Positions 1 through 64,000 of a DNA stretch of 64,000 bases are shown one piece after another. The notes beneath the pieces were generated by a model, which made no database searches, was not told the origin of the DNA, and saw nothing but the letters and a program-made list of their open reading frames with translations. This DNA comes from Giardia intestinalis (Eukaryota): NCBI GenBank assembly GCA_000002435.2, contig CM018793.1. One strand, 5' to 3'. Numbering within the stretch: position 1 is the stretch's first letter; the number at the start of each line of letters is the position of its first letter. Both the position numbers and the translations under genes were made by a program.

Positions 1-784
1 ACTGGCTATTGTCGACATAAAAGCTGTAAGGAAGTTGATTTTTTGGTTGCGGTAGGAGACCCATGTCCATTTCTGTTCCTGTCTCTGTCACAGATACAGG
101 CAGTGTAGTGGTCGACACGCTTACAGACTTTGCTTTTCCTTTAGATGATGTGCGCTCGTTAGTAGAAGGCCGGGATGCTGCTTCTGCTGGTGCTGGGGGC
201 ATTGACGTGCTTACCGAAACGCTGTCAACGGACGACGTGTTCACCCCAACGGAGCTCACGGCCTTGTCTTGCTCAACTGTAAATAGAGAGCGGCAGTCCT
301 GTGGAATGTCTATTAGCTCTTTGCCCGTTAAATGCGAGGCCTTATAGTACCGTGCTAACTCTATCCAGCTCTGGTTGGGACCCGACCAAGTGGAAAACGT
401 ATCTTTTAGATTGAGGACAATAGAGACGATATTCTCAGAAGAGCCATCTGCTTTCTGTGCAAGCAAAGGAGGACTTCTTTTCATGGGAGACGAGGACGGG
501 CCGTGGAGAAAATAGGAGACAATTACATTAGAGTTGCTGCAAGTATCTAGGAATTCCTGTTCAGGGACATGTATGGAGCGATATTTTCCTCCTTGCTTGC
601 GATACCAAATCTTCATCTGGTCCACAGTTGACACAAAAGACTGTAGTTTCTGCTCGACAGCCTCAATAAACTGCATAAGGCTGTTGAACCATATGCGCCC
701 ACTGAATACGGGCGCCTCGCGCCGTTGCCGGGGGTTGCACACCCTGATGTTGCAGTCTAGGTAGTAGAGCTTGGTCCCCAGCAT
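1..784 (-). CDS. Partial CDS running off the left window edge (N-terminal ~261 codons in window); hypothetical protein
   Basis: By manual scan, the minus-strand frame with codon starts at plus positions congruent to 2 mod 3 has no stop from position 1 to 856. In-frame ATGs (as CAT on plus) lie at 782-784, 674-676, 614-616 and 482-484. Translation from 784 reads MLGTKLYYLDCNIRVCNPRQRREAPVFSGRIWFNSLMQFIEAVEQKLQSFVSTVDQMKIWYR..., which is protein-like. It is absent from the ORF track because its stop lies outside the window. Confidence 0.4.
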   Translation of the reverse strand, partial: MLGTKLYYLDCNIRVCNPRQRREAPVFSGRIWFNSLMQFIEAVEQKLQSFVSTVDQMKIWYRKQGGKYRSIHVPEQEFLDTCSNSNVIVSYFLHGPSSSPMKRSPPLLAQKADGSSENIVSIVLNLKDTFSTWSGPNQSWIELARYYKASHLTGKELIDIPQDCRSLFTVEQDKAVSSVGVNTSSVDSVSVSTSMPPAPAEAASRPSTNERTSSKGKAKSVSVSTTTLPVSVTETGTEMDMGLLPQPKNQLPYSFYVDNSQ

Positions 785-1112
785 TATAATTATTACCGGT
801 GCGAAAGGTAGTGTAGACCAAGCATGACTATATTGACAGCCAGTAAGCGGTGTGTTCTAAAGCACTACCAATGGAGTTACTCCTAGGCAGCTCCTCGAGA
901 TGAGTTGCTTACGTTGTCAGCTACTTCAGAACTTTTCCTTTCAGGATTTGTCGTCCCTATTGGCACGACCTTTCTTGTCTTACCATATGTTCACGGCACC
1001 TCTTTTCAGCACCTTTTTCCACGCCTTAGATACTGACGCCTAACTCCTTAATCTATTAGGAAGTAATTTAAATTCAAATCCACAGGCATTAAAGAAGTGG
1101 CCCTCGAGCCCT

Positions 1113-1850
1113 ATGTCGACAGAGAAAACGTCCCAGGCGTCCAAGGAGTACCAGCTCAAGGAGGCTGATGTGAAGAAGATGCTCGTTGCAACGACTCACC
1201 TTGGCGTCCGCAACATCGATAGGAGGATGCAGTTCTACATCTTCGACAGGCAGAAGGATGGGACCTTTGTCTTCAACCTGCAGAAAGTCTGGGCCAAGAT
1301 CGTCTTCGCAGCACGCATCCTCGTCACCATCGATGACCCCGCCGAGATCGCCGTGGTCGCTAACAGACCCGATGCTCAGCGTGCTATCCTCAAGTTCTGC
1401 AAGTACACGCACGCGACTGCCTTCCCCGGCCGCTTTATCCCTGGCAACTTCACCAATCGTATGAACCCGAACTATTGTGAGCCTCGCCTCCTCCTCGTCA
1501 ACGACCCGGTTGTCGACCGTCAGGCTATTCTCGAGGCGTCCTACGTGAATATTCCGACTATATCGCTTTGCAACTCGGACGCTAACCTGAAGTTCATTGA
1601 CGTGGCAATCCCCTGCAACAACAAGACTCCCATGAGCATCGGGCTTATTTACTGGCTCCTTGCTCGTGAAGTTCTCAGGCTCAAGGGGAGCATCTCAAGG
1701 ACTGAGGAGTGGGATGTGAAGCCCGATCTGTTTGTTGCTCTTCCCGAGGAAATCCCAGACGAGGAGGAGAGTGAGGACTTCTATGATGACGATGAGGAGG
1801 AGGATGAGGAATTTTCCGCCGGCAATGGCAACCTCTTCGACGAGTACTAA
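1113..1850 (+). CDS. RPSA: 40S ribosomal protein SA (uS2 / p40 / laminin-receptor family)
   Basis: Conserved uS2 blocks [35 protein letters not shown] and [18 protein letters not shown], followed by an acidic C-terminal tail. Confidence 0.9.
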
Positions 1851-1920
1851 GGCGGCTCTTGTTAAGCTGAAAGTGTAAACGCTTTGCTCGGTATGCATCC
1901 CTCGTTTCACCAGAGAGGTT

Positions 1921-4900
1921 TCACAACTCCAGGACGGTTCCTTCTGCGATTCCGAGGATTTCGTAAAGTCTGGCTATCATGGCACTACAAGTGTCGTATC
2001 GTGCTTTGATTCTGGCCAAGCTCTTCGTTGCCGTGGCCCGATCTGTGTCTGTGGCCGTTGCACGTATAGAACATGAATCTAGCTGTGCTAGCTTTTCCTC
2101 TGAAATAGGTGACAGCTGAATTCCCTCGGTGGTTCTTAACTGAGAGTGCTCTAGACACGATGGGGTCTGCAAGCGGTCCACTCTCTTCTGTGCATCATGA
2201 AGGTGGAAGGATAAGGTGGTCTGGTCTGCAGCCAGGTGCTCTAGCAAAATAGGGCGATAATTGCTAAGAATAGTAATGGTGGACTTCGGGGGATCGGGTG
2301 CGTTTTTACCAAAGAGGCCAACAGCAAGAGAAATGACAAGCTTGCGCAGATGCCTTTTGGCTTCTTTCTGATACTGCTGCAACTGAGGAATTATATTGGA
2401 CAGATAGACAGCAAGATTGAATATCAACTCTAGTACATTCGGATTGAAATTTTTTAAATACTCTCCACTAAAAATAGACTCCAAGAGTGTAATCAGCTGG
2501 ATCACAATCCCCCCGTTGGCCGGGGTTATCCGCTTGGAGAAACTCTGGGATGCTAACTGGGTGATGGTGCGGGACACCATATCGTCTCTTTGAGATATCG
2601 TCTCAGAAGAGGCGTCGCTGAAGTCAAGCTCTCCGAGGCGGGTAAATAAGGCATTGAGGCTTGAGATGCTATTGAAGCAAATGCGATCTCGTCCTGTTAA
2701 ACCGTCTAAAATGCAATACAGTGTTGTATTTAGCGGCAAACCCAATATAGAATTTGTTTGAATGGCCTCAAGATTTATACGCATGAAGAGGAATCGGATA
2801 ACACGTATCATGTATCCCTGGAGCCTGTTTTGGTTTTGGCAGAACTTGAGGGATAAAAGAAGCAGGTCACCCCCCTGCAAAACTCTCTGTGCATCAGTTG
2901 GCGTCTCGTGACGCCGTAGAAGAGCCATGATTCCGATAACCACCTTGCAGTGCACCTTTGTCGGATAGTTGCTGTGGGATAAAAGGGTGGAAATCAACAT
3001 AGTAGCTTCTCTATCTATTGCAAGCTCTTCCTCGTCGCGAGACAGCTCCTTGCTAATAACATCTGACTCTAGCAGATGACAATAGCTACTGACGGCATGA
3101 GCAAAGAGATCAATAAGCTTCATGGAAAATGCTTTTTCGTCTCCTTGGGCTAAGGTAGCTATGGTTGACTGAAAAGATGGCCACGCCTTGATGCAGATAT
3201 TGACAGCCCGGAGTGACAACTGAAAAATGTTAAGCATATCAGCCACAGGAAGCTCTTCTAAGTAATAAAGGGGAAACTTAGAAAGAAGACAGAGTAGTTC
3301 CATTCCTCTAAGGAGTGTATCTATATCAGCTGCATTATTGAGGAGAAATATGCTGCACGTGAGAAGCTGGTCCATTATGAGGGTCCCCAGAACCTCATCG
3401 AGGGCCGAGTTGAGGAATGAGAATGGCATCTCCTTTGTAATACTCACAGCCCCTGCCTGCGTTGCTGCTGCCAGCTCATTACGTATAAGGGCATGCACAA
3501 AGAGGTATGGTTGAGAGGCGCTAAAGATGTTGTCTTGGGACGGTGCTGTTGGCACTATTGCAACTGCCTGGTGCTGCTTTTTTCTGTGTCCGCGGCAACC
3601 CATAAAAGTATCCGTAATATCTCTCTCGGCGGTGTACTCTTGCTGGGAGACAGGCTCTCCGCTCGCTGTGAAGCTGGTGATGTTTAAAATGTGGAGAAGA
3701 TCAACCGTTACTGCAGAGCTGAAGTAGGAGCACAATTGACAGTCTAACCATGAAGTCGTGCTGAGCCTCGTACCATGCTCATGTGGATCATGAAGGGTTA
3801 GACGCTGGAGAACAGAGAGAGGGATATTGGTTCCATCTTCAGTAAAACATATCTTCAGCGAAGGAATGAACGGAAAGAGCTCGGCAAAATGACCGATAAC
3901 AGGGAATATGCCAAAGAAAGTGGCTAGATATTCGACAGACGTAAACAGCTCTTTCTCGTGCTCAACAGTTGTATCACTTCCGATACCTTCGAGCAAGGTA
4001 AGAACCCTCCTAGACACAGTAATAAACAAGGGTATCTGCGATTGCACCAGTGGAATCAGCACATCGCTATCCTTTGAGGGGACATAGTTTCGACGTAGAA
4101 TCTCCCTCTTCATACCACTAAGTACAGATCCAGCCATCGAGAGAATAGATGTCCATCTGAATCCTGCAGGAGGGTTTTCAGTGTGTGCTAAGATAAAGCT
4201 AATATCTAAATTAAGCTTAGATGGAGACACAGTGGTCCAAAACAGGCGAAACATGGACAAGTACGCAGCGACAAACTCAGATGATTGATTAGACGACTTC
4301 ATGATCTCGTGGAAGCATGACTCCAGGAGTCCATAGAAGTTAACCAATGACGACCCTAGTAATTGGGAGTATGGGGTGTAATTTAAACGATCAGCTCTAG
4401 AACACTCTGCCGCCGCCATGCACTGCTCTGCACCACGAAAATACGAGCTCAGAGCCTTAAGTGCCAGTATCGCAGCTGTATCCCCTGGATGGTCAGAATA
4501 TGGTGTACTAGCTATGACATGCTGATCCGCTTGCAGAGTCTGCCGTTGATGTGGTCTGCTTCGGTGTTCATCATATGCAGATGAGAGCAATGTAATAGTA
4601 AGCACACGACAAGGAAGACTGTCCAGAGAGATATAGCTAGTCCAAAGAAGGGGGCAAATGCTTTGCAGGCGCGTCGGCAGAGTCATATAAAATGAGAACA
4701 CAGTTTTAATCAGAGAGTGATTACTTGTAACGCTGCCATTCTCCATGAAACAGATAGTGGCGAGAGTCTTGAAAAGACAAGCGATCTCATCTAATGGGTT
4801 GGGAAAGCTGAGGATAGCAGCAGACCGATGGTGCAAGATGTTAGTCAATAAATATACAAGACGAGCGGCGATCTTAAAGTGACGAGTAAGAGAATTAGAG

Positions 4901-5211
4901 CACTCCTTGAACAGCATTCTATAACTCTGGACACTGACAAAATTAGGGGTCTTATAGCTTCGTGCAATATAATTAAAGAATGATGTTATGGTATCTCCAC
5001 GAATGGTTTGCTGAGGCAGAATTTGGGAAACAAAAAGATTGATCAGACAGTCTCCCTCACCAGATCCAAAGGTACAGCCATTCTGCAGCACAAGAGCCTC
5101 CGCTTCTAGCACTAGCTTATCATATCTTATCGGCGGCCGCTGGGCCTTAATCCGGCCATCTAAAAATTGATTGAGTGTCACGACCGGCTTCATTTCAATT
5201 TTTATAAGCAC
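1921..5211 (-). CDS. Large hypothetical protein (1096 aa), predicted all-helical, ARM/HEAT-like composition
   Basis: Long uninterrupted ORF with balanced amino-acid composition and no recognisable catalytic motif. The same-region plus ORFs are short antisense shadows. Confidence 0.6.
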   Translation of the reverse strand: MLIKIEMKPVVTLNQFLDGRIKAQRPPIRYDKLVLEAEALVLQNGCTFGSGEGDCLINLFVSQILPQQTIRGDTITSFFNYIARSYKTPNFVSVQSYRMLFKECSNSLTRHFKIAARLVYLLTNILHHRSAAILSFPNPLDEIACLFKTLATICFMENGSVTSNHSLIKTVFSFYMTLPTRLQSICPLLWTSYISLDSLPCRVLTITLLSSAYDEHRSRPHQRQTLQADQHVIASTPYSDHPGDTAAILALKALSSYFRGAEQCMAAAECSRADRLNYTPYSQLLGSSLVNFYGLLESCFHEIMKSSNQSSEFVAAYLSMFRLFWTTVSPSKLNLDISFILAHTENPPAGFRWTSILSMAGSVLSGMKREILRRNYVPSKDSDVLIPLVQSQIPLFITVSRRVLTLLEGIGSDTTVEHEKELFTSVEYLATFFGIFPVIGHFAELFPFIPSLKICFTEDGTNIPLSVLQRLTLHDPHEHGTRLSTTSWLDCQLCSYFSSAVTVDLLHILNITSFTASGEPVSQQEYTAERDITDTFMGCRGHRKKQHQAVAIVPTAPSQDNIFSASQPYLFVHALIRNELAAATQAGAVSITKEMPFSFLNSALDEVLGTLIMDQLLTCSIFLLNNAADIDTLLRGMELLCLLSKFPLYYLEELPVADMLNIFQLSLRAVNICIKAWPSFQSTIATLAQGDEKAFSMKLIDLFAHAVSSYCHLLESDVISKELSRDEEELAIDREATMLISTLLSHSNYPTKVHCKVVIGIMALLRRHETPTDAQRVLQGGDLLLLSLKFCQNQNRLQGYMIRVIRFLFMRINLEAIQTNSILGLPLNTTLYCILDGLTGRDRICFNSISSLNALFTRLGELDFSDASSETISQRDDMVSRTITQLASQSFSKRITPANGGIVIQLITLLESIFSGEYLKNFNPNVLELIFNLAVYLSNIIPQLQQYQKEAKRHLRKLVISLAVGLFGKNAPDPPKSTITILSNYRPILLEHLAADQTTLSFHLHDAQKRVDRLQTPSCLEHSQLRTTEGIQLSPISEEKLAQLDSCSIRATATDTDRATATKSLARIKARYDTCSAMIARLYEILGIAEGTVLEL

Positions 5212-5537
5212 CTTTATATAGCACTAATGCTGCGTTGGGCTTAAGCCACTCATGGTTCGGGGCAGTGGAAACTACTTACCTGTAAGTCTTAGTGGAATGC
5301 CCCGAACAGAATCCTCTGAACCTTCTTATGGTCACACCTGTGTCTCTTAAGTAGCATGTGTACTCTGGCTCCTTATTTGTAGGTCAACGTAAACAATGCA
5401 CCTAGGGTATTGATCTTTTGCAAAGTGAATAGCAGCATTCTGCCCTTATGTCTTTAAATGAGTCAAGTCATTTAGTACTGCCTCAACAGTGATCCCTCTT
5501 GTTTACCTAGCCTGCTGGCATAGTTGCAGCTCTCCTT

Positions 5538-8500
5538 TTGATCTATACGATTCGGCAACTTAAAAGTAATACCGAAATAGCTATGTCCATTACCAGCGAC
5601 ACAGAGTGGTTCCACGCAGTTGCCTCTGGCAACGTGCACCTTGTGGGCGCATACGTTTCAAAATATGCCCATACGCGAGATGCAAACAACGAGACTGGGC
5701 TGATGGTTGCGACTCGCGCGTCTGCGCTCCCCGTCATCAGGATCTTAGCCGAATATGAGGCGTGTTTGATTAACAACGATGGCTGTACAGCTTTGATGCT
5801 TGCAGCTATGTCAGATAACGGGAAGCTCTGCAGAATTTTGGCAGAGTATGAAGCAGATGCTGTATTGCCGGACGGGAGAGACGCATTGATTCTGGCTGCA
5901 CAGATTGGAAATTTAGAAGCTATGCATGAATTGGTAAAGGTTTGCAACCTTATACAAGACTGCAACCAACTAACTGCCCTAGATCATAGTACAAACGAAG
6001 GACACTTGGATTGTGTCCGTGTCTTGATCAGATCTTATGAGATAACTTTGGAGGAGATCAACTACTGCATTGTTATAGCAGAGGAGCGGCATTATACAGC
6101 CATTTATAACTATCTTCAGAAGGTTCGGGACGGTGACATGTCCGACGATCCTTCATTCTTTGACGCCACCTTCACACATGAGACCATCACAGGTGATACA
6201 ACCATGGAGGAGCCCAGCCCGGGAGATCACGCTGGCAGCTATTACAGCAACACAATGAATGCATCCAATTTAACTGGAGGGATCAATGGAGTAAGCAAGG
6301 CCCGTCTAATGAAACTAATAGAATCTTTACAGTGTGAAATAGCAGATCTCCGGCAGCAAAATACAGACCAGCGGGACCAGTTGATGAGATACATCGAGAA
6401 GATCCCCACCACACCTCTTGCGCGGGAAACAAGTACCAGAAACAGTAGCATTTGCTATCCACACCGTGTTCTAGATGAAGTAAAGTTCAACGTTGCCGCA
6501 GACGAGGATCTGACGTCACCTTCTATAGATCTCTCCTACCACGTCGGTGAAAACCCGTTTATGATTAGCAGGGTTGTTTCCCAGGCCCCAGTAGAAGATA
6601 TACTAGCTGAGAAAGATGAAGAAATCCGTAGGCTGCGGGCCATTAATGACGATCTTCGTCTAACTATCCAGAATGCCAACTTTACAAATTATCAGAATAA
6701 CCATCATTCTATTAGTCCCACAGATAATACTGGGCTTGATTTATCTGGGCGCCCAATCGACTCCCCAGTGTTGCAGGATCATCACCCCCAGCCCTTGGCT
6801 AGAGACAACATAGACTCTCCTGTCAATCTCCACCAGCCTGCAGAATTGTCCAAAGAGCTTGTAAGGAAGATTTCTTTTTCTGCGTTCCAGCCAATCTATG
6901 GAGCACAAGCTAATTCCTCAACGAGCTTTACCATATCTCCTTCTATTATAACTTCTAAGCGCGACGATAGGTCTTACCATCTTAATTCTAACCAAAGTAA
7001 TAGTGGAACTATCGGTCTAGATGGCACTGGGACATTTTTGCATCAACAACGCAAGAGCAAGCCTCGGCCATATAGCGGACACTCTAGCAACACAGTCTTC
7101 AATACAGAGCTCTCTCTGAAGCTGACACAGGTGCCTCCTCTCTTGAGTAATACATTTGGTGAACAACGCAATGACCCTCTTTCAACAAGTACCGAACTAT
7201 GCCCGTCAAATAATTCTTCATTTATCAGCACACCCAATCAAATCAATCACAGCTTTCTTCGTAGAAAGAAAGCCCTTCCCCAACGAACTCCCAGAAAATC
7301 TAGCGAAACCAATTACAAAGAAACTCGCTCTGTCAACTTCGATTCTAACCGTACCTCAGAAGCCATGGATGCACCAGACATAGATATGCCTGATTTCCCC
7401 ATAGAAGCTGCATCAAGCACATTAGGGACTCGCAAAGGTGCACTGCGCAGGAATATTCGGCGCTCCGAAAGCTTTAGAGTTGAGTCACGCGACTCCTATG
7501 AAGTAAGGAACGATGCACTTGCGGAAAGGCCGAGAATATTTAGCGCTAACCCCAAGTTCAAAGCCCGTTCACGAACTCCTCGAAATACAATGTGCCTACG
7601 ACCCAAGACAGAGGCGTCAGAGATTTGTGTCTACGAAGACCTCGATGATAGTTTTGTTGAGTATATCCTGCCGTCATATGACAGATTGCTTCGTGAAAAG
7701 AGCGAGGAGATTGAGCGTCTTCGGGCTATGGCTGAAGAGCTTGCAACCAATCTGTCTTCTGCATACCACCTACTCAGACTTAGTCAGGAAGCAACAACGT
7801 CATTTATTCACAACACTGCTAACAACTCCCAGCATGGAAACGTGTATAGCTTTCTACGGATATCACAGACGTCTCAGCCTACGGCATCTGTTCAGCACCT
7901 CAAGCCTGCTGCTCCACGCGAGTCAGAAGCAGATGGATTCATTATTGGCGATTATTCTGTCTCCATAAAGAGCGGTTTTAGTCCCTATACGAGGCCTTTT
8001 TCAGATTGTCAAGACAGGAAGTTGACCCAAAGTGCTGACGAAGGCAAATCTTTGACAACCAACATTTCAGCACAGGACCTGAACGATTATCTCATAGCAA
8101 ATGGCCTGCGAGCATACCTGACAGACCTTTCTAATGACTTCATAGAAAACGGCCAGTTTAATCTGGCTACTGCTCTCCGAGAGCTTACCAAGCTTAAATA
8201 TGCAAAGGCAGAAAGTCCAGCAAAGCGATTTAGTGTATATAAATCCCCTTCACAGTACGCTGCAGAAGGAGCCACCAAGCCATCCTACGGGTCTCTGCCC
8301 TATCCACCTCTACTAACAGCGGAATTACCTGCGTCACCCCTCCCAAGTGGCCCCAAAGATATCACAACACCGTTGTCCACAGGACAGATCAACCATCTTA
8401 AGGAAGTGCGGCAAGATCACGTGGCAAGTCGCTACACAACTCCCCTGATGGTTGCGGTTAGTGAAAAGGACCTGGATTGCGTTCTAGCTAATATGCAGTA

Positions 8501-9212
8501 CGCAGGAATAGTTAACGATTTCGGAGAGACCGCCCTTATGATAGCAGTCGACCTTTCTTTCATGGATGCCGTCAGAGTGTTAGTGGACAAGGAGGCTGGA
8601 ATTGTTTCCGGAGCAGGTCTAACGGCTCTCCAGCTGGCACTCCAGACAAATAACTTGAAAATAGCAGATCTTTTAAGAGAGAAGGAGGGCGTTTCCTCAG
8701 ATAACTTGATCATGGCACCTGGAAGGCAAACCGACCTGATGTACGCCGCAGAAGACAATAACTTGGTCAACGTGTACTGCTTCTCCCCTGTTCAGGCTAG
8801 GCTGCAAGACATGAATGGGAGGACTGCACTAATGTACGCTGCAGCTGCGTCACGGTTTGAGGCAGCCAGGCTTTTATACAAGTTGGAGTTCGGCATGCGA
8901 GGAAATAGAGGAGAAACTGCCCTTATGGCCGCTGCTTATGCAGGTAGCGGATCAATAGCACGTCTATTAGTCTCAAAGGAGGCCAAATGTATGGGTTTCT
9001 ACGAACCAGAGATACCCGAGGAGCACAGTGCACTGATGATTGCCGCATATAATGGCCATGTTGCATGTGTACGCATACTAGCTCAGTTGGAGTATAGCCT
9101 CGTGACACCCAGTGGGAACAGTGTCTTGACGTTTGCTGAGAGGCCAAAGCACACAGTACCGGATGCGACGAAGCATGAGGTAATTTCCATATTGCAGGGG
9201 TACATTAAGTAA
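5538..9212 (+). CDS. Ankyrin-repeat protein, Giardia 'protein 21.1'-like (N- and C-terminal ankyrin blocks, central S/T/N-rich region with short coiled coils)
   Basis: Repeated ankyrin signatures (G.TALM.AA...G....v..L, e.g. ETGLMVATRAS, DGCTALMLAAMSDNG, GETALMIAV, GRTALMYAAAAS, GETALMAAAYAGS). Heptad-like segments IESLQCEIADLRQQNTDQRDQLMRYIEKI and EEIERLRAMAEELATNL. Confidence 0.75.
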   Translation: MIYTIRQLKSNTEIAMSITSDTEWFHAVASGNVHLVGAYVSKYAHTRDANNETGLMVATRASALPVIRILAEYEACLINNDGCTALMLAAMSDNGKLCRILAEYEADAVLPDGRDALILAAQIGNLEAMHELVKVCNLIQDCNQLTALDHSTNEGHLDCVRVLIRSYEITLEEINYCIVIAEERHYTAIYNYLQKVRDGDMSDDPSFFDATFTHETITGDTTMEEPSPGDHAGSYYSNTMNASNLTGGINGVSKARLMKLIESLQCEIADLRQQNTDQRDQLMRYIEKIPTTPLARETSTRNSSICYPHRVLDEVKFNVAADEDLTSPSIDLSYHVGENPFMISRVVSQAPVEDILAEKDEEIRRLRAINDDLRLTIQNANFTNYQNNHHSISPTDNTGLDLSGRPIDSPVLQDHHPQPLARDNIDSPVNLHQPAELSKELVRKISFSAFQPIYGAQANSSTSFTISPSIITSKRDDRSYHLNSNQSNSGTIGLDGTGTFLHQQRKSKPRPYSGHSSNTVFNTELSLKLTQVPPLLSNTFGEQRNDPLSTSTELCPSNNSSFISTPNQINHSFLRRKKALPQRTPRKSSETNYKETRSVNFDSNRTSEAMDAPDIDMPDFPIEAASSTLGTRKGALRRNIRRSESFRVESRDSYEVRNDALAERPRIFSANPKFKARSRTPRNTMCLRPKTEASEICVYEDLDDSFVEYILPSYDRLLREKSEEIERLRAMAEELATNLSSAYHLLRLSQEATTSFIHNTANNSQHGNVYSFLRISQTSQPTASVQHLKPAAPRESEADGFIIGDYSVSIKSGFSPYTRPFSDCQDRKLTQSADEGKSLTTNISAQDLNDYLIANGLRAYLTDLSNDFIENGQFNLATALRELTKLKYAKAESPAKRFSVYKSPSQYAAEGATKPSYGSLPYPPLLTAELPASPLPSGPKDITTPLSTGQINHLKEVRQDHVASRYTTPLMVAVSEKDLDCVLANMQYAGIVNDFGETALMIAVDLSFMDAVRVLVDKEAGIVSGAGLTALQLALQTNNLKIADLLREKEGVSSDNLIMAPGRQTDLMYAAEDNNLVNVYCFSPVQARLQDMNGRTALMYAAAASRFEAARLLYKLEFGMRGNRGETALMAAAYAGSGSIARLLVSKEAKCMGFYEPEIPEEHSALMIAAYNGHVACVRILAQLEYSLVTPSGNSVLTFAERPKHTVPDATKHEVISILQGYIK

Positions 9213-9214
9213 AT
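9208..9214 (+). promoter_or_regulatory. Putative Giardia-type polyadenylation signal AGTAAAT overlapping the stop codon of the ankyrin 21.1 gene
   Basis: AGTRAAY consensus at or within about 15 nt of the stop. Seen in sequence as ...ATTAAGTAAATAC. Confidence 0.5.
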
Positions 9215-9415
9215 ACAGACAAGCATAATATCCGAAATCCCATATAATGTGCGGACACTTTGTGGCCACTTAAATGCGCAGTTGTAAGGCAAATGGTCTA
9301 TGAATGGAGTGTGTCGAGGTATACCTTACACTTCGGCATTAAAAGTTGATAGGCAATCGCTGAGAGAAATAGTATCTATCATGCAAGCGTGTAAAATAGC
9401 GTGTAAGAATCTAAA

Positions 9416-11440
9416 ATGCAACTTCTTACTCTAATCGCTCTTCTTATTGGAACATTAGCTATCAACTGCCCCCGAGACCACTATGCTCTTGGCAACATGT
9501 GTGTTAAGTGCGATGACAGCATGCTCTGGTGTCTCTCGTGTCGGGGGCCGGGAGCCTGCACTGAGTGCAAAGTGGGGTACTACCTCGACCATGGCTATTG
9601 CAAGCCGTGCGACCACACATGCAAGACGTGCAATAATCCGAACAGCTGCTTGGAGTGCAGCGCGAATCACTGCAGAAACGCAAGTGGGGTCTGCGATGAG
9701 CCCGGTGAGGTCTATGACGGGTGCATCAGGTGCGCACATGACACCAATAAGTGCATACAATGCCATGCTGGATACTTCTTTAACGCAAAGACCTTTACGT
9801 GCACTGCATGCAAGGCCAATTGTTACAGCTGCAAGAATGAAACTGAGTGTGAGGAACCCTCTTCTGGATATTATCTAGATAAGAGTACCGGGGATATTAC
9901 CCCATGCACAGATCATAATTGCGAAATTTGTAGCACATCTAGGGACACATGTGATGAGTGCATTGACGGGTATACTCTGAACGGAAGTAATGGCGGTAGC
10001 TGTACTCAGTGCGCTGACAGGAATTGTAGTGAGTGTGAAACCACAGATACGTGTATAGGCTGTAAGAAGGGCTATGTCCTCATTGGAAGCAGATGTTCTC
10101 CTTGTGCTTCGAACTGTGAGTTCTGCATGGATGGTGCGTATCCTGCACCATATCGTTGTATCAATGGCGCATGTAATCTTGGCTACAGATTTGATCCCAG
10201 GACTTCTTCTTGCATGAAGTGCCCTGAGGGTTGCATGTTGTGTCACTATGATAGTGATCGGGAAGAGACAGTGTGTGATAGATGCAATACGACAACGGAT
10301 GCCATTACTGGCCCAAAGATATATGGTGTACTATGCTCTTCAAGCACAGAAGTATCATGCTCTGAAGATGAATTTCAAGAGAATGGGGCCTGCATACGCT
10401 GCGAACTGAGTATACTGGGATGCGATGCGTGCAGCGAACGATACAACTGCACAAAGTGTCAGGATGGCTTCTACTTGTCTGGCAATATCTGCGTGGCCTG
10501 TGACTCCATTTGTGATACATGCGATGGCCCAGGTAACAATTGCAAGACGTGTTGGAACGGGAGAGTTCTAAAGGGAAGTACTTGTGTTCCTGCTAATGAG
10601 GTTATTCCATACTGTGAGGCAGCTAGCGAAAATTCATCGGAAGCCATCTGCATCCAATGTGCTATCGGATACTATGTATCTGACGGCACCTGTTCTCCAT
10701 GTGCTGATAAGTGTGCAACTTGTATTAGCTCTGATATATCTAACTGTATGAGTGCCATTGAGGGATATCGATACAACAGATCAACTAATGCTATTGAACA
10801 GTGCCAGGTTGAAAACTGTAGTAGATGCACTTTTAATGTCAGCGAGTGCTCTACATGTAAAGATGGATACTATCTGTCAGAGGATAACAGAGCTTGTATT
10901 CAAGGCACTGTCCCGAACTGCATGAAATACGTTAGAGGGCAAAACAAGTGTAGCACATGCGTCCATGGGTATGGATTTTCAGAGGGCGCTGATCCTGCCT
11001 GTATTCCGTGCCAAAAGGAGTGCATTGAAGGCTGTTACTTTGCAGATGTTTGTATGCTCGGAGTTTGTGCTGACGGTTTCTACTTCAGTTATGACAACAG
11101 TAAGTGTCTTGAGTGCCCCTCTGGATGCTCTATGTGCAAACAGTTCTCAAATAATGGCCGAGTTGGATGCACGCGATGTGCCTCGGGAGAAACTGTCAGT
11201 CTAAGCACAGCCTATGGCCTGCACTGCAGTGGCCTTTTGAACAAGTCTGGCCTCAAGCCCGGAGTAACAGCAGCGATCGTGATTCTGGTCCTGCTCCTCA
11301 TAGGCGTCTGCGCAGCAATACCGTTCATCGTGAAGGTCCTGGTCCGCAAGGGGGTGCGTAGAAGGACCCGGGCAATGAAGTACGATCGCGGGAGTGCAGA
11401 CAGTCTGCTGCCCGAGGGGTCCGCCGACTCTGCTCTTTGA
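9416..11440 (+). CDS. High-cysteine membrane protein (HCMP, VSP-like), type I
   Basis: N-terminal signal peptide MQLLTLIALLIGTLA. About 12% Cys in dozens of CXXC/CXC motifs with GYY(L/F) spacing. Single C-terminal TM AAIVILVLLLIGVCAAIPFIV, then a basic tail that is not the canonical CRGKA ending. Confidence 0.8.
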   Translation: MQLLTLIALLIGTLAINCPRDHYALGNMCVKCDDSMLWCLSCRGPGACTECKVGYYLDHGYCKPCDHTCKTCNNPNSCLECSANHCRNASGVCDEPGEVYDGCIRCAHDTNKCIQCHAGYFFNAKTFTCTACKANCYSCKNETECEEPSSGYYLDKSTGDITPCTDHNCEICSTSRDTCDECIDGYTLNGSNGGSCTQCADRNCSECETTDTCIGCKKGYVLIGSRCSPCASNCEFCMDGAYPAPYRCINGACNLGYRFDPRTSSCMKCPEGCMLCHYDSDREETVCDRCNTTTDAITGPKIYGVLCSSSTEVSCSEDEFQENGACIRCELSILGCDACSERYNCTKCQDGFYLSGNICVACDSICDTCDGPGNNCKTCWNGRVLKGSTCVPANEVIPYCEAASENSSEAICIQCAIGYYVSDGTCSPCADKCATCISSDISNCMSAIEGYRYNRSTNAIEQCQVENCSRCTFNVSECSTCKDGYYLSEDNRACIQGTVPNCMKYVRGQNKCSTCVHGYGFSEGADPACIPCQKECIEGCYFADVCMLGVCADGFYFSYDNSKCLECPSGCSMCKQFSNNGRVGCTRCASGETVSLSTAYGLHCSGLLNKSGLKPGVTAAIVILVLLLIGVCAAIPFIVKVLVRKGVRRRTRAMKYDRGSADSLLPEGSADSAL

Positions 11441-11873
11441 TGTAAATGTATCTACTGCGGTGGCGATTGTGGAGAAAGCTCGAGTAGGTGCGCCCATTGG
11501 CAGGAGACAGCGACTGTGAGTGCGAATTGGGCGACGGGTCCCCGATGTCTCTTGTATTGGGAAAGATCAGCTGGAGCCGAGAACGATGGTGATTGGATTG
11601 CATAATGCTCGAGACTAAGACTCCTTCAGGCACTCAACTTGGATGAGGATTGCTGAAGATCTGTGTCTACAATAACGTCCTCAGTATAACCTGGGCCAGA
11701 GGTCTGCAGGAGGCGGCTCTCATGGGCTGCTAGGGCTGACGTGTAATCGGCCCCTTCACTGCATCCAGAATTGTAGGTTCCTCGTGGGAGTGCATGCACG
11801 TCCGGAAAAGAAGGACAGACTTGCAGCACACCCAAAGAACGGGCCAGCGTTAGTGAGACGCACCATCATGCAT

Positions 11874-12662
11874 TCACTTCTGGACCTGCCCGGTCTCGAT
11901 GACCTTAACAATGCTGAGCAGGGACTTCGCCTGGTTGACAATCACCGAGTTGGCAAGCAGCGCCGGGACCTTTCCCATAGGATCGCTATGGCAGACAAAC
12001 GTGGCGGCTGTCTTTCCGCTGCCCGGGGCCGTCTCCTCAAAAAGGAAGGCGCTGATGTGGACGACTCCGCGGACCCAGCCCTCCTGCTTGGTCGCCTCTG
12101 GGTAAAGGGCGAGAAGCTCCGGGAGCTCTGGGCTCATGAACGAGTAGAGGATTCGGCGCCTCCCCTCCGCCTTCGGGAGCTCCCTGAAGTTGAGGACGGT
12201 GAGAAACTCGCGGTGGGCGACAATCGCAGAGGGAGACGTGGTGACAAACTGGGAGACGCTAGAGATCTCCCTGACCTCGGGGAAGTCCTGGGCCGTCTTC
12301 TGCTGGGCATAGCCTGCATAGGCTCTCTTCGTCTCGGCGTCGGCTGGAGACTCCAGCGTCTCGCGGCGGAAAAGCGTCGACTTGCGGAGGGCCTGGCTGT
12401 TGGTCTCGTCAACGTTGATGTTCATCGCCACAAGGGCCCCGAAACAGCAGTGGACGGGGTATGGTATCTCCATCGTCGCCTTGAGCGCGTGGTTCTTGCT
12501 GCCCTCGACCACGGCGGTGGTGATCGACATCCCCTCATCCACCTTGGGGTCCTTCCACGACGCCCCCTCAATGAGCCCCATGGCTTTGTCGAGGCTTGCT
12601 GAGCTCAGGGCGCGGATCTTGGCCCACACCTCCAGGGGGATAACGGCCTCTGTGATGGGCAT
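11874..12662 (-). CDS. Hypothetical protein, possible START/SRPBCC-type lipid-binding domain
   Basis: About 260 aa. C-terminal segment HSDPMGKVPALLANSVIVNQAKSLLSIVKVI resembles the START C-terminal D-P-x-G-x-[IV]-P-x-x-[LV]-[VL]-N helix. The opposite-strand ORF 11784..12602 is R/G/L-rich and judged an antisense shadow. Confidence 0.45.
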   Translation of the reverse strand: MPITEAVIPLEVWAKIRALSSASLDKAMGLIEGASWKDPKVDEGMSITTAVVEGSKNHALKATMEIPYPVHCCFGALVAMNINVDETNSQALRKSTLFRRETLESPADAETKRAYAGYAQQKTAQDFPEVREISSVSQFVTTSPSAIVAHREFLTVLNFRELPKAEGRRRILYSFMSPELPELLALYPEATKQEGWVRGVVHISAFLFEETAPGSGKTAATFVCHSDPMGKVPALLANSVIVNQAKSLLSIVKVIETGQVQK

Positions 12663-12755
12663 CCTGCAGAATATTCATGTTGGGCTGGCTAAGCAAAATG
12701 TAAATGAAATCGCACGGAGAGAGAATTTACTAACGAAATTGCACTTATAAGGTCC

Positions 12756-13379
12756 TTGCCGAATATCTGCCGAATGCTTGAACAGTCTATACCGCAGCCT
12801 CCGCAGTTCGCACCGCTAGCAGCAGAGGATGGCCAGAAGTCCTTCGAGCTCAGGAAGGTGATGGTGCCCTACAACCGCATTTCGCCCATAAAACGGGAGT
12901 GGAATAACATATGCACGCCAATCGTTACAGAGCTTTTGCTTGACATTCGCTACAATATATCCGGCCGCTGCATTGAGATACGGCGCAATGCGAAGACGGT
13001 TGCCCCCAACGCCCTCGATCGTGGACAGGACTTCCTCCGCGCCATAACCCTCGGCTTTGAGGTCCAGGACGCTCTTGCGTTTCTGAAAATGGACAATCTC
13101 TACATAGACACCTTCGACATCACTAACGTAAAGCTTGTCCTTAAGGGCGATAACATGTCCCGAGCGATAGGAAGGATAGCGGGCTCCGGCGGCAAGGTCA
13201 AGTTCACCATTGAGAACGCGTCGAAGACACGGATTGTGCTAGCAGATAAGACGGTGCACATCCTGGGCACCGTGGCAGGTACCCGTGTCGCCCGCGATGC
13301 TATATGCGACCTCATTTTGGGGCTTTCTCCAAACAAGGTCTATCAGAAGCTGAAGATGGCTGCAAGCCGCTTTTCCTAA
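12756..13379 (+). CDS. PNO1: RNA-binding protein PNO1/Dim2 (KH domain, pre-40S assembly factor, partner of NOB1)
   Basis: Conserved blocks RKVMVPYNRISPIKREW, LDIRYN, RAITLGFEVQDALAFLKMDNLYIDTF, MSRAIGRIAGSGGKVKF, TRIVLADKTVHILG and ARDAICDLILGLSPNKVY. Confidence 0.85.
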   Translation: MPNICRMLEQSIPQPPQFAPLAAEDGQKSFELRKVMVPYNRISPIKREWNNICTPIVTELLLDIRYNISGRCIEIRRNAKTVAPNALDRGQDFLRAITLGFEVQDALAFLKMDNLYIDTFDITNVKLVLKGDNMSRAIGRIAGSGGKVKFTIENASKTRIVLADKTVHILGTVAGTRVARDAICDLILGLSPNKVYQKLKMAASRFS

Positions 13380-13479
13380 TCCGAGTCGTGACGCTGTGAT
13401 GTGTATAAATGAAAAAAAACTATTTATTTTGATTTCGTTTTTGATGTCTGTTTTTGAAGCCCCGTGAACGCACCGGGGA

Positions 13480-13974
13480 ATGGTCAAGTACGCCTTTAAA
13501 TCGGACAATCTCCTCGTAGGAAAGTCCCGCAGGGACGGCGTCAAGGCCTCCTTCAAGAACACATACTCCACCTGCAGAGCTATCAAGGGAATGGGGGTCA
13601 AGAGAGCCTTTGCCTACCTCGACAACGTCCTGAACCACAAGGAGATCGTCCCCTTCTTCAAGTTCTACAAGGGTGTCGGGCGCCACTCGCAAGCCAGGGG
13701 GAGCGGCACGGACAAGGGTCGCTGGCCCGAGAAGTCTGTTGTCGTCGTCAAGGACATCCTCAAGCAAGCCGTTAGCAACGCAAAGCACGCCCACAAGAAG
13801 GAGGAGGACGAGCTGTACGTCATCTCGTACTGCGTAAATCGCGCACGCGGCCGTCGTCGCAGGACCTTCAGGGCACATGGGCGCATCAGCAAGTATGAGT
13901 CTCAGCCCTGCCATGTCGAGCTTATTGTCGGGCCGAAGCCTCTGGACGTTGAGAAAGCGAAGGCGCTCCAGTGA
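13480..13974 (+). CDS. RPL17: 60S ribosomal protein L17 (uL22)
   Basis: MVKY...FKNT...AIKGM start. GVGRHSQARG...GRWPEKS. RRRTFRAHGRISKYESQPCHVELI. AT-rich initiator upstream. AGTAAAT motif 11 nt after the stop. Confidence 0.9.
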   Translation: MVKYAFKSDNLLVGKSRRDGVKASFKNTYSTCRAIKGMGVKRAFAYLDNVLNHKEIVPFFKFYKGVGRHSQARGSGTDKGRWPEKSVVVVKDILKQAVSNAKHAHKKEEDELYVISYCVNRARGRRRRTFRAHGRISKYESQPCHVELIVGPKPLDVEKAKALQ

Positions 13975-13984
13975 GTCTGTCGGG

Positions 13985-13991
13985 AGTAAAT
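13985..13991 (+). promoter_or_regulatory. Putative polyadenylation signal AGTAAAT downstream of RPL17
   Basis: GGGAGTAAATGC, 11 nt after the TGA stop. Confidence 0.5.
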
Positions 13992-14023
13992 GCGCTGCTT
14001 CTTCCCAACTTCTAATAATTGAA

Positions 14024-15658
14024 ATGTCTAATGTGGGGTACATTCCGATTTCGGCCCTTCCCGTGGCCCAGTCTGCGGTAACACCAACAGAAGCGTTTTT
14101 TAATCAGTTCACTACGCAGACGAGGTATGAGTTGAACGGGCCTGCAGTCTCCATTGCTAGACATCCCCAGGCGGCCGAGCTCGCCGTAGCTAGCTCCACA
14201 CAGGTTATGCTTTATAAGGTTTCAGAGGCAGCGCTTGCAAAGGGTACTGGCCGCTTTGAAATGACCACCACAGCCGTAGCCTATCGCCACGACGGGGCCT
14301 TTTATGTTGCGGCAGATGATAGCGGAGCAGTTGAAGTTTTCATACCGGGGTCCCACTCTTGGCAGCGACGCTTTTACGATTCATCCACTGCAGTCCATGC
14401 AGTTTCGTTCAGCGCCACCGACCAGGAAGTCTTGGCCGGAACTCGCTCCGGAAAGCTTTTCGCGTGGACTGTGACGACCGAAACTCTCTGCTTTGGAGTC
14501 CAGGCCCATGCCGATTCTATCCGTGCAGCGTTCCCTCTTCCCTCCCCACATGCAGCTGATCATTTTGCCCCAGTTCTCACAGCTTCCTATGACAGATACA
14601 TTCGGATATGGAATATGCTGTCCGGCGAGATAGCTCTCGGTGTGTCTGAGGATCCCAAGCGTCGTAATGCTGTTGGTCGATCGGGCACAGGCCCCTCCAT
14701 GCTCTTTGAGTACTCTCTTTCAGAACCAATTGATGCCGCAATCTGGTGCGATGGATATGTCTATATAGCATGTGGTGGATACATCTACTCTTTGCTTTAC
14801 GTTTATACCGACTTGTCGCTATCAGAGGATAACAAGGATAACAGAGGTTCAGTCAAGCTAAAAGCCCACGCTCAATCAGACTATGTTCCTAAGGGAATAT
14901 CGTCCCTATGTGCATGCTCCACTAGCATGGGGACATTCATTTTGGCTGGCTGCTTTGATGGGGGTGTCAGGGTTTATGACTCCACGACTCTACTGCAGGT
15001 AGCAACCCTGATACACTTTGATGTAGCGGTCCTCTCTATAGCTGTTCAGTCTTTTTCACAGACTCCAATATTTTCCAAGAAGGAGGAGCTGGGAATATAT
15101 GTGGGACTGCAAACCAAGACCATGGTGGTGCTGACGTCCTGTCCTCTGGAGGATGCCATTGCCCTTGCAAATGAGAAGGACAAGCCAAAGCAGCGCCTAT
15201 CAAAGAGAGACTTCATGATCCGTCCACGAGCAAATCTAGATTACATGGTCCATGGGTTGAACGTTAGACCATCTTTGTCCCAACTGGATGTCTACTTGGC
15301 AATCTACAAACATCTGGATGCACTGCAGCTGAGTCTCTTGACCAGCAGGGAGCTCACAGGAAGCGTTCTTTTGGAACTAGAATGCCGCGGAATTAAAAAC
15401 TATCACGATGTACTTAGGCAACTTCGAGATGGGGATAAGGCAAAGATACTTGAGTATACAATGAGCTCCCTTGGAAATAACATGCTCTGTGGTCCGTTCT
15501 TACGTGCATGCGACGTTATAATCCCCACAATAACGCTATCTTCAAGCTCTAAGCTTCTGCTTACTGTACACGAATTTCTGATGACCATAGAGAAGGAACT
15601 GGAGCTCATCGAAAACCTTCAACAGTGTCGGAATAACCTTTGTTCACTAAAGATTTGA
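14024..15658 (+). CDS. WD40-repeat protein, hypothetical
   Basis: WD-like blocks (LAGTRSGKLFAWTV, ASYDRYIRIWNM, AGCFDGGVRVYD). The track ORF starts at 13877 inside the RPL17 coding 3' end. The internal Met at 14024 (MSNVGYIPI) is the likelier start. Confidence 0.55.
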   Translation: MSNVGYIPISALPVAQSAVTPTEAFFNQFTTQTRYELNGPAVSIARHPQAAELAVASSTQVMLYKVSEAALAKGTGRFEMTTTAVAYRHDGAFYVAADDSGAVEVFIPGSHSWQRRFYDSSTAVHAVSFSATDQEVLAGTRSGKLFAWTVTTETLCFGVQAHADSIRAAFPLPSPHAADHFAPVLTASYDRYIRIWNMLSGEIALGVSEDPKRRNAVGRSGTGPSMLFEYSLSEPIDAAIWCDGYVYIACGGYIYSLLYVYTDLSLSEDNKDNRGSVKLKAHAQSDYVPKGISSLCACSTSMGTFILAGCFDGGVRVYDSTTLLQVATLIHFDVAVLSIAVQSFSQTPIFSKKEELGIYVGLQTKTMVVLTSCPLEDAIALANEKDKPKQRLSKRDFMIRPRANLDYMVHGLNVRPSLSQLDVYLAIYKHLDALQLSLLTSRELTGSVLLELECRGIKNYHDVLRQLRDGDKAKILEYTMSSLGNNMLCGPFLRACDVIIPTITLSSSSKLLLTVHEFLMTIEKELELIENLQQCRNNLCSLKI

Positions 15659-15716
15659 TCTTCCGATGCCACTGTAGATGCTAACTGTAGGCACATCTTA
15701 CTTTTAGAACAGCAAA

Positions 15717-17108
15717 ATGTTCGACTCACATGCATATATGGAAGGTGGAAACGCTCTCAACAGCTCCGAACTGTGCGAGGTAGTTCAGCTCTTTGATATT
15801 CAGTGGGCCACAGCTACTCTCCAGCAGGGCATAGTTACCGCTCAAGTGGAATTTATTATTACCTATCCATTCTTCAACACGATTATCTGGAGGTGTGAAG
15901 GATTCAACCATGAGACAGTTGTTGATGGAGTGTTAGGGAAACATCATCTGACTTTATATTTCCAGAAGCCTACAGTGTCTGTTGGTCGTTCTACTACTAC
16001 TGACACCACTCCGCTAAATCCCATCGAGATCTCTGGATCATCTGCTGTAACACAGAGCATGTACTCCAGCACACTAGGTAGCTCCACAGATCACTTTGAC
16101 CTTGAGCTGGATATTCCTGGCCTTCTTATCGAACCAGTCTATATAACATTTGTTTGTAGCGGAAGGAACCTCACTGCCATTGCGCCACATCCAGGATTTG
16201 GAAGAGTGTCTACTATCATAAACCCAGGTGGCCGCCCATTGCTAACCAGCGACTACAAGAGTGTTGTTCTGGACCCAGACATTTGCTTCCGCGACTGTTC
16301 TGCTTACATGGTAGACATGCTCCAGCCTCAACGCGTGGTCTCGCTAGGCACCAAGAGTGGCTCGGGAAAGACCTTCGGCCTTTCAATGTTGGAGTCTTTT
16401 ATCAGCACCACTGCACCCGCTAAAACTTTGCAGTCATTTGCTAAGTTAGCGATCAGGGGCTGGTCTCAATATGACCAGCATCTTGGAGCCCATTCTGTCC
16501 TGAGCCTTGACTTTTCAGTATTCAAGGTGTCGAGTACCAGTGCATTTTTCGAATCTATCGCTGCATACGTTAGAAGCGTTTACGAATCATGGTACGAGCG
16601 GTGTGCTCCGGCGCTGACTGATGAACGGAGCCAAAGGATATTCGTTAATATCATGAGGAACACGGATGCAGAGGGCTGTCAAAACTTCAAAACAGGTTTA
16701 TTCGGGTCGTTTGCAGAGTTGTGCAGGTTTATCTTTAGGGCCACGCGGCGCCATCCCGTAGTACTTATTGACGGCTATGATTCACTAACACGAAAGCTAT
16801 GGTTTGCTCCCCATGACACCCTGAGGCAGATATTGCCGATGGTGTCGCTTATATTAACAGCGACAGTCACAGAGAATATGTGTAAGTACTGTGCAGTAGT
16901 AGCAGGAGGCAATGACCCACCAGTGTACGGGGGCTTTGGTTACGTAAATTCCCGATCACTGAGGTGTAGCCCAGAAATACCGTTGCATGGGAACTCAGCG
17001 TCTAAGGAGATTCAAAGCCTACAAGGCTCTCTTGTGGGTCACGAGAGTGGAGAGCCGGCAGCAGATGTAAGAGAAGAGATTGTCGGAAATTATATGGAGC
17101 GTAATTAA
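15717..17108 (+). CDS. Hypothetical protein (463 aa) with a degenerate P-loop-like segment
   Basis: Long ORF with LGTKSGSGKTFG (near-Walker-A) and a later VVLIDGYDSL (hhhhD). Stop codon overlaps an AGTAAAT motif. Confidence 0.5.
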   Translation: MFDSHAYMEGGNALNSSELCEVVQLFDIQWATATLQQGIVTAQVEFIITYPFFNTIIWRCEGFNHETVVDGVLGKHHLTLYFQKPTVSVGRSTTTDTTPLNPIEISGSSAVTQSMYSSTLGSSTDHFDLELDIPGLLIEPVYITFVCSGRNLTAIAPHPGFGRVSTIINPGGRPLLTSDYKSVVLDPDICFRDCSAYMVDMLQPQRVVSLGTKSGSGKTFGLSMLESFISTTAPAKTLQSFAKLAIRGWSQYDQHLGAHSVLSLDFSVFKVSSTSAFFESIAAYVRSVYESWYERCAPALTDERSQRIFVNIMRNTDAEGCQNFKTGLFGSFAELCRFIFRATRRHPVVLIDGYDSLTRKLWFAPHDTLRQILPMVSLILTATVTENMCKYCAVVAGGNDPPVYGGFGYVNSRSLRCSPEIPLHGNSASKEIQSLQGSLVGHESGEPAADVREEIVGNYMERN

Positions 17109-17114
17109 GTAAAT
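17108..17114 (+). promoter_or_regulatory. Putative polyadenylation signal AGTAAAT overlapping the stop of the 463-aa gene
   Basis: TAAGTAAATGG. Confidence 0.45.
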
Positions 17115-17199
17115 GGGAAATATCACAGCCGTGGATTTGAAAAGGAATGAAGAAAGGGATTAGTCTGATACGCTGACCAAATATGGATAGATAAGTCGG

Positions 17200-17694
17200 T
17201 CAATTATTAGTAGAGTCTATTATCCGAGGGGTTGTGAGAGGCTCTGCCTCGGGCTGTAGTGATACCAAGCCCAGCATGGAGTTGTATAGATCGCTCCTGA
17301 CGTGCAAATTCCAATGGATGCTTTTCAGATACCAAACACACATTTCTCTTACGGTACTAGACTCATCAAGACAGCGGGAGAACGCTGGCCACACAGAGAA
17401 AGGTAGCTCTAGATCCGAGAGCATATTGCACGCAAACATGAGGCTGACGATGAAAAGCTTCTTTACATTGCGCACTGTAACATGCCTAGAGATCTTCTGA
17501 AGCCGTAGTAACAAAGTACATGCATAAACTGCGATGGTTTTCAAGTCCTCATCAGAGCACTTACTGATTAGGTAGAAATTCGATAGAACCTCGTGCAGAT
17601 CTAGCTTGAGCGTGTGCTGCACATCGGCACCACAGACCATTGACAGAATTAAGCACACATCCCTAGTGATCCGAAGGGGTGCAGACTCAGGCAT
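17200..17694 (-). CDS. Hypothetical protein, possibly cyclin-fold (PHO80-like)
   Basis: 164 aa. Hydrophobic helical core KKLFIVSLMFACNMLSDLELPFSVWPAFSRCL resembles the cyclin-box alpha3-5 region. The call is weak. Confidence 0.35.
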   Translation of the reverse strand: MPESAPLRITRDVCLILSMVCGADVQHTLKLDLHEVLSNFYLISKCSDEDLKTIAVYACTLLLRLQKISRHVTVRNVKKLFIVSLMFACNMLSDLELPFSVWPAFSRCLDESSTVREMCVWYLKSIHWNLHVRSDLYNSMLGLVSLQPEAEPLTTPRIIDSTNN

Positions 17695-17734
17695 GACCTG
17701 GGGCTAGCGATAAATTTTAAAAGTACCAGAGGCT
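17695..17734. promoter_or_regulatory. 40-bp AT-rich bidirectional promoter spacer between the cyclin-like gene and the ABCF gene
   Basis: GCGATAAATTTTAAAAGTACC between divergent ATGs. Confidence 0.45.
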
Positions 17735-20080
17735 ATGAACGACGCTCTTTCCCTTAGAGATGTGATCGCAAATGCGTTTACAAACTCCTCGGGGAAGTTG
17801 CTCATCGACACGTTGATAATGAACTATGTCCAATGTGTTCTAGAGAATACCTTAGATACAGACGCAGACAGTATCAGCAGGGCAACACAGACCATTGCTC
17901 CTGTAATTCACAATTGCAGAGTAACAGCTTCGCTTGATGAGGCCGAGGAGATAGTGACAAACCTCGTTTGCGAGGTCTGCTCCCTGATAGCGACTCATGG
18001 CCGAGACTCCGCAGTGAGCTTGCGACTAGATGATGCTGTGTCCGTTTCACAACAAGTACAACGAGCCGCGGCCAATAATGAGTATTGGAAGGGGATACAA
18101 ACAGCAAGGGACTTAGGAATGCAGAAGCTCCAATTCCAGATGATAAAGTCGTCAGAAAAAGCACGTGCACTAGCAGAGAAGCGTCGTCTAAAGGAAAAAC
18201 ACGTTAGCAAGGATGAAATCCCTGCAGCAGACAATGCTGTCAGTATCTCTCAGACAAAGTTTGTTCCTCGCACGGGGCAGGCCATCAAGCTCGATAGGGT
18301 TACTCTGGCATATGGAAAGAATATCCTTTTAGAGGATTGTGACTTTACTTTCCATTTTGGGCGACGATACTCGCTTATTGGTCGGAATGGCACGGGAAAG
18401 TCGAGTCTCTTGCGAGCTATTGCGCACGGAGAGATTGCATGCATCACCAATAGAGACCAGTACAAGATACTCTACGTGTCACAGGAGGTAGCGCCATCGA
18501 CCGACAGGGTCATCGATGTCGTGTTGTCGGCCAATGAGGACTATGTCAGGCTCACCACTGCAGAGCACGCCATCAAGGCTGCCATAGATCTCCTTGAAGA
18601 ACATCTAATGCGTCTTCGTAGTGCCTCTCATGGGAGCTCTTCTCTTAAGTCCGAACATTCCGCTTCTCGCACGTTGAAAGGCTTGCTTCCAGAGCATGTC
18701 TTGACTGAGCTTAATGCTAGCATTTTTCCAAGCATAAGTGTGGATACTTCCGCCGCACTTAATGCTTCTGCGACAGAGGCGCTTTTGGACAATCTCGGGG
18801 TAGCTCTCCAGCAGCGATACGACGAGATGGAGGCAGCTGATCTGTTCAGTGCACAGGCACGTGCATCGCAGATATTGGCGGGGTTGCAATTTACACCAGC
18901 AATGCAACTCAGACGCACCAAGGAGTTTTCAGGTGGTTGGCTCATGCGTGTAAGCCTTGCTAAAGCACTTTTTGTAGCTCCAGACATACTCTTCCTTGAT
19001 GAACCAGACAACCACCTGGACACAGATGCCATAATGTGGTTGGAGAACTGGTTAGTCAACTTCCCCCAGGATAAGCTTGTTATAGTCGTCTCGCACGATA
19101 CAGACTTTCTTAATCAGTTCACTACAGACATCGTCTTTTTAAATAACCGAAGGCTCACGAAATACTCTGGAAATTACAGTGCATTCATCGAGCTTCGGGA
19201 GAGTGAGCTCAAAAATCAGCAACGGCAAGTAGAGAAGCAGGAGGCTCTACAGGCGCGTGTGCAGACTTTCATTGATAGGTTCCGATATAACGCTGCGCGG
19301 GCAAGCCTGGTGCAGAGTCGCATTAAGATGCTGAATAAAATGGAGCGGCTGTTCGTTTCAGAAGACTACGCGGTCCCACCATTTATTTTTCCTGGGCCCG
19401 AGGTGTCTGGCGCCCAGTTTGAATTGCTATCACTCAAGGACGTGGAGTTTAGCTATGTGCAGCAGAAGTTAGGAGGATTCTGTCTCAAGGACATCAATCT
19501 GACTATTTACAATGATAGTAGAATAGCAATCTGTGGCGCAAATGGTAGCGGAAAGTCAACCATTCTCAAGCTACTGAGTGGAATGGAAAAGCCTGACTCT
19601 GGCGTCTTCATTCGTAATAGCAAATGTACACCCGCAATATTTTGGCAGCACCACACGGATCTCCTGGATTTGGATAAGACACCACTCCAAACAATCAATG
19701 AATTTGCCCCTGGAGAGACCAACAACAAGTACCTGTCCCACCTGGGAGCATTTGGAATAACTGACGACCTGGTGTTCCAAACCAATCGCACGCTTTCTGG
19801 CGGGCAGCGGTCTCGACTGAACTTCGCTCTGCTCACGTTCCAAACCCTGCCATCCCTCCTGATCCTGGATGAACCAACCAATCACCTGGATATAGAAACA
19901 CGTCTTGCACTAGCAGAAGGTCTAAACCAGTATACTGGAGCGGTACTGATAGTGTCTCACGACGCACAGATGATCCAGAGCGTCACAGACGAACTCTATG
20001 TTGTGAAAGACGGGACACTGTCTAAGTTCGATGGCGGCTTCCTTGAGTACAAGGAGCACCTCCGCGGTAGTAGAAAATAA
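17735..20080 (+). CDS. ABCF-family twin-ABC ATPase (soluble, no TM; translation/ribosome-associated type, GCN20/ABC50-like)
   Basis: Two nucleotide-binding domains. Walker A GRNGTGKSSLLRAI and GANGSGKSTILKLL. ABC signatures FSGGWLMRVSLAKAL and LSGGQRSRLNFALL. Walker B ILFLDEPDNHLD and LLILDEPTNHLD. No membrane segments. Confidence 0.85.
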   Translation: MNDALSLRDVIANAFTNSSGKLLIDTLIMNYVQCVLENTLDTDADSISRATQTIAPVIHNCRVTASLDEAEEIVTNLVCEVCSLIATHGRDSAVSLRLDDAVSVSQQVQRAAANNEYWKGIQTARDLGMQKLQFQMIKSSEKARALAEKRRLKEKHVSKDEIPAADNAVSISQTKFVPRTGQAIKLDRVTLAYGKNILLEDCDFTFHFGRRYSLIGRNGTGKSSLLRAIAHGEIACITNRDQYKILYVSQEVAPSTDRVIDVVLSANEDYVRLTTAEHAIKAAIDLLEEHLMRLRSASHGSSSLKSEHSASRTLKGLLPEHVLTELNASIFPSISVDTSAALNASATEALLDNLGVALQQRYDEMEAADLFSAQARASQILAGLQFTPAMQLRRTKEFSGGWLMRVSLAKALFVAPDILFLDEPDNHLDTDAIMWLENWLVNFPQDKLVIVVSHDTDFLNQFTTDIVFLNNRRLTKYSGNYSAFIELRESELKNQQRQVEKQEALQARVQTFIDRFRYNAARASLVQSRIKMLNKMERLFVSEDYAVPPFIFPGPEVSGAQFELLSLKDVEFSYVQQKLGGFCLKDINLTIYNDSRIAICGANGSGKSTILKLLSGMEKPDSGVFIRNSKCTPAIFWQHHTDLLDLDKTPLQTINEFAPGETNNKYLSHLGAFGITDDLVFQTNRTLSGGQRSRLNFALLTFQTLPSLLILDEPTNHLDIETRLALAEGLNQYTGAVLIVSHDAQMIQSVTDELYVVKDGTLSKFDGGFLEYKEHLRGSRK

Positions 20081-20085
20081 AGACC

Positions 20086-20092
20086 AGTAAAT
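20086..20092 (+). promoter_or_regulatory. Putative polyadenylation signal AGTAAAT downstream of the ABCF gene
   Basis: TAAAGACCAGTAAATTA, 6 nt after the stop. Confidence 0.5.
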
Positions 20093-20129
20093 TAATGCCA
20101 GTGTATTCTTAATCTTTACAGTCTGAAAA

Positions 20130-22187
20130 ATGTTCATTTTCCTCGTCTGTTCACTAGCGGGCGGGGCTTTGGCGGTATCTGTCGCGATTGACGGATGCGA
20201 CGTGTCGGTGACTAGCATGGGAGCAGAGTACTGCATACATTGTAGCGACTCTAACATGCTCCCCACTCCCGACGGAACTGCCTGTGCTCTTAGCTGCGGA
20301 ACCAATGAGGGTATTAAGGACTGCGTAGCCTGCGGAACGGGTAAGTGCTCGAAGTGCGCTACCTCGGGTAGTTCTACTCTAGTGCCTACATCCGATGGGC
20401 TGAAGTGCGTTTCCAAGTGCAATACTAGCCGTTCAACTGGGATAGAACACTGTCAGACTTGTACCGGGATTCTTCAGCAACTTCAGTGCACCACGTGTAA
20501 CAGTCCTTATACTCCGTCGTCAGACAAGAAGTCCTGCGTGCTCCTTTGTAGTGGTGTCACGGTAGACAATTGTCAGGAGTGTGACAGCGGTGCTACCACA
20601 TGCAAGACATGCCAGCCCGGCTATGCCCTCTCTGCCGATAGAAAGTTCTGTTATCGGACCTGTGGCACAAGTGGACCCATTCAGTATTGCACAGGGTGCA
20701 GAGAGCAGGTGTGTACAGCGTGCAATAGTCTCACATATCTTAAGAATAACCACTGCGTCTTGCGAAGAGGTTTGGAAGAACCCTGCTCTGCCGACGACCC
20801 CTGTCACGTTTCCCTAAGGTGTCTCTTTTCGGGGCTGGGGCTAGAGAATGGGACAAAAAAGTGCTTTCCAGCCTCCTGTGCTCCCGCGTCATCTGATCCT
20901 GGAGTGCACTCTGTCTGTCACGGTCAAGGGACGTGCAGGGACACAAGTTTCAATCTGGAAAGCCAGTCCTCTGCAGGCACGTGTGCTTGCCTATCAGCAG
21001 ACTTGTCTTCTGGCGATAACTGCGGAGTCTGTATCAATTCCACTCTTACACCGAGCTATATCGCAGTTGGGACTTGTGTGGCAAAGCAGGGCCCGTACGA
21101 AAGCTGCTCTTCGTCACTTACCTGCCAGCCCGGTCTTTCATGTTACATGAACTATCAGTGTGTCCCAGACGACTGTATTTCTGGTAATATTCTCAATAAA
21201 CTTGTATGCGGTAAGGCTGGAAGTTGCGGAGAGGCAAGCTTTGATTTTAGCTCAAATAAGTGGACTGCAACCTGTGTATGCTTTGACCCTAGACGGAAAC
21301 CGAGTGAAAAGTGTACTAAATGTACAACTGGAGACCCTGTTGGGATAACCTGTGCCAATACAAATTGCGTCGAAAACAAGATTGTCTGTAGTGGCCACGG
21401 TTCCTGTAAGGAAGATGGATCAGGATGCGACTGCGACGAAGGATTTGCGCCTGTCACTGTCACTGCCAAGCATCGCTGCTATCCTTCCACTTGTGGCGGA
21501 ACCCCGTCTGACTCCGGTACCTACTGCAACAATGGACTGGGAACCTGCTTGCAGCAGTTAGATAACAGTTATCTCTGCGCGTGCCCTGCCGGCTATAGAG
21601 GCGTGGAGACCCACGGGAACACAAGAGCCGCCGCTGGCTTGGACGGGTGCGTACCGTGGTCATGTTACCCGATGCTTAACGGGAGTATTTGTGGTCCATT
21701 CGATGGAGGAACATGTGGGACCACTGCAGCTAGAAGTCACGCATGCACCTGTCACTCAGGCTTTAAGCTGACAGACAAGGGCTGCCTTCCGGAGAAGTGT
21801 GGTCCAAAACAGGACGGTAGTGTCTGCCTATCCAAGGGGATATGCAAGAGCAACGGCGGCATTTGGACCTGCGAATGCCTCGACGGCTATCGCGTGACAG
21901 ACGCTGGCTGCCTTAATCACCGCTGCAAGGCCACAAGCGCTGGAATCCCTTGCAATGGCCACGGTGTCTGCCAGGATAATGTCAGATGCAAGTGCTCGTC
22001 AGGCTACGCAGGCCCCACCTGTTCCATCACAACAGTCGCACTCGCCGCGGCAATAACGGTTCCGATTCTGGTCCTGTTTGTGGTCGGGTTTCTGACATAC
22101 ATCCTTGTGAAGCGAGCGATTGCAAAGCGCGAACAAGCCAAAGTCATGAACCGAATGTTCCCTGTTATCCCCAGCAGGAAGAAATGA
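20130..22187 (+). CDS. High-cysteine membrane protein with EGF-like modules (HCMP / tenascin- or Notch-like annotation class)
   Basis: Signal peptide MFIFLVCSLAGGALA. CXXC-rich N-terminal half. C-terminal half has repeated EGF-like C.C..G(F/Y) modules (CDCDEGFAPV, CACPAGYRGV, CTCHSGFKLTD, CECLDGYRVTD, CKCSSGYAGPTC). TM AITVPILVLFVVGFLTYILV plus a basic tail. Confidence 0.8.
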   Translation: MFIFLVCSLAGGALAVSVAIDGCDVSVTSMGAEYCIHCSDSNMLPTPDGTACALSCGTNEGIKDCVACGTGKCSKCATSGSSTLVPTSDGLKCVSKCNTSRSTGIEHCQTCTGILQQLQCTTCNSPYTPSSDKKSCVLLCSGVTVDNCQECDSGATTCKTCQPGYALSADRKFCYRTCGTSGPIQYCTGCREQVCTACNSLTYLKNNHCVLRRGLEEPCSADDPCHVSLRCLFSGLGLENGTKKCFPASCAPASSDPGVHSVCHGQGTCRDTSFNLESQSSAGTCACLSADLSSGDNCGVCINSTLTPSYIAVGTCVAKQGPYESCSSSLTCQPGLSCYMNYQCVPDDCISGNILNKLVCGKAGSCGEASFDFSSNKWTATCVCFDPRRKPSEKCTKCTTGDPVGITCANTNCVENKIVCSGHGSCKEDGSGCDCDEGFAPVTVTAKHRCYPSTCGGTPSDSGTYCNNGLGTCLQQLDNSYLCACPAGYRGVETHGNTRAAAGLDGCVPWSCYPMLNGSICGPFDGGTCGTTAARSHACTCHSGFKLTDKGCLPEKCGPKQDGSVCLSKGICKSNGGIWTCECLDGYRVTDAGCLNHRCKATSAGIPCNGHGVCQDNVRCKCSSGYAGPTCSITTVALAAAITVPILVLFVVGFLTYILVKRAIAKREQAKVMNRMFPVIPSRKK

Positions 22188-22209
22188 TGACTATGTATCC
22201 ATACATTTA

Positions 22210-24732
22210 CTAGGGCTCCTCCTCTTCTTCGGCTTCCTCTTGCTCCTCCTGTGCAGCAAGCTCTCGGGCACGTTCCTCTTCCCTTGCGCGTTTTTCGGCC
22301 AAGCGGGCCTCCTTCCTTTCTAGACGTTCTCTAATAAGCCTGTCAAGCTCGTCCTTATCACGACGCTCAATGTCCTCCACCCGCTCACGACACTCAGTTT
22401 CTATCTCCAAGACGGGGTCGTCTTCCTCTAATATGTCTGCAGGAGGGAGTTGCATTGGGGCAGGCACCACCGCGCGATACTTGTCAAGGGCATTGATACT
22501 CTCTGTCTGTCGACCATCGCCTATGTAAATAGAGGTATAGACCAGGGGGTCGCCGTTGCTGTGGTTGAAGCAGACATTGAGCATTCCTGGCCAACGGTTG
22601 CTGCGGACGACGACGGGAGAGTGGCGGTTCAGGGTCTTGTTGAAGATGACGGTATACGCAGGGACGACCTTCTGCCCATCGACCTCCTCTGCGTTGACAT
22701 CGACAGAGCCCATTGGCCCTGCATGAAGGACAAGTGGAGCATCTGTATCTGCAGGAGAGAGCATCTCTGGTCTGTCCTTTTGGAGGACTTCCTTTTCTTC
22801 ATCATAGTAATCGCCCTCCAAAAGCTGCTCATCCTGCTCCTTCAGAGTGTCCTCTATCTCCTGTTCCTTATCCCAATATTCGCGCTCCTTGTCATCAAGC
22901 TCCTGCTCTTTACAGTTAATGTCAACGGGGGCAATCTCAAGTCCAAAGTACCTGCTGGTCTGGTAAACAGAGCGGTTCTCCTTGAACACAGGGTCCCATG
23001 GATCTCGAACCGCCTCCCAGAACGCTCGGGGGACCGTAAAGCGGCACTTTTGCCGGGCAATCTGCTTATAAGTATCGATAGCCTCAGTTAATATGCGGAG
23101 CTGATCAGACTCGGCGTATGCAGCATCAAGCCGCTCCTGTACAGGCTTTTTAGGAGGAGGAAGGGGCTCCTCTGGTTCCTCTTCTTCTGGCTCTTCTTCT
23201 CCTTCGTCTTTATCTTCGCCATCTTCACCCTTTTCTTCGCCATTGGCATCCTCCTCCTCTTCAACCTTCTCCTCAACTGGAGGTTCATCCTCAGGTTCTT
23301 CCTTTTCTTCCTCTTCGGGCTCTTCTTCCTCCGCCTCTTCTTCAGGTTCCTCTTCGTCCTCTGGATAAGTCCACGGAAGAACCTTTCCTCTGTGCGACAG
23401 GATCGGACATGCATGCACCCAGTTTGCCAGCTCTAATAGCTCAACAAATTCAACGTTAGCTATCTCTCTATTGCGCTCGGGCCATGGAAGAATGCTTTTC
23501 CCAGCCATCTTAGAGTCTACTGGCTCGTCTGGCTCACATGAATCCTTGGAAAAGTCTGCAACTACAGTAGGATCTGCAAATAATAGGGCCTTCTGCCTCG
23601 CTTGTTCCTCTTCCGTTATATCTTCCTCTGTCTCTTCAGGCTCAGGGCCTGGCACTAAGCATGCAGCAGGAGCTAGCTCTGCACCATGCTTGATGCGCGT
23701 GATAATGCACCGCAGATAGTGAGCCTCACATCCTGGAAAGGGAGGAATTCTGTCATAGATACGCCTGGATAAATTCCCTGAGAGGCGAACATTAATGAAC
23801 CGCGACAGCTTTAGTTGACGGGCCTCCAAGTCCGGCAAACGGACCCACTTGACAACCTGGTTCACATCGGCAACGAGCAAGTCTGCCGTGACAAAATACA
23901 CGAAGCGGTTGGCCCCCTCTGGGTGCACCCCATCGCCAGCAGGCTCAACGTGTGGATAGAGGCGCCGAGGCTTAGGAGCTATCGTTCTCAGATCAAATTC
24001 TAGGTCATCTGGGTCCAGATAGAGCTTTTCCTCGTCAGTAAGCTTCTTAATCTTTCTATCTGTGAGGTAGGTGTAATTAGCAGGCTTTCCATCTTTGGCA
24101 AGTGCAGATGGTGGAGGAGCTATCGTTTCTGCTGTAGGTGCTGTATCTAGATCTTTGTTTAGATCTAAAATATCCGAATTGACTGAGGCAGGTCCCGGCC
24201 CCTGAAAGCGGAACATCTTCTTGCGCGGCTTGAAAGGGAGGCACTCCAGGACATAGTAGTGTCCAGATGTTGTGGTAAACCGGCCGAAGAAGGAGATAAC
24301 AGAAAAGTAGCCCCGCCGCTCTACCTCAAATTGAGAAATCCTCTTTTGTAAGATAGATGCGGTAACGTCGTCAAATCCCTGCCCAACTAACTTAAGCTGC
24401 TCATTGAGGCGAAGGATATTGGGAACGATTGTTTTGCACGGCTTAAGGACAGAGACAGCATGATCTGTCGACAGAGCTGACTTGAGAACCTCCTCCAATC
24501 GTGCAAAATCATCATCAGAAAGGACTGGTTCATAGGTTTTTCCAGCCGTCTCGTTATCATAGCAACCAACAGACGCCTTGATTTCCCTGGAAATAGAGGC
24601 AATGGCTGCTGCGGCGTCTTCAGGATGGTCATCCAGTAGTTTTGCAATGATCTGGGCAAGGTGGCCATATATGGTCTGTCCGAACTCATTGCACACCTGC
24701 AGGTAGTCAACGAACTCAGAAATGCGATCCAT
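22210..24732 (-). CDS. Radial spoke head protein family member (RSP4/6/9-like) with a long acidic Glu/Pro-rich insert
   Basis: Family-typical motifs. GHYYVLE. KWVRLPD. IPPFPGCEAHYLRCIITRI (compare PPFPGNE.NYLRAQIARI). C-terminal VVRSNRWPGMLNVCFNHSNGDPLVYTSIYIGDG (compare RSLLWPG...YVYVGTG). Central EEEPEEEAEEEEPEEEEKEEPEDE acidic block. Confidence 0.6.
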   Translation of the reverse strand: MDRISEFVDYLQVCNEFGQTIYGHLAQIIAKLLDDHPEDAAAAIASISREIKASVGCYDNETAGKTYEPVLSDDDFARLEEVLKSALSTDHAVSVLKPCKTIVPNILRLNEQLKLVGQGFDDVTASILQKRISQFEVERRGYFSVISFFGRFTTTSGHYYVLECLPFKPRKKMFRFQGPGPASVNSDILDLNKDLDTAPTAETIAPPPSALAKDGKPANYTYLTDRKIKKLTDEEKLYLDPDDLEFDLRTIAPKPRRLYPHVEPAGDGVHPEGANRFVYFVTADLLVADVNQVVKWVRLPDLEARQLKLSRFINVRLSGNLSRRIYDRIPPFPGCEAHYLRCIITRIKHGAELAPAACLVPGPEPEETEEDITEEEQARQKALLFADPTVVADFSKDSCEPDEPVDSKMAGKSILPWPERNREIANVEFVELLELANWVHACPILSHRGKVLPWTYPEDEEEPEEEAEEEEPEEEEKEEPEDEPPVEEKVEEEEDANGEEKGEDGEDKDEGEEEPEEEEPEEPLPPPKKPVQERLDAAYAESDQLRILTEAIDTYKQIARQKCRFTVPRAFWEAVRDPWDPVFKENRSVYQTSRYFGLEIAPVDINCKEQELDDKEREYWDKEQEIEDTLKEQDEQLLEGDYYDEEKEVLQKDRPEMLSPADTDAPLVLHAGPMGSVDVNAEEVDGQKVVPAYTVIFNKTLNRHSPVVVRSNRWPGMLNVCFNHSNGDPLVYTSIYIGDGRQTESINALDKYRAVVPAPMQLPPADILEEDDPVLEIETECRERVEDIERRDKDELDRLIRERLERKEARLAEKRAREEERARELAAQEEQEEAEEEEEP

Positions 24733-24804
24733 TGTGCGTGCTTGAACCTCTGACCTTCTTTTTCTGTGGCTCGATTTTTAAATTAAAACCTGCCAGATTT
24801 TGCA

Positions 24805-26007
24805 ATGAGCCAGACCCTCTATCGTCAATCCCATTGGAATGGTGAGAGGTGGGTTCACGTGCATATATATACTAATGGCCGGGAAAAAAGACTCACACTT
24901 TACGGCCTGGACACTGTAATTAACACATCGACATTTCTGGCGATTTGTTCGCTTCAAAACAGCTCCTATATGTATGACTATGGCACGGATACACTTTACG
25001 AGTGTAGTGTTTATGACCCTCTCACATCTGACGAAAGTCTTTCTTCTCAGCTGCATGCTGTTCGCTTGACTAAGGTCCTCCTATTACGACAGCTACGCCT
25101 CAAGGTATTTAGCGACAGACACACATTGTCTACACCTCCCTGTTCACCTGGTGCTATGCGGAAGCCACAAACTCCTCTTCTTAAGCTTATGCGCAACATA
25201 GACACACTTCAGCCTTACGATCATCTCGCATCCAGGCTACAACCACGCAGTCTCACAGCCACACCGGTTGTTTCAGCGGCCATCTGCGCTATCAGCCAAG
25301 ACACCCTTATGATCTTTTGCGTTCAACGAGGATTTGCTTGTGGTAACAGCACGCCCATCTACACTAACCATCTCCTCAAAGTGAGCCTTTCTGGCAACGA
25401 CTCTGAAAGGCTGAAGCTTCAATCGCAATTTGAGCGTGTGCATAGCTTGATTTACTATAACGGTAGCCTATTTACGATAGTAGAGCAGAGTGTTGCCCTA
25501 CCCAAGACAGAGGAAGATTTGGAAGAAGAAAAGCGGCGGGATGAAGAGCTTGCAAAATTGATGAGGCGGCTTTCCAAGATGGATCCGGAAGACGAGGAAT
25601 ATAAAAGATTGGAGCCATATTACCGATCATCTGTTGAGCCATTCGAGACAATCTATGCTCTATGTCGAATAGATATAAACACCTTCTCTGTGGAGATCCT
25701 TATGAAGAAAAGGAGCTTTATGAAGGCCTTTGCAGGCGACTCGGAAGATACTGTCACGGTCGTTATGCCAACATACGACCTATCCTCTACTATAACTGTG
25801 GCATCCTATAATACCGTATCAAGGGAGCTTACTCTGTCTCATCCCGCATTGGATCCTTGGTTTGTAATTGACAGGACGCTACTAGAGTCATCCTACTTAC
25901 AGAAGAGTATTCTTCGGAACCCAGCCCTTTCCCTAGAACTAGAGTTATCCTCAGCTAAAGTGTGTGTGCGCCCAACAGATTTGACCACTGAGCACGCAAC
26001 TCAATGA
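24805..26007 (+). CDS. Hypothetical protein (400 aa)
   Basis: Long ORF with balanced composition and a 72-bp AT-rich divergent spacer shared with the upstream gene. Confidence 0.5.
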   Translation: MSQTLYRQSHWNGERWVHVHIYTNGREKRLTLYGLDTVINTSTFLAICSLQNSSYMYDYGTDTLYECSVYDPLTSDESLSSQLHAVRLTKVLLLRQLRLKVFSDRHTLSTPPCSPGAMRKPQTPLLKLMRNIDTLQPYDHLASRLQPRSLTATPVVSAAICAISQDTLMIFCVQRGFACGNSTPIYTNHLLKVSLSGNDSERLKLQSQFERVHSLIYYNGSLFTIVEQSVALPKTEEDLEEEKRRDEELAKLMRRLSKMDPEDEEYKRLEPYYRSSVEPFETIYALCRIDINTFSVEILMKKRSFMKAFAGDSEDTVTVVMPTYDLSSTITVASYNTVSRELTLSHPALDPWFVIDRTLLESSYLQKSILRNPALSLELELSSAKVCVRPTDLTTEHATQ

Positions 26008-26050
26008 CTCGTTGTTGTTTCTCTTCTGATTTCCATGGCTCGCAACCCCA

Positions 26051-26809
26051 TCAGCAAAAGGTGGCAAGGTGCACCAAGAGCTCCGTCTTCTTGTCATCAT
26101 CTATGCCCAATTTATTGTTGAGCAGCATTGCTCTCACATCTTCTCCGTGGATTGATGCTTCGTATTGTGCTACCGCATGGAAAGACGGAACATGTCCGAC
26201 TCTCGCTGCTATATGAAGAGCCGATTGACCATCTGCATCTACCATTCCTCTCTCCTTATCCCAAAGGCAATCGATACACGAGTAGTTCGAGTGCTCCACT
26301 GCGTACATTAAGGCGGTCTTCCCATTTCTATCTTGCAGTCCACCCTCTTTGTCAACTAATAGTGTGACACAGTTCACAGCCCCCACGATTGCAGCTATCA
26401 TTAGGGCAGTAAGAAAGCACCGTGTCTCCCTCAATCTACTTTCATACTCTGCTAGAAGCTCTACAGCAGCTGTCGCGTTGTTTGCCGCAGCTATCATTAA
26501 AGCTGTTACATTAGCTAAGACGTAGCCAGAGATAATAACGGGGCATCTCATCTTCATCTGCCTTTCGTCGATGATCAGCACCTTTATCACATCCGGCCAG
26601 TTGCCCGCAGCGGCATACATCAGCGCAGTGCAGCCCATCATGTCGAACTGCTGAACATACCCTCGTCTATTACGGGCCTCTCTCACATCTCCTTTAATAG
26701 CTGCGTGCATTAAGGGCGTACGACCGCCATACCCACGGCCGTGATCTGTAAAGGCCGACCTGAGCTCATCCAATCGATACACATGCCCAATTGTAAACAT
26801 ACCAATCAC
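26051..26809 (-). CDS. Ankyrin-repeat protein (protein 21.1-like, short form)
   Basis: Five or six ankyrin units: GRTPLMHAAIKGD, GCTALMYAAAGNW, TALMIAAANNA, TALMIAAIVGA, GKTALMYAVEHSN, GQSALHIAARVGH. Confidence 0.75.
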   Translation of the reverse strand: MIGMFTIGHVYRLDELRSAFTDHGRGYGGRTPLMHAAIKGDVREARNRRGYVQQFDMMGCTALMYAAAGNWPDVIKVLIIDERQMKMRCPVIISGYVLANVTALMIAAANNATAAVELLAEYESRLRETRCFLTALMIAAIVGAVNCVTLLVDKEGGLQDRNGKTALMYAVEHSNYSCIDCLWDKERGMVDADGQSALHIAARVGHVPSFHAVAQYEASIHGEDVRAMLLNNKLGIDDDKKTELLVHLATFC

Positions 26810-27184
26810 GATTTAGATAGATGAATATTTGATAAATGAAAGGTTCGGCTTTACAGGCGTTTAAAGGTTTTATAGGTATGTTGCTATCACACACGGAGGT
26901 CTATTGCTGCAGTGTGGGGCTACCGGGACGGCAAGGCATGCAGCTAGGATTTGAGCTTAGCAGCAGAAGAGGATTGACTTTGTGTATAAGGGCATTCTTC
27001 ATCCACCAACTGTCTGGTCTTCTTAGAACTGGTTTCTGTGGGGAAAGTCCAGCCTGCAATGTCTCATTTCTGTAGAAAGAGTATTTACTAGTTCAATCCA
27101 CAAGATAGTGTAGAAAATGTTTTGTAGCACGATAAAAATAAAAGAGATAAACAATCTGCTTCTCAATCCTCACAAGAACGCAGA

Positions 27185-28894
27185 TCACCCGCCCATTAGA
27201 ATATTGTTTATCTCTGAAACCAACTGCAGACACTTCTTCTTTGGCTCGTCGTAGCAGCTCTCAATGGTTTTTTGCACAATGAAGAGCTCTACCGCATACT
27301 TCTTCTGTAGGTTCGCTGAGAGCTGGTCCAATAGATTTCTTAGCAACTGCGCATTCTCGTTTGCTGCAATTTGATCTTCTATGAGCCGCAGCGCACCCTT
27401 GCTCTTTTCGAGGGTTTTCGTTTCTTCCTCATGCATGGCTTTTAAACTAGTAAGCTTCGTCTTAAGGGTGCTTTCCTCTGCCTCGACATTTTCAATTGAC
27501 TCTGCATCGCGTAGGTCTGCTCTAAGGCGTTCAAGGGAGTCAGTTAAAGCTGAAACCTTGTCACCATAGGTCCGCAATTCAGCGTTGACCCGCATCTCCG
27601 TATCAGTTGTACGGTCAAGCTCGCGCGACTTTTGCTGTAGTTGTGCCTCAATTGCACCAGGGTTCTCCTCTCCAGGCACTGAGACGGTACCCTGAGGAAT
27701 GGGCAAGCGGGAAATAAGATTGACAACTTCTGCCTGAGCTTGCTTAATACTCGTTTGAAGGGCCAGCTTTTTGTTGGGAAATTCAACGAGAAACGCTTCT
27801 GCTTTGATGACGGACTTCAACAGATCCTTCTGCTCCTTGGTGATGGTCACAGTTGCGTCAGGGGTGATCTCTTCCAAAAGCTTCTTGCGTTGTTGAACGC
27901 CGCTTTCTGTTATCTTGATCTCTTCTACTAAGCTCTGCGTCTCCATTTGCTCTACACGAAAGCGATTCCTAAGCTGCTGCTTAAGTGATTGCTCCGGATC
28001 ATGACTTTCCGCAGCCTTAATTTTTGCCTTGTATGCATCAAGCTCTCGTTTTGCCGCTCTGATCTGTCTATGGAGCGTAATAGCCTTTTGGATGTTTGTA
28101 TCCACTCCGCTTATGCGTTCGTCCATTGCTATGTGACCCGGTTGTCCAGAAATAGAACCACCCGAGGTGTAGTTGGAAAGGATAGTGCAGAAACTGTATG
28201 CATTCGCCGCCACTGCTGCTGCCTCCTGAAGCTCCTTGCGTAGTTCGCTTTCCTTTTGCTTCAGTGTTATATTCTCGTCATTTAGAGACCTATATCGTTC
28301 TGCAGCTTGTAAACCGAGCGTTGATTCTATTTGAGCCTCCATTTCCGTGCGCAGATGCACCGCAGACGCCTCGTTCTTGCGAAGACGCTCCTCGGCATCG
28401 ACCCTGGCCTTGTAGGCTATGTTCGCCTCGTTTCTAGTTTTCGACGCGGCCGACTCTGCTTCTGTTGCCTCTGCACGAAGATCCTCGAGCGTTGCATTCT
28501 CACTGAGTCTGCTCTGGGAGTAAAGAATGTCTTGAAGCTCTCCCTGAAGCTCGTCAACCTCACGTTGGATAGCATGAAGAGATTCCTGCTGGCGTTGGAG
28601 CTGGCCTTCACGCTTCTGTAACTCTATGGTCTGCTTTGAAAGCGCTTCTGCCTCCTTGTTTGTGGCTGTGATCAAATTGCGGAGCTCACTGGTATAATAT
28701 CCCAAGTCCAGGACTTGCCGCTGGCCGCCAACGGCCCGGGTTCCTGGCATGCCCATGTTTGTTATAGGTCTGGCGGTGAGAGCTACTTGCGTCATAGCAG
28801 CCGTACCTCCAACTGCTTGTTGAACCGAACCCCGCGTAACAGTACGGGCGGTCATAGCCGGGTGCATTGCTGTCCCAGTAGCAAGTCTGTTCAT
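27185..28894 (-). CDS. Coiled-coil protein (569 aa), hypothetical cytoskeletal
   Basis: About 450 aa of heptad-compatible E/K/Q/L-rich sequence following a Gly/Thr/Ala-rich N-terminal region. Confidence 0.6.
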   Translation of the reverse strand: MNRLATGTAMHPAMTARTVTRGSVQQAVGGTAAMTQVALTARPITNMGMPGTRAVGGQRQVLDLGYYTSELRNLITATNKEAEALSKQTIELQKREGQLQRQQESLHAIQREVDELQGELQDILYSQSRLSENATLEDLRAEATEAESAASKTRNEANIAYKARVDAEERLRKNEASAVHLRTEMEAQIESTLGLQAAERYRSLNDENITLKQKESELRKELQEAAAVAANAYSFCTILSNYTSGGSISGQPGHIAMDERISGVDTNIQKAITLHRQIRAAKRELDAYKAKIKAAESHDPEQSLKQQLRNRFRVEQMETQSLVEEIKITESGVQQRKKLLEEITPDATVTITKEQKDLLKSVIKAEAFLVEFPNKKLALQTSIKQAQAEVVNLISRLPIPQGTVSVPGEENPGAIEAQLQQKSRELDRTTDTEMRVNAELRTYGDKVSALTDSLERLRADLRDAESIENVEAEESTLKTKLTSLKAMHEEETKTLEKSKGALRLIEDQIAANENAQLLRNLLDQLSANLQKKYAVELFIVQKTIESCYDEPKKKCLQLVSEINNILMGG

Positions 28895-28925
28895 TTAATA
28901 AAATTTGGCCACCCTGTGATCACGA
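28895..28925. promoter_or_regulatory. 31-bp AT-rich bidirectional promoter spacer between divergent coiled-coil and J-domain genes
   Basis: TTAATAAAATTTGG core between start codons at 28894 (minus) and 28926 (plus). Matches the minimal AT-rich initiator architecture of Giardia. Confidence 0.45.
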
Positions 28926-29969
28926 ATGGGAACCAAATCCAAAAAGATACAGAACACAGAGACAGTCGTAGAGCAGCGTGGTAGTACACAGCAGAAAAAG
29001 ACGGAGGCTAACCTTATTGGTGGCCCGTCAACCTCCAAGCAAGAGCCACACAATAAACCAAAGAGGATGCAGGAGATACCTGTCCAACAGTTTCGCGGCC
29101 TGGACCCTCTCTATGACTCTTATGTGCGCAACCCATCTGGGGAACAAGTTGTTGAGCCCGAGGACTCATCCGATTTAGAAATGTCCACAGAGGGATACCT
29201 CGTGCAGATTCCCTTTGCGCCAGGATCTGAGCCCTGTACTGGTCCCAATGACCCAAATTATCGGAAGCTGAAGCAGAAGGATGTAACTCTAGGGGACCTA
29301 CAGACCCCGAGAAGGCACCCTATAATTATATTTGACTCTCCAAACGATTTACTGGACTTTCTACATCGATTTAATCGCTTCCACATCCCCGAAGACAATC
29401 TCAATCTTCTGCTAAAGGAGATTGAATTTGTCGTAGAAAGAGGCGGCGATTGCAGGTTGATGCCCGATGGCAGGTTTGTGATGTACACCCGTGAGATAGA
29501 GGAGATGATTTCTAAGCGGAGAGATATGGCGGGTAAAATTTCTACAGAGCATATACAGCTGAGAAAGCTCTGCTTCTACTTTTTTGCTCTACTCCTATTG
29601 TCAGCGATTGTCATAGGCGGCCTTGCCTTCATCATGAACTTCCTGTTTCCGTCGCTCTTTAAATTCGGGTCATCTAGCTCCGAATCGCTCTCCCCAGAGG
29701 AAAAGATGCGCGAGAGCTACAAAGCTCTGGACCTAGCCCCTGATTCCTCTGTAGAGGAGATTAAGAAACAGTACAAGAAGCTTGCCGTTAAGTGGCATCC
29801 AGATAGGAATCCCAATTGTGTGGATTGTGAAGCCAAGTTTATGGTCATTGCCGATGCATACAAAGCATTACTCGATATTCTAGCTGGTGGAGATGGAGAG
29901 CCAACCCAGCAGCGCGAGGGATCCGACCCTGATAGAGAATTTGTTGTTCGGCCGATGCGCTATAGGTGA
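28926..29969 (+). CDS. J-domain (DnaJ) membrane protein
   Basis: C-terminal J-domain YKALDLAPDSSVEEIKKQYKKLAVKWHPDRNP (HPD motif). A TM segment LCFYFFALLLLSAIVIGGLAFIMNFLF lies upstream. Confidence 0.7.
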   Translation: MGTKSKKIQNTETVVEQRGSTQQKKTEANLIGGPSTSKQEPHNKPKRMQEIPVQQFRGLDPLYDSYVRNPSGEQVVEPEDSSDLEMSTEGYLVQIPFAPGSEPCTGPNDPNYRKLKQKDVTLGDLQTPRRHPIIIFDSPNDLLDFLHRFNRFHIPEDNLNLLLKEIEFVVERGGDCRLMPDGRFVMYTREIEEMISKRRDMAGKISTEHIQLRKLCFYFFALLLLSAIVIGGLAFIMNFLFPSLFKFGSSSSESLSPEEKMRESYKALDLAPDSSVEEIKKQYKKLAVKWHPDRNPNCVDCEAKFMVIADAYKALLDILAGGDGEPTQQREGSDPDREFVVRPMRYR

Positions 29970-30003
29970 ATGTAGGACCACACGACTGACTGAATTAAGC
30001 AGG

Positions 30004-33000
30004 TTACAAGTACTTCAAGAAGTTAACTAAGTCACTACGGTCCAATCCCTCGCACTCATGAACCTGTTTAATTGTAAATGATGTTCCAGTACTAGTGGGG
30101 AGGGGGGACCCTATGGATGTGTGTAAATTGCTATGGTTACTCGGAGTTAACTGCCTGAATTGGTCCATGTTTCGTGCATCATCTATCGGTTTGGGTTGAT
30201 CTGATGACCTTACCTGGGTGTCGCGACGAAAGGTTCTAGAGGCAGCACGGGAGCTAGGCCTGGATGATGTGTTACTAGTAGAGACGAAAGAATCTGCCTT
30301 TTGGAAGGCTGGAGATGCCACAATACTAGGTCTGGAAGCTTCTGGAACCACAGGGCCATAGGTGATCTCGAATTCTAGAAGCTCCATGGACGCTTGAGCA
30401 AGAATCTCAGTCAGCGGTAAGTCAAATTGATCCTCGATATAAGAAAGACGCTTTTGAGACGCTTCGATGAACTTCGCTGGGCATGCGTTGAGGGCTGCGC
30501 TTGCAAGATCTTCTGGGTGTTGGGCCTGTTGCTTGTTTAACCTTGAGCGGCTTCTGCTTCGGGGCTCAGAGTGAGATTCCGAAGAGTGAACATTACCGAC
30601 ATTGAGCAGACGTAAGAAGGTAGGATAAGAAGACCGCTCTTCTTGTAAGATAGCCAGCCGAAGAACCGAGTGCTCCAGCACAAGACCTAGAACACTCGAC
30701 AGGGGCTTTTTAAACGAGTGACCAGAATTCGAGCCAAGGACTTGTCTCGAAACTGGTTCTAGATAGTTGCTAGTGTATCTATAGCAAGGATAGAGGTATT
30801 GTGGTATTGTATCAGGCTCCTTTACCCATGCCGGCTGATAAGGAAAGCTACCCAAGTCTTCTAAGTAGCTGCTGGCGTGCTTCCAAAGATTCTCAGGTAT
30901 ACCTGGGTATCGTACCTTTGAAGAACTATAAGAGTTGCCCATAAACTCTTCATAGATTTCTAGCAAAGGAATCCAAAGCGTAGGAGCAGCAGAGAATGCT
31001 TGAGAAATAACTTTGTACATGCAGGCCTGAACCCTGGCGAGATAGTTCCCGATCTTGTGGGTGAATGCTCCTGCGTCTACTTCGGCAATATACGCATCCA
31101 TTGATCCAGTGAATTGCTGAAAGGAAGGACGTGTTAGGAGCTTTATCTGGCGGGGCCAATCTCTTACAGAGGACCTGTGATATATGTAATAATCACGTAG
31201 ACAAGGGTAGGCACTGCTCATGTATGTAACGTGGTTGCTCAGTGGATGGAGACAAGCAGAATTGTCCAGTCTGCCGGCAGAAAGTATGCAGGGGTTGAAG
31301 GCATGAAGATTATTCTTTAATAGTACATCAGATATCTGCATGCCTGTCTCGTCCATCTGAGCAAACGATTGAAGATAGGAAAATTGGATATCAAGTAGGT
31401 TACATACAGGCTGTATGCACCTATAAAATTGCCGAATTGATCGTAAGCTCAGAAGGTTCTTTCGCATCAACTTGCGGTAGTAGCAAGCAGCAAATGCAGA
31501 GCAAGTTAGCTCCTTAGATAGCCAGTCGTAATCGCTTGAAGCAAACATGTGCACGGCACACAGGTATAAGACCGAAAAGAGTGCAAGAGGACTTTCAGAC
31601 TCTAGTTTAGTGTTCGCCTCGTTACAAACAAGTAACAATTTAGATGAGCTAAGGATACCCAGACACTTCTCAATAAGCTGCGACTGTGTAGAGTTACAAG
31701 TGGTTTCCTTTCCACGGAAGTTGGCAGGAACAGAGAAGGTTGGCCCCAAAATGTCAGACATTACGTTGGACAGGAGATAGCCTTGCATGAAACATGTACC
31801 ACAAGTAAAGACCAAAGTAGAAAGGAAATAGAAGAACGAATATATCTGTACGGATAGCAGTGCATGCAAGAGAAGCTGGTTCGTTCGCAAACCTAAGGAG
31901 CTAGTAAAGTTGCTCTCTGAGGGATGCTCCACTTCGTAGGCAGGGTCACCTGGTATCAGAAGTTTCATCTTCTGAAGCTCGTTGTGAAGATACTTTGCTT
32001 GTTCTTCTGATACGAGATAAGATAGAATTGCTGAATAATCAACCTCTACTGCAAGAAGCTGGCAAAGATAGGTGTCATAGAGGTATATTGTTTGAAATCG
32101 TTTCCGAACCTCTGCACACCCGTTTGCCCACAGCTTCTCCAACTGAACTTCTTGGTCACAAAGATTAATGGCAAGGAACGCACAGTCGCAAATGTATATG
32201 CCCTGATCTGCTGTAGGGAGCTGTACAAATCGCTTCGACGAGCAATCAAGCAGTGTCCCAGATCTGTGTAGGTTCAATTCCTTGAGAATAGTAATATATG
32301 CCACTTTCTCCGTCGTTACTGGAATCAAGTGAGTTAATTCGGAAAAAAGTCCTGTAATGGTACAACCATCTGAAGCTTCAGTGTCCCAACTTGTGAGTTG
32401 AGATAAAGTTAGACATGAGGACAAATCAGGATTATTGGTTGAATGTGTGTTCTCACAAGAATGAGTACTATGTTCTATCGATACAGTGCCAGCGTCATAG
32501 GACAAGACCCGTGACTTTGCTTTAAAGATAGACTTGGGAATAAAGCGCTCTGTGGTATGACGGAGTAATTGTCTGGACTGATAGATAAGGGCATCAGATG
32601 AGGAGCATGAGATCACTGGGGGATCATCGTTTGAGTTGGAGTTAGCACAGATAATGTCAAACAAAGACGACTGGACCGGATATGCGCGGTCAGAGCCGGT
32701 GTTGCTATCTACTTCATCGGTACCCGTGCAGGTAGGTGTAGGAATTCGATGCACGGCTCCAGAGCGGAACAATGTCGCCATGTCAATACTCAGAAGCGTG
32801 TCTGTGCCCATGAATACCGTGGTGAAGCCTCCCACTTGAGTACATGAAACTAGCGTTGTCTTGGCCACACCTGCTACAGGGTCAGGGACTACCCAAATGA
32901 CTAGGTTAGACGTGAAAAATAACTGAGTAGAGCACACCGAAAAGAAAGAATGACGGTAAGTGTTTCGAACCGCAACTTTAAACGTGAGAGAGTCGAGGAG

Positions 33001-34530
33001 AACAGAGGAGTTTAGCTCGCTAGGTGAAAGACCATGCAAGATGTGACTAGAAATAGCAGCTGCAAACAGGCGGAAGTTAGTGGTGTCGACACGCTTCGTG
33101 ACACCAGCTTCTAGCTTGTCCTCGTCGCGCCCTGTCATCTTGAGTCCTTCCATATTCGTGTCTATCCGTGCACTTGTGTGATATATTGCTTCCGTAAATG
33201 GTGAAACAAGAGTAAGCATAGCTGTCATTGATGCCCCGCTATCTGCTGCAATGTCTGTGGGCACAGTTGAAGAAAGAAAGTACTCAAATGCAATAATTGG
33301 AAGTGCTGATGAAATGCTACCGAACGAGACAGCTATTGTGCATGGAATCAATGCACTAAATGCTTCTGCCACAATGAGGGGATAGTCTGGGAATGGTCCC
33401 ACGCAAAGGGATGTGATATGTCTTAAACTGTGTGTAGATGGGCCAGGAACTTGTGGGACAGAAAGATTACTTGGCTGGGAAGTGCTTAGACCAGAATGCC
33501 GACTAACTGCCTTGCGAAAGTCTTTATAAATGGACACCGTCAGGTTTGCTGTTCCAATGCTGGCCATTTGAGAGGCAATCCGTTGCCTCGTTATAACAAC
33601 CAAGTCCCCGGTTGTGGGAAGAAACTGCCTAAAGGCCACAGGCTCTCGCATGTGTGAAGCCAGCGTGCCTAGGTGCTTGGCCTCGTGCCAGATAATGAAT
33701 GACTTCACCTGATCAGTAAAGGATTTATTGAAGCGAATATTTATTTGCTCGATTGTCGTCCGAGATACTGTCGTGTCTGTTGGCCTGTGATAAATACAGT
33801 TAGTGAAGGGCAGAGTATATTCATCTAAAATGGCTCCTGATACATAAGATATCAAAAAGTATGAAAGTGAACTCTTCTCCATGGTAATGCTGATGTTATC
33901 AATTTGAAGGACAGAAGAGTGGTACGGAGTTGGGACATCAGAGACAAGATCTGGACTGTGCTTCTGTTCACCAGACAAAAAGTACCCTATCACGGGGTCT
34001 GGGGCATTGGACACCAAACGGTGCATCCCATACATGCCCATGATTGGCTCAACATCACAACCTGCCACAAAAGACGGCCACGAGCCACCATCTTGATAGC
34101 TTTGTGACGCAAGAGAGACTAGTATAGTGTCATGCAAGCGACGGGAGCGCTTGATTGGTTGATTGGTAAAGGGAGAGACAATAGACACAAACGTCATCAA
34201 TAAGAAGGCCCCGGAACCAGGCGAAAGAGCACAGTGATAGACGATGGCAGCCGCCGATATTTTAAAGATGGGAATAGAGCTTTGAATTGCATCGTTTGTG
34301 GAATCTGAAATGGATTGCAGGTAGATCTCTGAAAGAACAGACGAAGGCCCACTGAGTGTCTCCAGAACAACCAGCATCCTTCCATCTGGTGCCTGTCCGA
34401 CAAGGCGGCAGGAAGAGGCCGACTTGGAACGAGTTGGAGACGGCAAACACCAATTGGCGCCACCGGTCTCTATATGCTTTATGGCTTCATTGTGAACAAA
34501 TCTTTTCAATGTGCTGCGTTTCAACAGCAT
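30004..34530 (-). CDS. Very large hypothetical protein (1508 aa)
   Basis: Uninterrupted 4.5-kb ORF with no recognisable motif. Its start lies 54 bp from the divergent HCMP at 34584. Confidence 0.6.
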   Translation of the reverse strand: MLLKRSTLKRFVHNEAIKHIETGGANWCLPSPTRSKSASSCRLVGQAPDGRMLVVLETLSGPSSVLSEIYLQSISDSTNDAIQSSIPIFKISAAAIVYHCALSPGSGAFLLMTFVSIVSPFTNQPIKRSRRLHDTILVSLASQSYQDGGSWPSFVAGCDVEPIMGMYGMHRLVSNAPDPVIGYFLSGEQKHSPDLVSDVPTPYHSSVLQIDNISITMEKSSLSYFLISYVSGAILDEYTLPFTNCIYHRPTDTTVSRTTIEQINIRFNKSFTDQVKSFIIWHEAKHLGTLASHMREPVAFRQFLPTTGDLVVITRQRIASQMASIGTANLTVSIYKDFRKAVSRHSGLSTSQPSNLSVPQVPGPSTHSLRHITSLCVGPFPDYPLIVAEAFSALIPCTIAVSFGSISSALPIIAFEYFLSSTVPTDIAADSGASMTAMLTLVSPFTEAIYHTSARIDTNMEGLKMTGRDEDKLEAGVTKRVDTTNFRLFAAAISSHILHGLSPSELNSSVLLDSLTFKVAVRNTYRHSFFSVCSTQLFFTSNLVIWVVPDPVAGVAKTTLVSCTQVGGFTTVFMGTDTLLSIDMATLFRSGAVHRIPTPTCTGTDEVDSNTGSDRAYPVQSSLFDIICANSNSNDDPPVISCSSSDALIYQSRQLLRHTTERFIPKSIFKAKSRVLSYDAGTVSIEHSTHSCENTHSTNNPDLSSCLTLSQLTSWDTEASDGCTITGLFSELTHLIPVTTEKVAYITILKELNLHRSGTLLDCSSKRFVQLPTADQGIYICDCAFLAINLCDQEVQLEKLWANGCAEVRKRFQTIYLYDTYLCQLLAVEVDYSAILSYLVSEEQAKYLHNELQKMKLLIPGDPAYEVEHPSESNFTSSLGLRTNQLLLHALLSVQIYSFFYFLSTLVFTCGTCFMQGYLLSNVMSDILGPTFSVPANFRGKETTCNSTQSQLIEKCLGILSSSKLLLVCNEANTKLESESPLALFSVLYLCAVHMFASSDYDWLSKELTCSAFAACYYRKLMRKNLLSLRSIRQFYRCIQPVCNLLDIQFSYLQSFAQMDETGMQISDVLLKNNLHAFNPCILSAGRLDNSACLHPLSNHVTYMSSAYPCLRDYYIYHRSSVRDWPRQIKLLTRPSFQQFTGSMDAYIAEVDAGAFTHKIGNYLARVQACMYKVISQAFSAAPTLWIPLLEIYEEFMGNSYSSSKVRYPGIPENLWKHASSYLEDLGSFPYQPAWVKEPDTIPQYLYPCYRYTSNYLEPVSRQVLGSNSGHSFKKPLSSVLGLVLEHSVLRLAILQEERSSYPTFLRLLNVGNVHSSESHSEPRSRSRSRLNKQQAQHPEDLASAALNACPAKFIEASQKRLSYIEDQFDLPLTEILAQASMELLEFEITYGPVVPEASRPSIVASPAFQKADSFVSTSNTSSRPSSRAASRTFRRDTQVRSSDQPKPIDDARNMDQFRQLTPSNHSNLHTSIGSPLPTSTGTSFTIKQVHECEGLDRSDLVNFLKYL

Positions 34531-34583
34531 CGTGTGCAGCTGGACGACCCCGCGCCGTATCCGGAAGGGCTAGTTTTAAAATT

Positions 34584-36377
34584 ATGTGGCTAGTCTGGCT
34601 CGGACAGCTCATAAGTCTCAGTTATTCTTTTTGTCCCCTGCGCAATTGCATAAAGTGTCCAGTCACTGATGCTGATAAGCTTTGCGAAGTTTGTAAGCTT
34701 GGATATTATCTCGATTCCACAGATAACGTTTGCTTGCCTTGCTCCACGACCGTAACACACTGTAGCAGGTGTAGCGCTGACGGCAAAAGCTGCTATTCAT
34801 GTGCTGATGGTCGTGTACTGAAAACAGTTTCTACAGGGCAGTCGACCACACAGGAATGTTTCCTTAGTCAGGAACAGCTCTGTAGTGCAGTGTCCAACTG
34901 TGGTCTTTGCACCGTCACTGATAGCACTACTACTTGTGATGCATGTCTGCCAGGATACTTCCTGCAAAGCTCTTCAAATGCTTGTGTGAAATGCGCTGAG
35001 AATTGCGTCTATTGTTCAGCAGAGTCCACCTGCACATCTTGTAAGGATAACTATACACTTTCATCACCGCTGCCTTCTACCTGCACTGCATGCACTCTTC
35101 AGAACTGTGACCTGTGCTATGATGGTTCTATTTGTGACACTTGCTCTAGTGGATTCCACCACAACGATGCTGGAACTTGTGTGCAGAATACTAACTGTGA
35201 TGATGTTGGATGTAAGGAATGCAACGGTGGACATGCTCCGTGTACGAAGTGCTACAAAGGATATTACCTTACAGGTCAGACCTGCACTCTATGCAGCGTC
35301 GACATCTCCAACTGTATCCTCTGCGATTCTCCATCTGCAGGAGCCTCTTCCCGTGCTACTCTGTCATGCACTCGGTGCCAACAGGGTTATCACTTGAGGG
35401 ATAATGCCTGTGAGTCCTGCTCAGATATAACTAATCACTGCCAGAGCTGCCCTAGTGGAATTTGTACGTCCTGTGAGCCAGGGTACCAGTTGATGAACTA
35501 CCCGCGCTACTGCAAAGAGAAAACAACAACAGATTGCTCAAATCTCAGCAACTGCCTGGCTTGCACGTCTGATTCTCGATGCATTAGCTGTGCGCCTGGG
35601 TACTCACCAACAAATGGTGTTTGTGAGCTTTACACTGGCTGCGCCGTTGCCAACTGCGGGATCTGCAGGAGCGATCAATACACCTGTGACTTCTGCGTTC
35701 GTGGATACAGACTAGAGAATAACCAGTGTATATCGAAGTGTACAGATAGAAACTGTCATACCTGTAGCCCTGGGGCAGACGGACAGGAGGTCTGCAAACA
35801 GTGCATGCCTGGATACATCCTTGATACAGACAGTAGCGTGTGCACCTCATGCGGCGTTGAAAAGTGCGTTTCGTGTTCTGTATCAACAGAAGCAAAGAAG
35901 GCGTCAACTAGCCATGCCTATAGGAGCTTCTCTAGGTGGTTACAGCAGTTCCAATCCAAGAGAGCTGCAACCGCTCCATCTAACCGGATAGAGGATTGGG
36001 AACATAAGTTGAAAGCAATAGCACAGTATTATAGACTCACTGATATCCAATTGAATAACCTGCGGGTTGTTCTCTATGATTACTTTACAAATGGATCCAT
36101 TTCTATGCATTTATTCAACGACTCCGACCTTATTTTGAAAGAAATATCTAAGGTATATACCAGCGGCAAACAAGGAGTAACGGAGGCCAGCCTATCTAGT
36201 GCCAAGCTGTTTGTCTGCTCAAAGTGTGAAGACGGGTATACCCTAACGCACAATACCTGTGTGAAGCAAACCCTGACTGCAAGTAATATTGTGGGCATAA
36301 GTGCCGGTGTCATTTTAGCAGTCGGGATAATTGCTGGGGCAATAGTCATGACAGTAACTTCAAAGAAGCACAAGTAG
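34584..36377 (+). CDS. High-cysteine membrane protein (HCMP) with a cysteine-free insert before the TM
   Basis: Signal-like MWLVWLGQLISLSYS. About 20 CXXC modules. A roughly 110-aa Cys-free segment (aa ~505-615 of the track ORF) precedes a final CSKCEDGYTLTHNTC module and TM IVGISAGVILAVGIIAGAIVMTV. The track ORF begins at 34356, inside the neighbouring gene. Met 34584 is preferred. Confidence 0.75.
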   Translation: MWLVWLGQLISLSYSFCPLRNCIKCPVTDADKLCEVCKLGYYLDSTDNVCLPCSTTVTHCSRCSADGKSCYSCADGRVLKTVSTGQSTTQECFLSQEQLCSAVSNCGLCTVTDSTTTCDACLPGYFLQSSSNACVKCAENCVYCSAESTCTSCKDNYTLSSPLPSTCTACTLQNCDLCYDGSICDTCSSGFHHNDAGTCVQNTNCDDVGCKECNGGHAPCTKCYKGYYLTGQTCTLCSVDISNCILCDSPSAGASSRATLSCTRCQQGYHLRDNACESCSDITNHCQSCPSGICTSCEPGYQLMNYPRYCKEKTTTDCSNLSNCLACTSDSRCISCAPGYSPTNGVCELYTGCAVANCGICRSDQYTCDFCVRGYRLENNQCISKCTDRNCHTCSPGADGQEVCKQCMPGYILDTDSSVCTSCGVEKCVSCSVSTEAKKASTSHAYRSFSRWLQQFQSKRAATAPSNRIEDWEHKLKAIAQYYRLTDIQLNNLRVVLYDYFTNGSISMHLFNDSDLILKEISKVYTSGKQGVTEASLSSAKLFVCSKCEDGYTLTHNTCVKQTLTASNIVGISAGVILAVGIIAGAIVMTVTSKKHK

Positions 36378-36499
36378 GTGGATGGTTGCACTCTACTCTC
36401 TAGCCCCTGTGCGTCTGATTTTTGTGGGTATAGGGCTCATGAATATGTGAATGTATAAGTTTGTACTAAATGTTCACTGAGTAACCATGCAAAGTTCTA

Positions 36500-37135
36500 A
36501 TGCAAAACCTGACTATAAGCGATCTGAACTCCTCCTCAGTAGCAGCCAGAACGTCCATTATCACTAAGAGAAGGGACAATGATGTAGGAACTTCAGGCTC
36601 AAGGTCTCGACAGAATCCACGAAAGAGCACAAATGTGCCCCTATACAATTCCAAGTCGTACATACGGCGAACACATCCTGATGACCCCGCAGAAAATAGC
36701 ATCCTGGCTGATCTATCCTATATACCTGAGCCTCTTAGCGTCTCCGCGGGCCCAACAGTCGCGTCAAAGGGCTCCATTTTTTCATCTACCGGTGTGACGT
36801 CAATTCGCTTTGACACGGCTGCAGAGCGGTCACGGACAGACGAGGAGCTACAGGACTTGGTACAAAGGCTTCAAACCGAAGTTCGAGATCTTAAGAAAGC
36901 GCATGCAGATTGCGACAAAGAGCTTGAGGACCTCACGCAGCAGATGCAACAGATTAGAGAGGTCATGGTCAGATCAAATGAGAGCATGGTGCGTGCGTTG
37001 GACAGCTCGTGCTTTGTTGTCTTGCCATGCCGTCATTATGTAATGGTTGATAAAAAGATTTCAACGCTCACTAACTCTAAGTGTCCAAAGTGCAATATCC
37101 ACGTCACAGAATCATATTTAGTAAAGCATAAGTGA
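36500..37135 (+). CDS. Hypothetical coiled-coil protein with C-terminal RING-like Cys/His cluster
   Basis: Heptad segment LQDLVQRLQTEVRDLKKAHADCDKELEDLTQQMQQIREVM. C-terminal CFVVLPCRHYV...CPKCN resembles the second half of a RING/zinc-ribbon. Confidence 0.4.
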   Translation: MQNLTISDLNSSSVAARTSIITKRRDNDVGTSGSRSRQNPRKSTNVPLYNSKSYIRRTHPDDPAENSILADLSYIPEPLSVSAGPTVASKGSIFSSTGVTSIRFDTAAERSRTDEELQDLVQRLQTEVRDLKKAHADCDKELEDLTQQMQQIREVMVRSNESMVRALDSSCFVVLPCRHYVMVDKKISTLTNSKCPKCNIHVTESYLVKHK

Positions 37136-37671
37136 CTGCTCTTTTTGAAGTGCTGCTAGGTATTGACACAGGATTTACTTTCTTCAAGTAAACACACGGT
37201 TTGAAGGATAGCAGATAGTAGGAAAAATAGATCACAAAGGTAAATCTAGATATACAATCAATCCATTAATCGTAGCATAATGTAACAATAAGCTTTTCAG
37301 ACAATAGGCGGAGTGACTCCTACGCTTATCAAGGGGCTGGAGAAGTGGTACATATTAACTCTCCAGTTGCGTCATGCTCGACCTACCAAGAGCTGACTGA
37401 CTAATTCATAGTCTTCCAAAGTTTCTATGCCTACTCTGTCGGCTTCTCAGGTACCAGAACAACTGCAGATGATATTGCTCTAAAGGATGCCATTTATGGG
37501 AGCTATCAGGACCAAAGGAACCTTAGGTGATGAGGCCGAGGGGCGCGTCTATATTCCTGGTGAGTGATGATGACTAGAACGTGCACAGATAATGCGTGTA
37601 TCTTCACGTTATAAGATAGTTTGTTAGCATCATCTGAATAAGAGCTTTTGAAGCAGGAACAAGCTCACATA

Positions 37672-40600
37672 TTAAGAGCCGTGGTTTTTGAGAATTGCAA
37701 TCTCATCCACGAGAGTGCGCAGCTCCCTCTCACGATTTATGATCTCCTGCTTCAGACTGTTGTACTCCTGCCGTACAAGCTCCTGTTTGTTATCGCTGCA
37801 CCATGCCTTGGGAGCCTTTCGTTGCCTATCAAGAATCGCCCTGTCAAGTTCTAAACTTTCTCTTTCTAATCTTGCTAGCTCAAGCACCAGCTCTGTGTTC
37901 TTGTCAAGAGCATATTTCAGCTGATCGCGGCCACGCTCCAGAATCGTCTCTTTGTAGAGCTGATCTTGCTTGAACTCTAATTCTTCCTGATTCAGAATTC
38001 TGGTAAGCTCTTCTGCTTGTTCGTTTATGCACGCGCTGTCTAACTTGGCTATGTCAATCAGCTGGCCGAATTTGAGCATCTGGACCGCTTCAAGCTTTTC
38101 ACTATAGATTTTGTAGTCTTTTTGTGCTTGCTTTTCCTTCTGCAGCAGCTCGTAGTGCGTGTCTTTGAGAGACTCTCCAATCTGTGCAAAGTGTCGCAGC
38201 TGCTTCTTCCTGAGATCTATTCTAGCTTTGAGGTTCTGTATTTCCTTTGCGTCAAAGAGAAGAGCGTTACTAAGATCTTCAATAATAGTATCATCCTCGC
38301 TCATGTATGCATACTGGCCCATAGTAACGAGTGCCGCCGTCTGCACGCTGTTCAGCTCCTTCTGTTTGCCAGCGCGGAACTGTGTTAGCTCTCTGTTTGC
38401 TGCATCCGTGGCAGAGACTGCTGCCTTTTCCCTTTTCTGAAGGACTAAATACTGCTGCTTCAGTTGATCTGCCTCTTGGTGGATAGCTGCCAACTGTGCG
38501 TCATAGTCTCGCTTCTTTGATCGCAAATTGAGAACGAAATTAAAGAGCTCGTTGCTAACGCCCTCCGGGGCAACTGTTTCATCTACAGGCTCATCATCAT
38601 CCTCGACCCCTCCCTCAGAAAGATTAGAAAGCTCCGACGACTCATCCGATTCGTCCATATAATCGTCTGGGTTTGTTGACCCGAGAGCCTTCTTGGTCGC
38701 TCCGCCTCCGACTAGCGTTGCCTCGAGGCCAGCTGGCTCGGCGTCTGCCTGCGGCTTGATAGGCTTGGGGGCCCTGTACTTTTTGTTATAGATTTTGATC
38801 AACTTCGTTCTGAATGGAGCATCAGTGCTAATAGAATTGTTGAATTCACGAAGAAGCTTTTGGAGGTTAGTCCCGACGGCCATCGCCTCCTCAGTCTTTT
38901 GGGAGATCTGCTTCCGGAGATGCTCCAATTGTATGGTTATTTGTCGGTGCTCATTTTTGCAGTTCTCGAGGTGTTCCATGGATTTAGCATCCCTAGTAAT
39001 ATAGAGATGATGGATTTCTGTTTGCTGGAACAGGCTTATGATGCGAATGCGCATACGAGCAAAGTCCATTTTTAGTTGAACGCTTGAGTACTGAAGCTCT
39101 CGAACAGCATTATCAAACGCAGTTGCCAAGGATAGCATCTTATTCAGGATTTGGCTTCTACAATACAGAGCAAGCGAAATCCAGTAGTGAGCTTTCTGAG
39201 CGTAGTCCTGACTAACCTGCATCTTGCTGAACACAGAGATGGCCTTGGTGGAGTCATAACTTTGCGTCCCCTGGAAGACATTCATTTGCAGGTTGTTATG
39301 CTGAGCCAGAGTCGAGGTGATATCGTATGTATCGTGTCTGTTATATAGAGATGGCGCATGCTGAGCGTTTTGTGCCGCTAACGCTGCAGTGGGGCGAACA
39401 CAAGTAGCTTCTTGAATTTGATATCCAGAATAAAGGAGTACGTCTTTGGCTAGAGGATGCTTTTTAGCTCTTGCACCATGTGGTACACTCCCAACCGGGA
39501 AGTGCTGTGCGTTAGCGTTAGTATCAGGGTCTTTTAAGTCATTGATTGCGAGGATAGAGGAAGACTTGTTGACAGAAGAGTCGAGCCCCTGAACGCCCAT
39601 GAATATGGCTGTGTTAATATAGGGTCGACACATATTAACCAGCTCGTCCTCATCCTCATTCTCTTCATCCTCGTTAACCTTGTCAGACTCACTGCTTGAC
39701 TCGTCATTTGAGTCGTTAGCGTCATTACTTAAGGGGTAGTTCAGTTTCGGAAGCGTACCATATCTAAGCCCACCCAAGGCCTCGCTGGATGATAAAACAA
39801 TTTCCTGCACGGCACTTTGGATACCAGTTGGCGGAACATCCAGAAGCTTCTGTAGTCGATCAGCTTCGTCGCTAGAAATAATCTTATTAGAGACACAAAA
39901 CTCCAGATATTGTAGCGCTAGCGGATCACTACCAGCAGGATCACTTTCGTTGAAGAACTCCCCTGGGGCGTGAGAATAACACGACTGTAGCTGAAGACAG
40001 AGAGTCGTATTGTCAATCTGGTCTAGTGGTGTGTCTGCCAGCTTGCTGGAAGCCCAGTTACGAATATATCTATCGTGCACCTCCATGCGTCGAATGTGTG
40101 CTATTTCATCAGGATGAATGGATATCATGCTCAAAAGCTTGTCAGGGTCGGCGCTAAACTCGTACTTGGCCAGTCTTGCGTCTATGTCTGCCGCTATTAG
40201 GTGGCCGGCCATGTGCTTTATTGAAGCAGTGATTCGAAGAGCCTCTTTCTTAAGCGTGTTGACGCATTCGACCACAGCCTGCTTGCAGGCAAACAGAACG
40301 GCCACACGTTCGTTAAAATCTTTTTGCGCGTCATGAAGACCCTTTATAGCTAGCAGGAACTGTAGCCAGCGACCCTCTTTATTTTCATAGACGTTCACGG
40401 GAGGCACATTCTTACCTGCTCCGGTCGCGTCTTCGTGTTGCTGCGCTAATTGTCCAACCTTGAAGACATAGTCCTCCGTAGTTTTAAGTGGGAATTGCCC
40501 GAATGTTTCGAGGCTGAAATCATATGCTTTTTCGTCCTCTGGGGAAATCTTACTGGGATCGGGCTTCTCGGCTAAAAGGGCGCGGAGCTCCTCTTTTCGC

Positions 40601-43600
40601 TTCTGCCGTGCTTCTACCCGCTGCAAAACTCGTTGCTGCTTTATTTGGGCGTCAGAAATGGTGTCCTCAAGCTCATCTTGCTTGATTGTTGCCTCACCCA
40701 ACTTATTTGAAAGGGTCTGTGCAATGATCTTGTCAATAGCTTTAATGGTCCGGGTGCCCGCCACTGAACCAAGCCTACTACCACCCGTGGTCCTCGACGA
40801 TCTTAAGGGAGCAAGAGCGCTCTTAGTCGCACTAGTGTTAGACTCTGCTAAAGACTTTTTGGTGGTGCTCAAGGAAGTGAGGGTCACTGCACCCAGCCTA
40901 CTAACTGACGTTTGGTTGAGAGACCCGCGCTGATCATTATCTATGATGGAGTGGTCACTGACATCACTAGTTTCCATAGTATCATTAGGATTCATTATGT
41001 TAGCGTCAGCCCTCATAGTAGATGTTGTAGTTAAGTTGTTTGCAACCTCTGAATCACTACGATGGTCATAAGCAATCTGGTCTAGCTCATCAAGAGATTC
41101 TATGCCCAGAGCCTCACAAAGTGCGCTTTCGAACTTCTCACTAAACGGATACAACTTGAATGTGGTAACTTGAAAGGCAGGATTTGCAAAGGCACGTACG
41201 GTGTAGGTAAACTCCGTCACAGGAAAATTGGCGAGGACGCTCTGAATCTTCGCAGTAACACCCCGAAGAATATCTCCTAGTTCGTCATATATAATTGTAT
41301 GGGCCCTGCGCTCTTCTCTGCCAACCCAATCATGAGCTAATAGTAGATCTGGTGAGATCTCATGTGGATAGAGACGTTTCTCTAAAGGTAGTGACGCATT
41401 CTCCTTGACCAAGGTGTCATAGAGGGCTCTGAGACCTTGTATTTTTAATAGAACAGCATGCTTTCCATCCTGCCCAAGCTTATTTGCCGCTGAATCCAGT
41501 TCTGACAGCCTGGCCTGCTCTAGGGTCAAAAATTTGCTCGCTCCTTCTACCTCGGTCTGCTCTTCTGCAGTGGTATAGTCATGGACAACGGCCTGCTGAT
41601 CTAAATCATCGCCCTCAAGGGGGATAGTGTCTGGCTGCTGTTTTAAGATGTCTGCCCCCTTTTCTTTGAAAACAGCCTTTGAAATTAGGGAGAAGACCTT
41701 TTCATGGAAAACAAGAGAGACAGACGGCTTGAACCCTTTAATCCCAGTGGAGTAAATATTATCTCGCACATAGCGCGTACAAAGGCCGTTATCAAAGGTC
41801 TGTATGTTATTTGCTGATAAGTATGCTGCTTGGAGTCTAGCTAAGAGAACCTTCACTTCATGAGTTCCATACACGAGTATGTTTCCAGATCTGTCTCCGA
41901 TGACGCAGACATGCCCGCCAAATCCCACGTTCATGTAGCATAGGCCGTTAGCTGGAACTGCCTGAGCACAGTACGCAGTCCACCACTCAGACTTCTGCTC
42001 TAAAAGCTGCATGGCAACGAGGGGATTTAGGTTTGACGCTTCTCCTTTTAAAACATTCTGAGTGAGCGATGCAAATTCGTCTTCAGTTCTGTATGGTTCG
42101 ATGGTCACAGAGCCACCAGCCTGGATAGTAAAGAGAGTACCAAAAACCTTTCCGGCCGGACCAGAGCGTTCGGCAGACAGCAGCTCCTTATTCAGTGCGT
42201 CCTCCATGACACAGTCCCTGAGGGGCTGAAGCATAGCAGGAAATGACATGATAGGGGTTCGCATCAACAGGCTAATAGACTTATTATTCTGAGGTTCAAA
42301 CTCCACATCATCCAGCTCTGCCTCCTTGAGAGCAGGCGCATCCATGAGGGGTCCCCGATGAGCCGCCGGGGAGATTACTTCTGGCCGTATAAAGATCTTC
42401 TTTGATGACTCTTTGCTTGACTCTTCTCTGTTGTCATCTGCTGCCGGCGTAAGCCCCGAATTCATGAGGAGGCTCCGTGACCCGATGGAATTGGCATTAA
42501 TAAGCGAGAAAAAGGATTTCTTGATGACTGCATAATCAAATAGGTATATTAAGCTGCTCCTATATGCTGCACGAGCTTCGGCAACGGCTAAGGCAGCACA
42601 GAAGAGAGCGGGGTCTCCTGCAGCGATGTTGGATGCAGTGGCGCCACTTGCCTCAGCACGGGCTCGAACGCTCGCCATCGCCGAGTCAGCCCTATTCCGG
42701 ATTTCCTCATCAATAAAAATCTTGACAAGGATGGCTAGCTTTCCAGGCGTAGCTATATCTGACACATCACTGATATGAGTCTGTCCAGCAAGGTCTTTGG
42801 ATCTAACAAGCCCTGTCCCGTTAACAAGGCTGAACTGAACAAAGTCAAATTTCTGGGGCTGATTCATGTCTTCATAAAGAGGGTCATTGGGGTTGAGCTT
42901 CTTCTTCTTTTTTCCCTCTATCTTGTTCCCATCCTCATCGTATTCTTCTTCAGACTCTGTCGACTCCTCCTCTTGTTTTTCTTCCGTTATTTCCATGGCC
43001 AGTAGGGCGTCCATTGCCGACTCCATGGCCCCACGACTAGGGAGCATCGCGCTGATTTTCCGCTGCACGACTGCCTGCTCTACTTTGGCGATCGTCCCTT
43101 CACAGGTCCCCGGTAGGGGGGTTACGGGGATTGCTATTGACAAGAAGTACGGAACAGAATTAAACATATGCATTAAATTATATGACACTGAAGATGGTTC
43201 TCCTGGTAAGTTAGGTTCTGTGCTCGGAGCTGATAAATTCATGGTGGTGGAAGATAGGCTGTCTGTCATACTAGATCCTGATTTGAGCCTGTACTGTATT
43301 AGATCATTTGCTGGCGGAAGGGTGATCGCCACAAGCCTGTCTTCTGGAGAGGTGCAGTTCAGTACGGCCATGGCCAATACATTGGGTTCTAGGTAGAAGA
43401 GATGGCCTAGCCGCTGTGAGAGTTTATCGGGCGACTCTTTAAAGATAGCGTAGTATACATCAAACTCTCCAAGTGGTAGAATGTCCTTCCCAGTCATTCC
43501 AAAGATACCATTAGAAGCCATTACTGCCAATTCAAATGCCTTCTTTTGCGACTCATCCTCCGCAGCATCACGCACGTTAAGAAGGCCCTTTGCGAGGGAT

Positions 43601-45744
43601 GACATGTGTTCCTGACCAGTTTGTGCAAGGGCGACGTCGTTTCTTAAGCCACGTCTGATCAATGAGAGGGTTGTCTGGATCAAAAACAGATGGCCGGAAG
43701 CGCTTAGCACAGCGACCACACCTTCTTGAGAGCAAGTTATATCCACAACGGCATCCGAAAAGCACTTGTACGCTGCAATTAGAAAGAGACAGTCATTAGC
43801 ATCAAGTATACCTGCCGGAACCTCCTCAGAGACAGAGTCCTTTCCGGAATAATCCTGGGCATCATAGTAAACAGAGAAGAACCTAACAGAACCATCGGAG
43901 TATCCAGCAACCAAACACACTCCGTTATGAATGAACAATACTTTAGTACCCTTTCCCGAAGCTGATCTTTTTGCCGAAACAATTCTCCGCGAAGCCAAGT
44001 CGTGCATAAATATAACGCCAGAGTCCCCGACAGTAGCCACAAGCGGAGAGCGGATGTTCAGATTATTGATGTCGTTGTTTATGCCAGATAAAAGGAGCGA
44101 GGAGCTGCTATTAACACAGGCAATGCTCCGAACAGGCCCTCCATGACTATAGCAAATACGTCTGATGCTCCGAGATGCTATATCCATAAGAGTTATCCCT
44201 CCGATTCCCGCGTCCTGCATAGCCATCGAGGTAGAATCAGAAGAAAGGACCATATTCCTTATACAAGCCCCATGGCCTATGTAAATCTCCTCTACCGGAG
44301 TGATTTCGAAGAATACCGAATCGTTGTTGTCCACAAATTGTGCTTGGAGAAGCTGATGACCTGACCAGAGTCTTATGTATCCGTCAGATCCAGCCGTGAC
44401 AACCACAGGAAGAAGTGTTAGTGGACTATCTTCATCCGAGTCAGGCTTTCGGGGGGTTGCAGACGCCCCTGCATTCAAATTTGCCTCTTGTTGCTCGCCC
44501 GCAGTTGTGAATGGGCCTTGCACCAATGAGTTATTTGCTTCTGATACTCGAGGAGACCAATTGTCGCTTAACGGTGGTACCCCTCGCTGCAGGAGTGTGT
44601 GGTAAAGCAGAGTCGGAGGGTGGGTTGTCAGTGGTTGACCAAGGACAGTGTCATCATCTCGCTTGGCAGAAACGGCCCCACGCGTAAACAATCCGTCCAG
44701 ATCGCAGCTCATATACTCTATTCTTCCCTCGTGGCACTTCTTCCCCCCAGGCCGTTGAAAGACTAACCGAACCGTGCTAGAATCCCAAAGAACAATTTCG
44801 CCTGTGCCACACCCAGAAAGGATATTCCCTGAAGGAAGCTCTATAAACGCCGTGCAGTCAGAAGAGTCCAGTATACCAAACTTGGCCAACTCGCCTTGCA
44901 ACTTAACTCCTGTAAACGTCTGAGCCATCTTCCAAAACTTCAAATGTGTGCGCCCACCCGTTATCAATCTATCAGTTGTATACTTGCAGAAGCTCACTCT
45001 GTAAACAGGGCTGGTAAACGCCGGGGCCTTGAGGAGGAGACGCCGCTGAGCCCAGTTGAGAACCGACAGCAGATAGTCTGGCCCACAGGACACCGCAGCC
45101 AAGAGAGTCGAATCATGATTGAAGGCCAGGGACTCTATTCCTAGCCTTCCTATATTGGAAAGAGTGACTTTGTGGACCAGGAAGAGCTTGTTATTCACCT
45201 CGATGGGCGGTAGAAGTGGTTCTTCATCTGCTGCATCAGTCTGGCTCTGGTCCACACTCGTACCCTTTACTGTCGTTTCAACATGCTCCAAAAGCTGAGG
45301 GTCTTCAATAGGACGGGCAGGGCCTTCGGGCCGGTCGATAGCGATGCTGAAGATAAGCACTCTAGCGCCTATGCCCTCGCTAGCCAGGCCAACTGCAAGG
45401 TGGCTGCCGTCCCCAGTTGTTGCTACACACGTAACGCCACCCATTGTGAATGAAGGGATAGTGGTCTTTGTACCTGTCGCCGAGTCGATAATATGTAGAG
45501 CACTAGCACTCGCAAAGCACAGGTGCTTGGTGCTTAGATATGCAAGATTAGAAAAGTGGTTTGAGTCGCTTCCAAAAGAATATATCTCTGTATATGAGTC
45601 TGCAGGGATGTTTTGGGAGCAGATTATGGAGTTCCCAACTCGTGTTGGGGCTATAAAGGGGCCAGTGCTCATGAGCAAATTTTCTTTTTCGGTGTGCAAA
45701 ATATGACTGTCAATGCCTAAAACCACACGACCCGCTGGGGCCAA
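37672..45744 (-). CDS. Giant WD40 plus coiled-coil protein (2690 aa), candidate axoneme/cytoskeleton-associated (CFAP43/44-like architecture)
   Basis: Single 8.07-kb ORF. N-terminal ~900 aa has WD-repeat-like blocks (GHGACIRNM, VATVGDSGVIFMHD, GYSDGSVRFFSV). C-terminal ~1000 aa is coiled coil (E/K/Q/L-rich). Internal plus-strand ORFs are antisense shadows. The start may instead be Met 45672 to avoid overlap with the upstream gene. Confidence 0.7.
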   Translation of the reverse strand: MAPAGRVVLGIDSHILHTEKENLLMSTGPFIAPTRVGNSIICSQNIPADSYTEIYSFGSDSNHFSNLAYLSTKHLCFASASALHIIDSATGTKTTIPSFTMGGVTCVATTGDGSHLAVGLASEGIGARVLIFSIAIDRPEGPARPIEDPQLLEHVETTVKGTSVDQSQTDAADEEPLLPPIEVNNKLFLVHKVTLSNIGRLGIESLAFNHDSTLLAAVSCGPDYLLSVLNWAQRRLLLKAPAFTSPVYRVSFCKYTTDRLITGGRTHLKFWKMAQTFTGVKLQGELAKFGILDSSDCTAFIELPSGNILSGCGTGEIVLWDSSTVRLVFQRPGGKKCHEGRIEYMSCDLDGLFTRGAVSAKRDDDTVLGQPLTTHPPTLLYHTLLQRGVPPLSDNWSPRVSEANNSLVQGPFTTAGEQQEANLNAGASATPRKPDSDEDSPLTLLPVVVTAGSDGYIRLWSGHQLLQAQFVDNNDSVFFEITPVEEIYIGHGACIRNMVLSSDSTSMAMQDAGIGGITLMDIASRSIRRICYSHGGPVRSIACVNSSSSLLLSGINNDINNLNIRSPLVATVGDSGVIFMHDLASRRIVSAKRSASGKGTKVLFIHNGVCLVAGYSDGSVRFFSVYYDAQDYSGKDSVSEEVPAGILDANDCLFLIAAYKCFSDAVVDITCSQEGVVAVLSASGHLFLIQTTLSLIRRGLRNDVALAQTGQEHMSSLAKGLLNVRDAAEDESQKKAFELAVMASNGIFGMTGKDILPLGEFDVYYAIFKESPDKLSQRLGHLFYLEPNVLAMAVLNCTSPEDRLVAITLPPANDLIQYRLKSGSSMTDSLSSTTMNLSAPSTEPNLPGEPSSVSYNLMHMFNSVPYFLSIAIPVTPLPGTCEGTIAKVEQAVVQRKISAMLPSRGAMESAMDALLAMEITEEKQEEESTESEEEYDEDGNKIEGKKKKKLNPNDPLYEDMNQPQKFDFVQFSLVNGTGLVRSKDLAGQTHISDVSDIATPGKLAILVKIFIDEEIRNRADSAMASVRARAEASGATASNIAAGDPALFCAALAVAEARAAYRSSLIYLFDYAVIKKSFFSLINANSIGSRSLLMNSGLTPAADDNREESSKESSKKIFIRPEVISPAAHRGPLMDAPALKEAELDDVEFEPQNNKSISLLMRTPIMSFPAMLQPLRDCVMEDALNKELLSAERSGPAGKVFGTLFTIQAGGSVTIEPYRTEDEFASLTQNVLKGEASNLNPLVAMQLLEQKSEWWTAYCAQAVPANGLCYMNVGFGGHVCVIGDRSGNILVYGTHEVKVLLARLQAAYLSANNIQTFDNGLCTRYVRDNIYSTGIKGFKPSVSLVFHEKVFSLISKAVFKEKGADILKQQPDTIPLEGDDLDQQAVVHDYTTAEEQTEVEGASKFLTLEQARLSELDSAANKLGQDGKHAVLLKIQGLRALYDTLVKENASLPLEKRLYPHEISPDLLLAHDWVGREERRAHTIIYDELGDILRGVTAKIQSVLANFPVTEFTYTVRAFANPAFQVTTFKLYPFSEKFESALCEALGIESLDELDQIAYDHRSDSEVANNLTTTSTMRADANIMNPNDTMETSDVSDHSIIDNDQRGSLNQTSVSRLGAVTLTSLSTTKKSLAESNTSATKSALAPLRSSRTTGGSRLGSVAGTRTIKAIDKIIAQTLSNKLGEATIKQDELEDTISDAQIKQQRVLQRVEARQKRKEELRALLAEKPDPSKISPEDEKAYDFSLETFGQFPLKTTEDYVFKVGQLAQQHEDATGAGKNVPPVNVYENKEGRWLQFLLAIKGLHDAQKDFNERVAVLFACKQAVVECVNTLKKEALRITASIKHMAGHLIAADIDARLAKYEFSADPDKLLSMISIHPDEIAHIRRMEVHDRYIRNWASSKLADTPLDQIDNTTLCLQLQSCYSHAPGEFFNESDPAGSDPLALQYLEFCVSNKIISSDEADRLQKLLDVPPTGIQSAVQEIVLSSSEALGGLRYGTLPKLNYPLSNDANDSNDESSSESDKVNEDEENEDEDELVNMCRPYINTAIFMGVQGLDSSVNKSSSILAINDLKDPDTNANAQHFPVGSVPHGARAKKHPLAKDVLLYSGYQIQEATCVRPTAALAAQNAQHAPSLYNRHDTYDITSTLAQHNNLQMNVFQGTQSYDSTKAISVFSKMQVSQDYAQKAHYWISLALYCRSQILNKMLSLATAFDNAVRELQYSSVQLKMDFARMRIRIISLFQQTEIHHLYITRDAKSMEHLENCKNEHRQITIQLEHLRKQISQKTEEAMAVGTNLQKLLREFNNSISTDAPFRTKLIKIYNKKYRAPKPIKPQADAEPAGLEATLVGGGATKKALGSTNPDDYMDESDESSELSNLSEGGVEDDDEPVDETVAPEGVSNELFNFVLNLRSKKRDYDAQLAAIHQEADQLKQQYLVLQKREKAAVSATDAANRELTQFRAGKQKELNSVQTAALVTMGQYAYMSEDDTIIEDLSNALLFDAKEIQNLKARIDLRKKQLRHFAQIGESLKDTHYELLQKEKQAQKDYKIYSEKLEAVQMLKFGQLIDIAKLDSACINEQAEELTRILNQEELEFKQDQLYKETILERGRDQLKYALDKNTELVLELARLERESLELDRAILDRQRKAPKAWCSDNKQELVRQEYNSLKQEIINRERELRTLVDEIAILKNHGS

Positions 45745-46391
45745 AGCGTTTTCAAGAAAAGCGAAAATTCATCTACCGAGAACAAGAGCCTTTTTGCCAA
45801 CGAGACCCCAGCAAGTGCGCGAGGAAGATCGTTGCTGTTTATCGTCTCCGTCAGTTTAGCTATCAGCTCTGGGCTCGGCACGTGGTTCTGCACGGCGCCC
45901 AACAGTGCTGCGACTCTCACTGCTATGTCACGTCCCTCGCCATTGAGTGCATGTATGATAATATTGTCTAGAGATTCCCCAGTGTAAGTTGAGTTAGAAT
46001 AGGCCAACAGTTGACATACTTGGCCATCATCCAGTCCTGATATCATAGGCAATGTCATTGTGATCTCCTTTGTACTTACGTCGTGGGCAAGCCGCCTGAG
46101 AACTTCCATTGACAAGTCTGTAGAGAGTTCAGTATGCCTGGGAGACGTGGCATCTAGTAGCAACCGTGAGCTCAAGCTTATAGCGTTCTCTAATACCCTG
46201 GTGGCTACTTCGGCCTCCTCTATCAATGCTATCAGGCGATGCAGCGTTATGATGGTCGTTTCCCATGGCCTCCGCGATCGAATGATGATGATTGCAAGAG
46301 CAAGCTTCGTCGGTTCACCGTGCATAAGCCGGCAGTGAGGCAAATAAAAATCAAAATTACTGCATACCCTCCCATGGCTACAACTTTTCAA
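45717..46391 (-). CDS. Hypothetical protein (224 aa)
   Basis: Protein-like composition. Overlaps the 5' end of the divergent NEK kinase gene and the first 28 nt of the giant gene start. Confidence 0.4.
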   Translation of the reverse strand: MKSCSHGRVCSNFDFYLPHCRLMHGEPTKLALAIIIIRSRRPWETTIITLHRLIALIEEAEVATRVLENAISLSSRLLLDATSPRHTELSTDLSMEVLRRLAHDVSTKEITMTLPMISGLDDGQVCQLLAYSNSTYTGESLDNIIIHALNGEGRDIAVRVAALLGAVQNHVPSPELIAKLTETINSNDLPRALAGVSLAKRLLFSVDEFSLFLKTLWPQRVVWF

Positions 46392-48152
46392 ACTGCCTAT
46401 GAATTGATAGACAAGATTGGGCAGGGCGGATTTGGGTCCGTCTATAAGGTACGGCGGCGCTCAGATGGGGCTATTTTTGCTTCTAAGGAAATAGATTATG
46501 CAAACTTCTCCGAGGCCAAACACAAATTAGTAACTTTTGAGACAGAGTTGTTAAGTACTCTACACCACCCAGCCATTGCTGGGCTTGTGGAGCTATATGA
46601 CGACACAGAACGAGACGTCCTCTATATCATCATGGAGCTTTTCGAGAGGGGAGATCTAAAGAACTTCATTAAGAATTTAAGGATCCAACTTCTTTGTGTG
46701 TCTGAGGCGCAGGTGTGGTTCTTTCTTGAGCAGATCCTTGCAGCACTCTGTTACATGCATGATAATCAGACGGACCCTCAGCGTCCAAAAAAGATCATAC
46801 ATAGGGATATAAAGCCAGAGAATATTGTTATCACGCAAGATGGCCGCGTTAAGCTAATTGACTTTGGTATCTGTAAGGAGCTTGTTGATTGCTCAGTCAC
46901 CCACACGCGTTGTGGAACATCTCAGTATGCTGCACCCGAGGTATTTGTTAAGAAACCGTCCTATGATGAACGGATAGATATTTGGGCTCTGGGCTGTGTT
47001 GCGTATGAGCTCGCCTCTAGCAAGTCTCTTTTCCCGGCTGACAAGGCTCCTACAGTTGCCATAAAAGAAGTACCGCCGATAAGCCTTCCAGGATTTAGCC
47101 CACTGCTTGCCGAATTTATCTCATCCATGGTGGTTATTAACCCCGAGGCGCGCCACTCGGCCAAACAGTTGTTGAAACATCTCCAGAATTTGCGTCTGGA
47201 GAAGCAAGCTCTTTCATCTAGCAAATTTGCATTATCCCTCAGTGTGTCGCCACTTTTTTATGATCCTCGTCAACGCCTAGACGCCCGTCTCAATCGCCAG
47301 GACAAGACAGAACTGCAGCTCTTTGCAATAGGCGGGCAGACAACGACTCTGAAGGACACGCTTATAACCGCAGTGTGCTGCGTAAATAATGAAGGCAAGA
47401 CTGCTCTGCACCTTGCAGCTAAAGCCAATAAGAAGTTTGTGGCCAAGACATTGATTCCGCATGAAGCAGGATTAATAGATAATGCTGGAAGCACAGCTTT
47501 TTCAATTGCGGTGAAGATGGGGCACACAGACATCGCCGAGATGTTGGCGCCCTTTGAGGCTTTCGCCTGCATTTCGAAAGGTGCAGGCCCCAACGACACC
47601 GATGAATTTGGAATGACTCCCTTGATGTGGGCAGCCATTACAAACGATGTGGGATCTGTCAGTGTATGTTTAGCCAAGGGGCTATACGTCGGACTTCAAG
47701 ATCACGATGGTATGACTGCCCTTATGCATGCCGCGCAAAATGGAAACACTGACTGCTGCAAAATGCTTCTAGAAGCAGAATCTGGCGTTGCCAATCGTCG
47801 CGGTGAAACTGCGCTCTTCTTTGCTGTTGCTGCTGATCACGTTGATATCATCGACCTACTCTTTGAAAAGGAAGCCACTATCTCAGTTAGAGCCGCAGTA
47901 AAAGGTCACAGAACCATATTGGAGGCGGCTTCGTTTGTAGGAAATATGGACGTCATCTCAAGGCTGCTTCCGCTCTGTGCCCCGTCTACCTCAGGTGACC
48001 CTATGTTTTGGAGCACTCTTGCTCAAAACGTTACGGCTACTGCTTCTCTCCAGTATAAAAAGTACGGAAGCCTAACAGACAATCTCCGCTACCTTAGTGC
48101 TATCTTAAGCCACCTCACTTGCATGGACTCTATGCACAATTCTACAGCATGA
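46374..48152 (+). CDS. NEK-family serine/threonine kinase with C-terminal ankyrin repeats
   Basis: Kinase motifs GQGGFGSVYKV, FASKEI (VAIK Lys), HRDIKPENIV, DFG, YAAPEV. C-terminal ankyrin units GKTALHLAAKAN, GSTAFSIAVKMGH, GMTPLMWAAITND, GMTALMHAAQNGN, GETALFFAVAADH. The track start 46239 is an alternative, but the kinase glycine loop follows Met 46374 directly. Confidence 0.8.
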   Translation: MATTFQTAYELIDKIGQGGFGSVYKVRRRSDGAIFASKEIDYANFSEAKHKLVTFETELLSTLHHPAIAGLVELYDDTERDVLYIIMELFERGDLKNFIKNLRIQLLCVSEAQVWFFLEQILAALCYMHDNQTDPQRPKKIIHRDIKPENIVITQDGRVKLIDFGICKELVDCSVTHTRCGTSQYAAPEVFVKKPSYDERIDIWALGCVAYELASSKSLFPADKAPTVAIKEVPPISLPGFSPLLAEFISSMVVINPEARHSAKQLLKHLQNLRLEKQALSSSKFALSLSVSPLFYDPRQRLDARLNRQDKTELQLFAIGGQTTTLKDTLITAVCCVNNEGKTALHLAAKANKKFVAKTLIPHEAGLIDNAGSTAFSIAVKMGHTDIAEMLAPFEAFACISKGAGPNDTDEFGMTPLMWAAITNDVGSVSVCLAKGLYVGLQDHDGMTALMHAAQNGNTDCCKMLLEAESGVANRRGETALFFAVAADHVDIIDLLFEKEATISVRAAVKGHRTILEAASFVGNMDVISRLLPLCAPSTSGDPMFWSTLAQNVTATASLQYKKYGSLTDNLRYLSAILSHLTCMDSMHNSTA

Positions 48153-48271
48153 GTGTCTGGTTGTACCGCACTCCCTCCCCCGCATTTCTTCAACTTGTAC
48201 GCTGCCTTCCGGCCAGCAGAAACGCTTTTGTTTACTCTACGTCTGTGCCACTACACCTTTACGTATTCTAA

Positions 48272-49291
48272 TTAGATATCTTCGCGTGTTAGCGCAACAG
48301 TCCATATCCACGCTAGCTTTTCTGCCTCCAACGGGTCGTGACGGTACAGTGAAGGCATAAACCTAGCTGTCATGATTCTGCGCCACCCGCTGTGCTTACA
48401 CCTGAATGACTTGTTCCTTTTTATTTCTGCTACAACAGAGTTATATTCTGTGTCCTCAATGTCCTGCACAACGCGCAAGTTTTGATCTACGGGGTCTTCG
48501 CGTTGCTTGAATGCCTGGATCACTATGTCCGCTGGGGTTTGCGTTTTCTTGAGTTTTGCACGCGTTGTGGTATCCATTGCAATCATACCGCAGTGAGATG
48601 CACTCATCATTGACCCGAAGAACATCCCGAACATGCTCCCCATGATGCAGAGCACAACAGGAATGATTACGGTGAAGAAATCTGTGTCGCTCTTTTGTAT
48701 GCATACTATAATTGCGGTGATAGACATCACGAAGACCCAAGTACAGTATAGGCCAATGCCCGCTGTCCCGAGTATAAAATAGAAGTGGTTCCTAAACCCC
48801 ACGTCTGTTCCAACCCATGGACAATGATGATCAAGGTACATGACACAGTGGCCACATGTGTTGCAGTGAGAGGCTCCGGGTGGACGGACAATATTGCATG
48901 TCTTGCAGAGAACGGCCGGGATGTTAGCTCCTGCAATAGAATAAATAACATTTTGCTGTGCCTCTCCAGGCTTAGCAGTGGATGGGGCATCTGCTTCCGG
49001 CACCGGGACTGTGTCTGAGGGGTCCGGGGGGAAGCGTGGTACGGGGCTTCGGGGGAGGTAGCCTGGATCTACCCAAGCAGGAAGACTGAAGACCATCACA
49101 CAGAAAATGGAGAGTATGGGCCCAAGAGAGTAGGCAATGTAGGGGGTAAATGTTGAAGACACAAAGGGAGCGACATAAGCAGTGGAAAGAATTGCATAAA
49201 ATACATAGACAATACATGTGACAAAGTAGCATGCGAAGTTCGTGCCAACCATCATGGTGCCGGAACAGCACAAACGAGGCTCGCGACACAT
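48272..49291 (-). CDS. DHHC-type protein S-palmitoyltransferase
   Basis: DHHC-CRD CKTCNIVRPPGASHCNTCGHCVMYLDHHCPWVGTDVGFRNHFYF flanked by four TM segments. Confidence 0.85.
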   Translation of the reverse strand: MCREPRLCCSGTMMVGTNFACYFVTCIVYVFYAILSTAYVAPFVSSTFTPYIAYSLGPILSIFCVMVFSLPAWVDPGYLPRSPVPRFPPDPSDTVPVPEADAPSTAKPGEAQQNVIYSIAGANIPAVLCKTCNIVRPPGASHCNTCGHCVMYLDHHCPWVGTDVGFRNHFYFILGTAGIGLYCTWVFVMSITAIIVCIQKSDTDFFTVIIPVVLCIMGSMFGMFFGSMMSASHCGMIAMDTTTRAKLKKTQTPADIVIQAFKQREDPVDQNLRVVQDIEDTEYNSVVAEIKRNKSFRCKHSGWRRIMTARFMPSLYRHDPLEAEKLAWIWTVALTREDI

Positions 49292-49323
49292 AAAAATTTT
49301 TCTTTAAGCCCCTGGCACGGCCC

Positions 49324-52248
49324 TCAACATCCCTGCTTTGCACGTTTTTCTGACATCTTTACCACATAAATCGTCACGAGCTTCAGTTGGCTGGCGCTGA
49401 GCCTGTTGAGGTATGGAGTGAAGTCTTCCCCAACCAGGTAATACAGGTCCACCAAGCAATAAACAACTGCCTTTCTGATGTCTGGGTTTTCATTTGAAAA
49501 GGCTCGCATCAGACCAGGAAACACGCTATCGATATCTTCAAGCAGAAGTGCGTTATCTTTGTAAAAGTGGCTAGTCTTGGCAAGGAGCCGCAAACTTCCG
49601 TGCAGGACCACGTCGGCTGCAGTATTGACAATAGAGGAGTATCCCTTGAATACATTTCGCACTGGAAGGACGGTTGGTAGGAGGAGAAGGACCGCGTCGG
49701 CAGCACGTCTTACGATCAATTCAGGATCCTTGTAGATCTCTAATATGGGTAGAAGAAACACGTCTAGGATGTCTTCGAGTAGCGCCCCGTCAGAAACAAC
49801 GATCAGTCTGATTATGCCAAGTGCCTCTAGCCTTACGGCAAGAGACGAATGCTTGGTTAGGTCCAGCAGCACCAATATAGCCTGTGCATAAGACCTTCTT
49901 AGCTCAGATTGTAGCTCTGGAAAACTGTTAGTCCACTGCTTCATAAGGCTCAGAAGCACATTGTCTGGTTGAGTGCTTAACGCTAAATTGCTCAAGATCC
50001 CATTAAGACGCGTTGCTGTCTGAGTGTTCGTTACCAGCTCATCTACGTCGTCTAGGTCATCGTATGCTATGGTACTAGCTTGTTTTGCTGCAGTGTGCAC
50101 AGGACCGTTGTGCTCTGGCCGTGCCGTAGCAGACACTGTCTTTCCCCGCTCTGAAGATGCAGTAGCACTGATTGGCGTTTTGCGCGATATCCTCGAGCTT
50201 TGCTGCGAGCTTGACGCGTGTGGTAGCGCTCCAGTGGATGTGCTGGACACCTGCTCTACTGCTACATCTTGGCAACCCAAGGCGTCGGTGAAGCCACTTG
50301 GAAGTCCTCCCACAGAGCTCCAGCCTATGAACTTGTCGATAGTCTCAATCAATAAGACCTTCCAATTGAAATCTATATCCATACATTTGACATAAGCGAA
50401 ACGACTAGCTGACCGGAGCCACTCCATTAAAAAGTCATCTGATGCTAGCGGTACACGTTTAGTTTTGTGGGTTTTCCCAGAGATATAGTAATAGCTAAGA
50501 CAGGTTTCTCGTACAGATGCCTCTATTTTCGGTGCCTTGGAGCCTAGAAGCTGAGACGATTTCGACCAAAAGCTCAGCCGTAAGATCCGCATCACCAGCA
50601 AGGCACACTTAGCTGTGATCCGTGTGCGCTGTAGCGCGTCGTCTGCCAACTTGCAAAAAAGTTGAATTATATCTGCCTCGTGTCGCAACCAGAAGTCTAT
50701 CTCAGAACAGAACCCTCTTCCGGCTAGATACCCTTCTGAATGCAGGCACGCTGAAATAAATAGTAGCAAGATATACTCTATTACGTGTGCCCGTACGTGC
50801 GATGACTTATCTGCCTGCCCGTGCTTCACAAGTCTAGCAAGTGCCATTTTTGGATTGCAGTATACAATGATTGCCCGCATGGTAGCGTCAGCGGATGTCT
50901 CATAACAGGCACCCTTTTGGTTCAAGAGTCTAATAAGTGGGTCTATCAGATCTACTACAAAACGGGTGCCATACGTGCCGTACCTCTGGGCATATAACTC
51001 AAGGAAGATGCACATCTCTCGAGATAGTATGCTTCGTCGAGACATGACACACGCGACTATCTGTGCGAGGTTTTGTGAAAGAAAATCAGTGAATGTCTGT
51101 GCAAATATCTGCGTGCTGAGCGTTACACCTGCTTCTGAGTCAATAATTATCAAAGATATTAGGGCTTTCACCGTGTCCAGTTGTATGGTCCAATTTGCTT
51201 CATTCTTAAGGTTTGCAGAGAATACAGAGAAGATGGCGTTCAGCTCATCTACCATTTTTTGCTCCTCGAGCCGTAGGATGCTGTGAAACTTCTTCTGAGT
51301 AAGATCTGTGCCAGCAGACACAAGTGAATTGGGCGAAAAAAGGAGATCATAAGAATAGAGTGGCCGATAGGGATAGTACGAAGCTTGCTGTGTCGGTGGA
51401 ACAATAGAAAGAGGGTTTGATTGTCCGTCTGGATCTTGGGTTGACGGGGGCGGAAATAAGCTGATGGCTGTGTCTGTGGCCGATGGTATTGACCCTCCTG
51501 TGCCTCCAATACCAGATCTCCCAGGGATGTTGGAAGCACTGGTCTCGCGCCTCACTCCGCTTCTGTTTACGCCACTGCTGGTTGGCTTCTGTATGCCGTG
51601 GTCTCGCGACTCCTTGTCTTTATCTCCCCCCGACTGACCTGCCAGTCGTGCTAGGCTGTCTGGATACTCTTCTGTCAAATTTGCAAGTGCTACCGTCGCC
51701 TGTGACCGAACAACAGGGGAACTATCCTTCGTCAACTCTGTAAATCGAGGAACGACCTTTGCCAGTGCCTTTACGTCAGGCTTTCCAAGCTCCAGGAGAA
51801 TAGTAGACAGCAGCTGAATGGTCGTCTCTCGAACGCCCGCGTTCTTGTGTGCCAGTGCAGTCATGCAAACCCCAAGGTTGATATCGAAATCGGACACAAC
51901 CGTGCTCTTCATCAGAAAATATGCAAGACTGTATGCACACTCTTTGACGCTTGGCCGCACATGGCCAAATTTGTCTAGGGTAGAGGATAGGAGTCTCTGG
52001 CCGTAAGTCTTGGTCAAGAAGGCTGTGTTACGCGATAAGATTATCTGTACAGCCTCCAATGAGTATGTAACAACTTTGAAATTTGTATCATCGAAGTTTC
52101 CCGTTAAGGCGTCGACAAACACAGAAACATTATCTGGGGCCACTGTTTCGCCCGACTTAAGCATCCCAATAAATTTCTCTAGTGCCTTGAATCTTTCGGC
52201 CGTTGGGCCCACTGAAAGGGATTCTGCTACCTGTGGATCTAGTGGCAT
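49324..52248 (-). CDS. HEAT/TOG-repeat protein (974 aa), possibly CLASP/TOGARAM-like microtubule regulator
   Basis: N-terminal ~220 aa with HEAT-like helical pairs (VKECAYSLAYFLMK, AGVRETTIQLLSTILLELG, SPVVRSQATVALANL). S/P-rich linker, then further helical repeats. The functional call is tentative. Confidence 0.5.
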   Translation of the reverse strand: MPLDPQVAESLSVGPTAERFKALEKFIGMLKSGETVAPDNVSVFVDALTGNFDDTNFKVVTYSLEAVQIILSRNTAFLTKTYGQRLLSSTLDKFGHVRPSVKECAYSLAYFLMKSTVVSDFDINLGVCMTALAHKNAGVRETTIQLLSTILLELGKPDVKALAKVVPRFTELTKDSSPVVRSQATVALANLTEEYPDSLARLAGQSGGDKDKESRDHGIQKPTSSGVNRSGVRRETSASNIPGRSGIGGTGGSIPSATDTAISLFPPPSTQDPDGQSNPLSIVPPTQQASYYPYRPLYSYDLLFSPNSLVSAGTDLTQKKFHSILRLEEQKMVDELNAIFSVFSANLKNEANWTIQLDTVKALISLIIIDSEAGVTLSTQIFAQTFTDFLSQNLAQIVACVMSRRSILSREMCIFLELYAQRYGTYGTRFVVDLIDPLIRLLNQKGACYETSADATMRAIIVYCNPKMALARLVKHGQADKSSHVRAHVIEYILLLFISACLHSEGYLAGRGFCSEIDFWLRHEADIIQLFCKLADDALQRTRITAKCALLVMRILRLSFWSKSSQLLGSKAPKIEASVRETCLSYYYISGKTHKTKRVPLASDDFLMEWLRSASRFAYVKCMDIDFNWKVLLIETIDKFIGWSSVGGLPSGFTDALGCQDVAVEQVSSTSTGALPHASSSQQSSRISRKTPISATASSERGKTVSATARPEHNGPVHTAAKQASTIAYDDLDDVDELVTNTQTATRLNGILSNLALSTQPDNVLLSLMKQWTNSFPELQSELRRSYAQAILVLLDLTKHSSLAVRLEALGIIRLIVVSDGALLEDILDVFLLPILEIYKDPELIVRRAADAVLLLLPTVLPVRNVFKGYSSIVNTAADVVLHGSLRLLAKTSHFYKDNALLLEDIDSVFPGLMRAFSNENPDIRKAVVYCLVDLYYLVGEDFTPYLNRLSASQLKLVTIYVVKMSEKRAKQGC

Positions 52249-52405
52249 TAGCCCAGTTAATAAAATTTTAGAGCAAGATTTACTGCACTCACGTACTCGT
52301 CTGTCCGATGCACTCTGAAAGATGAAGAGTAAGCGATGCTGTAGGATACTGCAAGAGAGCTATAGCTGTATTTTCCTGTCTTTGGGATCTGCTGGACGTG
52401 TTAGT

Positions 52406-53356
52406 CTAAAGTTGCATAAGTTGCTCCACCTCAGAGTTCTTGAAGCGCATGTAGTCAAGCATGTCTCTGCGGCTCATTTCCTGGTTCAGAACTTGCGGCT
52501 GCCCGGCACCTTTATCTTTCTTGAAGCCGGAATCGTACTTTCGAGGGCTTGTTTCTTTCTTCCCAACGGCCTTCGGTTTGATGCAGCAGATAATAACATT
52601 GATAAAGACGAGGATGAGAATAAAGATTGGTAGAGCGAACATTTGTGAATTGGTCTGCCCTGATTGGTGCACCCCCGAGATAATGTCCTGGAACGACTCT
52701 TGCTTCACCACTGTTCCATTATACTGTCTGAAGTAGCGAAGCGCTCCAGAAATCAAATTGATGCTTACATTTTGCGCACTATTGACCTGAAAGATCCCCG
52801 CGATGACAGGGTTGGCATACATGGACACCTCTACCGCCAGGAATATCTGCTCCTGTGGGTCCAGGACGGTCCACTCCTGGCACGATGGATCCGAGAGAAC
52901 CCAGCGCCTGCAAATTCTGATCTCCGTCACTTCACATCTCGAGACGTTGTGAGTGAATATGGCGCCGGCTATCTGGGGGAACACCCCGTTGTCAGGCAAA
53001 GATGAGCACACAGAGCTAGCCATATACGCCTCTAGAAGGGATTTGAGAGCATTTCCCCTCAGATAGGTGAGTGTAAATTGGTCTGTGGGAACCTTGTTGC
53101 CTACTATGGTCTGTAAGAGCATTGGGGCTGTGACCTTTCCAGCTGGGATATCACCCGTGAAGCTCAGTGACTGGGCCAATACCACTGTCACGCCACTGGC
53201 AAGCCGTACTCCATCCAGAGTTATTTCTGCTATCTTGCTGGGCTGCACCTGAGACATGTTCATGGCCTCTTGGAAGGTAACGTAAAATTGGTTATCAATG
53301 TTGCCTATTTGGGCTGTTATGGCAACAAAACTAGCCAGCCAGAGATACACGATCAT
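52406..53356 (-). CDS. Hypothetical type I membrane protein (signal peptide plus single C-terminal TM)
   Basis: N-terminal MIVYLWLASFVAITAQ. TM MFALPIFILILVFINVIICCI. Short cytoplasmic tail. Confidence 0.5.
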   Translation of the reverse strand: MIVYLWLASFVAITAQIGNIDNQFYVTFQEAMNMSQVQPSKIAEITLDGVRLASGVTVVLAQSLSFTGDIPAGKVTAPMLLQTIVGNKVPTDQFTLTYLRGNALKSLLEAYMASSVCSSLPDNGVFPQIAGAIFTHNVSRCEVTEIRICRRWVLSDPSCQEWTVLDPQEQIFLAVEVSMYANPVIAGIFQVNSAQNVSINLISGALRYFRQYNGTVVKQESFQDIISGVHQSGQTNSQMFALPIFILILVFINVIICCIKPKAVGKKETSPRKYDSGFKKDKGAGQPQVLNQEMSRRDMLDYMRFKNSEVEQLMQL

Positions 53357-53766
53357 CCCTATCTTTGGCTAGTATTTTGGCTTTGCCTCAGATTCCCACA
53401 CTAGCTCCGGAAAGAATTTTGATCGATGCAAGTATGCAATCGAAGTGAAGAGTAATGATATGCAGCTACATTAGAGGGCCATCTAGTCCATGTATTAGGG
53501 GGAATTCAGCGGCAAGAGAGAAATATTCACTCTATCTTACAAGATAGCATGTAGTAGACCTGGATTTCTGGGCGTTGTCCTGCTCACGAACAAAAATAGA
53601 GAAGACATGCATCATGTGCCACTATCACGATTGTAGGGAGCCCCACCTTTGTGAAGAAACTCTTACGTCATTCGGGGGCAAATCGGGATACTGATAGCAA
53701 GCTATGGAAGACAGGACACCCGTTGGCTAAAGCAATAGTGACCATACCTTACCGTTACCAATATTA

Positions 53767-54555
53767 CTAAGTCGGTACCTGAAACACGCGAGCTCGGTGT
53801 CCTGCTGATAGATGCTGATTCTGGCGTAGATCGGTGTTGACTCCAGTGGCGCTGCTCGCTTGGTATTTCTTGCCCCGATCCTGCGAGTTGAATATGTACT
53901 CCCCCGTGCTCATGATGCTCTCGTCATGCTTTTCAGAAGGCCGATCGAGAATGAGAGTGTTTGCTCTGTTAACTGTGTTGGCCTCCCCGACGAGGCCTCT
54001 ATACCGATTTAGCGTAATCGCTTTGGCCGACTCGGGCCGGAAACCAGATGCAATTGTCAGATATTCTGCCGATAGAGCAGATTGCCCAGTGGCTTTAGCC
54101 AGGCGTGCCAGGCCTTCAAAGCATGATCGAAGAGCCCGGATGTGCTCCTCCTCGAAGTCTGTGCATGTCGATATGATCTCGCTGGCTTGCTCTGCTGACG
54201 CTGTGCCGTGTAATTTTGTGGCAGTCTTAAATCCAGCCATGGCGCGCTTAATCACTGACTTTGAGATTTGTAAGAATGCAAGTCTCCCGGCATTCAAACT
54301 AATTGCTACCTCACTAAAGAGATCCTCAAAGTGACGGGCATTAGCTGCGCCATTCAGTGCTAAAGATCTGTAGTCCAACGGTTCTGTGGAAGCCATGCAG
54401 TGGAGTGCCCTTGCAAGCGCACCAAAACTCCTTGAAGTGTCCTGGAGACACTTCATGGTGTTCCCGAGCGCCACAACAAGCTTCTTTTCCGCAGCCAGGC
54501 GGATCGGCAGGCTCTCGGCCTTCATAGTTTTAAAATCACAAAGGCACTTGGACAC
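53767..54555 (-). CDS. Hypothetical protein (262 aa)
   Basis: Longest ORF at this locus. The overlapping plus ORF 53834..54334 is R/A-rich and judged a shadow. Confidence 0.45.
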   Translation of the reverse strand: MSKCLCDFKTMKAESLPIRLAAEKKLVVALGNTMKCLQDTSRSFGALARALHCMASTEPLDYRSLALNGAANARHFEDLFSEVAISLNAGRLAFLQISKSVIKRAMAGFKTATKLHGTASAEQASEIISTCTDFEEEHIRALRSCFEGLARLAKATGQSALSAEYLTIASGFRPESAKAITLNRYRGLVGEANTVNRANTLILDRPSEKHDESIMSTGEYIFNSQDRGKKYQASSATGVNTDLRQNQHLSAGHRARVFQVPT

Positions 54556-54568
54556 CGTGAGCCCGGAG

Positions 54569-56350
54569 TCATGAAATGTTGTACTTGGACGAGCTTAAAA
54601 CCAAGCCCAATACGCTAATTAGTGACGTGATGACGTTATATACCCCCAATTCCTGGATAAGAGAAAACTTAAACCTCGGGCTCCTACTTGCGGAAAAGGT
54701 GAGCATAGAGCAGAAGAAAAAGCGACCGAGTGACAGAAGGTATATGCTTATAGTCTTTTGGTCCATCAATAGGTGTGTTACCAATAGAATATGTGCACCT
54801 ATGAAGAGATTACTAACATAGCGCACTATTGAGGTGCCAGAGTCATTATAAATGCTATCTATCCACAACTTTTCTATCTGAGTGAGCCACTTATAGTTAA
54901 ATTGCTTGAAAATAGGTACAAGTCCGTTCAATTTAGCCATTACTGGATAGGACACTGCAGAACATGCAATGCACAGGAACACGACGTGCCGCTTGATGAG
55001 CACCTCCTTTTTGTAAGCGCGTTCAGCGTGTGCTCTTACTATTGCAGCCGTAAACAAATCCACAATGGAGATGCTTAGCGAGTTGAATGTGTCATACAAA
55101 AAGCGGAAAAGCGTTAATTGCATTATTTTAAGTGTAGAGCGTTCGGTGGCCATTATCTGTAGTCTAGAAAATACGCACATGGTGAGCAGGGGCACTAAGA
55201 TGCTGATTCGGTCCAGGTAGACAGGTATCCACGAAACCAGAAAGTGCTTCACGATCTCTGCAAGGCCTCTCTTGTCAGTCAGAAGAACTAGGAGGCCGTA
55301 GGCAAATGGAATGCACGAGACGGCAATAGGATCCCTCTTGTGGTTTGCCCATCCCATCTCTCGTGTTCTGCAGGCGACCAAGCAGGCGGCGATGACTATG
55401 AACATGCAGCTCGATAATAGAATGCTAAGGTGGTAGCTGTACAAATGCACCCTCATAACCAGTGATTTGGATGACTCCTTACTCACCTGTGGAATGTTGT
55501 GCGGGCTAAGTAGCGAAATAAGCTCCTGGATGGTCGTTGCAGTTGACACACTGTGTGGTTTAGTTGAATACAACATTCCCTCGTGGTAGAACTCACTGGT
55601 TGGGAGCTTGACAGATTCATTGAACTCTCCTGTCCAGTAGCTGGCCTTGCGGACCATCGGCATGCTCAGGTAGAAGATAGACACCATGAACACAAGCAAC
55701 TTAGTGAACTCTCTGGCAGCAAGTGCCCCTAGCAAGATGACTGATCTCTCCTCGGCCATGAGAATGTGTTGCATGCAGGTCGATATGGTAACGATGGTTG
55801 CATTGATCCAGGTGGAGACCGTGTAGGCACGCATGCACCAGGGCGCCAAGTCCCCAAGCAAGCGAGTGATGAGGGTGTTTTGAAGTAAGGTGCACAAGAA
55901 TGCTACTGAAAGGGTCATGAAAAGACTAAGCAATATGTATGCCCATGCGTAAGCAACAAAACTCAGTGCTTTATCCTGCTGAACCAGCTGTGTTAGGGAA
56001 ACGTGTGCAACGCGTGACATCGCATAAACGGGCGCCAATATGACAATCTCTTGAAAACAGTACAGGATGCCAAAAATATTGACCATTTGTATCCCCAAAT
56101 ATTGTACAAGTATTAAGAATATTAAGAAGTTGACAATGTGGTGAAGATAGTTTAACAAGATATACAGGCCCTCATAACACTTATTACTTACGTGAGAGCC
56201 ATGAGAAATCGTGTTAAAGAGTGCCGGGCGTTTGTACTGCCTCTCTGTGTCTTTTTGGACATTGGAGGCCTTAGAGTTAACCTCGAATAAATAGTATTCA
56301 TCTGCAACCGCGACAACGTACGACAAAAGAGTATTCATTGCAACGCTCAA
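54569..56350 (-). CDS. Hypothetical polytopic membrane protein (about 12 predicted TM segments)
   Basis: Repeated 20-aa hydrophobic stretches throughout, including LIFLILVQYLGIQMVNIFGILY, ILLSLFMTLSVAFLCTLL, LLVFMVSIFYLSM, MFIVIAACLVA and HILLVTHLLM. Confidence 0.55.
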   Translation of the reverse strand: MSVAMNTLLSYVVAVADEYYLFEVNSKASNVQKDTERQYKRPALFNTISHGSHVSNKCYEGLYILLNYLHHIVNFLIFLILVQYLGIQMVNIFGILYCFQEIVILAPVYAMSRVAHVSLTQLVQQDKALSFVAYAWAYILLSLFMTLSVAFLCTLLQNTLITRLLGDLAPWCMRAYTVSTWINATIVTISTCMQHILMAEERSVILLGALAAREFTKLLVFMVSIFYLSMPMVRKASYWTGEFNESVKLPTSEFYHEGMLYSTKPHSVSTATTIQELISLLSPHNIPQVSKESSKSLVMRVHLYSYHLSILLSSCMFIVIAACLVACRTREMGWANHKRDPIAVSCIPFAYGLLVLLTDKRGLAEIVKHFLVSWIPVYLDRISILVPLLTMCVFSRLQIMATERSTLKIMQLTLFRFLYDTFNSLSISIVDLFTAAIVRAHAERAYKKEVLIKRHVVFLCIACSAVSYPVMAKLNGLVPIFKQFNYKWLTQIEKLWIDSIYNDSGTSIVRYVSNLFIGAHILLVTHLLMDQKTISIYLLSLGRFFFCSMLTFSASRSPRFKFSLIQELGVYNVITSLISVLGLVLSSSKYNIS

Positions 56351-56634
56351 AATACCGCGGGAGGTTGTCTATGCAGCAAACGAAGGCAGTGACAAGTAAG
56401 TAGCAAGACCTTGCCCAAATTTTAAAGTTCTGCTAGGAAAGTATTTGTAAATAGAACAATTGTCCAATCAAATGTTTTATTGTACAAACTATTAGATGGC
56501 TTCTCAGCGGCCTAAGCAAGGGGGTCCGTGTTGGTATTACTGCCACCTCACGATGTCCCTCTTCTTCTAGTAAACCCTGAATGAGCGAGAGGTCAACAAG
56601 ATGTTGACCCGTTAATCCCTGCCTGTGACAATGA

Positions 56635-56641
56635 ATTCACT
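56635..56641 (-). promoter_or_regulatory. Putative polyadenylation signal AGTGAAT downstream of the malic enzyme gene
   Basis: Plus-strand ATTCACT is the reverse complement of AGTGAAT, about 22 nt past the minus-strand stop. Confidence 0.4.
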
Positions 56642-56662
56642 TAAACGGCGCCCAGTGCACAT

Positions 56663-58336
56663 TCAATACTTAGGAGACCACTGGGTATCCCTCAGCTGGG
56701 CTAGCAGCTCAGTGTCAGAGGACGGAAGTATGCGACGGGACTGTCCCTGCTTTTCGGCGATACGGATAAGTCCAAGGGCGCACTGGCACGAAATCTCGCG
56801 GATTTCATCCAAATCTGGAAGAAGCTCGCCTCTGCGGAGCTTTTCTTCTGGGACCATTTGCGCTAGAGCCCCAGAAACCCCGGTAATCATCTCGTCAGTG
56901 ATCTTCTTTGCCCTACAGACATATGCCCCCAAGCCGATCCCTGGGAAGACATAGAAGTTGTTGCACTGCGCAGGCTGGATTGTGGTACCGTTCGGAAGTG
57001 TGAGGCTCGGCATAGGGCTGCCAGATGCATAGTATGCAGTGTTGTTGGTGTACTCCATGCACTCTGCAAAAGTGCACTCACACTTCTCAGTAGGGTTAGA
57101 AAGCGCAAGAACGATTGGCGGCTGGCCAGTTGGGAGGCCCTCACACATTGTCTCAAGAATCTCACGTGTGAAGGATTTCCCCACTGTCGAGAGCCCTAGA
57201 AGGCACGTGGGCTTGACTGCCTTGATGACACTCAGCAAAGTTGTGTGGCCCTTGATAGAAAGGTCGTGACGCACATACGGAAGCTTATGTCCGGGCATAG
57301 TCCCATTCACAAAGTCATCTCTATCTGCTGTCAGCAACCCCTGGGAATCTATCACGTAGAACTGCTTGCGGGCCTGTTCAAGCGTGTATCCCTCACTTAC
57401 CGAGAGAGACGCTATGTTATCTGCGACACCAATTCCGCCGGCTCCAGCACCGAACATAACATACACCTGTTCTGACGCTTTGGCTGTCCTATTCATCTTC
57501 AGAGAAATAGCACGGAGTCCTGCAGCAATGGTGGCTGCAGCAATACAGCCTGTGCCCTGAATATCGTCGTTGAACACAGGGCCAGCATCGCGGTGCTTCT
57601 TTAGCAGTGTAAAGGCAGTGTCATTAGAGAAATCTTCGAATTGGAAGATGCAGTCTGGCCACTTGGAGTGCACGGCCTCAATCGTCTCCTTGATTATCCC
57701 GTAGTACGTGTCGTCCTTGTTCCGCTTCTCTGGGATGCCGAGATAATGAGGATCTTCTCTGATCTTGTCCGTGTTACACCCAAAGTCAAAGGAAATCGGC
57801 AGTGTATGCTCCGGTGCAAATCCCCCGCCCAATGAATAGAGGGTAAGCTTCCCGACACAAATCTGGTGGCCACCCGTTCCCAAATCTCCTAACCCAAGAA
57901 TGCGTGTTCCATCGGTCGCAACGATGATGCGTGGGCTATAGGGCCATTGGTCAAAGATCTGCTTGACTTTGCCGAGATGGGTGCGGTTCAGATAGAAGCC
58001 GCGAGGATAGCCCTGCCAGAGAAGTGAGTAGTTGGAGCAGGCAGTGCCCACTGTAGGGGTGTAGACGATGGGGAGAACCTCCTTCAGATACTTCAAACAA
58101 AATCCAGAGAAAAGGGTTTCATTAACCTCCTGAAGACGGGTCAAGTAGAGCCACTTTTCGGTGGGCGTGGTGAGAACATCAAATTGTGCGCGGCATCTGC
58201 TGATTTGCTGCTCAATCGTCTCCACTCTTGCTGGAAGGCGCGCAACAATGTGGTGAGCCTCTCGCTCTGCAGCAGTGAAGGCAGTATCCTTATTGCAGTC
58301 CTTGTTGCGCAGCACAGTGGAAATAGTTATGGGCAT
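56663..58336 (-). CDS. Malic enzyme (NADP-dependent malate dehydrogenase, decarboxylating)
   Basis: Family motifs VYTPTVGTAC, GLGDLGTGG, FEDFSNDTAF and FNDDIQGTG. Ala/Gly-rich Rossmann segment. AGTGAAT motif about 22 nt downstream of the stop on the coding strand. Confidence 0.9.
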   Translation of the reverse strand: MPITISTVLRNKDCNKDTAFTAAEREAHHIVARLPARVETIEQQISRCRAQFDVLTTPTEKWLYLTRLQEVNETLFSGFCLKYLKEVLPIVYTPTVGTACSNYSLLWQGYPRGFYLNRTHLGKVKQIFDQWPYSPRIIVATDGTRILGLGDLGTGGHQICVGKLTLYSLGGGFAPEHTLPISFDFGCNTDKIREDPHYLGIPEKRNKDDTYYGIIKETIEAVHSKWPDCIFQFEDFSNDTAFTLLKKHRDAGPVFNDDIQGTGCIAAATIAAGLRAISLKMNRTAKASEQVYVMFGAGAGGIGVADNIASLSVSEGYTLEQARKQFYVIDSQGLLTADRDDFVNGTMPGHKLPYVRHDLSIKGHTTLLSVIKAVKPTCLLGLSTVGKSFTREILETMCEGLPTGQPPIVLALSNPTEKCECTFAECMEYTNNTAYYASGSPMPSLTLPNGTTIQPAQCNNFYVFPGIGLGAYVCRAKKITDEMITGVSGALAQMVPEEKLRRGELLPDLDEIREISCQCALGLIRIAEKQGQSRRILPSSDTELLAQLRDTQWSPKY

Positions 58337-58458
58337 TTTTAAAGCTAAAAATCAAGGATCTTTCAAAATCGTTTGCACTGTTACATACTGACCTGTTGAT
58401 GTTTTGAACAGAATACCCAACAAATAAATTCACATCGGTACTCCAGATGCACATAGAC

Positions 58459-59637
58459 TTATTTGACAAAGTAGAGAGAAAAGGCAACAACCAGACCCGC
58501 GAGAGAAAACGCGTTCCCTACGATGTGCACCACAATTTGGTCCGTGACGTCTACAGGCCATGTCCTGGGCCAGCTACGGAGAGCCAAAAACATCAGAAGC
58601 GATGCATACCCTTTACGAGACGTCACAAATGGGAAATTATTAGACAAAAAGTCCACGACTCGCTGGATGTTAAAAGCGTAGAGGAGGACAGAAATAAGGA
58701 TAAAGAGATAGAATAGCAGCTCAAACCAAAAGTTTGGTGAACGCCACCCGCCTCGGCCAACCAATATTATCAAAATGTAGGCAACCAGTGTGAATGTAGC
58801 GCCTAAAATCAGCAAAAATGCCACCATCTTGGAGATATCCTCTGGGTCTGTCAGTGGACCGTATTTAGAATCAATGTGGTAGGCCTTGATGCTTTTCCCC
58901 CCGGTTCTGCTACGCTCCGCGCGGTCACCCCTGCCCCTCTCGTTCTGCAGAGAGTCACGTCTCCTACGTCTGGCTCGGCTATCATAGATCTCCGAACCAG
59001 TATGGCTGCTGTAGCTATGTTCAGCACCGCTATCTGACCGTGACCTGGAGCTAGTGTTGCTGTGCTCACTCTCATCGACGCGCCGCCTTCTGTGGTCGGC
59101 CTCGCGCTCGTGAGATCGAGTATGATTTCTGTCACGACTGCGACTGCGTTCATAATCATAATCGTGGCCGTGGTCACGATGATAGCTTCGTTCACGGTCC
59201 CTGCCCCCACTTTTAGATCTATCTCTGCGTCTATCCTCATTGTGGCTGTATGCTTGGCTGTTCGCTAAGCTTCCCGAATGACTGCTATGACGAGAGCTGT
59301 GATGGCTCGAGTAAATGCTTCGCCCGTAATCGTCGTAATCTCTGTCCCTAGATTTTGATCTTGACCTAGATCTGCTGAGTGAGACAGAATCTGCGTGGTA
59401 GTCCCTGTGACGGTTGGAGCCATAACCATCGGGCATGCTATACTGCCCATGGCTATGGTGTGTACCTCTGTGGCCTGGGCTGGGCTCAAAGGAGCGATCG
59501 GCTGGGTAACGGGTGATCCCACTTGCGTGCCTCTGTCGCCCGGCTGTCTGCGATCTTCCAGGGTGCTCACTATAGAAGTCACTTGCCGTGTGCCTCCTGT
59601 CGTATGGACTCAAGGCCCACCGTCCGCTGCTTGACAT
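58459..59637 (-). CDS. Arg/Ser/Asp/His-rich (RS-like) protein fused to a C-terminal tetraspan membrane domain; hypothetical
   Basis: About 270 aa of low-complexity SRSRSRSKSRDRDYDD...RSRSRDRNHTRSHEREADHRRRR. Then four hydrophobic helices (MVAFLLILGATFTLVAYILIILV, FWFELLFYLFILISVLLYAF, YASLLMFLALRSW, IVVHIVGNAFSLAGLVVAFSLYFV). Confidence 0.5.
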   Translation of the reverse strand: MSSSGRWALSPYDRRHTASDFYSEHPGRSQTAGRQRHASGITRYPADRSFEPSPGHRGTHHSHGQYSMPDGYGSNRHRDYHADSVSLSRSRSRSKSRDRDYDDYGRSIYSSHHSSRHSSHSGSLANSQAYSHNEDRRRDRSKSGGRDRERSYHRDHGHDYDYERSRSRDRNHTRSHEREADHRRRRVDESEHSNTSSRSRSDSGAEHSYSSHTGSEIYDSRARRRRRDSLQNERGRGDRAERSRTGGKSIKAYHIDSKYGPLTDPEDISKMVAFLLILGATFTLVAYILIILVGRGGWRSPNFWFELLFYLFILISVLLYAFNIQRVVDFLSNNFPFVTSRKGYASLLMFLALRSWPRTWPVDVTDQIVVHIVGNAFSLAGLVVAFSLYFVK

Positions 59638-59743
59638 GAGGTCGGAAGTGTTTGCTATGCCCTACTAAACTTTTGGCCATTTTTATTAAAATATTAGACA
59701 TTTAGTATGTTATCCCACAAATTTTGGCAGTCCAAAATCTCCT

Positions 59744-60229
59744 ATGGCACGCAAACCAAACGCTCGATCTACAGAGCCTGACTTGACAGAAGAGCAGAAG
59801 CACGAGATTCGGGAGGCCTTCGACCTCTTCGACTCCGATGGCTCCGGCCGAATAGACGTCAAGGAGCTCAAAGTGGCGATGAGAGCCCTTGGATTTGAAC
59901 CCAAGCGGGAGGAGTTGAAGAGAATGATCGCAGAGGTGGATACGTCTGGCTCTGGGATGATTGACCTTAACGATTTCTTCAGGATAATGACTGCCAAGAT
60001 GGCGGAGCGCGACTCGCGAGAGGAGATCCTCAAGGCTTTCAGGCTTTTTGATGAGGACGACACCGGAAAGATCTCGTTCAAAAACCTGAAAAAGGTCGCC
60101 AAGGAGCTGGGAGAGAACCTTACTGACGAGGAGATCCAGGAAATGATCGACGAGGCAGATCGCGACGGCGACGGCGAGATCAACGAGGAGGAGTTCCTCA
60201 GGATAATGCGCCGCACGTCCCTCTATTAG
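59744..60229 (+). CDS. Centrin (caltractin), four EF-hands
   Basis: EF-hand loops [36 protein letters not shown] and [12 protein letters not shown]. Typical centrin N-terminal extension and C-terminal ...LY. Confidence 0.9.
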
Positions 60230-60253
60230 CTGTAAATGGTTCACTTGCACAAA

Positions 60254-62572
60254 TTAGAGGGCTAACAGCTGCGAGACCTTCACCCGCTTTCCGCAGCAGT
60301 CGCACGGGCATGTCGGCTCGTCCTCCTCAGAGCGGAAGCACTCGCGGCTTGGTGGGCGCATCGCATCGAGTTTCTCCTGGAGCTTTCGCCTGTTCTTCTC
60401 TGCAATCTGCGCCTCCATGTCCTTGAGCATCTGCTCTCTCACAGCACGCTCGTGCTCTGCACGACATCGTCTCTCGTTTGCTGCGTCCTCTAAGTCTTTG
60501 AGGTATGCAGCCATGTCGTCAGCCTCCTCTTTGGCGCGCTGAAGCTTATCACGCATCCGCTTTGCCGTAGCATCACGCAGAGCTGTGTCTCTAACGTCCT
60601 CTGCTTCCCTGCGCTTACGGGCAAGGATAGCCTCGATGTCCTCCGGTGGAAGGGCCGAGCCCATGTCATAGTAGTCCGGTATGCGAGCATTAGCAAATTC
60701 GGGAAGGTTGTACTCAGCCAGCTGACGGTCCAGAAGCTCCTTCTGCAGTCTCTTCTTAGCCTCCTCAGAGGCCTTATCAAACTCTCGCCGCAGAGCCTCC
60801 TCTTCCTGAAGAGCCTTGGCATACTCGATGTCCTCAAGGCGGCTGCGCTTCTTCTCGCTTTCCTTTGCCTGCTGCTTAGCCGTGAAGTCTCTGATAAAGT
60901 CTTGCATGCTCTGCTCGGCAGCCTCGCGTCTCTTCCTCTCAAGCTCCGGATCGTTATCGAACAAAACAGGCATCGGCTGAATGCTTCCTTCAGAGAGGTT
61001 GTGGCCAGCACGGCGCCACCGCTTGTATGCATCGTAAAGCCTGTCTGCTTGATCTTTATTGTATTCGTAGTGCGATCTGTCGCGTTCGTAAGCAGCCCGC
61101 TTCCTTGCCTCCTCCTCGCGGCGCGCCTCTTCTGCTTGGCGCAAAGCCTGCTCTGTGAACTCCTTCTTTTCACGGGCAATACGCTCTGCGTTAGCCTTAC
61201 GCTTTGCCTCCATCTCCTTCTTGGCGGCACAACTAAAGCAAATCAGTCCACGGAACGGCCTTGTAACAGAAGCGGTCGATGGGGTGCCGTGGACGCGAGA
61301 ATTAATATATGCATCCCGCGCCTTGTCCAGCTCATCGTGGAGAATCCGCTCATATACCGGGCCATACTCTAAGTGTGACCGAACAGGTGGCTTGAATGTC
61401 TTACAAAAGTCACGCGTGAACTCTTCTGCCCTTGTGCGGAAAAGTTCCTCGGCAGTTACACCTAGTGGACGGGTCCCTGAGACGGAGAGAGGAGTCTTCA
61501 CCTCTGAGGCAACGAGCTGGGTTGCAGATCGCGAGAGGGGCTTCTGTGAAACCTCAGGCACAGAGTCAGACATTGCTGGTGGAAGCATGCCAGTGTTGTC
61601 AAGCGTGACCCCCAGAGCGGGTTCCTGCATCATCGTTTCTTCGTGGACGCCTTTAGAGACGGTGCTGGCCGGTCTATCGGTGGCTCCAAAACTTCGCACA
61701 GACATACCCATGTCGTTTCTATTGGACATCAGCATGAGGAGGGTGTTCTCATCAACGCGAGGAGTCCCCGGTCTTGAGCCTTGTCGTGACTGTCTTTGGG
61801 ATGGGGGCAAAGAATCAACCCGGAATGGTGTGTTAAGACTGAACGGTTTCTGCTGCTTGTTAACTGGTCTGACTGTGCTTTCGTGATTAAGAACGTTGCC
61901 AAGAGAACCCATGGACCCCGGGCGCCCGTTGGTCAGAACGTTGTTTGCCCGCGGAGTCATTGTACGGGAAAACGGTCCCTGTGCCGCGGCCTTTGCGGTT
62001 GCGTCGTATGGTCGTGTTGTTGCCATTGTCACGTCCATCGTCTCGCTGGAATCTTTCGGTTCCGGCCACGGATGGCGATAAGTCGGCTCTCTGTGAGGTA
62101 GGGATGGATGCATGTTGAACTTGTAACACCTGGTTCGGCGGTCAAAGACCAAATTCCCAAGGCCTGGGAGCTGCAGGTTCACCCGCTGTGCCCTCACGCG
62201 TATAGCGTCGCCTAGCTCCTGGAAAACAAACTGCAGAAGGGTCTTCGCATCATGGCGGGACGCTGTGGAGAAGTCCGTGTAGCACACTTGCCTTATTGCC
62301 GAAGGAACCATATGCTCGTCTGTCTCACAGCGAATGTTGTTATTTCGCACAAAGGTCTTAGTGAACCGTGCCGTTGGTTTACCTTTCGCATTGAATGAAA
62401 AGACGGCAAACGGCGGAATGTCTGTTGAGCAGTTATCGTTATAATTGTAAACAACTTGCGCACACAGGTCGCGCCAGACCTTGGTGATTTCGTCAGCTGT
62501 TGCGGTAATGAAAGGTTTCTGCAAAACCAGCGCAACCATGTCGCTATTACCATACTCCGTAACAGTCGTCAT
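60254..62572 (-). CDS. Hypothetical protein with C-terminal Glu/Arg-rich coiled coil; N-terminal region weakly CCDC81/HU-domain-like
   Basis: N-terminal IPPFAVFSF...LQLPGLGNLVF resembles the paired HU-like modules of CCDC81. About 250 aa of ER/K-rich helix. Terminal Cys cluster CPCDCCGKRVKV. Confidence 0.45.
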   Translation of the reverse strand: MTTVTEYGNSDMVALVLQKPFITATADEITKVWRDLCAQVVYNYNDNCSTDIPPFAVFSFNAKGKPTARFTKTFVRNNNIRCETDEHMVPSAIRQVCYTDFSTASRHDAKTLLQFVFQELGDAIRVRAQRVNLQLPGLGNLVFDRRTRCYKFNMHPSLPHREPTYRHPWPEPKDSSETMDVTMATTRPYDATAKAAAQGPFSRTMTPRANNVLTNGRPGSMGSLGNVLNHESTVRPVNKQQKPFSLNTPFRVDSLPPSQRQSRQGSRPGTPRVDENTLLMLMSNRNDMGMSVRSFGATDRPASTVSKGVHEETMMQEPALGVTLDNTGMLPPAMSDSVPEVSQKPLSRSATQLVASEVKTPLSVSGTRPLGVTAEELFRTRAEEFTRDFCKTFKPPVRSHLEYGPVYERILHDELDKARDAYINSRVHGTPSTASVTRPFRGLICFSCAAKKEMEAKRKANAERIAREKKEFTEQALRQAEEARREEEARKRAAYERDRSHYEYNKDQADRLYDAYKRWRRAGHNLSEGSIQPMPVLFDNDPELERKRREAAEQSMQDFIRDFTAKQQAKESEKKRSRLEDIEYAKALQEEEALRREFDKASEEAKKRLQKELLDRQLAEYNLPEFANARIPDYYDMGSALPPEDIEAILARKRREAEDVRDTALRDATAKRMRDKLQRAKEEADDMAAYLKDLEDAANERRCRAEHERAVREQMLKDMEAQIAEKNRRKLQEKLDAMRPPSRECFRSEEDEPTCPCDCCGKRVKVSQLLAL

Positions 62573-62776
62573 TTTTTACTTTCGGAATTCTCAATGCCGC
62601 GGAATCCTGTTATTAATTTTGAAAGAACCGGGTGAGAACGCGGCACGCGGAAGTGGGTCTGGCGGCCACCAAGAGCGGGAGTTGCGCATGGTGACGGGGT
62701 GATTTACTCGGCAGAGCCTCCCAAACAGAGTTTGGTCGAAATCGATGCAAAACCCCGGGAACCTTCTCAGAAGATC

Positions 62777-63442
62777 TTAGAAGATGCGGTGAGACGGGCC
62801 CATCGTGGACTTGATGTACACGGTCTTGATGTTCTGCCACCCCTTCTTGAGTTGCGTGGCGAGGAAGTTGAGGGTCGTCATGATATTCTGAGCTATCTCG
62901 GACGCCGGCATTTTGACGTTGCCGATGGGCCAGTTTAGTCCGACAGCTTTCTTGAACTGGACCTTGATGGTGGACTTGCACTCAAGAACCTTCAGCTCCA
63001 GGTCCTCATCGGGAGCAAGGGGCAGAGGGGTGCGGCCTGCCTTCGTGAACCCTGGGCCGGCGTAAACCGTGATCTGACGGATAAGAGACTTCGACGCAAG
63101 GAAGACGTCGTAGGACTTAGCGAACTTCTTGATCTGCTTGGCGTCCTTGTTGAACTGCTGGAGATGCTCTATCTCTACGTAGTTCAGGCCAAGCTTCTTG
63201 GCACGATCGGCATCGCGAGCATCGGCAATGACGCAGAGCTTCAGGTTCTGCTTGGCTATGTGGGGAAGGACGAGGGGAAGGTTGAAGCGTGGATCCTTCT
63301 TCGGGTCGTAGCCCTTGAGTCCGACCTGCAGCTCCACCGTTTCCAGAAACTTGCGAGGCTTCTCGTTGGTGGCGCGCTCGATGATCTCCGCGATGTGCTT
63401 GTTGAGGGCTTCGGGGTTAATTCGCTGCATCGCGAACCCCAT
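62777..63442 (-). CDS. RPL10A: 60S ribosomal protein L10a (uL1)
   Basis: Conserved uL1 blocks FLETVELQVGLKGYDPKKDPRF, LCVIADA, KKLGLNYVEIEHL and KKFAKSYDVFLAS.... Confidence 0.9.
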   Translation of the reverse strand: MGFAMQRINPEALNKHIAEIIERATNEKPRKFLETVELQVGLKGYDPKKDPRFNLPLVLPHIAKQNLKLCVIADARDADRAKKLGLNYVEIEHLQQFNKDAKQIKKFAKSYDVFLASKSLIRQITVYAGPGFTKAGRTPLPLAPDEDLELKVLECKSTIKVQFKKAVGLNWPIGNVKMPASEIAQNIMTTLNFLATQLKKGWQNIKTVYIKSTMGPSHRIF

Positions 63443-63569
63443 TCTTAATGACTCAGATTCTAAATTAATATTGAAAGATTTTTATAAATCCACCTCGCTC
63501 CGTTTGAGACTTCCACCACCCACTTCTTGCGCAAGGTACGAGTGTGCATAAATAGTAGGGATCAATCTA

Positions 63570-63866
63570 GTGGCCTCAAACAGTTCTCAAGCAACACAAA
63601 TGAGCAACCCACAAGTTTGCAGGGGATACACGGGAAGCTTCGTGGGGCACGTCTGCTCTTCGTGTGAAGGAAAATGTGTCTCCTGTGAAACCTCCGAACG
63701 TGGTGCTGCTTCCTGTCGGGTGGCTCAGATTTGTCGAGTGTGCTCCCAACGCCCCCGAAGAGCATGCGTTCTGTGTGGACTTCCCGGAACTAATCTCGCG
63801 TACTATTGCGAAAGGTGTGTCATGCTAGAAAAAGATCGTGATGGTTGTCCAGTGCGCATATCATGA
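63570..63866 (+). CDS. PHF5A: PHF5A/Rds3 (SF3b 14-kDa subunit, U2 snRNP splicing factor)
   Basis: Characteristic triple zinc-knot Cys spacing [11 protein letters not shown]...[11 protein letters not shown]...[29 protein letters not shown]. Compare human [64 protein letters not shown]. Confidence 0.85.
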   Translation: [98 protein letters not shown]

Positions 63867-64000
63867 CAGCCTTTCTCTGCGTCTTTACACCTAGGCACGC
63901 TCATGCTCTGCTATATGTTAATAAATAGGGCAGACGGCATGCTTGCTTTGCAATCTGCAATCATCTTGTCTATTTGTTTGATGTAGTTATCGATAGAGAG

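What the first reader, a model, noticed from the sequence alone, without database searches (positions are those of the whole stretch)
1..856. Unlisted gene running off the left window edge on the minus strand
The minus-strand frame (codons on plus positions congruent to 2 mod 3) is stop-free over all 856 nt from the window start. Chance probability is roughly 1e-6 at this GC content. It carries in-frame Met codons at 784, 676, 616 and 484. The six-frame track missed it because the stop lies outside the window. The only listed ORF here (63..347 plus, V/T/S/D-rich) is probably its antisense shadow. The translation from 784 is protein-like but matches no family I recognise.
Basis: seen in the sequence. 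Interest (0 to 1): 0.5.

Follow-up and report, generated by a model that had tools for sequence, protein, structure and literature searches.

The report
Known Giardia gene cut by window edge
The open frame is real: it is the first 261 codons of GL50803_7765, an already annotated, transcribed and conserved 338-residue Giardia protein of unknown function that the ORF list missed only because its stop codon lies outside the window.

Summary
The minus-strand frame is stop-free from 856 to 2, closed upstream by TAG at 857-859. In-frame ATGs sit at 784, 676, 616 and 484.

The window is Giardia duodenalis assemblage A (WB-like). From ATG 784 the frame is 100% identical to residues 1-261 of hypothetical protein GL50803_7765 (XP_001707614.1, 338 aa). 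The other 77 codons and the TAA lie left of the window.

Six G. duodenalis lineages keep the ORF intact in the same gene order. dN/dS is 0.13-0.15. An invariant AT-rich element, AATAATT(A)TAATG, abuts the start codon. Published RNA-seq gives about 6.5-7.5 log2 CPM.

The plus-strand ORF 63-347 carries 2-5 stops in the orthologues, so it is an antisense shadow.

The protein has no Pfam or PDB sequence match. A profile search of 1.84 billion proteins found nothing outside the G. duodenalis complex.

My best functional guess, held weakly, is a lineage-restricted adaptor or scaffold protein.

Verdict: an ordinary, already annotated gene. Interest is low.

The parts
2..784 (-). Codons 1-261 of the 338-codon gene GL50803_7765 (hypothetical protein). 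Base 1 is the first base of codon 262. Codons 262-338 and the TAA stop lie outside the window.
   Evidence: 100% identity over 261 aa to P0006 / XP_001707614.1. The DNA is identical to L005. dN/dS of the in-window part is 0.13-0.25.
785..794 (-). AT-rich element AATAATTATA directly abutting the ATG. It is the likely initiator / core promoter and marks 784 as the true start.
   Evidence: AATAATT(A)TAATG is invariant in six lineages, while the sequence further upstream diverges heavily. That Giardia uses AT-rich initiators with very short 5' UTRs is from my own knowledge, not tested here.
857..859 (-). In-frame TAG that closes the open frame upstream of the start codon.
500..775 (-). Residues 4-95: N-terminal beta-grasp domain, PB1/CIDE-N-like, basic (pI 9.15 for residues 1-96).
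230..457 (-). Residues 110-185: conserved middle region with no confident fold.
   Evidence: Many invariant columns. dN/dS for residues 97-185 is 0.14-0.27. AF2 pLDDT is below 50.
2..229 (-). Residues 186-261: the in-window part of the variable Ser/Thr/Val/Pro-rich, probably disordered region (186-303).
   Evidence: Indels and low identity in the alignment. dN/dS is 0.19-0.42. Composition is S 14%, P 10%, V 10%, T 9%. pLDDT is about 25.
63..347 (+). Antisense shadow ORF (94 aa), not a gene.
   Evidence: It is interrupted by 2-5 stops in the same register in four of the five orthologous loci.
795..1112 (.). Intergenic region between this gene and the divergently oriented ribosomal protein SA/uS2 gene (1113-1850, +).
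   Evidence: uS2 was identified by Pfam PF00318. The same divergent arrangement occurs in every orthologous locus that includes the uS2 side (L012 does not reach it). The region is poorly conserved apart from the AT-rich element.

Best explanation
Identity (shown; my probability is at least 0.97). Window 2-784 on the minus strand is the 5' three-quarters of a real, transcribed, protein-coding gene. It is Giardia duodenalis GL50803_7765, annotated 'hypothetical protein', 338 aa and about 37 kDa. Translation starts at the ATG at 784, directly behind a conserved AT-rich element. The last 77 codons lie beyond the window edge, which is why the ORF lister did not report it.

Architecture (partly shown).
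- Residues 4-95 form a basic beta-grasp domain. Its predicted topology, S1-S2-H-S3-S4-h-S5, and its nearest solved structures are PB1 and CIDE-N modules.
- Residues 110-185 are conserved, but no fold is predicted with confidence.
- Residues 186-303 are a fast-evolving Ser/Thr/Val/Pro-rich linker, probably disordered.
- Residues 304-336 (QSDSLVHLTIPKVSAKAAYIITGVVYADIQARE) are almost invariant.

Mechanism (inferred; my probability is about 0.35). The protein has no catalytic domain and acts as an adaptor or scaffold. The N-terminal PB1-like module makes a homotypic or heterotypic protein-protein contact. Because the acidic OPCA cluster is replaced by basic residues, this would most likely be through a basic face, as in a 'type B' PB1 domain. 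The conserved C-terminal peptide, held on a flexible linker, would bind a second partner or fold back onto the beta-grasp domain.

The family evolves fast and is recognisable by sequence only within the G. duodenalis complex.
For: Identity and extent.
- The frame is 261/261 identical to P0006, which is GL50803_007765 / XP_001707614.1.
- Window 1-3784 is base-identical to L005, which carries the complete 1017-nt CDS.

Coding evidence.
- The ORF is intact at 329-339 aa in six lineages: WB, DH, P15, assemblage B, X4 and X5. The uS2 gene sits divergently upstream in every locus that reaches that side, and a 770-800-aa gene sits convergently downstream in all.
- Nei-Gojobori dN/dS is 0.09-0.29 over the whole gene. 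It is 0.04-0.06 in the N-terminal domain and 0.03-0.06 in the C-terminal 35 aa, against P15 and assemblage B.
- The other five frames hold only short open stretches that are not conserved.

Start codon.
- 784 is the first ATG after the upstream stop.
- All orthologues begin at the same Met.
- AATAATT(A)TAATG is invariant while the flanks diverge.

Transcription.
- GL50803_7765 is at log2 CPM 6.5-7.5 in trophozoites and encysting cells and 5.7-6.6 in cysts (PMC8700996 Table S1).
- It is at 6.5-7.5 in PMC8866875.

Fold.
- AF2 block-mean pLDDT is 74-88 for residues 11-90 in the full-length model. The same topology appears in the domain-only model.
- The best Foldseek TM-scores are 0.54/0.61, to the Cdc24p PB1 domain.
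- The topology matches the PB1/RA/CAD-DCX class in Burroughs et al. 2007 (PMC1949818).
- The domain is basic, pI 9.15.
Against: Against the identity: nothing found.

Against the mechanism:
- No Pfam PB1 or CIDE-N hit, even at E <= 10.
- No PDB sequence hit.
- No Foldseek match at E <= 1e-3.
- The alignment behind the model has only five sequences. The domain-only model has a mean pLDDT of 68.7.
- About 70% of the protein has pLDDT below 50.
- One combined transcriptome/proteome table shows NA where I take the protein columns to be. I found no protein-level evidence.
- No AGTRAA polyadenylation signal lies within 60 nt of the stop.
- I could not establish whether the RNA-seq was strand-specific.
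Confidence: 0.9

Rival explanations
1. The plus-strand ORF 63-347 is the real gene, and the long minus frame is its stop-free shadow.
For: It is the only ORF the lister reports in 1-860 that starts with ATG and reaches 94 aa.
Against: It is broken by 2-5 stops in the same register in the P15, assemblage B, X4 and X5 orthologues. The minus ORF is intact in all six lineages and has dN/dS of about 0.13. No database protein corresponds to it. All gene callers and GenBank annotate the minus-strand gene.
Confidence: 0.01
2. The open frame is a chance ORF or a decaying pseudogene that makes no functional protein.
For: No protein family matches. There are no proteomic values in one dataset. One of 200 shuffles of the window reached 283 open codons. 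No homologue is detectable outside the G. duodenalis complex.
Against: The ORF length and both ends are conserved across six lineages at synonymous divergence up to saturation, and dN/dS is 0.03-0.15 in the two terminal modules. The start context is conserved. mRNA is detected in two independent studies. Part of the product folds confidently in AF2.
Confidence: 0.02
3. The gene is real, but translation starts at Met37 (ATG at 676). That would give the 302-aa product called on more than 120 public contigs, and the beta-grasp domain would then be incomplete.
For: The cluster contains 302-aa members beginning MQFIEAVEQ (P0007, P0009, P0010, P0013).
Against: Residues 1-36 are under strong purifying selection, with many invariant columns (Y8 L9 D10 C11 I13 R14 N17 R22 A24 P25 F27-F33). 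They form strands 1 and 2 of the predicted domain. The invariant AT-rich element sits at ATG 784, not at 676. The 302-aa calls are otherwise identical in sequence and look like start choices made by automatic gene callers.
Confidence: 0.03
4. Same gene, different role for the N-terminal domain. It could be a generic ubiquitin-like or cytoskeleton-linked beta-grasp, of the tubulin-cofactor UBL, doublecortin or BILBO1 N-terminal kind. The protein would then be tethered to the proteasome/p97 or to Giardia's microtubule structures, rather than acting as a PB1-type oligomerising adaptor.
Confidence: 0.3

Closest known systems
GL50803_7765 and its orthologues: XP_001707614.1 / A8BE88; DHA2_152768; GLP15_4610; GL50581_3215 / GSB_153257; QR46_2419
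   Same: It is the same gene. Identity is 100% to WB over the 261 residues in the window, 99% to DH, 88% to P15 and 66% to assemblage B. Flanking genes and orientation are the same.
   Different: Nothing differs, except that the window lacks the last 77 codons. All database entries are unnamed ('hypothetical protein').
PB1 domains (Pfam PF00564), for example Cdc24p, PKC zeta/iota, Par6, p62/SQSTM1, NBR1 and plant ARF/Aux-IAA
   Different: There is no sequence-level match. At the OPCA position the sequence is Y61-R-K-Q-G-G-K, which is basic rather than YxDEDGD. The beta1 lysine (K5) is present in only 4 of 5 sequences. Giardia lacks the ATG machinery (PMC9582228), so a p62/NBR1-type autophagy-receptor role is unlikely.
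CIDE-N / CAD domains (Pfam PF02017), for example DFF40/DFF45, CIDE-A, FSP27 and Drosophila Drep proteins
   Different: There is no sequence-level match. As far as I know the family is found only in animals. No nuclease or lipid-droplet domain accompanies the domain here.
G. muris gene in the same position (L015 6608-7939, minus strand, 443 aa, no Pfam domain)
   Same: It also lies divergently upstream of the uS2 gene. On the other side of uS2 lies the homologue of the 1096-aa gene, followed by an ankyrin-repeat protein. By eye it has a similar layout: a structured N-terminus, a long low-complexity middle and a short hydrophobic C-terminus.
   Different: No significant sequence similarity was found. 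hhalign gives E 0.074 and probability under 1%. HMMER scores fall within the shuffled range, with 665/2000 and 337/2000 shuffles scoring as high. Orthology is therefore only positional and unproven.

Membership tests
GL50803_7765 orthologue group (G. duodenalis hypothetical protein) | Near-identical sequence to the annotated reference protein | tested here: met
   261/261 residues are identical to P0006 / XP_001707614.1. The DNA is identical to L005 over 3784 nt.
GL50803_7765 orthologue group (G. duodenalis hypothetical protein) | Conserved genomic position: divergent from uS2 and convergent with a gene of about 780 aa | tested here: met
   uS2 lies divergently upstream in every locus that extends to that side (L012 does not reach it), and a 770-800-aa gene lies convergently downstream in all of them, across WB, DH, P15, assemblage B, X4 and X5. 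The window has uS2 at 1113-1850.
Functional protein-coding gene | Purifying selection on the proposed frame and on no other frame | tested here: met
   dN/dS is 0.09-0.29. Alternative frames are interrupted in the orthologues.
Functional protein-coding gene | Transcript detected | tested here: met
   log2 CPM is 6.5-7.5 in two published RNA-seq data sets. Strand specificity was not established.
Functional protein-coding gene | Protein product detected | tested here: inconclusive
   The gene is absent from the held supplements of one proteome paper. It shows NA in what appear to be the protein columns of another. The supplement files were truncated when stored.
Giardia gene signals | AT-rich initiator at the start codon | tested here: met
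   AATAATT(A)TAATG is invariant in six lineages.
Giardia gene signals | AGTRAA-type polyadenylation signal shortly after the stop | tested here: not met
   No AGTRAA lies within 60 nt of the stop in any of the six lineages. The nearest match in WB is AAGTAGAG.
PB1 domain (PF00564) | Match to the family profile at or above the gathering score | tested here: not met
   No PB1 hit for any of five orthologues, even at E <= 10.
PB1 domain (PF00564) | Beta-grasp with S1-S2-H-S3-S4-h-S5 topology, structurally closest to PB1 domains | tested here: met
PB1 domain (PF00564) | Type A: acidic OPCA motif (YxDEDGDx8[DE]x[DE]) on the beta3-beta4-alpha2 segment | tested here: not met
   Residues 61-80 read YRKQGGKYRSIHVPEQEFLD. 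The first acidic cluster is replaced by the invariant R62 and K63, and only E75, E77 and D80 remain. The motif definition is from my own knowledge of the family.
PB1 domain (PF00564) | Type B: invariant lysine on strand beta1 | tested here: inconclusive
   K5 precedes strand 1 and is present in 4 of 5 sequences (Gly in P0005). R14 on strand 1 is invariant. I had no residue-level structural superposition.
PB1 domain (PF00564) | Front-to-back homo- or hetero-oligomerisation | not testable with these tools
   This needs biochemistry or multimer modelling.
CIDE-N / CAD domain (PF02017) | Match to the family profile | tested here: not met
Conjugatable ubiquitin-like modifier | Beta-grasp followed by a C-terminal Gly(-Gly) that is exposed or can be processed | tested here: not met
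   The domain is N-terminal and is followed by about 240 residues. The protein ends ...QAREEV.

The most novel reading that the evidence does not exclude
GL50803_7765 could be the founding member of a fast-evolving, Giardia-restricted family of PB1/CIDE-N-like scaffold proteins. A basic, OPCA-less beta-grasp would polymerise or dock onto an acidic partner. An almost invariant C-terminal 33-residue peptide would recruit cargo. This would be the first PB1-type assembly module I know of in a diplomonad, an organism without autophagy receptors or the usual PB1 polarity proteins. The unrelated-looking 443-aa G. muris gene in the same position would be its diverged orthologue.
Probability: 0.25. Interest if true: 0.35.

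Novelty: already known. Interest (0 to 1): 0.12.

Why it matters
For the scan, this flag comes from the window boundary. The ORF lister drops ORFs that run off an end of the source, so it missed a gene that the public genomes already annotate.

Biologically it adds little. GL50803_7765 joins the large set of Giardia 'hypothetical proteins'. What this analysis adds:
- a testable domain assignment: an N-terminal PB1/CIDE-N-like beta-grasp and an unusually conserved C-terminal peptide;
- firm evidence for the start codon;
- evidence that the family evolves fast, with 55% identity between assemblages whose uS2 proteins are 98% identical.

If the adaptor reading were confirmed it would be a modest contribution to Giardia cell biology. 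It would not open a new kind of system.

Tried and rejected
1. Pfam scans found nothing meaningful. I scanned the fragment and all five orthologues up to E = 10. The best hits were SprA-related, KCNQ2_u3 and Rer1 at E 0.1-0.8, all in low-complexity sequence.

2. A profile search against PDB sequences gave one chance hit, a ribosome hibernation factor at E 0.76.

3. An exhaustive HMMER profile search of 1.84 billion representative proteins returned only the family's own cluster.

4. Foldseek against PDB found no match at E <= 1e-3, with either the full-length or the domain-only model. The AFDB library was not available.

5. I looked for a G. muris orthologue through the neighbouring uS2 gene. 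A 443-aa gene sits in the same position. hhalign gave E 0.074, and a HMMER shuffle test was indistinguishable from chance. I therefore do not claim homology.

6. A second uS2-bearing contig from an unidentified diplomonad-like organism (L017) has no counterpart upstream of uS2.

7. Literature searches for GL50803_7765, GL50803_007765 and '7765' with Giardia or GL50803 found no main-text mention. The only '7765' hit was a journal issue number. The structure-based Giardia annotation paper (PMC6312909) did not list the gene in the truncated supplements that are held.

8. No AGTRAA polyadenylation signal was found.

9. Rfam and tRNA scans of the whole window were empty.

10. I considered and rejected a tail-anchor or transmembrane reading of the C-terminus. 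The uncharged stretch AAYIITGVVYA is only 11 residues long.

11. I considered and rejected a p62/NBR1-like autophagy-receptor role. Giardia lacks ATG genes (PMC9582228).

Full report
**1. The observation**

Translating the reverse complement of window 1-856 gives 285 sense codons and no stop. The other two minus-strand frames carry many stops. The next codon upstream, at 857-859, is TAG on the minus strand.

No ATG lies between the upstream stop and 784.

From base composition, p(stop) is 0.0488, so the chance that 285 codons stay open is 6.5e-7. The per-window test is weaker. None of 200 shuffles of the 64-kb window reached 285 open codons, but one reached 283. Length alone is therefore suggestive, not decisive.

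The ORF lister does not report ORFs that run off an end of the source. That is why only the plus ORF 63-347 appears in this region.

**2. What it is**

The window is Giardia. Its neighbours are a eukaryotic ribosomal protein SA/uS2 (1113-1850, Pfam PF00318) and large ORFs without introns, some with ankyrin repeats.

The translated fragment from ATG 784 found five protein clusters, all from Giardia duodenalis or unnamed assemblies:
- DHA2_152768 at 99% identity;
- GLP15_4610 at 88%;
- three unnamed clusters at 66%, 56% and 53%.

The 66% cluster contains GL50581_3215, GSB_153257 and QR46_2419, all assemblage B. The first cluster contains GL50803_007765 / XP_001707614.1 / A8BE88, from WB clone C6.

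The window fragment is 261/261 identical to that WB protein. Window 1-3784 is base-for-base identical to a WB-type assembly, L005, which carries the whole gene. The complete CDS is 1017 nt (338 codons plus TAA). Seventy-seven codons and the stop lie left of the window.

**3. Is it a real gene?**

I retrieved the locus from six lineages: WB, DH (A2), P15 (E), assemblage B, and two unnamed lineages I call X4 and X5. The uS2 proteins of X4 and X5 are 97-98% identical to WB, like assemblage B at 97%. G. muris is at 66%. X4 and X5 are therefore other members of the G. duodenalis complex.

- **Conservation.** All six lineages keep an intact ORF of 329-339 codons. uS2 lies divergently upstream in every locus that extends to that side, and a 770-800-codon gene lies convergently downstream in all.
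- **Selection.** Nei-Gojobori dN/dS is 0.135 for WB against P15 and 0.146 for WB against assemblage B. It is 0.04-0.06 for residues 1-96, 0.03-0.06 for residues 304-338 and 0.19-0.42 for residues 186-303.
- **The shadow ORF.** In the register of the plus ORF 63-347, the orthologues carry 2 (P15), 2 (B), 4 (X4) and 5 (X5) stops.
- **The start codon.** The ten bases before the ATG, AATAATTATA (window 785-794, minus strand), together with the ATG, are invariant in all six lineages apart from a one-base deletion in assemblage B. The sequence further upstream is barely alignable. From my own knowledge, this is how Giardia's AT-rich initiator elements look, with very short 5' UTRs. It fixes 784 as the start. 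The 302-aa versions in the databases begin at Met37 and are automatic gene-caller choices.
- **The 3' end.** No AGTRAA-type polyadenylation signal lies within 60 nt after the stop in any lineage. The convergent gene's stop is only 9-28 nt away.
- **Transcription.** In the encystation RNA-seq of PMC8700996 (Table S1), GL50803_7765 has log2 CPM of 6.5-6.9 in trophozoites. It rises steadily to 7.2-7.5 at 28 h and falls to 5.7-6.6 in cysts, in three replicates. PMC8866875 gives 6.5-7.5. The adjacent uS2 gene is at about 11.5-12.5 in the same tables.
- **Limits.** I could not establish that these libraries were strand-specific. I found no proteomic value for the protein.

**4. What the protein looks like**

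The alignment of five orthologues shows four zones.
- Residues 1-96 are highly conserved.
- Residues 110-185 are conserved.
- Residues 186-303 are rich in Ser, Thr, Val and Pro, contain indels, and show low identity.
- The C-terminal block, Q304-E336 (QSDSLVHLTIPKVSAKAAYIITGVVYADIQARE), is almost invariant.

Sequence searches found no relatives.
- Pfam found nothing.
- A profile search against PDB sequences found nothing.
- An exhaustive profile search of 1.84 billion representative proteins returned only the family's own cluster.

AlphaFold2 on the five-sequence alignment models only residues 4-95 with confidence (block means 74-88). It gives strands at 7-17, 22-33, 59-63 and 87-92 and helices at 36-47 and 75-82. 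Everything else has pLDDT below 50. A domain-only model has the same topology, with a short extra strand at 68-70. That order, S1-S2-H-S3-S4-h-S5, is the PB1/RA/CAD-DCX class of beta-grasp in Burroughs et al. 2007 (PMC1949818).

The fold assignment (beta-grasp) is solid for a predicted model. The sub-family assignment (PB1/CIDE-N-like) is a lean, not a result.

**5. Membership versus resemblance**

The protein is not a demonstrable member of Pfam PB1 or CIDE-N, because the profile tests fail.

At the position of the PB1 OPCA motif the sequence is Y61-R-K-Q-G-G-K...E75-Q-E-F-L-D80. The first acidic cluster is replaced by the invariant R62 and K63. The domain is basic overall, pI 9.15. The beta1 lysine typical of type-B PB1 domains has a candidate, K5, but it is present in only 4 of 5 sequences.

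If the domain works like a PB1 module at all, it would resemble the basic, type-B kind that needs an acidic partner. A conjugatable ubiquitin-like modifier is excluded. A p62/NBR1-like autophagy role is unlikely because Giardia lacks ATG genes (PMC9582228).

**6. How it most likely works**

- **Shown:** a transcribed gene under purifying selection that encodes a 37-kDa protein with no recognisable catalytic domain.
- **Inferred:** the N-terminal beta-grasp is a protein-protein interaction module. The flexible, fast-evolving Ser/Thr-rich linker presents a strongly constrained C-terminal peptide that binds a second partner, or folds back onto the N-terminal domain.

I put about 0.35 on this adaptor/scaffold reading with a PB1-type contact. 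I put about 0.3 on a generic ubiquitin-like or cytoskeleton-linked beta-grasp role. The remainder is unknown.

**7. Taxonomic range**

Identity falls to 55% between assemblages whose uS2 proteins are 98% identical, so this protein evolves fast.

In G. muris the gene divergent from uS2 is a 443-aa protein without Pfam domains. It shows no significant similarity: hhalign gives E 0.074, and HMMER scores fall within the shuffled range.

The neighbouring 1096-aa protein is already down to 27% identity in G. muris. Loss of detectable similarity is therefore expected for a true orthologue, but orthology is not shown.

**8. Verdict**

The object is an ordinary gene, already annotated as a hypothetical protein, that was cut by the window edge. 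Novelty: already known. What is new here is minor: support for the start codon, the shadow-ORF test, a beta-grasp domain assignment, and the conserved C-terminal peptide.

Noticed in passing
L015 6608-7939 (minus strand), G. muris CM016927.1: The gene divergent from uS2 in G. muris encodes a 443-aa protein with no Pfam domain and a long low-complexity middle. It has no significant similarity to GL50803_7765 (hhalign E 0.074; HMMER shuffle test at chance). It may be a positional orthologue diverged beyond recognition.
   Followed up: partly
window 676 (Met37); proteins P0007, P0009, P0010, P0013: More than 120 public contigs carry a 302-aa call of this gene that starts at Met37 instead of Met1. 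The sequence is otherwise identical, so this looks like a start choice by automatic gene callers. P0011 is a frameshifted 271-aa call of the same locus.
   Followed up: partly
L005 4015-4037 (just left of the window): The stop of GL50803_7765 and the stop of the convergent 779-aa gene are 17 nt apart (9-28 nt in other lineages). The 3' UTRs must therefore overlap or be extremely short. No AGTRAA polyadenylation signal is present in any lineage.
   Followed up: partly
window 1921-5211 (minus strand): A 1096-aa ORF has only a sub-threshold DUF4042 hit (E 1.3e-4, below the gathering score). It is conserved next to uS2 in G. muris (995 aa, 27% identity) and in an unidentified diplomonad-like contig, L017 (1055 aa, 24% identity). 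The uS2 pairing with this gene is therefore older than the pairing of uS2 with GL50803_7765.
   Followed up: partly
L017 (Logan SRR31929897, 67-kb contig): This contig comes from an unidentified organism whose uS2 is 61% identical to Giardia's. The gene upstream of uS2 is a 1120-aa ORF on the same strand, so GL50803_7765 has no counterpart there.
   Followed up: no
window 1-64000: The whole window has no tRNA and no Rfam family at gathering threshold. It holds 25 open stretches of at least 285 codons, typical of the dense, intron-poor Giardia genome. ORFs 30004-34530 (minus) and 34356-36377 (plus, GTG start) overlap by about 175 nt. I did not examine this overlap.
   Followed up: no
PMC8700996 Table S1, row GL50803_7765: mRNA rises smoothly by about 0.6 log2 units over 28 h of encystation and drops by about 1-1.4 log2 units in cysts, in three replicates. 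This is a mild pattern and I did not check whether the authors called it significant.
   Followed up: no

Follow-up and report, generated by a model that had tools for sequence, protein, structure and literature searches.

Three positionally conserved high-cysteine membrane protein genes in a core block of Giardia intestinalis chromosome 5

[quoted passage not shown] The question is raised by a 64-kb stretch of chromosome 5 of Giardia intestinalis WB C6 (the window), for which a sequence-only reading had reported HCMP genes at positions 9416, 20130 and 34584. Open reading frames are present at all three positions and the encoded proteins are exact matches to annotated HCMPs:

9416..11440, + strand: HCMP A, GL50803_16716, HCMP Group 5 (674 aa; exact sequence match)
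20130..22187, + strand: HCMP B, XP_001707600.1 / KAE8305828.1, "High cysteine membrane protein", ungrouped (685 aa; exact match)
34584..36377, + strand: HCMP C, GL50803_16721, HCMP Group 2 (597 aa; exact match)

Cysteine accounts for 13.8, 12.1 and 12.1% of HCMPs A, B and C, respectively, and no further ATG-initiated ORF in the 64-kb window that reaches 200 aa has more than 5% Cys, so that the three stand far above background. CXXC and CXC motifs number 36 and 0 in HCMP A, 11 and 7 in HCMP B, and 30 and 0 in HCMP C. The counts for HCMPs A and C are the values given for ORFs 16716 and 16721 (Davids 2006, Table 3), and transmembrane (TM) segment, tail and mass agree as well, with 72.6 kDa for HCMP A, and with tail TSKKHK and 66.9 kDa (622-aa model) for HCMP C (Davids 2006, Table 1). 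HCMP A is also given as 674 aa, chr5, in published supplements (Peirasmaki 2020). For HCMP C, the mechanical ORF begins at GTG 34356, the old 622-aa model at ATG 34509 and the current RefSeq protein at ATG 34584, which places a hydrophobic leader at the very N-terminus. Literature searches by accession gave no match.

HCMPs were defined as type 1 membrane proteins of at least 400 aa with at least 10% Cys and at least 20 CxC/CxxC motifs, lacking the CRGKA tail (Davids 2006). All three proteins have this length, Cys content and topology, the last resting for HCMP B on hydropathy and a predicted helix (aa 634-676). HCMPs A and C exceed 20 motifs (36 and 30), whereas HCMP B, with 18, fits the extra class of at least 10% Cys, a single TM and fewer than 20 motifs described in the same study, and is still named an HCMP in the current annotation. 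The family was renamed CRMP in 2022 (Rodriguez-Walker et al. 2022 preprint); its decision tree asks for at least 4% Cys, at least two CXC/CXXC/CXXXC motifs, a single C-terminal TM domain and absence of CRGKA, all of which are found in HCMPs A, B and C, and also for a signal peptide called by at least two of Phobius, SignalP and TOPCONS. In the hydropathy plot of each protein a hydrophobic segment appears at the N-terminus and a single strong one at the C-terminus, in keeping with the signal peptide and single TM noticed before. Behind the hydrophobic core of each N-terminus, positions -3 and -1 carry small residues (TLA↓I, ALA↓V, SYS↓F), which is consistent with signal peptides. Published signal-peptide and TM predictions cover HCMPs A and C, the TM segments coming from TMHMM (Davids 2006, Table 1); GL50803_16716 is among the WB secretome proteins flagged with a secretion signal peptide, and GL50803_16721, detected in an insoluble fraction, is flagged with a signal peptide too. 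The proteins end in SADSAL, PSRKK and TSKKHK, and the lack of a CRGKA tail was therefore read correctly, as were the three sub-architectures: CXXC-only in HCMP A, CXXC plus an EGF-like array in HCMP B, and CXXC plus a Cys-free insert in HCMP C. For none of them did the PDB yield a match at E <= 0.01 in searches by sequence or by profile.

In HCMP A, two segments flank the CXXC-rich ectodomain:

9416..9463, + strand: putative signal peptide, hydrophobic leader aa 1-16, MQLLTLIALLIGTLAI (hydropathy)
11264..11437, + strand: TM aa 617-639 and 35-aa cytoplasmic tail aa 640-674 (most conserved part of HCMP A)

Across assemblages A, E and B, 93% of the TM region (aa 613-640 as scored) and 88% of the tail (641-674) are invariant, compared with 56% of the non-Cys ectodomain columns. 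The TM contains one conserved Cys (position 632), and inspection of the tail by eye did not reveal a canonical YXXphi or [DE]XXXL[LI] sorting motif. The WB paralogue 21321 on chr4 has the same TM and tail and so, with the P15-specific substitutions, does the P15 paralogue P0080. The P15 paralogue is a mosaic, its ends being homogenised with the HCMP A orthologue and its middle divergent.

HCMP B is composed of three parts:

20178..20765, + strand: N-terminal CXXC-type cysteine-rich region, aa 17-212 (Cys spacing)
20766..22025, + strand: EGF-like module array, aa 213-632 (Pfam and Cys spacing)
22035..22184, + strand: TM aa ~636-660 and 25-aa basic tail ending in PSRKK (hydropathy; AlphaFold2 helix of low confidence)

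The array opens with two 12-Cys composite units and continues with five 6-Cys EGF-type units, with the recurring Cys spacing "4 8 5 8 1 10" (C-x4-C-x8-C-x5-C-x8-C-x-C-x10), and Pfam recognizes EGF_2 (PF07974; 26.5 bits, cut-off 22.1) and EGF_Teneurin (24.8 bits, cut-off 24.3). The homologues of HCMP B fall into only three clusters, each matching over the full length, with identities of 85, 74 and 66%. With an alignment of 4-5 orthologues the AlphaFold2 model reaches a mean pLDDT of 49, and its secondary-structure pattern alone was used. In P15 an extra HCMP B copy of 2.65 kb adjoins a VSP-like gene.

HCMP C is distinguished by its Cys-free insert:

35877..36215, + strand: Cys-free insert of 113 aa, aa 432-544 (longest Cys-free run)
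35985..36158, + strand: orphan core of the insert, aa 468-525 (alignment)
36288..36374, + strand: TM aa 569-591 and 6-aa tail TSKKHK (hydropathy; Davids 2006, Table 1)

The insert, overall the least conserved region of the protein (41% invariant; TM region, aa 563-591 as scored, 76%), is laid out as a conserved core between two variable linkers, with a linker omega of up to 0.57. The core, with the consensus RIEDW..KLK.IA.YY.LT..QL..LRVVLYDYF..GSIS.HLFNDS..I..EI..Y, is strongly conserved across three lineages. It belongs to no Pfam family, and an exhaustive profile search of 1.84e9 representatives with the Cys-free module returned as genuine matches its own orthologue group only; two Bacteroidota Ig_7-repeat adhesins were rejected, their score being summed over many repeats. 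AlphaFold2 draws the core as helices with pLDDT below 50, in a model of mean pLDDT 54 (alignment of 4-5 orthologues). Of this model, too, the secondary-structure pattern alone was used, because fold matches to low-confidence models are meaningless.

The genes had been described as alternating with ribosomal and metabolic genes rather than forming a tandem array. Placement among core genes is borne out: the genes with which the HCMPs are interspersed encode a START-domain protein, PNO1, ribosomal L22 (13480-13974), a WD40 protein, an AAA-like protein, an ABC-F protein, a radial spoke head protein, an ankyrin protein and DnaJ. Ribosomal content in the interval is limited to L22 and PNO1, and the sole clear metabolic enzyme, malic enzyme (56663-58336), lies outside the HCMP interval. 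That the genes are no tandem array agrees with the alignments, in which HCMPs A and C share 26-28% identity and similarity of HCMP B to HCMP A is confined to about 100 aa of the N-terminal CXXC region (E = 2e-7). Intergenic spacers measure 203/433 bp at HCMP A, 49/22 bp at HCMP B and 53/122 bp at HCMP C, and GC content is 47-53%. In the literature, the median spacer is given as 79 nt across all genes, as 363 nt at CRMPs and as 1280 nt at VSPs. Based on 33 CRMP genes on a chromosome of ~4.02 Mb (lambda 0.22 per 27 kb), a Poisson estimate gives a probability of ~0.02 for at least two further HCMPs within 27 kb of a given one; about 1-2 such triplets are thus expected genome-wide by chance, and the triplet was rejected as a significant enrichment.

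A comparison of synteny between assemblages finds the genes at the same position in every lineage examined. The same flanking genes are kept in P15 (assemblage E), in assemblage B (one GS contig and two SRA assemblies) and also in a further lineage that is more divergent. Full-length positional orthologues exist in assemblages A, E and B for HCMP A, in these and an unassigned lineage for HCMP B, and in assemblages A and B and the unassigned lineage for HCMP C. Loss or pseudogenization of HCMP C in P15 was rejected, since the 454 assembly has a one-base deletion in an A homopolymer, the repair of which yields an intact ORF of 598 codons. Homology searches detected no orthologue of HCMPs A, B or C outside G. 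intestinalis, so that conservation is established within the species complex only. The P15 genome paper (2010) had noted "a few positionally conserved HCMPs"; the existence of such genes is therefore known since 2010, and the present analysis adds detail and is no discovery.

According to the sequence-only reading, families of this kind diverge fast between isolates and are candidates for host-interface variation, which would make the three isolate-variable surface genes set in a core region. For this speaks that variability and repertoires specific to isolates are ascribed to the family at large, and that in the block the three rank lowest or nearly so in identity. They are about 84-85% identical to their P15 counterparts and 68-74% identical to those of assemblage B, where the neighbours have a median of 86.6%; a hypothetical protein of 1508 aa is the only one to score lower in both comparisons, a 400-aa hypothetical protein falling marginally below them against P15 only. 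Between AI and AII, HCMPs A and B (97.2 and 96.4%) lie at the low end of their neighbours (97.5-99.7%). Their dN is ~2.3 times the neighbour median, the omega of the HCMP C insert linker reaches 0.57, and in P15 there are the mosaic paralogue of HCMP A and the lineage-specific extra copy of HCMP B. Against it, each locus has a 1:1 full-length positional orthologue in the lineages where it was recovered, 98.6-98.9% of Cys columns are invariant versus 51-59% of non-Cys columns, and dN/dS between WB and P15 is 0.10, 0.12 and 0.15 (neighbours 0.003-0.21), the linker value of 0.57 being the highest in any 60-codon window and none exceeding 1. The divergence from P15 is less than one sd below the published genome-wide mean identity of 90% (sd 7), and the short spacers and ordinary GC are unlike those of variable islands. 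On contact with Caco-2 cells, GL50803_16716 falls to 0.63x and 0.55x and GL50803_16721 stands at 0.8x, which is not induction and runs counter to the reading. The three are among the more diverged genes of the block, somewhat faster than their housekeeping neighbours, yet not variable. Fast divergence is weakly supported, and for presence/absence and gross rate isolate variability is largely refuted; we regard it as an unlikely account.

A role in antigenic variation, the HCMPs being VSPs or VSP-derived, is very improbable. HCMP A scores 68.4 bits with the Pfam VSP model PF03302 (cut-off 31.4), HCMP C matches weakly below the threshold (22.9) and HCMP B not at all, and assemblage B orthologues of HCMP A are named "Variant-specific surface protein" in GenBank. 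However, PF03302 catches a generic CXXC repeat that also occurs in ciliate and Entamoeba proteins, and since such non-Giardia proteins match, the model is not diagnostic for VSPs. The invariant CRGKA tail with the conserved VSP TM, and GGCY near the C-terminus, are found in none of the three, and the long gene-poor flanks of VSP type are absent. Furthermore, HCMPs A and C are both highly expressed simultaneously in published bulk RNA-seq, HCMP C having the highest trophozoite FPKM among the HCMPs tabulated.

Just as improbable is a function as encystation or cyst-wall-associated Cys-rich proteins like HCNCp, the founding member of the same broad family, because from trophozoite to cyst the FPKM of HCMPs A and C drops monotonically (89 to 17 for 16716; 207 to 26 for 16721) while that of HCNCp climbs from 13 to 168, so that its late-encystation up-regulation is not shared, and because the HCMPs have no specific similarity to HCNCp, A and C falling into other MEME groups.

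HCMPs A, B and C are, we think, in all likelihood non-variant, positionally conserved members of the HCMP/CRMP family, already annotated in the WB reference; the earlier observation is real but ordinary. Each would be a type I membrane protein in which a cleavable leader precedes a large ectodomain, a single TM helix and a short cytoplasmic tail other than CRGKA, the ectodomains presumably folding as disulfide-bonded CXXC modules, to which EGF-type modules would be added in HCMP B. The low mutual similarity suggests three ancient, mutually distant family lineages rather than local duplicates, apparently passed down vertically as 1:1 orthologues in those G. intestinalis assemblages that were examined. 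All three genes evolve under purifying selection, which seems to hold the Cys scaffold near-invariant, and in HCMP A also TM and tail, and the inter-cysteine loops may drift about twice as fast as neighbouring proteins. Plasma-membrane and peripheral-vesicle localisation has been demonstrated only for other HCMPs; for the three, we infer that they might serve constitutively on the trophozoite surface and in the membranes of peripheral vesicles, as structural elements or in ligand binding, and be shed in part. Their features do not suggest antigens that switch, proteins of encystation or factors induced by host contact.

A broader proposal, which we advance tentatively and with limited expectation, is that the HCMP family is two-tiered, with a small, ancient and syntenic core set including HCMPs A, B and C, and a variable periphery seeded from core copies. 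Core HCMPs would combine fixed scaffolds with lineage-specific functional modules, for example the probably helical core of the HCMP C insert or the TM and tail of HCMP A. The periphery would arise by segmental duplication and gene conversion from core copies, possible instances being the extra HCMP B and the HCMP A paralogue with homogenised ends in P15. If so, core copies would be invariant and abundantly expressed proteins of the surface that assemblages A, B and E have in common, and would thereby qualify as candidate pan-assemblage antigens or receptors. The present result is mainly a correction, in that the label "variable HCMP" is no predictor of the behaviour of individual members; if surface-exposed, the three may be more relevant as invariant markers or antigens shared among human-infective assemblages than as variation loci.

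Among known systems, Cys-rich repeat surface proteins of Entamoeba and ciliates (E. invadens EIN_138190; EGF-like proteins of Blepharisma and Tetrahymena) are the next-best matches after Giardia to HCMPs A and C. With 25-29% identity over the CXXC repeats they share the generic repeat only, which is no orthology, and differ in length and C-terminus; many carry the Pfam VSP annotation. VSPs resemble the HCMPs in their CXXC-rich type I ectodomain; in contrast, mutually exclusive expression is not reported for HCMPs A, B and C. The C-terminal two-thirds of HCMP B are a 6-Cys EGF-type array with CXC at C4-x-C5, as in Giardia EGF-like HCMPs, tenascin-like and "neurogenic locus Notch" proteins. However, tenascin-like proteins lack a TM, which is predicted for HCMP B, and the EGF-like HCMP group has 24-28 CXC and 4-6 CXXC (Davids 2006), whereas 7 CXC and 11 CXXC together with a CXXC-type N-terminal region make HCMP B a hybrid architecture. 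The closest likeness is to the HCMP/CRMP family itself, which likewise combines type I topology with at least 10% Cys and many CXXC/CXC motifs and lacks CRGKA; HCMPs A and C are two of the original 61 HCMPs, and HCMP B is annotated as one in the 2020 reference annotation. Most members of this family are described from variable regions that adjoin VSPs and are poor in genes and rich in GC, with repertoires that are specific to isolates, whereas HCMPs A, B and C occupy a core block in which genes are dense and spacers short, and each has a 1:1 orthologue in other assemblages.

The three high-cysteine membrane protein (HCMP) genes first seen in the DNA sequence of Giardia intestinalis WB are confirmed. 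The sequence-only reading was right about their family, architecture and genomic context, but not in calling them fast-diverging variable genes. Open reading frames are present at each of the positions it had given.

HCMP genes in the window, with the conserved core of C
9416-11440, plus strand: gene A, GL50803_16716, HCMP Group 5, 674 aa
20130-22187, plus strand: gene B, XP_001707600.1, ungrouped HCMP, 685 aa
34584-36377, plus strand: gene C, GL50803_16721, HCMP Group 2, 597 aa
35985-36158, within C: conserved Cys-free core, aa 468-525 of the ectodomain

By exact-sequence look-up, the window belongs to a contig of 4.02 Mb from WB clone C6 (ATCC 50803), and seven of seven proteins tested from it, A, B and C included, are identical to annotated WB proteins, and B carries the annotation name "High cysteine membrane protein". 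Transmembrane (TM) segment, tail, mass and motif counts of HCMPs are tabulated in Table 1 of Davids et al. (2006; PMC1762436), and because its entries correspond, A is ORF 16716 (72.6 kDa, 36 CxxC, tail KVLVRKGVRRRTRAMKYDRGSADSLLPEGSADSAL) and C is ORF 16721 (30 CxxC, tail TSKKHK, and 66.9 kDa, a mass that refers to the old 622-aa model). The supplements of Peirasmaki et al. (2020; PMC7461913) list 16716 with 674 aa on chromosome 5 and, as a separate gene on chromosome 4, 21321 with 675 aa and a nearly identical tail. The gene model of C was revised between annotations from 622 aa (ATG at 34509) to 597 aa (ATG at 34584; window 34356-34583). Of the two, the shorter alone begins with a leader resembling a signal peptide, and orthologues from two other lineages align from the Met of that model onward.

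Cysteine accounts for 13.8% of A and 12.1% of both B and C, and among the window's other ORFs of 200 aa or more none is above 5%. The signal peptide and single TM segment claimed for all three are borne out to the extent that each opens with a hydrophobic leader at the N-terminus and has a single strong hydrophobic segment at its C-terminal end. As to sub-architecture, all three descriptions are correct. A contains CXXC motifs only (CXXC/CXC counts 36/0) and has a Pfam VSP match above threshold. In B (11/7), a CXXC-type N-terminal region is followed by two 12-Cys composite units and five 6-Cys EGF-type units, with EGF_2 and EGF_Teneurin matches exceeding their Pfam gathering scores. C (30/0) harbors a Cys-free stretch of 113 aa. 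Sequence comparison relates none of them to a solved structure. None is a variant-specific surface protein (VSP), since all three lack the CRGKA tail, as had been claimed, as well as the GGCY motif, and possess a different TM segment. A and C agree with the 2006 HCMP definition in every respect and belong to the 61 founding HCMPs (Davids et al., 2006; PMC1762436). With 18 motifs, B falls short of the at least 20 required in 2006; in the 2022 CRMP decision tree it satisfies those criteria that are testable. Orthologues and paralogues of the Group 5 HCMP in assemblage B are deposited as "Variant-specific surface protein" (GS contig L002, 10001-12052; protein P0083) and end in ...GSADSAI or ...EEPDLL, not in CRGKA; this label is an annotation inconsistency between assemblages.

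For synteny, 20 consecutive WB genes were compared with the contigs encoding the closest homologues, assemblage B being represented by GS contig AHHH01000113 and two SRA assemblies and a third, more divergent and unassigned lineage by SRR17450160 and ERR3333378. Gene order is shared by WB, P15 (assemblage E), assemblage B and the third lineage, and a full-length orthologue of each HCMP occupies the same position: that of A was recovered from assemblages E and B, that of B from E, B and the third lineage, and that of C from assemblage B, the third lineage and, after a one-base repair, E. In P15, no gene is called for C because an A homopolymer near 13792 (contig L008, 12480-14272) lacks one base, and inserting it gives an intact ORF of 598 codons. 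The missing base is probably a 454 sequencing error, so the absence of C from the P15 annotation would have a technical reason. A, B and C are not presence/absence-variable. Elsewhere in the block, PNO1 homology ends at about aa 45 in the GS contig (L002, 13622-13832), beyond which lie a minus-strand tRNA-Thr(TGT) gene and unrelated genes, and two independent SRA contigs from assemblage B and the third lineage (L003, 1-500; L006, 1-540) start within PNO1 at aa 36 and aa 23. PNO1 is uninterrupted in WB and P15, and the window contains no tRNA gene. The break marks either the breakpoint of a rearrangement or a branching that recurs in assemblies.

Protein identity between WB and other assemblages
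WB versus P15: A 84.9%, B 85.2%, C about 84%; median of 17 neighbors 92.7%
WB versus assemblage B: A 68%, B 74%, C 71%; median of 17 neighbors 86.6%

Thus A, B and C evolve somewhat faster than their housekeeping neighbors, with dN about 2.3 times the neighbor median, and they lie within one standard deviation of the published genome-wide P15-WB mean of 90% (sd 7). Nei-Gojobori dN/dS between WB and P15 is 0.10 for A, 0.12 for B and 0.15 for C (neighbors 0.003-0.21, median 0.083). No 60-codon window of the three genes reaches an omega of 1, the maxima being 0.19, 0.21 and 0.57, respectively, the last at the linker that starts the insert of C. Of the Cys columns, 98.6-98.9% do not vary across lineages, versus 51-59% of the others. 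Within assemblage A, identity between AI and AII is 97.2% for A, 96.4% for B and 99.0% for C (four neighbors, 97.5-99.7%). Purifying selection on all three genes is clear, with the disulfide scaffold frozen; given orthologues at the same positions, dN/dS of 0.10-0.15 and identities close to the genome mean, the description as fast-diverging variable genes finds little support. The only protein with lower identity than the HCMPs in both comparisons is a hypothetical of 1508 aa (80% to P15, 64% to assemblage B); another hypothetical, of 400 aa, is slightly below them versus P15 only (84.2%). The gene for the former (window 30004-34530, minus strand) lies head-to-head with C, encodes no Pfam domain and, with a dN/dS of 0.21, is the fastest-evolving in the block, exceeding every HCMP in divergence.

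Conservation is unevenly distributed along A and C. Invariant columns make up 93% of the TM region of A (aa 613-640) and 88% of its cytoplasmic tail (aa 641-674), far above the non-Cys columns of the ectodomain (56%), which would suggest constraint on a membrane-proximal or cytoplasmic function. The insert of C consists of a variable linker (aa 432-467), the strongly conserved core and a second variable linker. Searched against 1.84 billion representative proteins, a profile of this module matched only the orthologue group of C itself and two bacterial adhesins with Ig_7 repeats, which reach their scores by summing 6-17 weak repeat matches and were rejected as relatives. Within the reach of HMMER the core, for which there is no Pfam family, is therefore an orphan module. 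Helices are predicted for it by AF2 at low confidence (pLDDT below 50).

A second Group 5 gene of P15 (P0080, on a contig of 95,630 bp) is 98-100% identical to the syntenic P15 orthologue of A (L001, 10001-12025) over the ~150 alignment columns at the start and the ~85 at the end, or 96-100% with these ends taken in residues. TM segment, tail and P15-specific substitutions fall within the matching ends, and identity in the central ectodomain is only 45-74%. TM segment and tail are likewise identical between WB 16716 and 21321. These patterns suggest gene conversion of the ends between the core HCMP A and a paralogue. For B, a 2,648-bp segment of P15 contig ACVC01000159 (L005, 9980-12623), equivalent to window 20109-22756, comprises the gene plus 546 bp of the 3' end of the radial-spoke gene. 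The syntenic contigs 224 and 223 both break within B, and their ends match this segment at 99.2-99.7% identity. The sequence around the segment is unrelated, with a NEK kinase on one flank and a VSP-like gene of 1073 aa on the other. Either P15 underwent a recent segmental duplication here, or the contig is an assembly chimera.

According to the HCMP summary table of Peirasmaki et al. (2020; PMC7461913), 16721 (C) has the top trophozoite FPKM among the listed HCMPs and drops from 207 to 26 in cysts, and 16716 (A) drops from 89 to 17. The host-contact response that the sequence-only reading had proposed to look for is not seen: neither gene is among the host-induced HCMPs, Caco-2 contact giving 0.8x for 16721 and 0.63x, then 0.55x, for 16716 (low iron, 1.34x). 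At the protein level, 16716 is among the WB secretome proteins with a secretion signal (Ma'ayeh et al., 2017), and 16721, flagged for a signal peptide, was found in another strain of assemblage A, in its insoluble fraction (Coelho et al., 2016).

As had been proposed, the genes do not form a tandem array. A and C share 26-28% identity across repeats, B resembles A over only ~100 N-terminal residues, and B and C show no significant similarity; judged from these alignments, the three are not recent duplicates. They are indeed placed among core genes: their neighbors encode a START-domain protein, PNO1, ribosomal protein L22, a WD40 protein, an AAA-like ATPase, ABC-F, a radial-spoke head, an ankyrin protein and DnaJ, and ribosomal S2/SA, a NEK kinase, a DHHC palmitoyltransferase and malic enzyme lie farther out. 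The DHHC gene (window 48272-49291, minus strand; Pfam DHHC, E = 1e-32) is 12 kb downstream of C. A has a single conserved Cys (C632) within its TM segment; the TM segments and tails of B and C have none.

With 33 published CRMP genes on this chromosome of 4.02 Mb, about 0.22 HCMPs are expected per 27 kb, and by our own Poisson estimate ~2% of HCMPs would, by chance alone, be accompanied by two others within that distance; three in 27 kb are no significant cluster. Regions of VSPs and HCMPs have been described as GC-rich islands, and the median spacer, from published data, measures 79 nt across all genes, 363 nt at CRMPs and 1280 nt at VSPs. Around A, B and C, GC content is 47-53% and the intergenic spacers measure 203/433, 49/22 and 53/122 bp, respectively, a core-like local context. 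The finding as such is already known, and what is added here is its gene-level quantification for these three genes.

Follow-up and report, generated by a model that had tools for sequence, protein, structure and literature searches.

A conserved cysteine-free module, apparently nested in a six-cysteine unit of the Giardia membrane protein GL50803_16721

The Giardia intestinalis gene GL50803_16721 occupies positions 34584..36377 of the 64,000-nucleotide stretch of contig CM018793.1 analysed here (hereafter the window). All of the gene features given below are, like the open reading frame itself, on the plus strand. Translated from the sequence, it encodes 597 residues with 72 cysteines and 30 CXXC motifs, and close to the C-terminus there is a long stretch entirely free of cysteine. 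This stretch is real, it is translated as part of the protein, and selection has maintained it. We are highly confident that this insert is a real, conserved, nested orphan module. With a narrower preference, we favour the overall view of a lineage-restricted orphan domain that sits in a loop closed by a disulfide and probably serves as a juxtamembrane interaction module. The gene itself is known and annotated; the Cys-free feature is undescribed.

The identity of the gene product is clear. An exact-sequence cluster look-up gives the window protein (P0026) as XP_001707593.2 of Giardia lamblia ATCC 50803, and ORF 16721 was already among the HCMPs when these were first listed (Davids et al. 2006, PMC1762436). 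The HCMPs have been renamed CRMPs, and 16721 is assigned to Group 2 (Davids et al. 2006, PMC1762436; Rodriguez-Walker et al. 2022, bioRxiv 10.1101/2022.03.07.483299). One row of Table S1 of the latter work was matched by the strings of the signal peptide, the TM helix and the tail. The HCMP definition of Davids 2006 calls for at least 10% Cys, at least 20 CXXC/CXC motifs and a protein of at least 400 aa, and the present protein passes with 72 Cys in 597 aa (12.06%) and 30 CXXC motifs, figures that are the same in PMC1762436 and in Table S1 of bioRxiv 10.1101/2022.03.07.483299. The architecture is also that of an HCMP/CRMP. An N-terminal signal peptide covers residues 1-16 (MWLVWLGQLISLSYSF, 34584..34631; given as MWLVWLGQLISLSYS in the bioRxiv Table S1) and is conserved in all lineages, and a single C-terminal TM helix at residues 569-591 (IVGISAGVILAVGIIAGAIVMTV) is followed by the 6-aa cytoplasmic tail TSKKHK, the two together at 36288..36374 (Davids 2006 table; bioRxiv Table S1). 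The AlphaFold2 (AF2) model has a helix at 569-595 in this TM region. The protein is thus a type I membrane protein. Assignment as a VSP was considered and rejected, the tail being TSKKHK and not CRGKA, and the whole protein gives in Pfam only a sub-threshold VSP match (PF03302, 22.9 bits against a curated cut-off of 31.4).

The Cys-free run comprises 113 residues at 35877..36215, between C431 and C545, which is a Cys-to-Cys distance of 114, while the second-largest distance in the protein is 19. When the 72 Cys were placed at random in the ectodomain, a gap of at least 114 was obtained in none of 100,000 placements. The other two Cys-rich membrane proteins in the window have maximal ectodomain Cys gaps of 19 (9416..11440) and 22 (20130..22187). 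The first-pass annotation, which had described a Cys-free insert of roughly 110 aa, is therefore borne out, and this is the only large Cys gap of the protein. Of the coordinates proposed there, 35890-36215, the end is exact and the quoted peptide is correct, but the start is out of frame and falls 13 nt too far downstream. Since the remaining two sense frames over the insert contain many stops, it is not a frameshifted Cys-rich segment.

Three explanations had been offered for the stretch, namely a domain insertion into an HCMP scaffold, a fusion, and an assembly join. The last of these, or more generally a chimeric contig or a sequencing artefact, draws only on the abrupt change in composition, the GC content falling from 0.49 in the Cys array to 0.35-0.42 in the insert. 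However, GC3 is nearly equal (0.41-0.45 in the insert, 0.47 in the array), so the drop in GC follows the amino-acid composition and gives no sign of foreign DNA. A search of 5.8 billion protein clusters retrieved three orthologue clusters, at 99% identity (P0001, whose cluster groups the WB reference protein with further isolates of assemblage A), 70% identity (P0002, including EET00319.1 of isolate GS, assemblage B) and 64% identity (P0003, from run ERR3333378, whose lineage is called X in the following). Independent Logan, ENA and NCBI assemblies provide 23 distinct full-length variants, of which 9 belong to A, 13 to B and 1 to X, and every one of them has the insert in frame and devoid of Cys. 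The neighbours on the orthologue contigs are the same as in the window, with a 1508-aa gene upstream on the opposite strand and a 211-227-aa gene downstream.

A fourth lineage is provided by assemblage E. In isolate P15 (ACVC01000223.1) no gene is called between the conserved neighbours. The DNA nevertheless still contains the gene, as two ORFs broken at an A5 run exactly where the insert starts, and adding one A to this run restores a 597-aa protein with 72 Cys and with the insert present. The P15 genome is reportedly a 454 assembly, and the frameshift is for this reason probably a homopolymer error. Four diverged lineages, assembled independently, thus share this insert at a syntenic locus, and its core is under purifying selection (see below); the assembly join is refuted, and the chance that the insert is an artefact of any such kind is negligible. 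No orthologue was found beyond the G. duodenalis complex, either by a profile search with the four lineages or by a search with the neighbouring 1508-aa gene; an anchor in G. muris was likewise not found in these orthologue and neighbour-gene searches.

We now turn to the position of the insert within the protein. A MAFFT alignment of 44 units from the four lineages gives six aligned Cys columns per unit and a GY-x-L motif. Eleven six-Cys units at residues 17-420 (34632..35843) follow the pattern C1-x(3-6)-C2-xx-C3-x(4-14)-C4-xx-C5-xx-G[YF]-x-L-x(n)-C6, and AF2 predicts all of them as beta hairpins. The twelfth unit is divided. Its N-terminal half, residues 421-431 (TSCGVEKCVSC, 35844..35876), holds C1-C3 as C423, C428 and C431, while its C-terminal half, residues 545-559 (CSKCEDGYTLTHNTC, 36216..36260), holds C4-C6 as C545, C548 and C559, fits the C4-xx-C5-xx-GY-x-L-...-C6 of units 1-11, and is 80-93% identical between lineages. 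Once the insert is removed, unit 12 conforms to the EGF-like/furin-like six-Cys repeat. As C1-C3 come before the insert and C4-C6 after it, the insert lies inside unit 12 and not between modules. Judged from the unit alignment and a manual parse, it is thus nested in the loop between C3 and C4 of this EGF/furin-like six-Cys unit, the twelfth and the one nearest the membrane, which corrects the earlier placement between the CXXC array and the last Cys module. This loop is the sole strongly length-variable element of the unit, with 4-14 aa in the other 11 units. From C559 there are 10 residues to the start of the TM helix.

The nested position also bears on the other two explanations offered. 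Nothing supports a fusion, as the Cys repeat runs on undisturbed to either side of the insert and a donor gene was not found; a search of the window for a paralogue or donor with tblastn and blastn returned only the insert itself. Among the three options it is the domain insertion into an HCMP scaffold that gains support.

It could be argued that the insert is the relic of about three ordinary Cys units that have been stripped of their cysteines. This concerns the origin only and is compatible with a present function. The length of 113 aa corresponds to approximately three units of 33-43 aa, and the motifs AYRS (445), YYRL (482) and VYTS (524), which are spaced by 36-42 aa, recall GY-x-L. However, an HMM built from the 44 units gives the insert no advantage in score over its shuffled versions (for lineage A, 102 of 500 shuffles score at least as high as the real one), and the inserts of E, B and X are not reported by it at all. 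Furthermore, the predicted secondary structure would have had to change from beta hairpins to helices, and not one Cys is left in the 23 full-length variants and the repaired P15. An origin from repeats is therefore regarded as unsupported and rather improbable.

When the four lineages are compared, the insert falls into parts that differ in character. The first part, residues 432-445 (35877..35918), is an S/T/K-rich linker with 21-50% identity between lineages, for which AF2 gives a pLDDT below 50 and no regular structure. It is followed at 35919..35981 by a predicted amphipathic helix (446-460), a conserved dibasic motif [KR][KR]-A at 459-461, and a short connector (461-466). The helix region has only 20-60% identity between lineages, but in spite of this the hydrophobic positions 449, 452, 453 and 456 (F/L449, W452, L/M/V453 and F/L456, in i, i+3, i+4, i+7 spacing) are kept in all four, and the helical hydrophobic moment reaches 0.87 (11-residue windows at 444-447). 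The dibasic motif is conserved in 4/4 lineages, and in A, B and X residues 432-466 carry a net charge of +5 to +7.

The core of the insert, residues 467-525 (NRIEDW...KEISKVY, 59 aa, 35982..36158), is considerably better conserved. It is 73-83% identical between lineages, compared to 59-68% for the non-Cys positions of the array (the latter for pairs among A, B and X), and 36 columns between R468 and Y525 are invariant across the four lineages. It contains 8 aromatic residues, and the sequon N512-D-S514 is invariant in 4/4 lineages. For the core, pN is 0.13-0.16 and pS is 0.65-0.92, the synonymous sites being saturated between lineages, and the polymorphisms within assemblages are conservative (N/S, I/V, I/T and L/V). 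The last part, residues 526-544 (36159..36215), is a second variable linker, with 15-63% identity and a 6-aa deletion in lineage X (P0003). Judging by these patterns, constraint seems to act on the helix 446-460 and the core 467-525, together about 75 of the 113 residues, whereas 432-445 and 526-544 appear to behave as linkers. The proposal in the first-pass annotation that the whole of the roughly 110 aa is a module and not a linker would accordingly apply only to the constrained part.

Another source of conservation would be an overlapping gene on the minus strand, at 36080..36391. A stop-free antisense frame of 92-98 codons does exist over the 3' end of the gene in A, B and X, a length attained by synonymous-codon reshuffling with P = 0.13, 0.02 and 0.09, and the equivalent ORF is open in E. 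However, both the frame and the region were picked after the data had been viewed, and the frame covers only sense residues ~499-597, while the conserved core begins already at 467. In addition, the poorly conserved linker 526-544 falls within the antisense frame, and the sense-strand dN/dS is well below 1. We therefore consider it very improbable that an antisense gene is responsible for the conservation of the insert.

AF2 was run twice, with the insert alone (alignment of 3 sequences) and with the full protein (4 sequences). Four helices are common to the two runs, at 443-460, 469-483, 487-501 and 514-526, of which the last three belong to the core in the feature assignment, while the rest of the ectodomain outside the insert is predicted as beta hairpins. 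The first and the last of the helices (H1 and H4) have strong helical amphipathicity. Confidence in these models is low, with mean pLDDT values of 51.7 and 55.1; for the insert pLDDT spans 31-71 over the two runs, with 31-49 in the full-length model and at most about 70 when it is modelled alone. The alpha/beta fold guessed in the first-pass annotation is thus met by a low-confidence prediction of four helices. Because the alignments are so shallow, the low pLDDT is here no proof of disorder. The segment RVVLYDYF-TNGS-ISMHLF has a beta moment higher than its alpha moment and an NG/GG turn, and may, on this basis, form a beta hairpin.

The sequence DYFTNGSISMHL in the core prompted us to consider a degenerate EF-hand-like Ca2+-binding helix-loop-helix (LRVVLYDYFTNGSISMHLF). 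By eye, D499, N503, G504 and I506 can be placed at loop positions 1, 5, 6 and 8, between two predicted helices. The loop of an EF-hand is 12 residues long, has Gly at position 6 and ligates through oxygens at 1, 3, 5 and 12. In DYFTNGSISMHL, however, position 3 is F and position 12 is L, neither of which is able to ligate Ca2+, and position 5 is G in lineages B and X. An hhalign comparison with calmodulin gives a probability of 0.1%, Pfam shows no EF-hand match at E <= 1, and the sole EF-hand protein in the PDB search (E = 2.3) aligns to a different segment. The ligand positions and the hhalign result rule this reading out for practical purposes, and little likelihood is left for it.

Next, we consider relatives of the insert elsewhere. 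Pfam gives no match to the insert at E <= 1, and a profile search of the PDB yields no sequence match below E = 0.05 (best E = 0.059). A scan of metagenome contigs gave 122 pattern matches, of which 0 were confirmed. A profile search against 1.84 billion representative proteins returned only the gene's own cluster, a fragment of it, and two spurious giant repeat proteins from Bacteroidota. The latter raise the option that the insert shares ancestry with the Ig-like repeats in giant T9SS adhesins of Bacteroidota, or was taken over from them, as the exhaustive profile search gives whole-sequence E-values of 1.7e-15 (P0022) and 3.7e-5 (P0024), and there is a 23-residue resemblance between IQVNETGVVFYDAATGGNI and LQLNNLRVVLYDYFTGGSI. 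These scores are, however, sums over 12-18 near-identical repeats; the best single repeat has 7.5 bits and an independent E-value of 3.8e5, and the alignment spans only positions 54-84 of 113. According to the single-domain scores, the two proteins are repeat-summing artefacts and were rejected as homologues, and we give this origin essentially no credence. As far as these searches can tell, the insert is an orphan, with no detectable relative outside the orthologues of this gene in the G. duodenalis complex (assemblages A, B and E and lineage X).

Mass spectrometry has detected the protein in trophozoites, in their insoluble fraction (PMC5070761), and the gene is transcribed with an FPKM of ~26-207, which is comparatively high for an HCMP (supplement of Peirasmaki et al. 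2020, PMC7461913). Contact with host cells does not induce it (fold change 0.8; supplement of PMC7461913). In the literature searched, the gene ID is mentioned in the main text of one proteomics paper only, and there is no mention of a Cys-free segment in this or other HCMPs.

The main rival to a folded module is that the insert is a flexible juxtamembrane stalk with a processing site, the lone protease-accessible place in a disulfide-locked ectodomain. A cut in this segment, with the conserved dibasic K459-R460 as one candidate site, would then give a two-chain form or release the ectodomain. The two variable linkers, S/T/K-rich and predicted to be unstructured, are consistent with this, as are the basic character of 432-466 in A, B and X and the retention of the dibasic motif in four lineages amid a variable segment; moreover, HCMPs and HCNCp have been reported to be processed or released (PMC1762436; discussion of PMC7461913). 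A cleavage site would, however, leave unexplained the 59-residue core with its high identity and 8 conserved aromatics, and if the loop is disulfide-stapled, a cut would not free the ectodomain. It should also be noted that the protein was detected in the insoluble fraction, as stated above, and was not found in supplementary files of two secretome studies. A stalk or processing site thus accounts for the linkers but not for the 59-aa core, and we judge it unlikely, although less so than the other alternatives discussed here.

Returning to the folded, nested module, the following arrangement can be put forward. With EGF-type pairing (1-3, 2-4, 5-6), a C428-C545 disulfide would staple both ends of the insert. 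The insert would then be a small, independently folding and mostly helical domain on the side of a rigid Cys-rich stalk, at a height of a few nanometres over the membrane. Its reach would come from the two variable linkers, of which the one at 526-544 would bring the chain back to C4 of unit 12. The likeliest role would be that of a specific contact surface, either for lateral self-association or for binding of a partner protein or ligand. A contact surface is the most plausible choice because the module is constrained, aromatic-rich, amphipathic and carried on a rigid stalk. Taken by itself, the claim that the insert acts as an interaction module is put forward tentatively. Somewhat more speculative still is the evolutionary version of it, in which a young domain was born in the Giardia duodenalis lineage, in a length-tolerant loop, and is now an indispensable folding interaction module at the trophozoite surface. 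If this is true, a young interaction domain would give a constitutively expressed, non-variant HCMP a function that sets it apart from its family.

HCMPs constitute a large family of Giardia surface proteins, with 94-116 genes, and to our knowledge essentially no molecular function has been assigned to them and no structure has been solved. The Cys-free module is the only non-repetitive, strongly constrained feature in the ectodomain of GL50803_16721, and it is therefore an obvious handle for deletion, tagging, antibody and pull-down work. It is also a possible non-variant surface epitope, and it would illustrate cleanly how an orphan domain can become fixed within a repeat built on disulfides. 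Unless a partner or a fold emerges, its impact is confined to Giardia biology.

Finally, the protein can be compared with known systems. With the HCMP/CRMP Group 2 it shares the signal peptide, 12% Cys, 30 CXXC motifs, one C-terminal TM helix and a short non-CRGKA tail. HCMP ectodomains in the literature searched are continuous CXXC/CXC arrays with furin-like, EGF-like or VSP motifs, whereas GL50803_16721 has a Cys-free module. It is also unusual for the family in several other respects. The gene is single-copy, its surroundings are a conserved synteny block of housekeeping genes, each of four lineages has a one-to-one orthologue, and expression needs no host stimulus and is not raised by contact with the host.

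Compared to nested domains in general, the parent unit here is likewise normal on both sides, there are linkers at the junctions, and the site is the most length-tolerant loop. The difference is that free-standing relatives of the inserted piece are lacking, so that shuffling of a known domain does not account for it; it was either born in place or has diverged beyond recognition. The dimerisation arm of domain II in EGFR/ErbB is a beta hairpin of ~20 residues that makes a loop excursion from a furin-like disulfide module. The present insert differs from this arm in having 113 residues, a predicted mostly helical structure and linkers of its own, and is not known to be related to it in sequence or fold. 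The likeness, which is by analogy, is instead one of design logic, namely a rigid rod of disulfide modules in which one loop is extended into a protruding contact element.

We turn first to the assemblage E orthologue of the HCMP, which lies on the minus strand of the P15 contig ACVC01000223.1 (L004) at 2212..4082, where that contig carries no annotation for it. As deposited, the gene consists of two ORFs of 481 and 170 aa, broken by a 1-nt shift near position 2700. The shift falls at a run of five A residues that coincides exactly with the start of the Cys-free insert, and adding one A to this run in silico restores a protein of 597 aa with 72 Cys. The frameshift is probably a 454 homopolymer error. 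The two broken ORFs may also be read as a true pseudogene in isolate P15.

The translation start of the HCMP has two candidates. An in-frame upstream ATG, which would extend the gene over 34509..34583 (plus strand), gives a 622-aa version corresponding to XP_001707593.1 and to many Logan gene calls; this version runs 22 nt into the divergent gene next door (30004..34530, minus strand), at that gene's start. A start at 34584 leaves a 53-bp intergenic region to the same neighbour. Since the assemblage-B gene calls begin at MWLIW and lack the upstream extension, the comparison supports 34584 as the true start.

Assemblage B also differs in its cysteines. At C170, the C1 position of unit 5 (codon 35091..35093, plus strand), Ser replaces Cys in 13 of 13 assemblage-B variants (P0002 and P0035-P0048), while Cys is retained in lineages A, E and X. 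The Cys total of these variants is thereby odd (71), and one Cys of the assemblage-B protein is therefore presumably unpaired. Two assemblage-B variants, P0040 and P0044, carry R257C, an extra Cys within the C3-C4 loop of unit 7, which at 14 aa is the longest ordinary loop of this kind.

A stop-free antisense frame (36080..36391, minus strand) overlies the 3' end of the gene, where it covers the TM helix and last half-unit as well as the insert's C-terminal portion. Lineages A, B and X maintain it, at 92-98 codons, without a change of frame, and an equivalent antisense ORF is also open in P15. Reshuffling of synonymous codons gave per-lineage values of P = 0.13, 0.02 and 0.09. Because the poorly conserved linker 526-544 falls within it, the sense sequence probably generates this frame as a by-product.

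The window encodes two other Cys-rich type I membrane proteins, both on the plus strand. The TM helix and tail strings of the first (9416..11440) match those listed for ORF 16716, an HCMP of Group 5 (Davids 2006, PMC1762436; bioRxiv 10.1101/2022.03.07.483299, Table S1); ORF 21321 in the Davids table has an identical TM helix and tail (PMC1762436). The second (20130..22187) contains many CxC, EGF-like motifs.

The HCMP itself sits in a housekeeping block (22210..45744) with a radial-spoke protein, an ankyrin protein, DnaJ, a 1508-aa protein and a 2690-aa coiled-coil protein. Compared at loci L001, L003, L004 and L005, assemblages A, B and E share an identical gene order with one further lineage (SRR17450160). 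The conserved surroundings of GL50803_16721 are unlike the variable VSP/HCMP regions of the literature.

Follow-up and report, generated by a model that had tools for sequence, protein, structure and literature searches.

GL50803_88888, a Giardia protein with an Arg/Ser-rich, predicted disordered tail and a hydrophobic C-terminal anchor

What is an Arg/Ser-rich tail reminiscent of RS domains doing at the front of a protein that ends in a membrane anchor? This question is raised by GL50803_88888, a gene on chromosome 5 of Giardia intestinalis WB that is annotated as "hypothetical protein" and was described in an earlier note on this DNA as the fusion of an RS-domain-like region to a tetraspan membrane domain. 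We analyzed the gene in the window, that is, the whole 64-kb stretch of DNA under study, together with its orthologues from other Giardia lineages.

A genuine, expressed gene of Giardia

GL50803_88888 is a genuine, expressed Giardia gene. In the list of ORFs in the window it is a complete CDS that runs from ATG to stop and encodes a 392-aa product (Table 1), which exactly matches XP_001707578/A8BE33. The start ATG is conserved, which an upstream ATG is not. As the earlier note had seen, there is no strong competitor on the plus strand, where ORFs across the gene are at most 89 aa long, and the possibility that the gene is itself an antisense shadow fails a frame-by-frame examination of stops and pN/pS. 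In comparisons with two orthologues, the annotated frame displays zero stops and a pN/pS of 0.24-0.26, a combination that no other frame matches: four of the remaining five show pN/pS values of 1.2-1.5, while the codon-matched antisense frame, at 0.38-0.39, contains 24-25 stops. The annotated frame, alone among the six, is thus open and under purifying selection (pN/pS of about 0.25), and we rejected both the antisense-shadow and the alternative-frame readings. For the N-terminal tail, pN is 0.19-0.21 versus a pS of 0.74-0.86, which is saturated, and its frame is open in five lineages although in-frame indels occur; the C-terminal anchor has a lower pN of 0.11-0.12.

The gene is syntenic in four lineages of the G. 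intestinalis complex and in one distant Giardia lineage. Orthologues of 387-403 aa adjoin the malic enzyme gene in assemblage B and two further lineages, and the distant lineage has a positional orthologue of 361 aa (P0029), the malic enzyme there being 70% identical to that of WB. Among the databases searched, GL50803_88888 appears to be restricted to Giardia; neither Pfam nor the PDB yielded a homologue, and none came to light outside this genus. Word-indexed homology searches, whose queries were the full protein, its C-terminal domain and the distant orthologue, returned matches in Giardia only. When 1.84 billion representative proteins were scanned in full by HMMER with a profile of the TM domain, the matches were Giardia proteins and a spurious bacterial one (P0027), a repetitive protein that we rejected as a homologue since its score is the sum of 11 weak repeat matches. 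Pfam identified no family in the full protein (E up to 1) or in the orthologues P0029 and P0044 (E up to 0.1), and for the full protein, the C-terminal domain and the orthologues it gave at most scattered, nonrecurrent matches with E above 0.02. PDB sequence searches, with a single sequence and with a profile, gave no match. The "oligo-alginate lyase" that I-TASSER proposed as a structural homologue (PMC4670223 S2 Table) is not credible for a disordered-plus-membrane protein.

Published data document expression at both levels. The mRNA reaches 47.5, 53.0 and 266.9 TPM at 48, 60 and 96 h, respectively, which is a 5.3-fold rise (PMC4670223 S2 Table). The protein was detected with 5 unique peptides (19.9% coverage), and it is 3.76-fold up (2/3 valid knock-out replicates) upon knock-out of GiMlf, a proteostasis mutant in which protein synthesis and ribosome biogenesis are raised (PMC11527388 S2 Table). 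Both induction results stem from bulk omics. Of six supplementary data sets checked (proteomic, interactome and transcriptome), four do not contain GL50803_88888, and it is not named in the main text of any paper searchable in full text.

As for the genomic context, the earlier note had pointed to PHF5A nearby. This neighbor is real (63570..63866; PF03660, E 1.9e-19 in Pfam), but it is irrelevant to GL50803_88888 because three unrelated genes, encoding centrin, a CCDC81-like protein and ribosomal protein L1, lie between the two. Giardia is, moreover, a eukaryote without operons, and the malic enzyme gene is the sole shared neighbor seen at the distant orthologous locus. We therefore rejected the proximity of PHF5A as functional evidence. 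No DNA tandem repeats were found at the gene.

Table 1. Features of GL50803_88888, with their positions in the 64-kb window and the evidence for each
Feature	Residues	Position	Strand	Basis
Complete CDS of GL50803_88888		58459..59637	-	ORF list; exact database match; syntenic orthologues; frame-specific purifying selection; published mRNA and peptides
Arg/Ser/Asp/His/Tyr-rich tail, predicted disordered	1-260	58858..59637	-	Composition; AlphaFold2; composition kept in five orthologues
Best-conserved tail island, FYSEHPGRSQTAGRQRHASGITRYPADRS	21-49	59491..59577	-	Near-invariant in four G. intestinalis-complex lineages
RS core, HADSVSLSRSRSRSKSRDRDYDD	81-103	59329..59397	-	Longest alternating RS run of the protein
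Arg-rich mixed-charge core	134-186	59080..59238	-	RD/RE/RS dipeptides, His, Tyr; ends in RRRR(R)
Acidic juxtamembrane motif PLTDPEDIS	261-269	58831..58857	-	Conservation
TM1	271-294	58756..58827	-	Kyte-Doolittle maximum 2.76; Hessa-scale sum -4.0 kcal/mol; helix in both models
TM2	303-323	58669..58731	-	Kyte-Doolittle maximum 2.17; Hessa-scale sum -0.8 kcal/mol; alignment
"TM3", short hydrophobic segment	344-356	58570..58608	-	13-mer; Hessa-scale sum +2.8 kcal/mol
Family signature WPRTWPVDVT	356-365	58543..58572	-	Orthologue alignment
TM4	367-391	58465..58539	-	Kyte-Doolittle maximum 2.12; Hessa-scale sum +2.1 kcal/mol; alignment

An N-terminal tail of RS-like composition

The composition of the first 260-270 residues is indeed that of an Arg/Ser/Asp/His low-complexity region, as proposed earlier, and the two strings quoted at that time are both found, residues 88-103 reading SRSRSRSKSRDRDYDD and residues 164-186 reading RSRSRDRNHTRSHEREADHRRRR. 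Residues 1-260 consist of 18% Arg, 20% Ser, 10% Asp, 9% His and 6% Tyr, with a net charge of about +15, while the corresponding values for residues 1-270 are Ser 20.0%, Arg 18.1%, Asp 9.6%, His 8.9%, Gly 7.8% and Tyr 6.3%. In one 100-aa stretch of the tail, Ser, Arg, Asp and His together make up 70% of the residues versus never more than 41% in other ORFs of at least 150 aa in the window, and the bias is therefore far beyond the local background. Residues 1-260 are predicted to be disordered, since AlphaFold2 models them with no secondary structure at a pLDDT of about 33. The tail is strongly hydrophilic (GRAVY -1.87), with a charged fraction of 0.33-0.38 and a net charge per residue of +0.05 to +0.07, and its charges are well mixed. 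Kappa (charge patterning) is indistinguishable from that of shuffled sequence.

Five orthologous tails have a near-identical composition, with 18-22% Arg, 17-20% Ser, about 15% Asp+Glu, 5-9% His (5.5-9.2%), about 6% Tyr and a net charge of +14 to +17. The alignment of the WB tail with the distant one is no better than that of shuffled sequences, 33 of 200 shuffles attaining the observed score. Selection appears to have kept the composition of the tail and not its sequence. There are nevertheless conserved islands, which include RQRHAS and DSVSLSRSRSR. The best conserved of them carries an RxRxxS basophilic-kinase-type site in a motif scan. Within the G. intestinalis complex, three of four lineages share HADSVSLSRSRSR unchanged (P0044 reads HADAVSL), while SLSRSRSR, which is part of SLSRSRSRSKSR (residues 86-97), is conserved in all four, and DSVSL..SRSR is the sole tail motif that can be recognized in P0029. 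The mixed-charge core is the most highly charged part of the protein, with a fraction of 0.58 (19 positive and 16 negative residues in 60 aa), and the RRRR(R) cluster at its end, about 45-85 residues from TM1, is conserved, but not in the distant orthologue. Close to the membrane, all four lineages of the complex share PLTDP, followed by E in three of them and by D in P0044; the distant orthologue lacks the motif.

Does such a tail qualify as an RS domain? By the nomenclature of SR proteins, which we applied here, an RS domain spans at least 50 aa with an RS/SR content above 40%. RS/SR dipeptides account for 12.5-16% of the tail, peak at 20-28% in a 50-aa stretch, and alternate over no more than 6-8 residues (SRSRSRS in the protein encoded in the window). 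Greig et al. require of an RS domain that S+R reach at least 0.6 over 60 aa at an S:R ratio near 1, and of an Arg-rich mixed-charge domain (R-MCD) that the charged fraction be at least 0.7 over 60 aa at a positive:negative ratio of 1:0.7-1.3. In the five orthologues, S+R peaks at 0.47-0.57 per 60 aa and the charged fraction at 0.52-0.63, while the charge ratio falls within the R-MCD range in four of the five best stretches (19:16, 18:13, 17:15, 16:15) and narrowly outside it in P0044 (23:15). Only if every Ser were phosphorylated, i.e., negative, would the charged fraction become 0.68-0.75 per 60 aa, which would lie in the "phospho-tunable mixed-charge" regime of Greig et al. The tail is thus RS-like, yet below the formal thresholds for RS domains and mixed-charge domains. 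These values, together with the absence of an RRM from the protein in Pfam, do not uphold the earlier reading as an RS domain. No demonstrable property makes GL50803_88888 a splicing factor, and nothing ties it to splicing.

Like the RS domains of SR proteins and the R-MCDs of nuclear-speckle proteins, the tail is Arg-rich and, by prediction, disordered, with RS/RD/RE dipeptides, well-mixed charge and a net charge potentially tunable by Ser phosphorylation; unlike them, it is sub-threshold, has no RRM and is membrane-anchored. The SR/SH-rich domain of the PIM-1L kinase, which mixes SR/RS with SH/HS, is reported to bind SRPK1 (PMC11809128). The Giardia protein has SSHHSSRHSSHSGS beside its RS run and resembles PIM-1L in composition alone, with no homology.

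The C-terminal hydrophobic anchor

The C-terminal 120 aa are the conserved part of the protein and comprise two strong TM helices, a moderate one and a short fourth segment. Hydrophobicity bears out a small polytopic membrane domain, while the claim of "four clear TM helices" holds in part: TM1 and TM2 are strong and TM4 is moderate, but TM3, with just 13 residues, lies under the Kyte-Doolittle threshold of 1.6 (helix 341-354 in the model) and is doubtful as a full membrane span. TM2 holds a conserved polar residue, E306, which is Q in the distant orthologue, and TM4 carries an invariant G374-N375..S378-L379 motif. The family signature WPRTWPxDxT does not vary in any orthologue, that of the distant lineage included. 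AlphaFold2 places helices at all four TM positions with a pLDDT of 40-60. The pLDDT values of 38.9 for the full-length protein and 56.9 for the C-terminal domain are too low for fold assignment, and the fold matches of the C-terminal model are uninformative because of this low confidence.

The term "tetraspan" was a guess at topology. Tetraspanins are recognized by their family profile and by a large second extracellular loop that carries a CCG motif. Upon comparison with small four-helix families (tetraspanin, claudin/PMP22, MARVEL, LHFPL), six members of the Giardia family, examined in Pfam at E up to 10, gave no match to tetraspanin, claudin or MARVEL, and TM3 and TM4 are joined by a loop of about 12 residues that has no Cys.

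Two charge-based cues point in opposite directions regarding orientation. The charge of the whole tail favors an N terminus on the cytosolic side. Under the local charge-difference rule for TM orientation, reportedly put forward by Hartmann et al. in 1989, the immediate surroundings of TM1 favor a translocated N terminus, with the 15 residues before TM1 being net acidic (PLTDPEDIS) and the loop after it basic (GRGGWR). This local difference is reversed in the distant orthologue.

Possible roles of a membrane-anchored, RS-like tail

Our best reading, which we put forward tentatively and with somewhat less than an even chance of being right, is that GL50803_88888 is a Giardia-specific endomembrane protein whose cytosol-facing tail serves as a phosphorylation-tunable electrostatic binding platform. 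The slowly evolving C-terminal anchor (~120 aa, three to four helices with the WPRTWPxDxT signature) would fix the protein in an endomembrane, most plausibly the ER/nuclear-envelope system. The ~260-aa disordered tail, most likely facing the cytosol or nucleoplasm, would act as a multivalent electrostatic platform for RNA and/or acidic or RS-like partners, with its Arg and Tyr as contact residues. Its net charge would be tuned by Ser phosphorylation at the SLSRSRSR run and at RxRxxS/RxxS sites, the candidate kinases being the single SRPK, the single CLK and the AGC kinases of Giardia, and expression would rise in late or stressed cultures. An arrangement of this kind, a membrane anchor with a long, cytosolic, highly charged disordered region, is found in p180/RRBP1, LRRC59 and MTDH/AEG-1, which are ER-anchored, basic RNA- or ribosome-binding proteins with a single TM helix, Lys-rich or built of repeats, and are not known to be homologous to GL50803_88888. 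Regarding the kinases, although splicing is very rare in Giardia and its introns number a handful, the parasite retains one SRPK (GL50803_17335) and one CLK (GL50803_92741) (PMC3218828).

Although the earlier note considered an RS stretch fused to a membrane protein unusual, it is not unprecedented. In the lamin B receptor (LBR) of the metazoan inner nuclear membrane, the hydrophilic N-terminal tail includes a short RS run ahead of the TM helices; this run is a substrate of SRPK1 and Akt and a site of binding to chromatin and proteins (PMC5617974, PMC4841541). LBR is the closest analogue known: the Giardia protein has SLSRSRSRSKSR and an RxRxxS site in an equivalent position N-terminal of its membrane domain. 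It differs, however, in having neither a Tudor nor an ERG4/ERG24 sterol-reductase domain, nor any Pfam or PDB match, in its three to four helices instead of eight, and in a far longer tail that is also rich in Asp, His and Tyr. GL50803_88888 could then be an LBR-like tether of the inner nuclear membrane, anchored in the nuclear envelope and binding chromatin or RNA, under SRPK control, through a tail that extends into the nucleoplasm, which would replace missing lamina and inner-nuclear-membrane proteins and explain why SRPK is retained. This parallel in architecture with an SRPK1/Akt substrate (PMC5617974, PMC4841541) is joined by the largely lineage-specific nature of nuclear-envelope proteins (PMC7889174), the retention of both SRPK and CLK, and the conserved RRRR(R) cluster, which could act as a nuclear localization signal. 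We nevertheless regard it as unlikely, for besides the missing LBR homology, this basic cluster lies within a short distance of TM1 and is not conserved in the distant orthologue. Arg-rich basic tails are, moreover, equally typical of ER-bound RNA- and ribosome-binding proteins. The fullest version, in which the protein is a functional counterpart of LBR, a lineage-specific nuclear-envelope/ER tether whose RS-like tail is the chief physiological substrate of the orphan SRPK and CLK of this almost intron-free organism and whose attachment of chromatin or RNA to the membrane is controlled by kinase signaling under stress, is a long shot.

The abundance of His and Asp suggests another role, in which the tail would buffer or pass on Zn2+, Ni2+ or Fe2+ at the membrane or respond to pH through its charge. 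All orthologous tails contain His at the levels given above and about 10% Asp, local clusters occur (THHSHG, SSHHSSRHSSHS and HRDHGHDYDYE, among others), and eight of the His positions do not vary within the G. intestinalis complex. Yet these clusters shift position, HRDHGHDYDYE becoming YSHTRDYDYE or HSHSRSRDYDHE, and Arg and Ser predominate over His. Unlike ZIP/CDF proteins with their His-rich loops, the protein for the most part has no positionally conserved His clusters, nor does it have a transporter-type domain, its anchor being nearly devoid of polar intramembrane residues. A metal-binding or pH-sensing tail is accordingly rather improbable.

Two further readings are very unlikely. If the tail were luminal or extracellular, as the charges flanking TM1 would favor and as an unfolded chain would in principle permit, it would be an exposed polycation that could bind host mucus, glycosaminoglycans or cyst-wall material. 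However, translocation of 270 residues with 54 Arg+Lys and no signal peptide is unlikely, there are no Cys and no conserved N-glycosylation sequons, the TM1 charge difference does not hold in the distant orthologue, and the protein was not found in the supplements of secretory/endocytic organelle proteomes. There is just as little chance that the hydrophilic, Gly-containing tail acts like a hydrophilin or LEA protein, shielding a membrane, or the proteins in it, during stationary phase or proteotoxic stress. Hydrophilins have more than 6% Gly and a mean hydrophilicity index above 1 over the whole protein, and are induced by stress. While the GRAVY and Gly content of the tail and the induction at 96 h and in the GiMlf knock-out speak for this role, the whole protein, with 7.1% Gly and a GRAVY of -0.95, falls just short of that hydrophilicity, no LEA or dehydrin motifs and no Pfam match are present, and the induction is unspecific.

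Finally, it is scarcely credible that the gene is misannotated and the real product is a 122-aa membrane protein starting at Met271, preceded by a low-complexity open frame, or, in a related version, that the protein is a true splicing factor: several public gene calls do cover the C-terminal 115-128 aa alone, but these begin at internal TTG/ATG codons and were made by prokaryote-style callers, the tail frame is open and constrained where other frames fail, mass spectrometry covers 78 residues with 5 peptides whereas the C-terminal domain yields one ordinary soluble tryptic peptide, and a splicing factor is at odds with the missing RRM, the membrane anchor and the meaningless linkage to PHF5A.

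As matters stand, GL50803_88888 is one among many Giardia orphans, an expressed membrane protein that is specific to the parasite and has no homologue in the host. Its tail is a neat example of intrinsic disorder in which composition and net charge appear to have been kept across deep divergence while the sequence was lost. If the mechanism of an endomembrane-anchored, phosphorylation-tunable platform holds, the protein would represent an independently evolved membrane-anchored, RS-like disordered domain, of which metazoan LBR is the sole well-studied case, and would provide a concrete candidate substrate for the SRPK and CLK of Giardia (PMC3218828).

Coding frame and neighborhood of GL50803_88888

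GL50803_88888 encodes a Giardia-specific, expressed protein composed of two modules: a small helical membrane anchor, which is conserved, and a disordered tail that is long, polycationic and of mixed charge. The product is identical to XP_001707578, KAE8305846 and UniProt A8BE33, already annotated as a "hypothetical protein" of Giardia intestinalis WB, and its gene is placed on chromosome 5 at 3784068-3785246(-) (FASTA header, PMC11527388 S2 Table). A literature search found no papers discussing it. Orthologues, substitution pattern, frame test, start codon and published expression together establish a genuine gene in the annotated frame. Between centrin and malic enzyme, the same slot contains orthologues of 387, 394 and 403 aa in assemblage B (GL50581_4230) and in two further lineages of the G. 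intestinalis complex. In comparisons with two of them, synonymous change has reached saturation (pS 0.73-0.86), with pN at 0.19-0.21 for the tail and 0.11-0.12 for the C-terminal domain. In a six-frame test over the tail, only the annotated frame combines zero stop codons with a low pN/pS (0.24-0.26); the ratio is 1.2-1.5 in four others, and the codon-matched antisense frame contains 24-25 stops. The antisense shadow for which the earlier note had allowed, like any alternative frame, is thus ruled out by the stops and pN/pS of the other five frames. The start ATG is kept in three lineages, and an out-of-frame ATG found in WB 43 nt 5' of it is not conserved in two others.

Public collections also hold 115-128-aa versions starting at an internal ATG or TTG, and one frameshifted 246-aa version (the proteins concerned are P0004, P0005, P0025, P0026, P0028 and P0042). 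They are artefacts that arose when Giardia reads went through prokaryote-style gene callers, and homology searches can yield them instead of the full-length protein.

As for the neighborhood, the intergenic region shared with centrin contains a AAAAGTTTA element ~35-45 nt upstream, kept in 3/3 lineages compared, which may be part of a divergent promoter common to both genes. The 772-aa protein has a long, E/R/K-rich C-terminal half with a terminal cysteine cluster (CPCDCCGKR), and is 92-93% identical between assemblages (pN 0.03-0.05). The 593-aa ORF, very hydrophobic and polytopic-looking, matches no Pfam family (E up to 0.1) and is another uncharacterised Giardia membrane protein. The 316-aa ORF, which has a hydrophobic segment close to its C terminus, may be a membrane-anchored nucleotidase remnant.

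Features of GL50803_88888 and its surroundings (window coordinates or residues)
Feature	Position	Strand	Remark
316-aa ORF	52406..53356	-	weak 5'-nucleotidase C-terminal-domain match (PF02872, E 1e-5, just over gathering score)
Long ORF	54569..56350	-	593 aa as listed (from TTG)
Malic enzyme	56663..58336	-	neighbor
GL50803_88888	58459..59637	-	392 aa, ATG to stop (ORF list of window)
Short public versions	58459..58827	-	
Basic flank after TM1 (GRGGWR)	58732..58755	-	
Acidic PLTDPEDIS, before TM1	58831..58857	-	
Intergenic region	59638..59743		
Upstream ATG (WB)	59680-59678	-	
Centrin	59744..60229	+	neighbor
772-aa protein	60254..62572	-	neighbor; N-terminal CCDC81 HU-domain matches, sub-threshold (E 5e-4 and 2e-3)
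Ribosomal protein L1	62777..63442		Ribosomal_L1 match at syntenic position in three loci with orthologues (L001-L003)
PHF5/Rds3-like zinc-finger gene	63570..63866	+	PF03660, E 1.9e-19; listed start GTG, internal ATG (MSNPQVC...) probably true start
Island W.LSPY..(R)HT	residues 7-17		
Island FYSEHPGRSQTAGRQRHASG.TRYP	residues 21-45		RxRxxS site inside
Island HADSVSLSRSRSR	residues 81-93		invariant in 3/4 lineages; HADAVSL in the fourth (P0044)
Island RDYDDYGR			conserved, G. intestinalis complex
Island SGSLANSQ.YSH			conserved, G. intestinalis complex
Island RRRR(R) cluster			conserved, G. intestinalis complex
Island PLTDP(E/D).IS	directly N-terminal to TM1		conserved, G. intestinalis complex
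TM1	residues 271-294		strong
TM2	residues 303-323		strong
TM3	residues 344-356		only 13-residue hydrophobic stretch
TM4	residues 367-391		moderate

Membrane domain, topology and taxonomic range

In the membrane domain (residues 271-392), judged by Kyte-Doolittle and Hessa-type sums, the "four clear TM helices" of the earlier note stand for TM1 and TM2, less firmly for TM4, and doubtfully for the short TM3. Directly after TM3 lies the most conserved element of the family, WPRTWP.D.T, invariant in all lineages, in which G374-N375..S378-L379 (TM4) and E/Q306 (TM2) are also invariant. The positive-inside charge balance (Arg+Lys: 54 in the tail and 3 in loop 2 vs. 2+2 in loops 1 and 3) and the absence of a signal peptide favor a cytosolic N terminus, which is quite probable on these sequence grounds. 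The charges flanking TM1 in the G. intestinalis complex, acidic before and basic after, would point to the opposite orientation, although not in the distant orthologue. The DxE in the acidic motif resembles a di-acidic ER-export signal.

A membrane-domain profile run against 1.84 billion representative proteins matched only Giardia proteins, a 123-aa fragment (P0028) and one repeat protein, dismissed as spurious. On the contig of the fragment, malic enzyme follows it directly and an open R/S-rich frame precedes it, and its cluster provides a full-length, 361-aa orthologue (P0029) on a 3.8-kb contig with malic enzyme again as neighbor. This lineage is distant, since its malic enzyme is 70% and its membrane domain 31% identical to those of WB. 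The 679 bp upstream of the orthologue (L005:1-679) contain no centrin gene; synteny is thus kept on the malic-enzyme side and apparently lost on this one.

The tail and its relation to RS domains

The tail (residues 1-260) consists of 20% S, 18% R, 9.6% D, 8.9% H, 7.8% G and 6.3% Y, with only 7% hydrophobic residues; S+R+D+H reach 70% per 100 aa, vs. ≤41% in every other window ORF of ≥150 aa, and both peptide strings quoted in the earlier note are present. It has no secondary structure in AlphaFold2 (pLDDT about 33), a GRAVY of -1.87, a charged fraction of 0.35 and a net charge per residue of +0.056. Its charge patterning does not differ from that of shuffled sequence, and there is no DNA tandem repeat at the tail. 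Within the G. intestinalis complex it evolves fast, with in-frame indels, yet displays conserved islands. The WB and distant tails align no better than shuffled (observed score reached by 33/200 shuffles), DSVSL..SRSR being the only recognizable motif. Since composition is nonetheless almost unchanged (R 21.7%, S 17.0%, D 10.2%, H 5.5%, Y 5.5% and net charge +17, vs. R 17.5-18.3%, S about 20% and +14 to +15 in four close lineages), selection acts on bulk properties and a few short motifs, which is the signature of a functional disordered region.

An RS domain needs S+R of 0.6 per 60 aa, and a mixed-charge domain a charged fraction of 0.7 (Greig et al., bioRxiv 10.1101/771592). The tail has 0.47-0.57 and 0.52-0.63, respectively, the latter rising to 0.68-0.75 only when every serine is counted as phosphorylated. 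RS/SR dipeptides account for 12.5-16% of tail residues, peaking at 20-28% within 50-aa windows; no run is longer than SRSRSR(SR), and a Pfam search found no RRM. The RS-domain composition proposed earlier therefore becomes, by sequence criteria, a sub-threshold one: RS-like or mixed-charge-like, with His, Tyr and Gly as diluting residues. The PHF5A neighbor is real but carries no functional weight because three unrelated genes intervene in a eukaryote without operons. The splicing angle is unsupported. The view of RS domains as soluble and nuclear leaves out the lamin B receptor (LBR). [quoted passage not shown] Giardia retains one SRPK (GL50803_17335) and one CLK (GL50803_92741) (PMC3218828), and the conserved SLSRSRSR run is thus a plausible candidate substrate.

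Expression and proposed function

Published data show that the gene is expressed. Its mRNA reaches 47.5, 53.0 and 266.9 TPM at 48, 60 and 96 h of axenic culture (Ansell et al. 2015, PMC4670223 S2 Table), a 5.3-fold increase in late culture. In the GiMlf-study whole-cell proteome (PMC11527388 S2 Table), the 45.2-kDa protein was detected by 5 unique peptides (19.9% coverage), its LFQ was 3.76-fold up in the GiMlf knock-out (-log p 2.17, 2/3 valid knock-out values), and HHpred returned no match to those authors. The C-terminal domain yields a single ordinary soluble tryptic peptide, from which the 78 residues covered by five peptides would be hard to obtain, so the tail is very probably translated.

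We tentatively favor a reading in which the tail would be exposed on the cytosolic or nucleoplasmic side of an ER- or nuclear-envelope-type membrane and would offer RNA or acidic/RS-like partners a multivalent electrostatic platform. Its charge would be set by serine phosphorylation, both at RxRxxS/RxxS sites and within the RS run, and mRNA and proteome data suggest that abundance would rise late in culture or under stress. A nuclear-envelope tether of a specifically LBR-like kind is unlikely. Slightly less likely still is a tail responsive to metal or pH through its His and Asp, with His scarcer than Ser and Arg. Two further options are improbable to a similar degree: a luminal or extracellular tail, which the TM1 flanks would suit and the overall charge balance would not, and a hydrophilin-like stress protectant, which would fit the hydrophilicity of the tail and the late expression. 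Mis-annotation or a true splicing factor is scarcely credible given the frame test and the missing RRM.

The architecture has a known counterpart in LBR, and the tail is of a known type, like RS or arginine-rich mixed-charge domains; nothing points to a mechanism without precedent. The membrane anchor is an orphan, and Giardia appears to have evolved its combination with such a tail independently.
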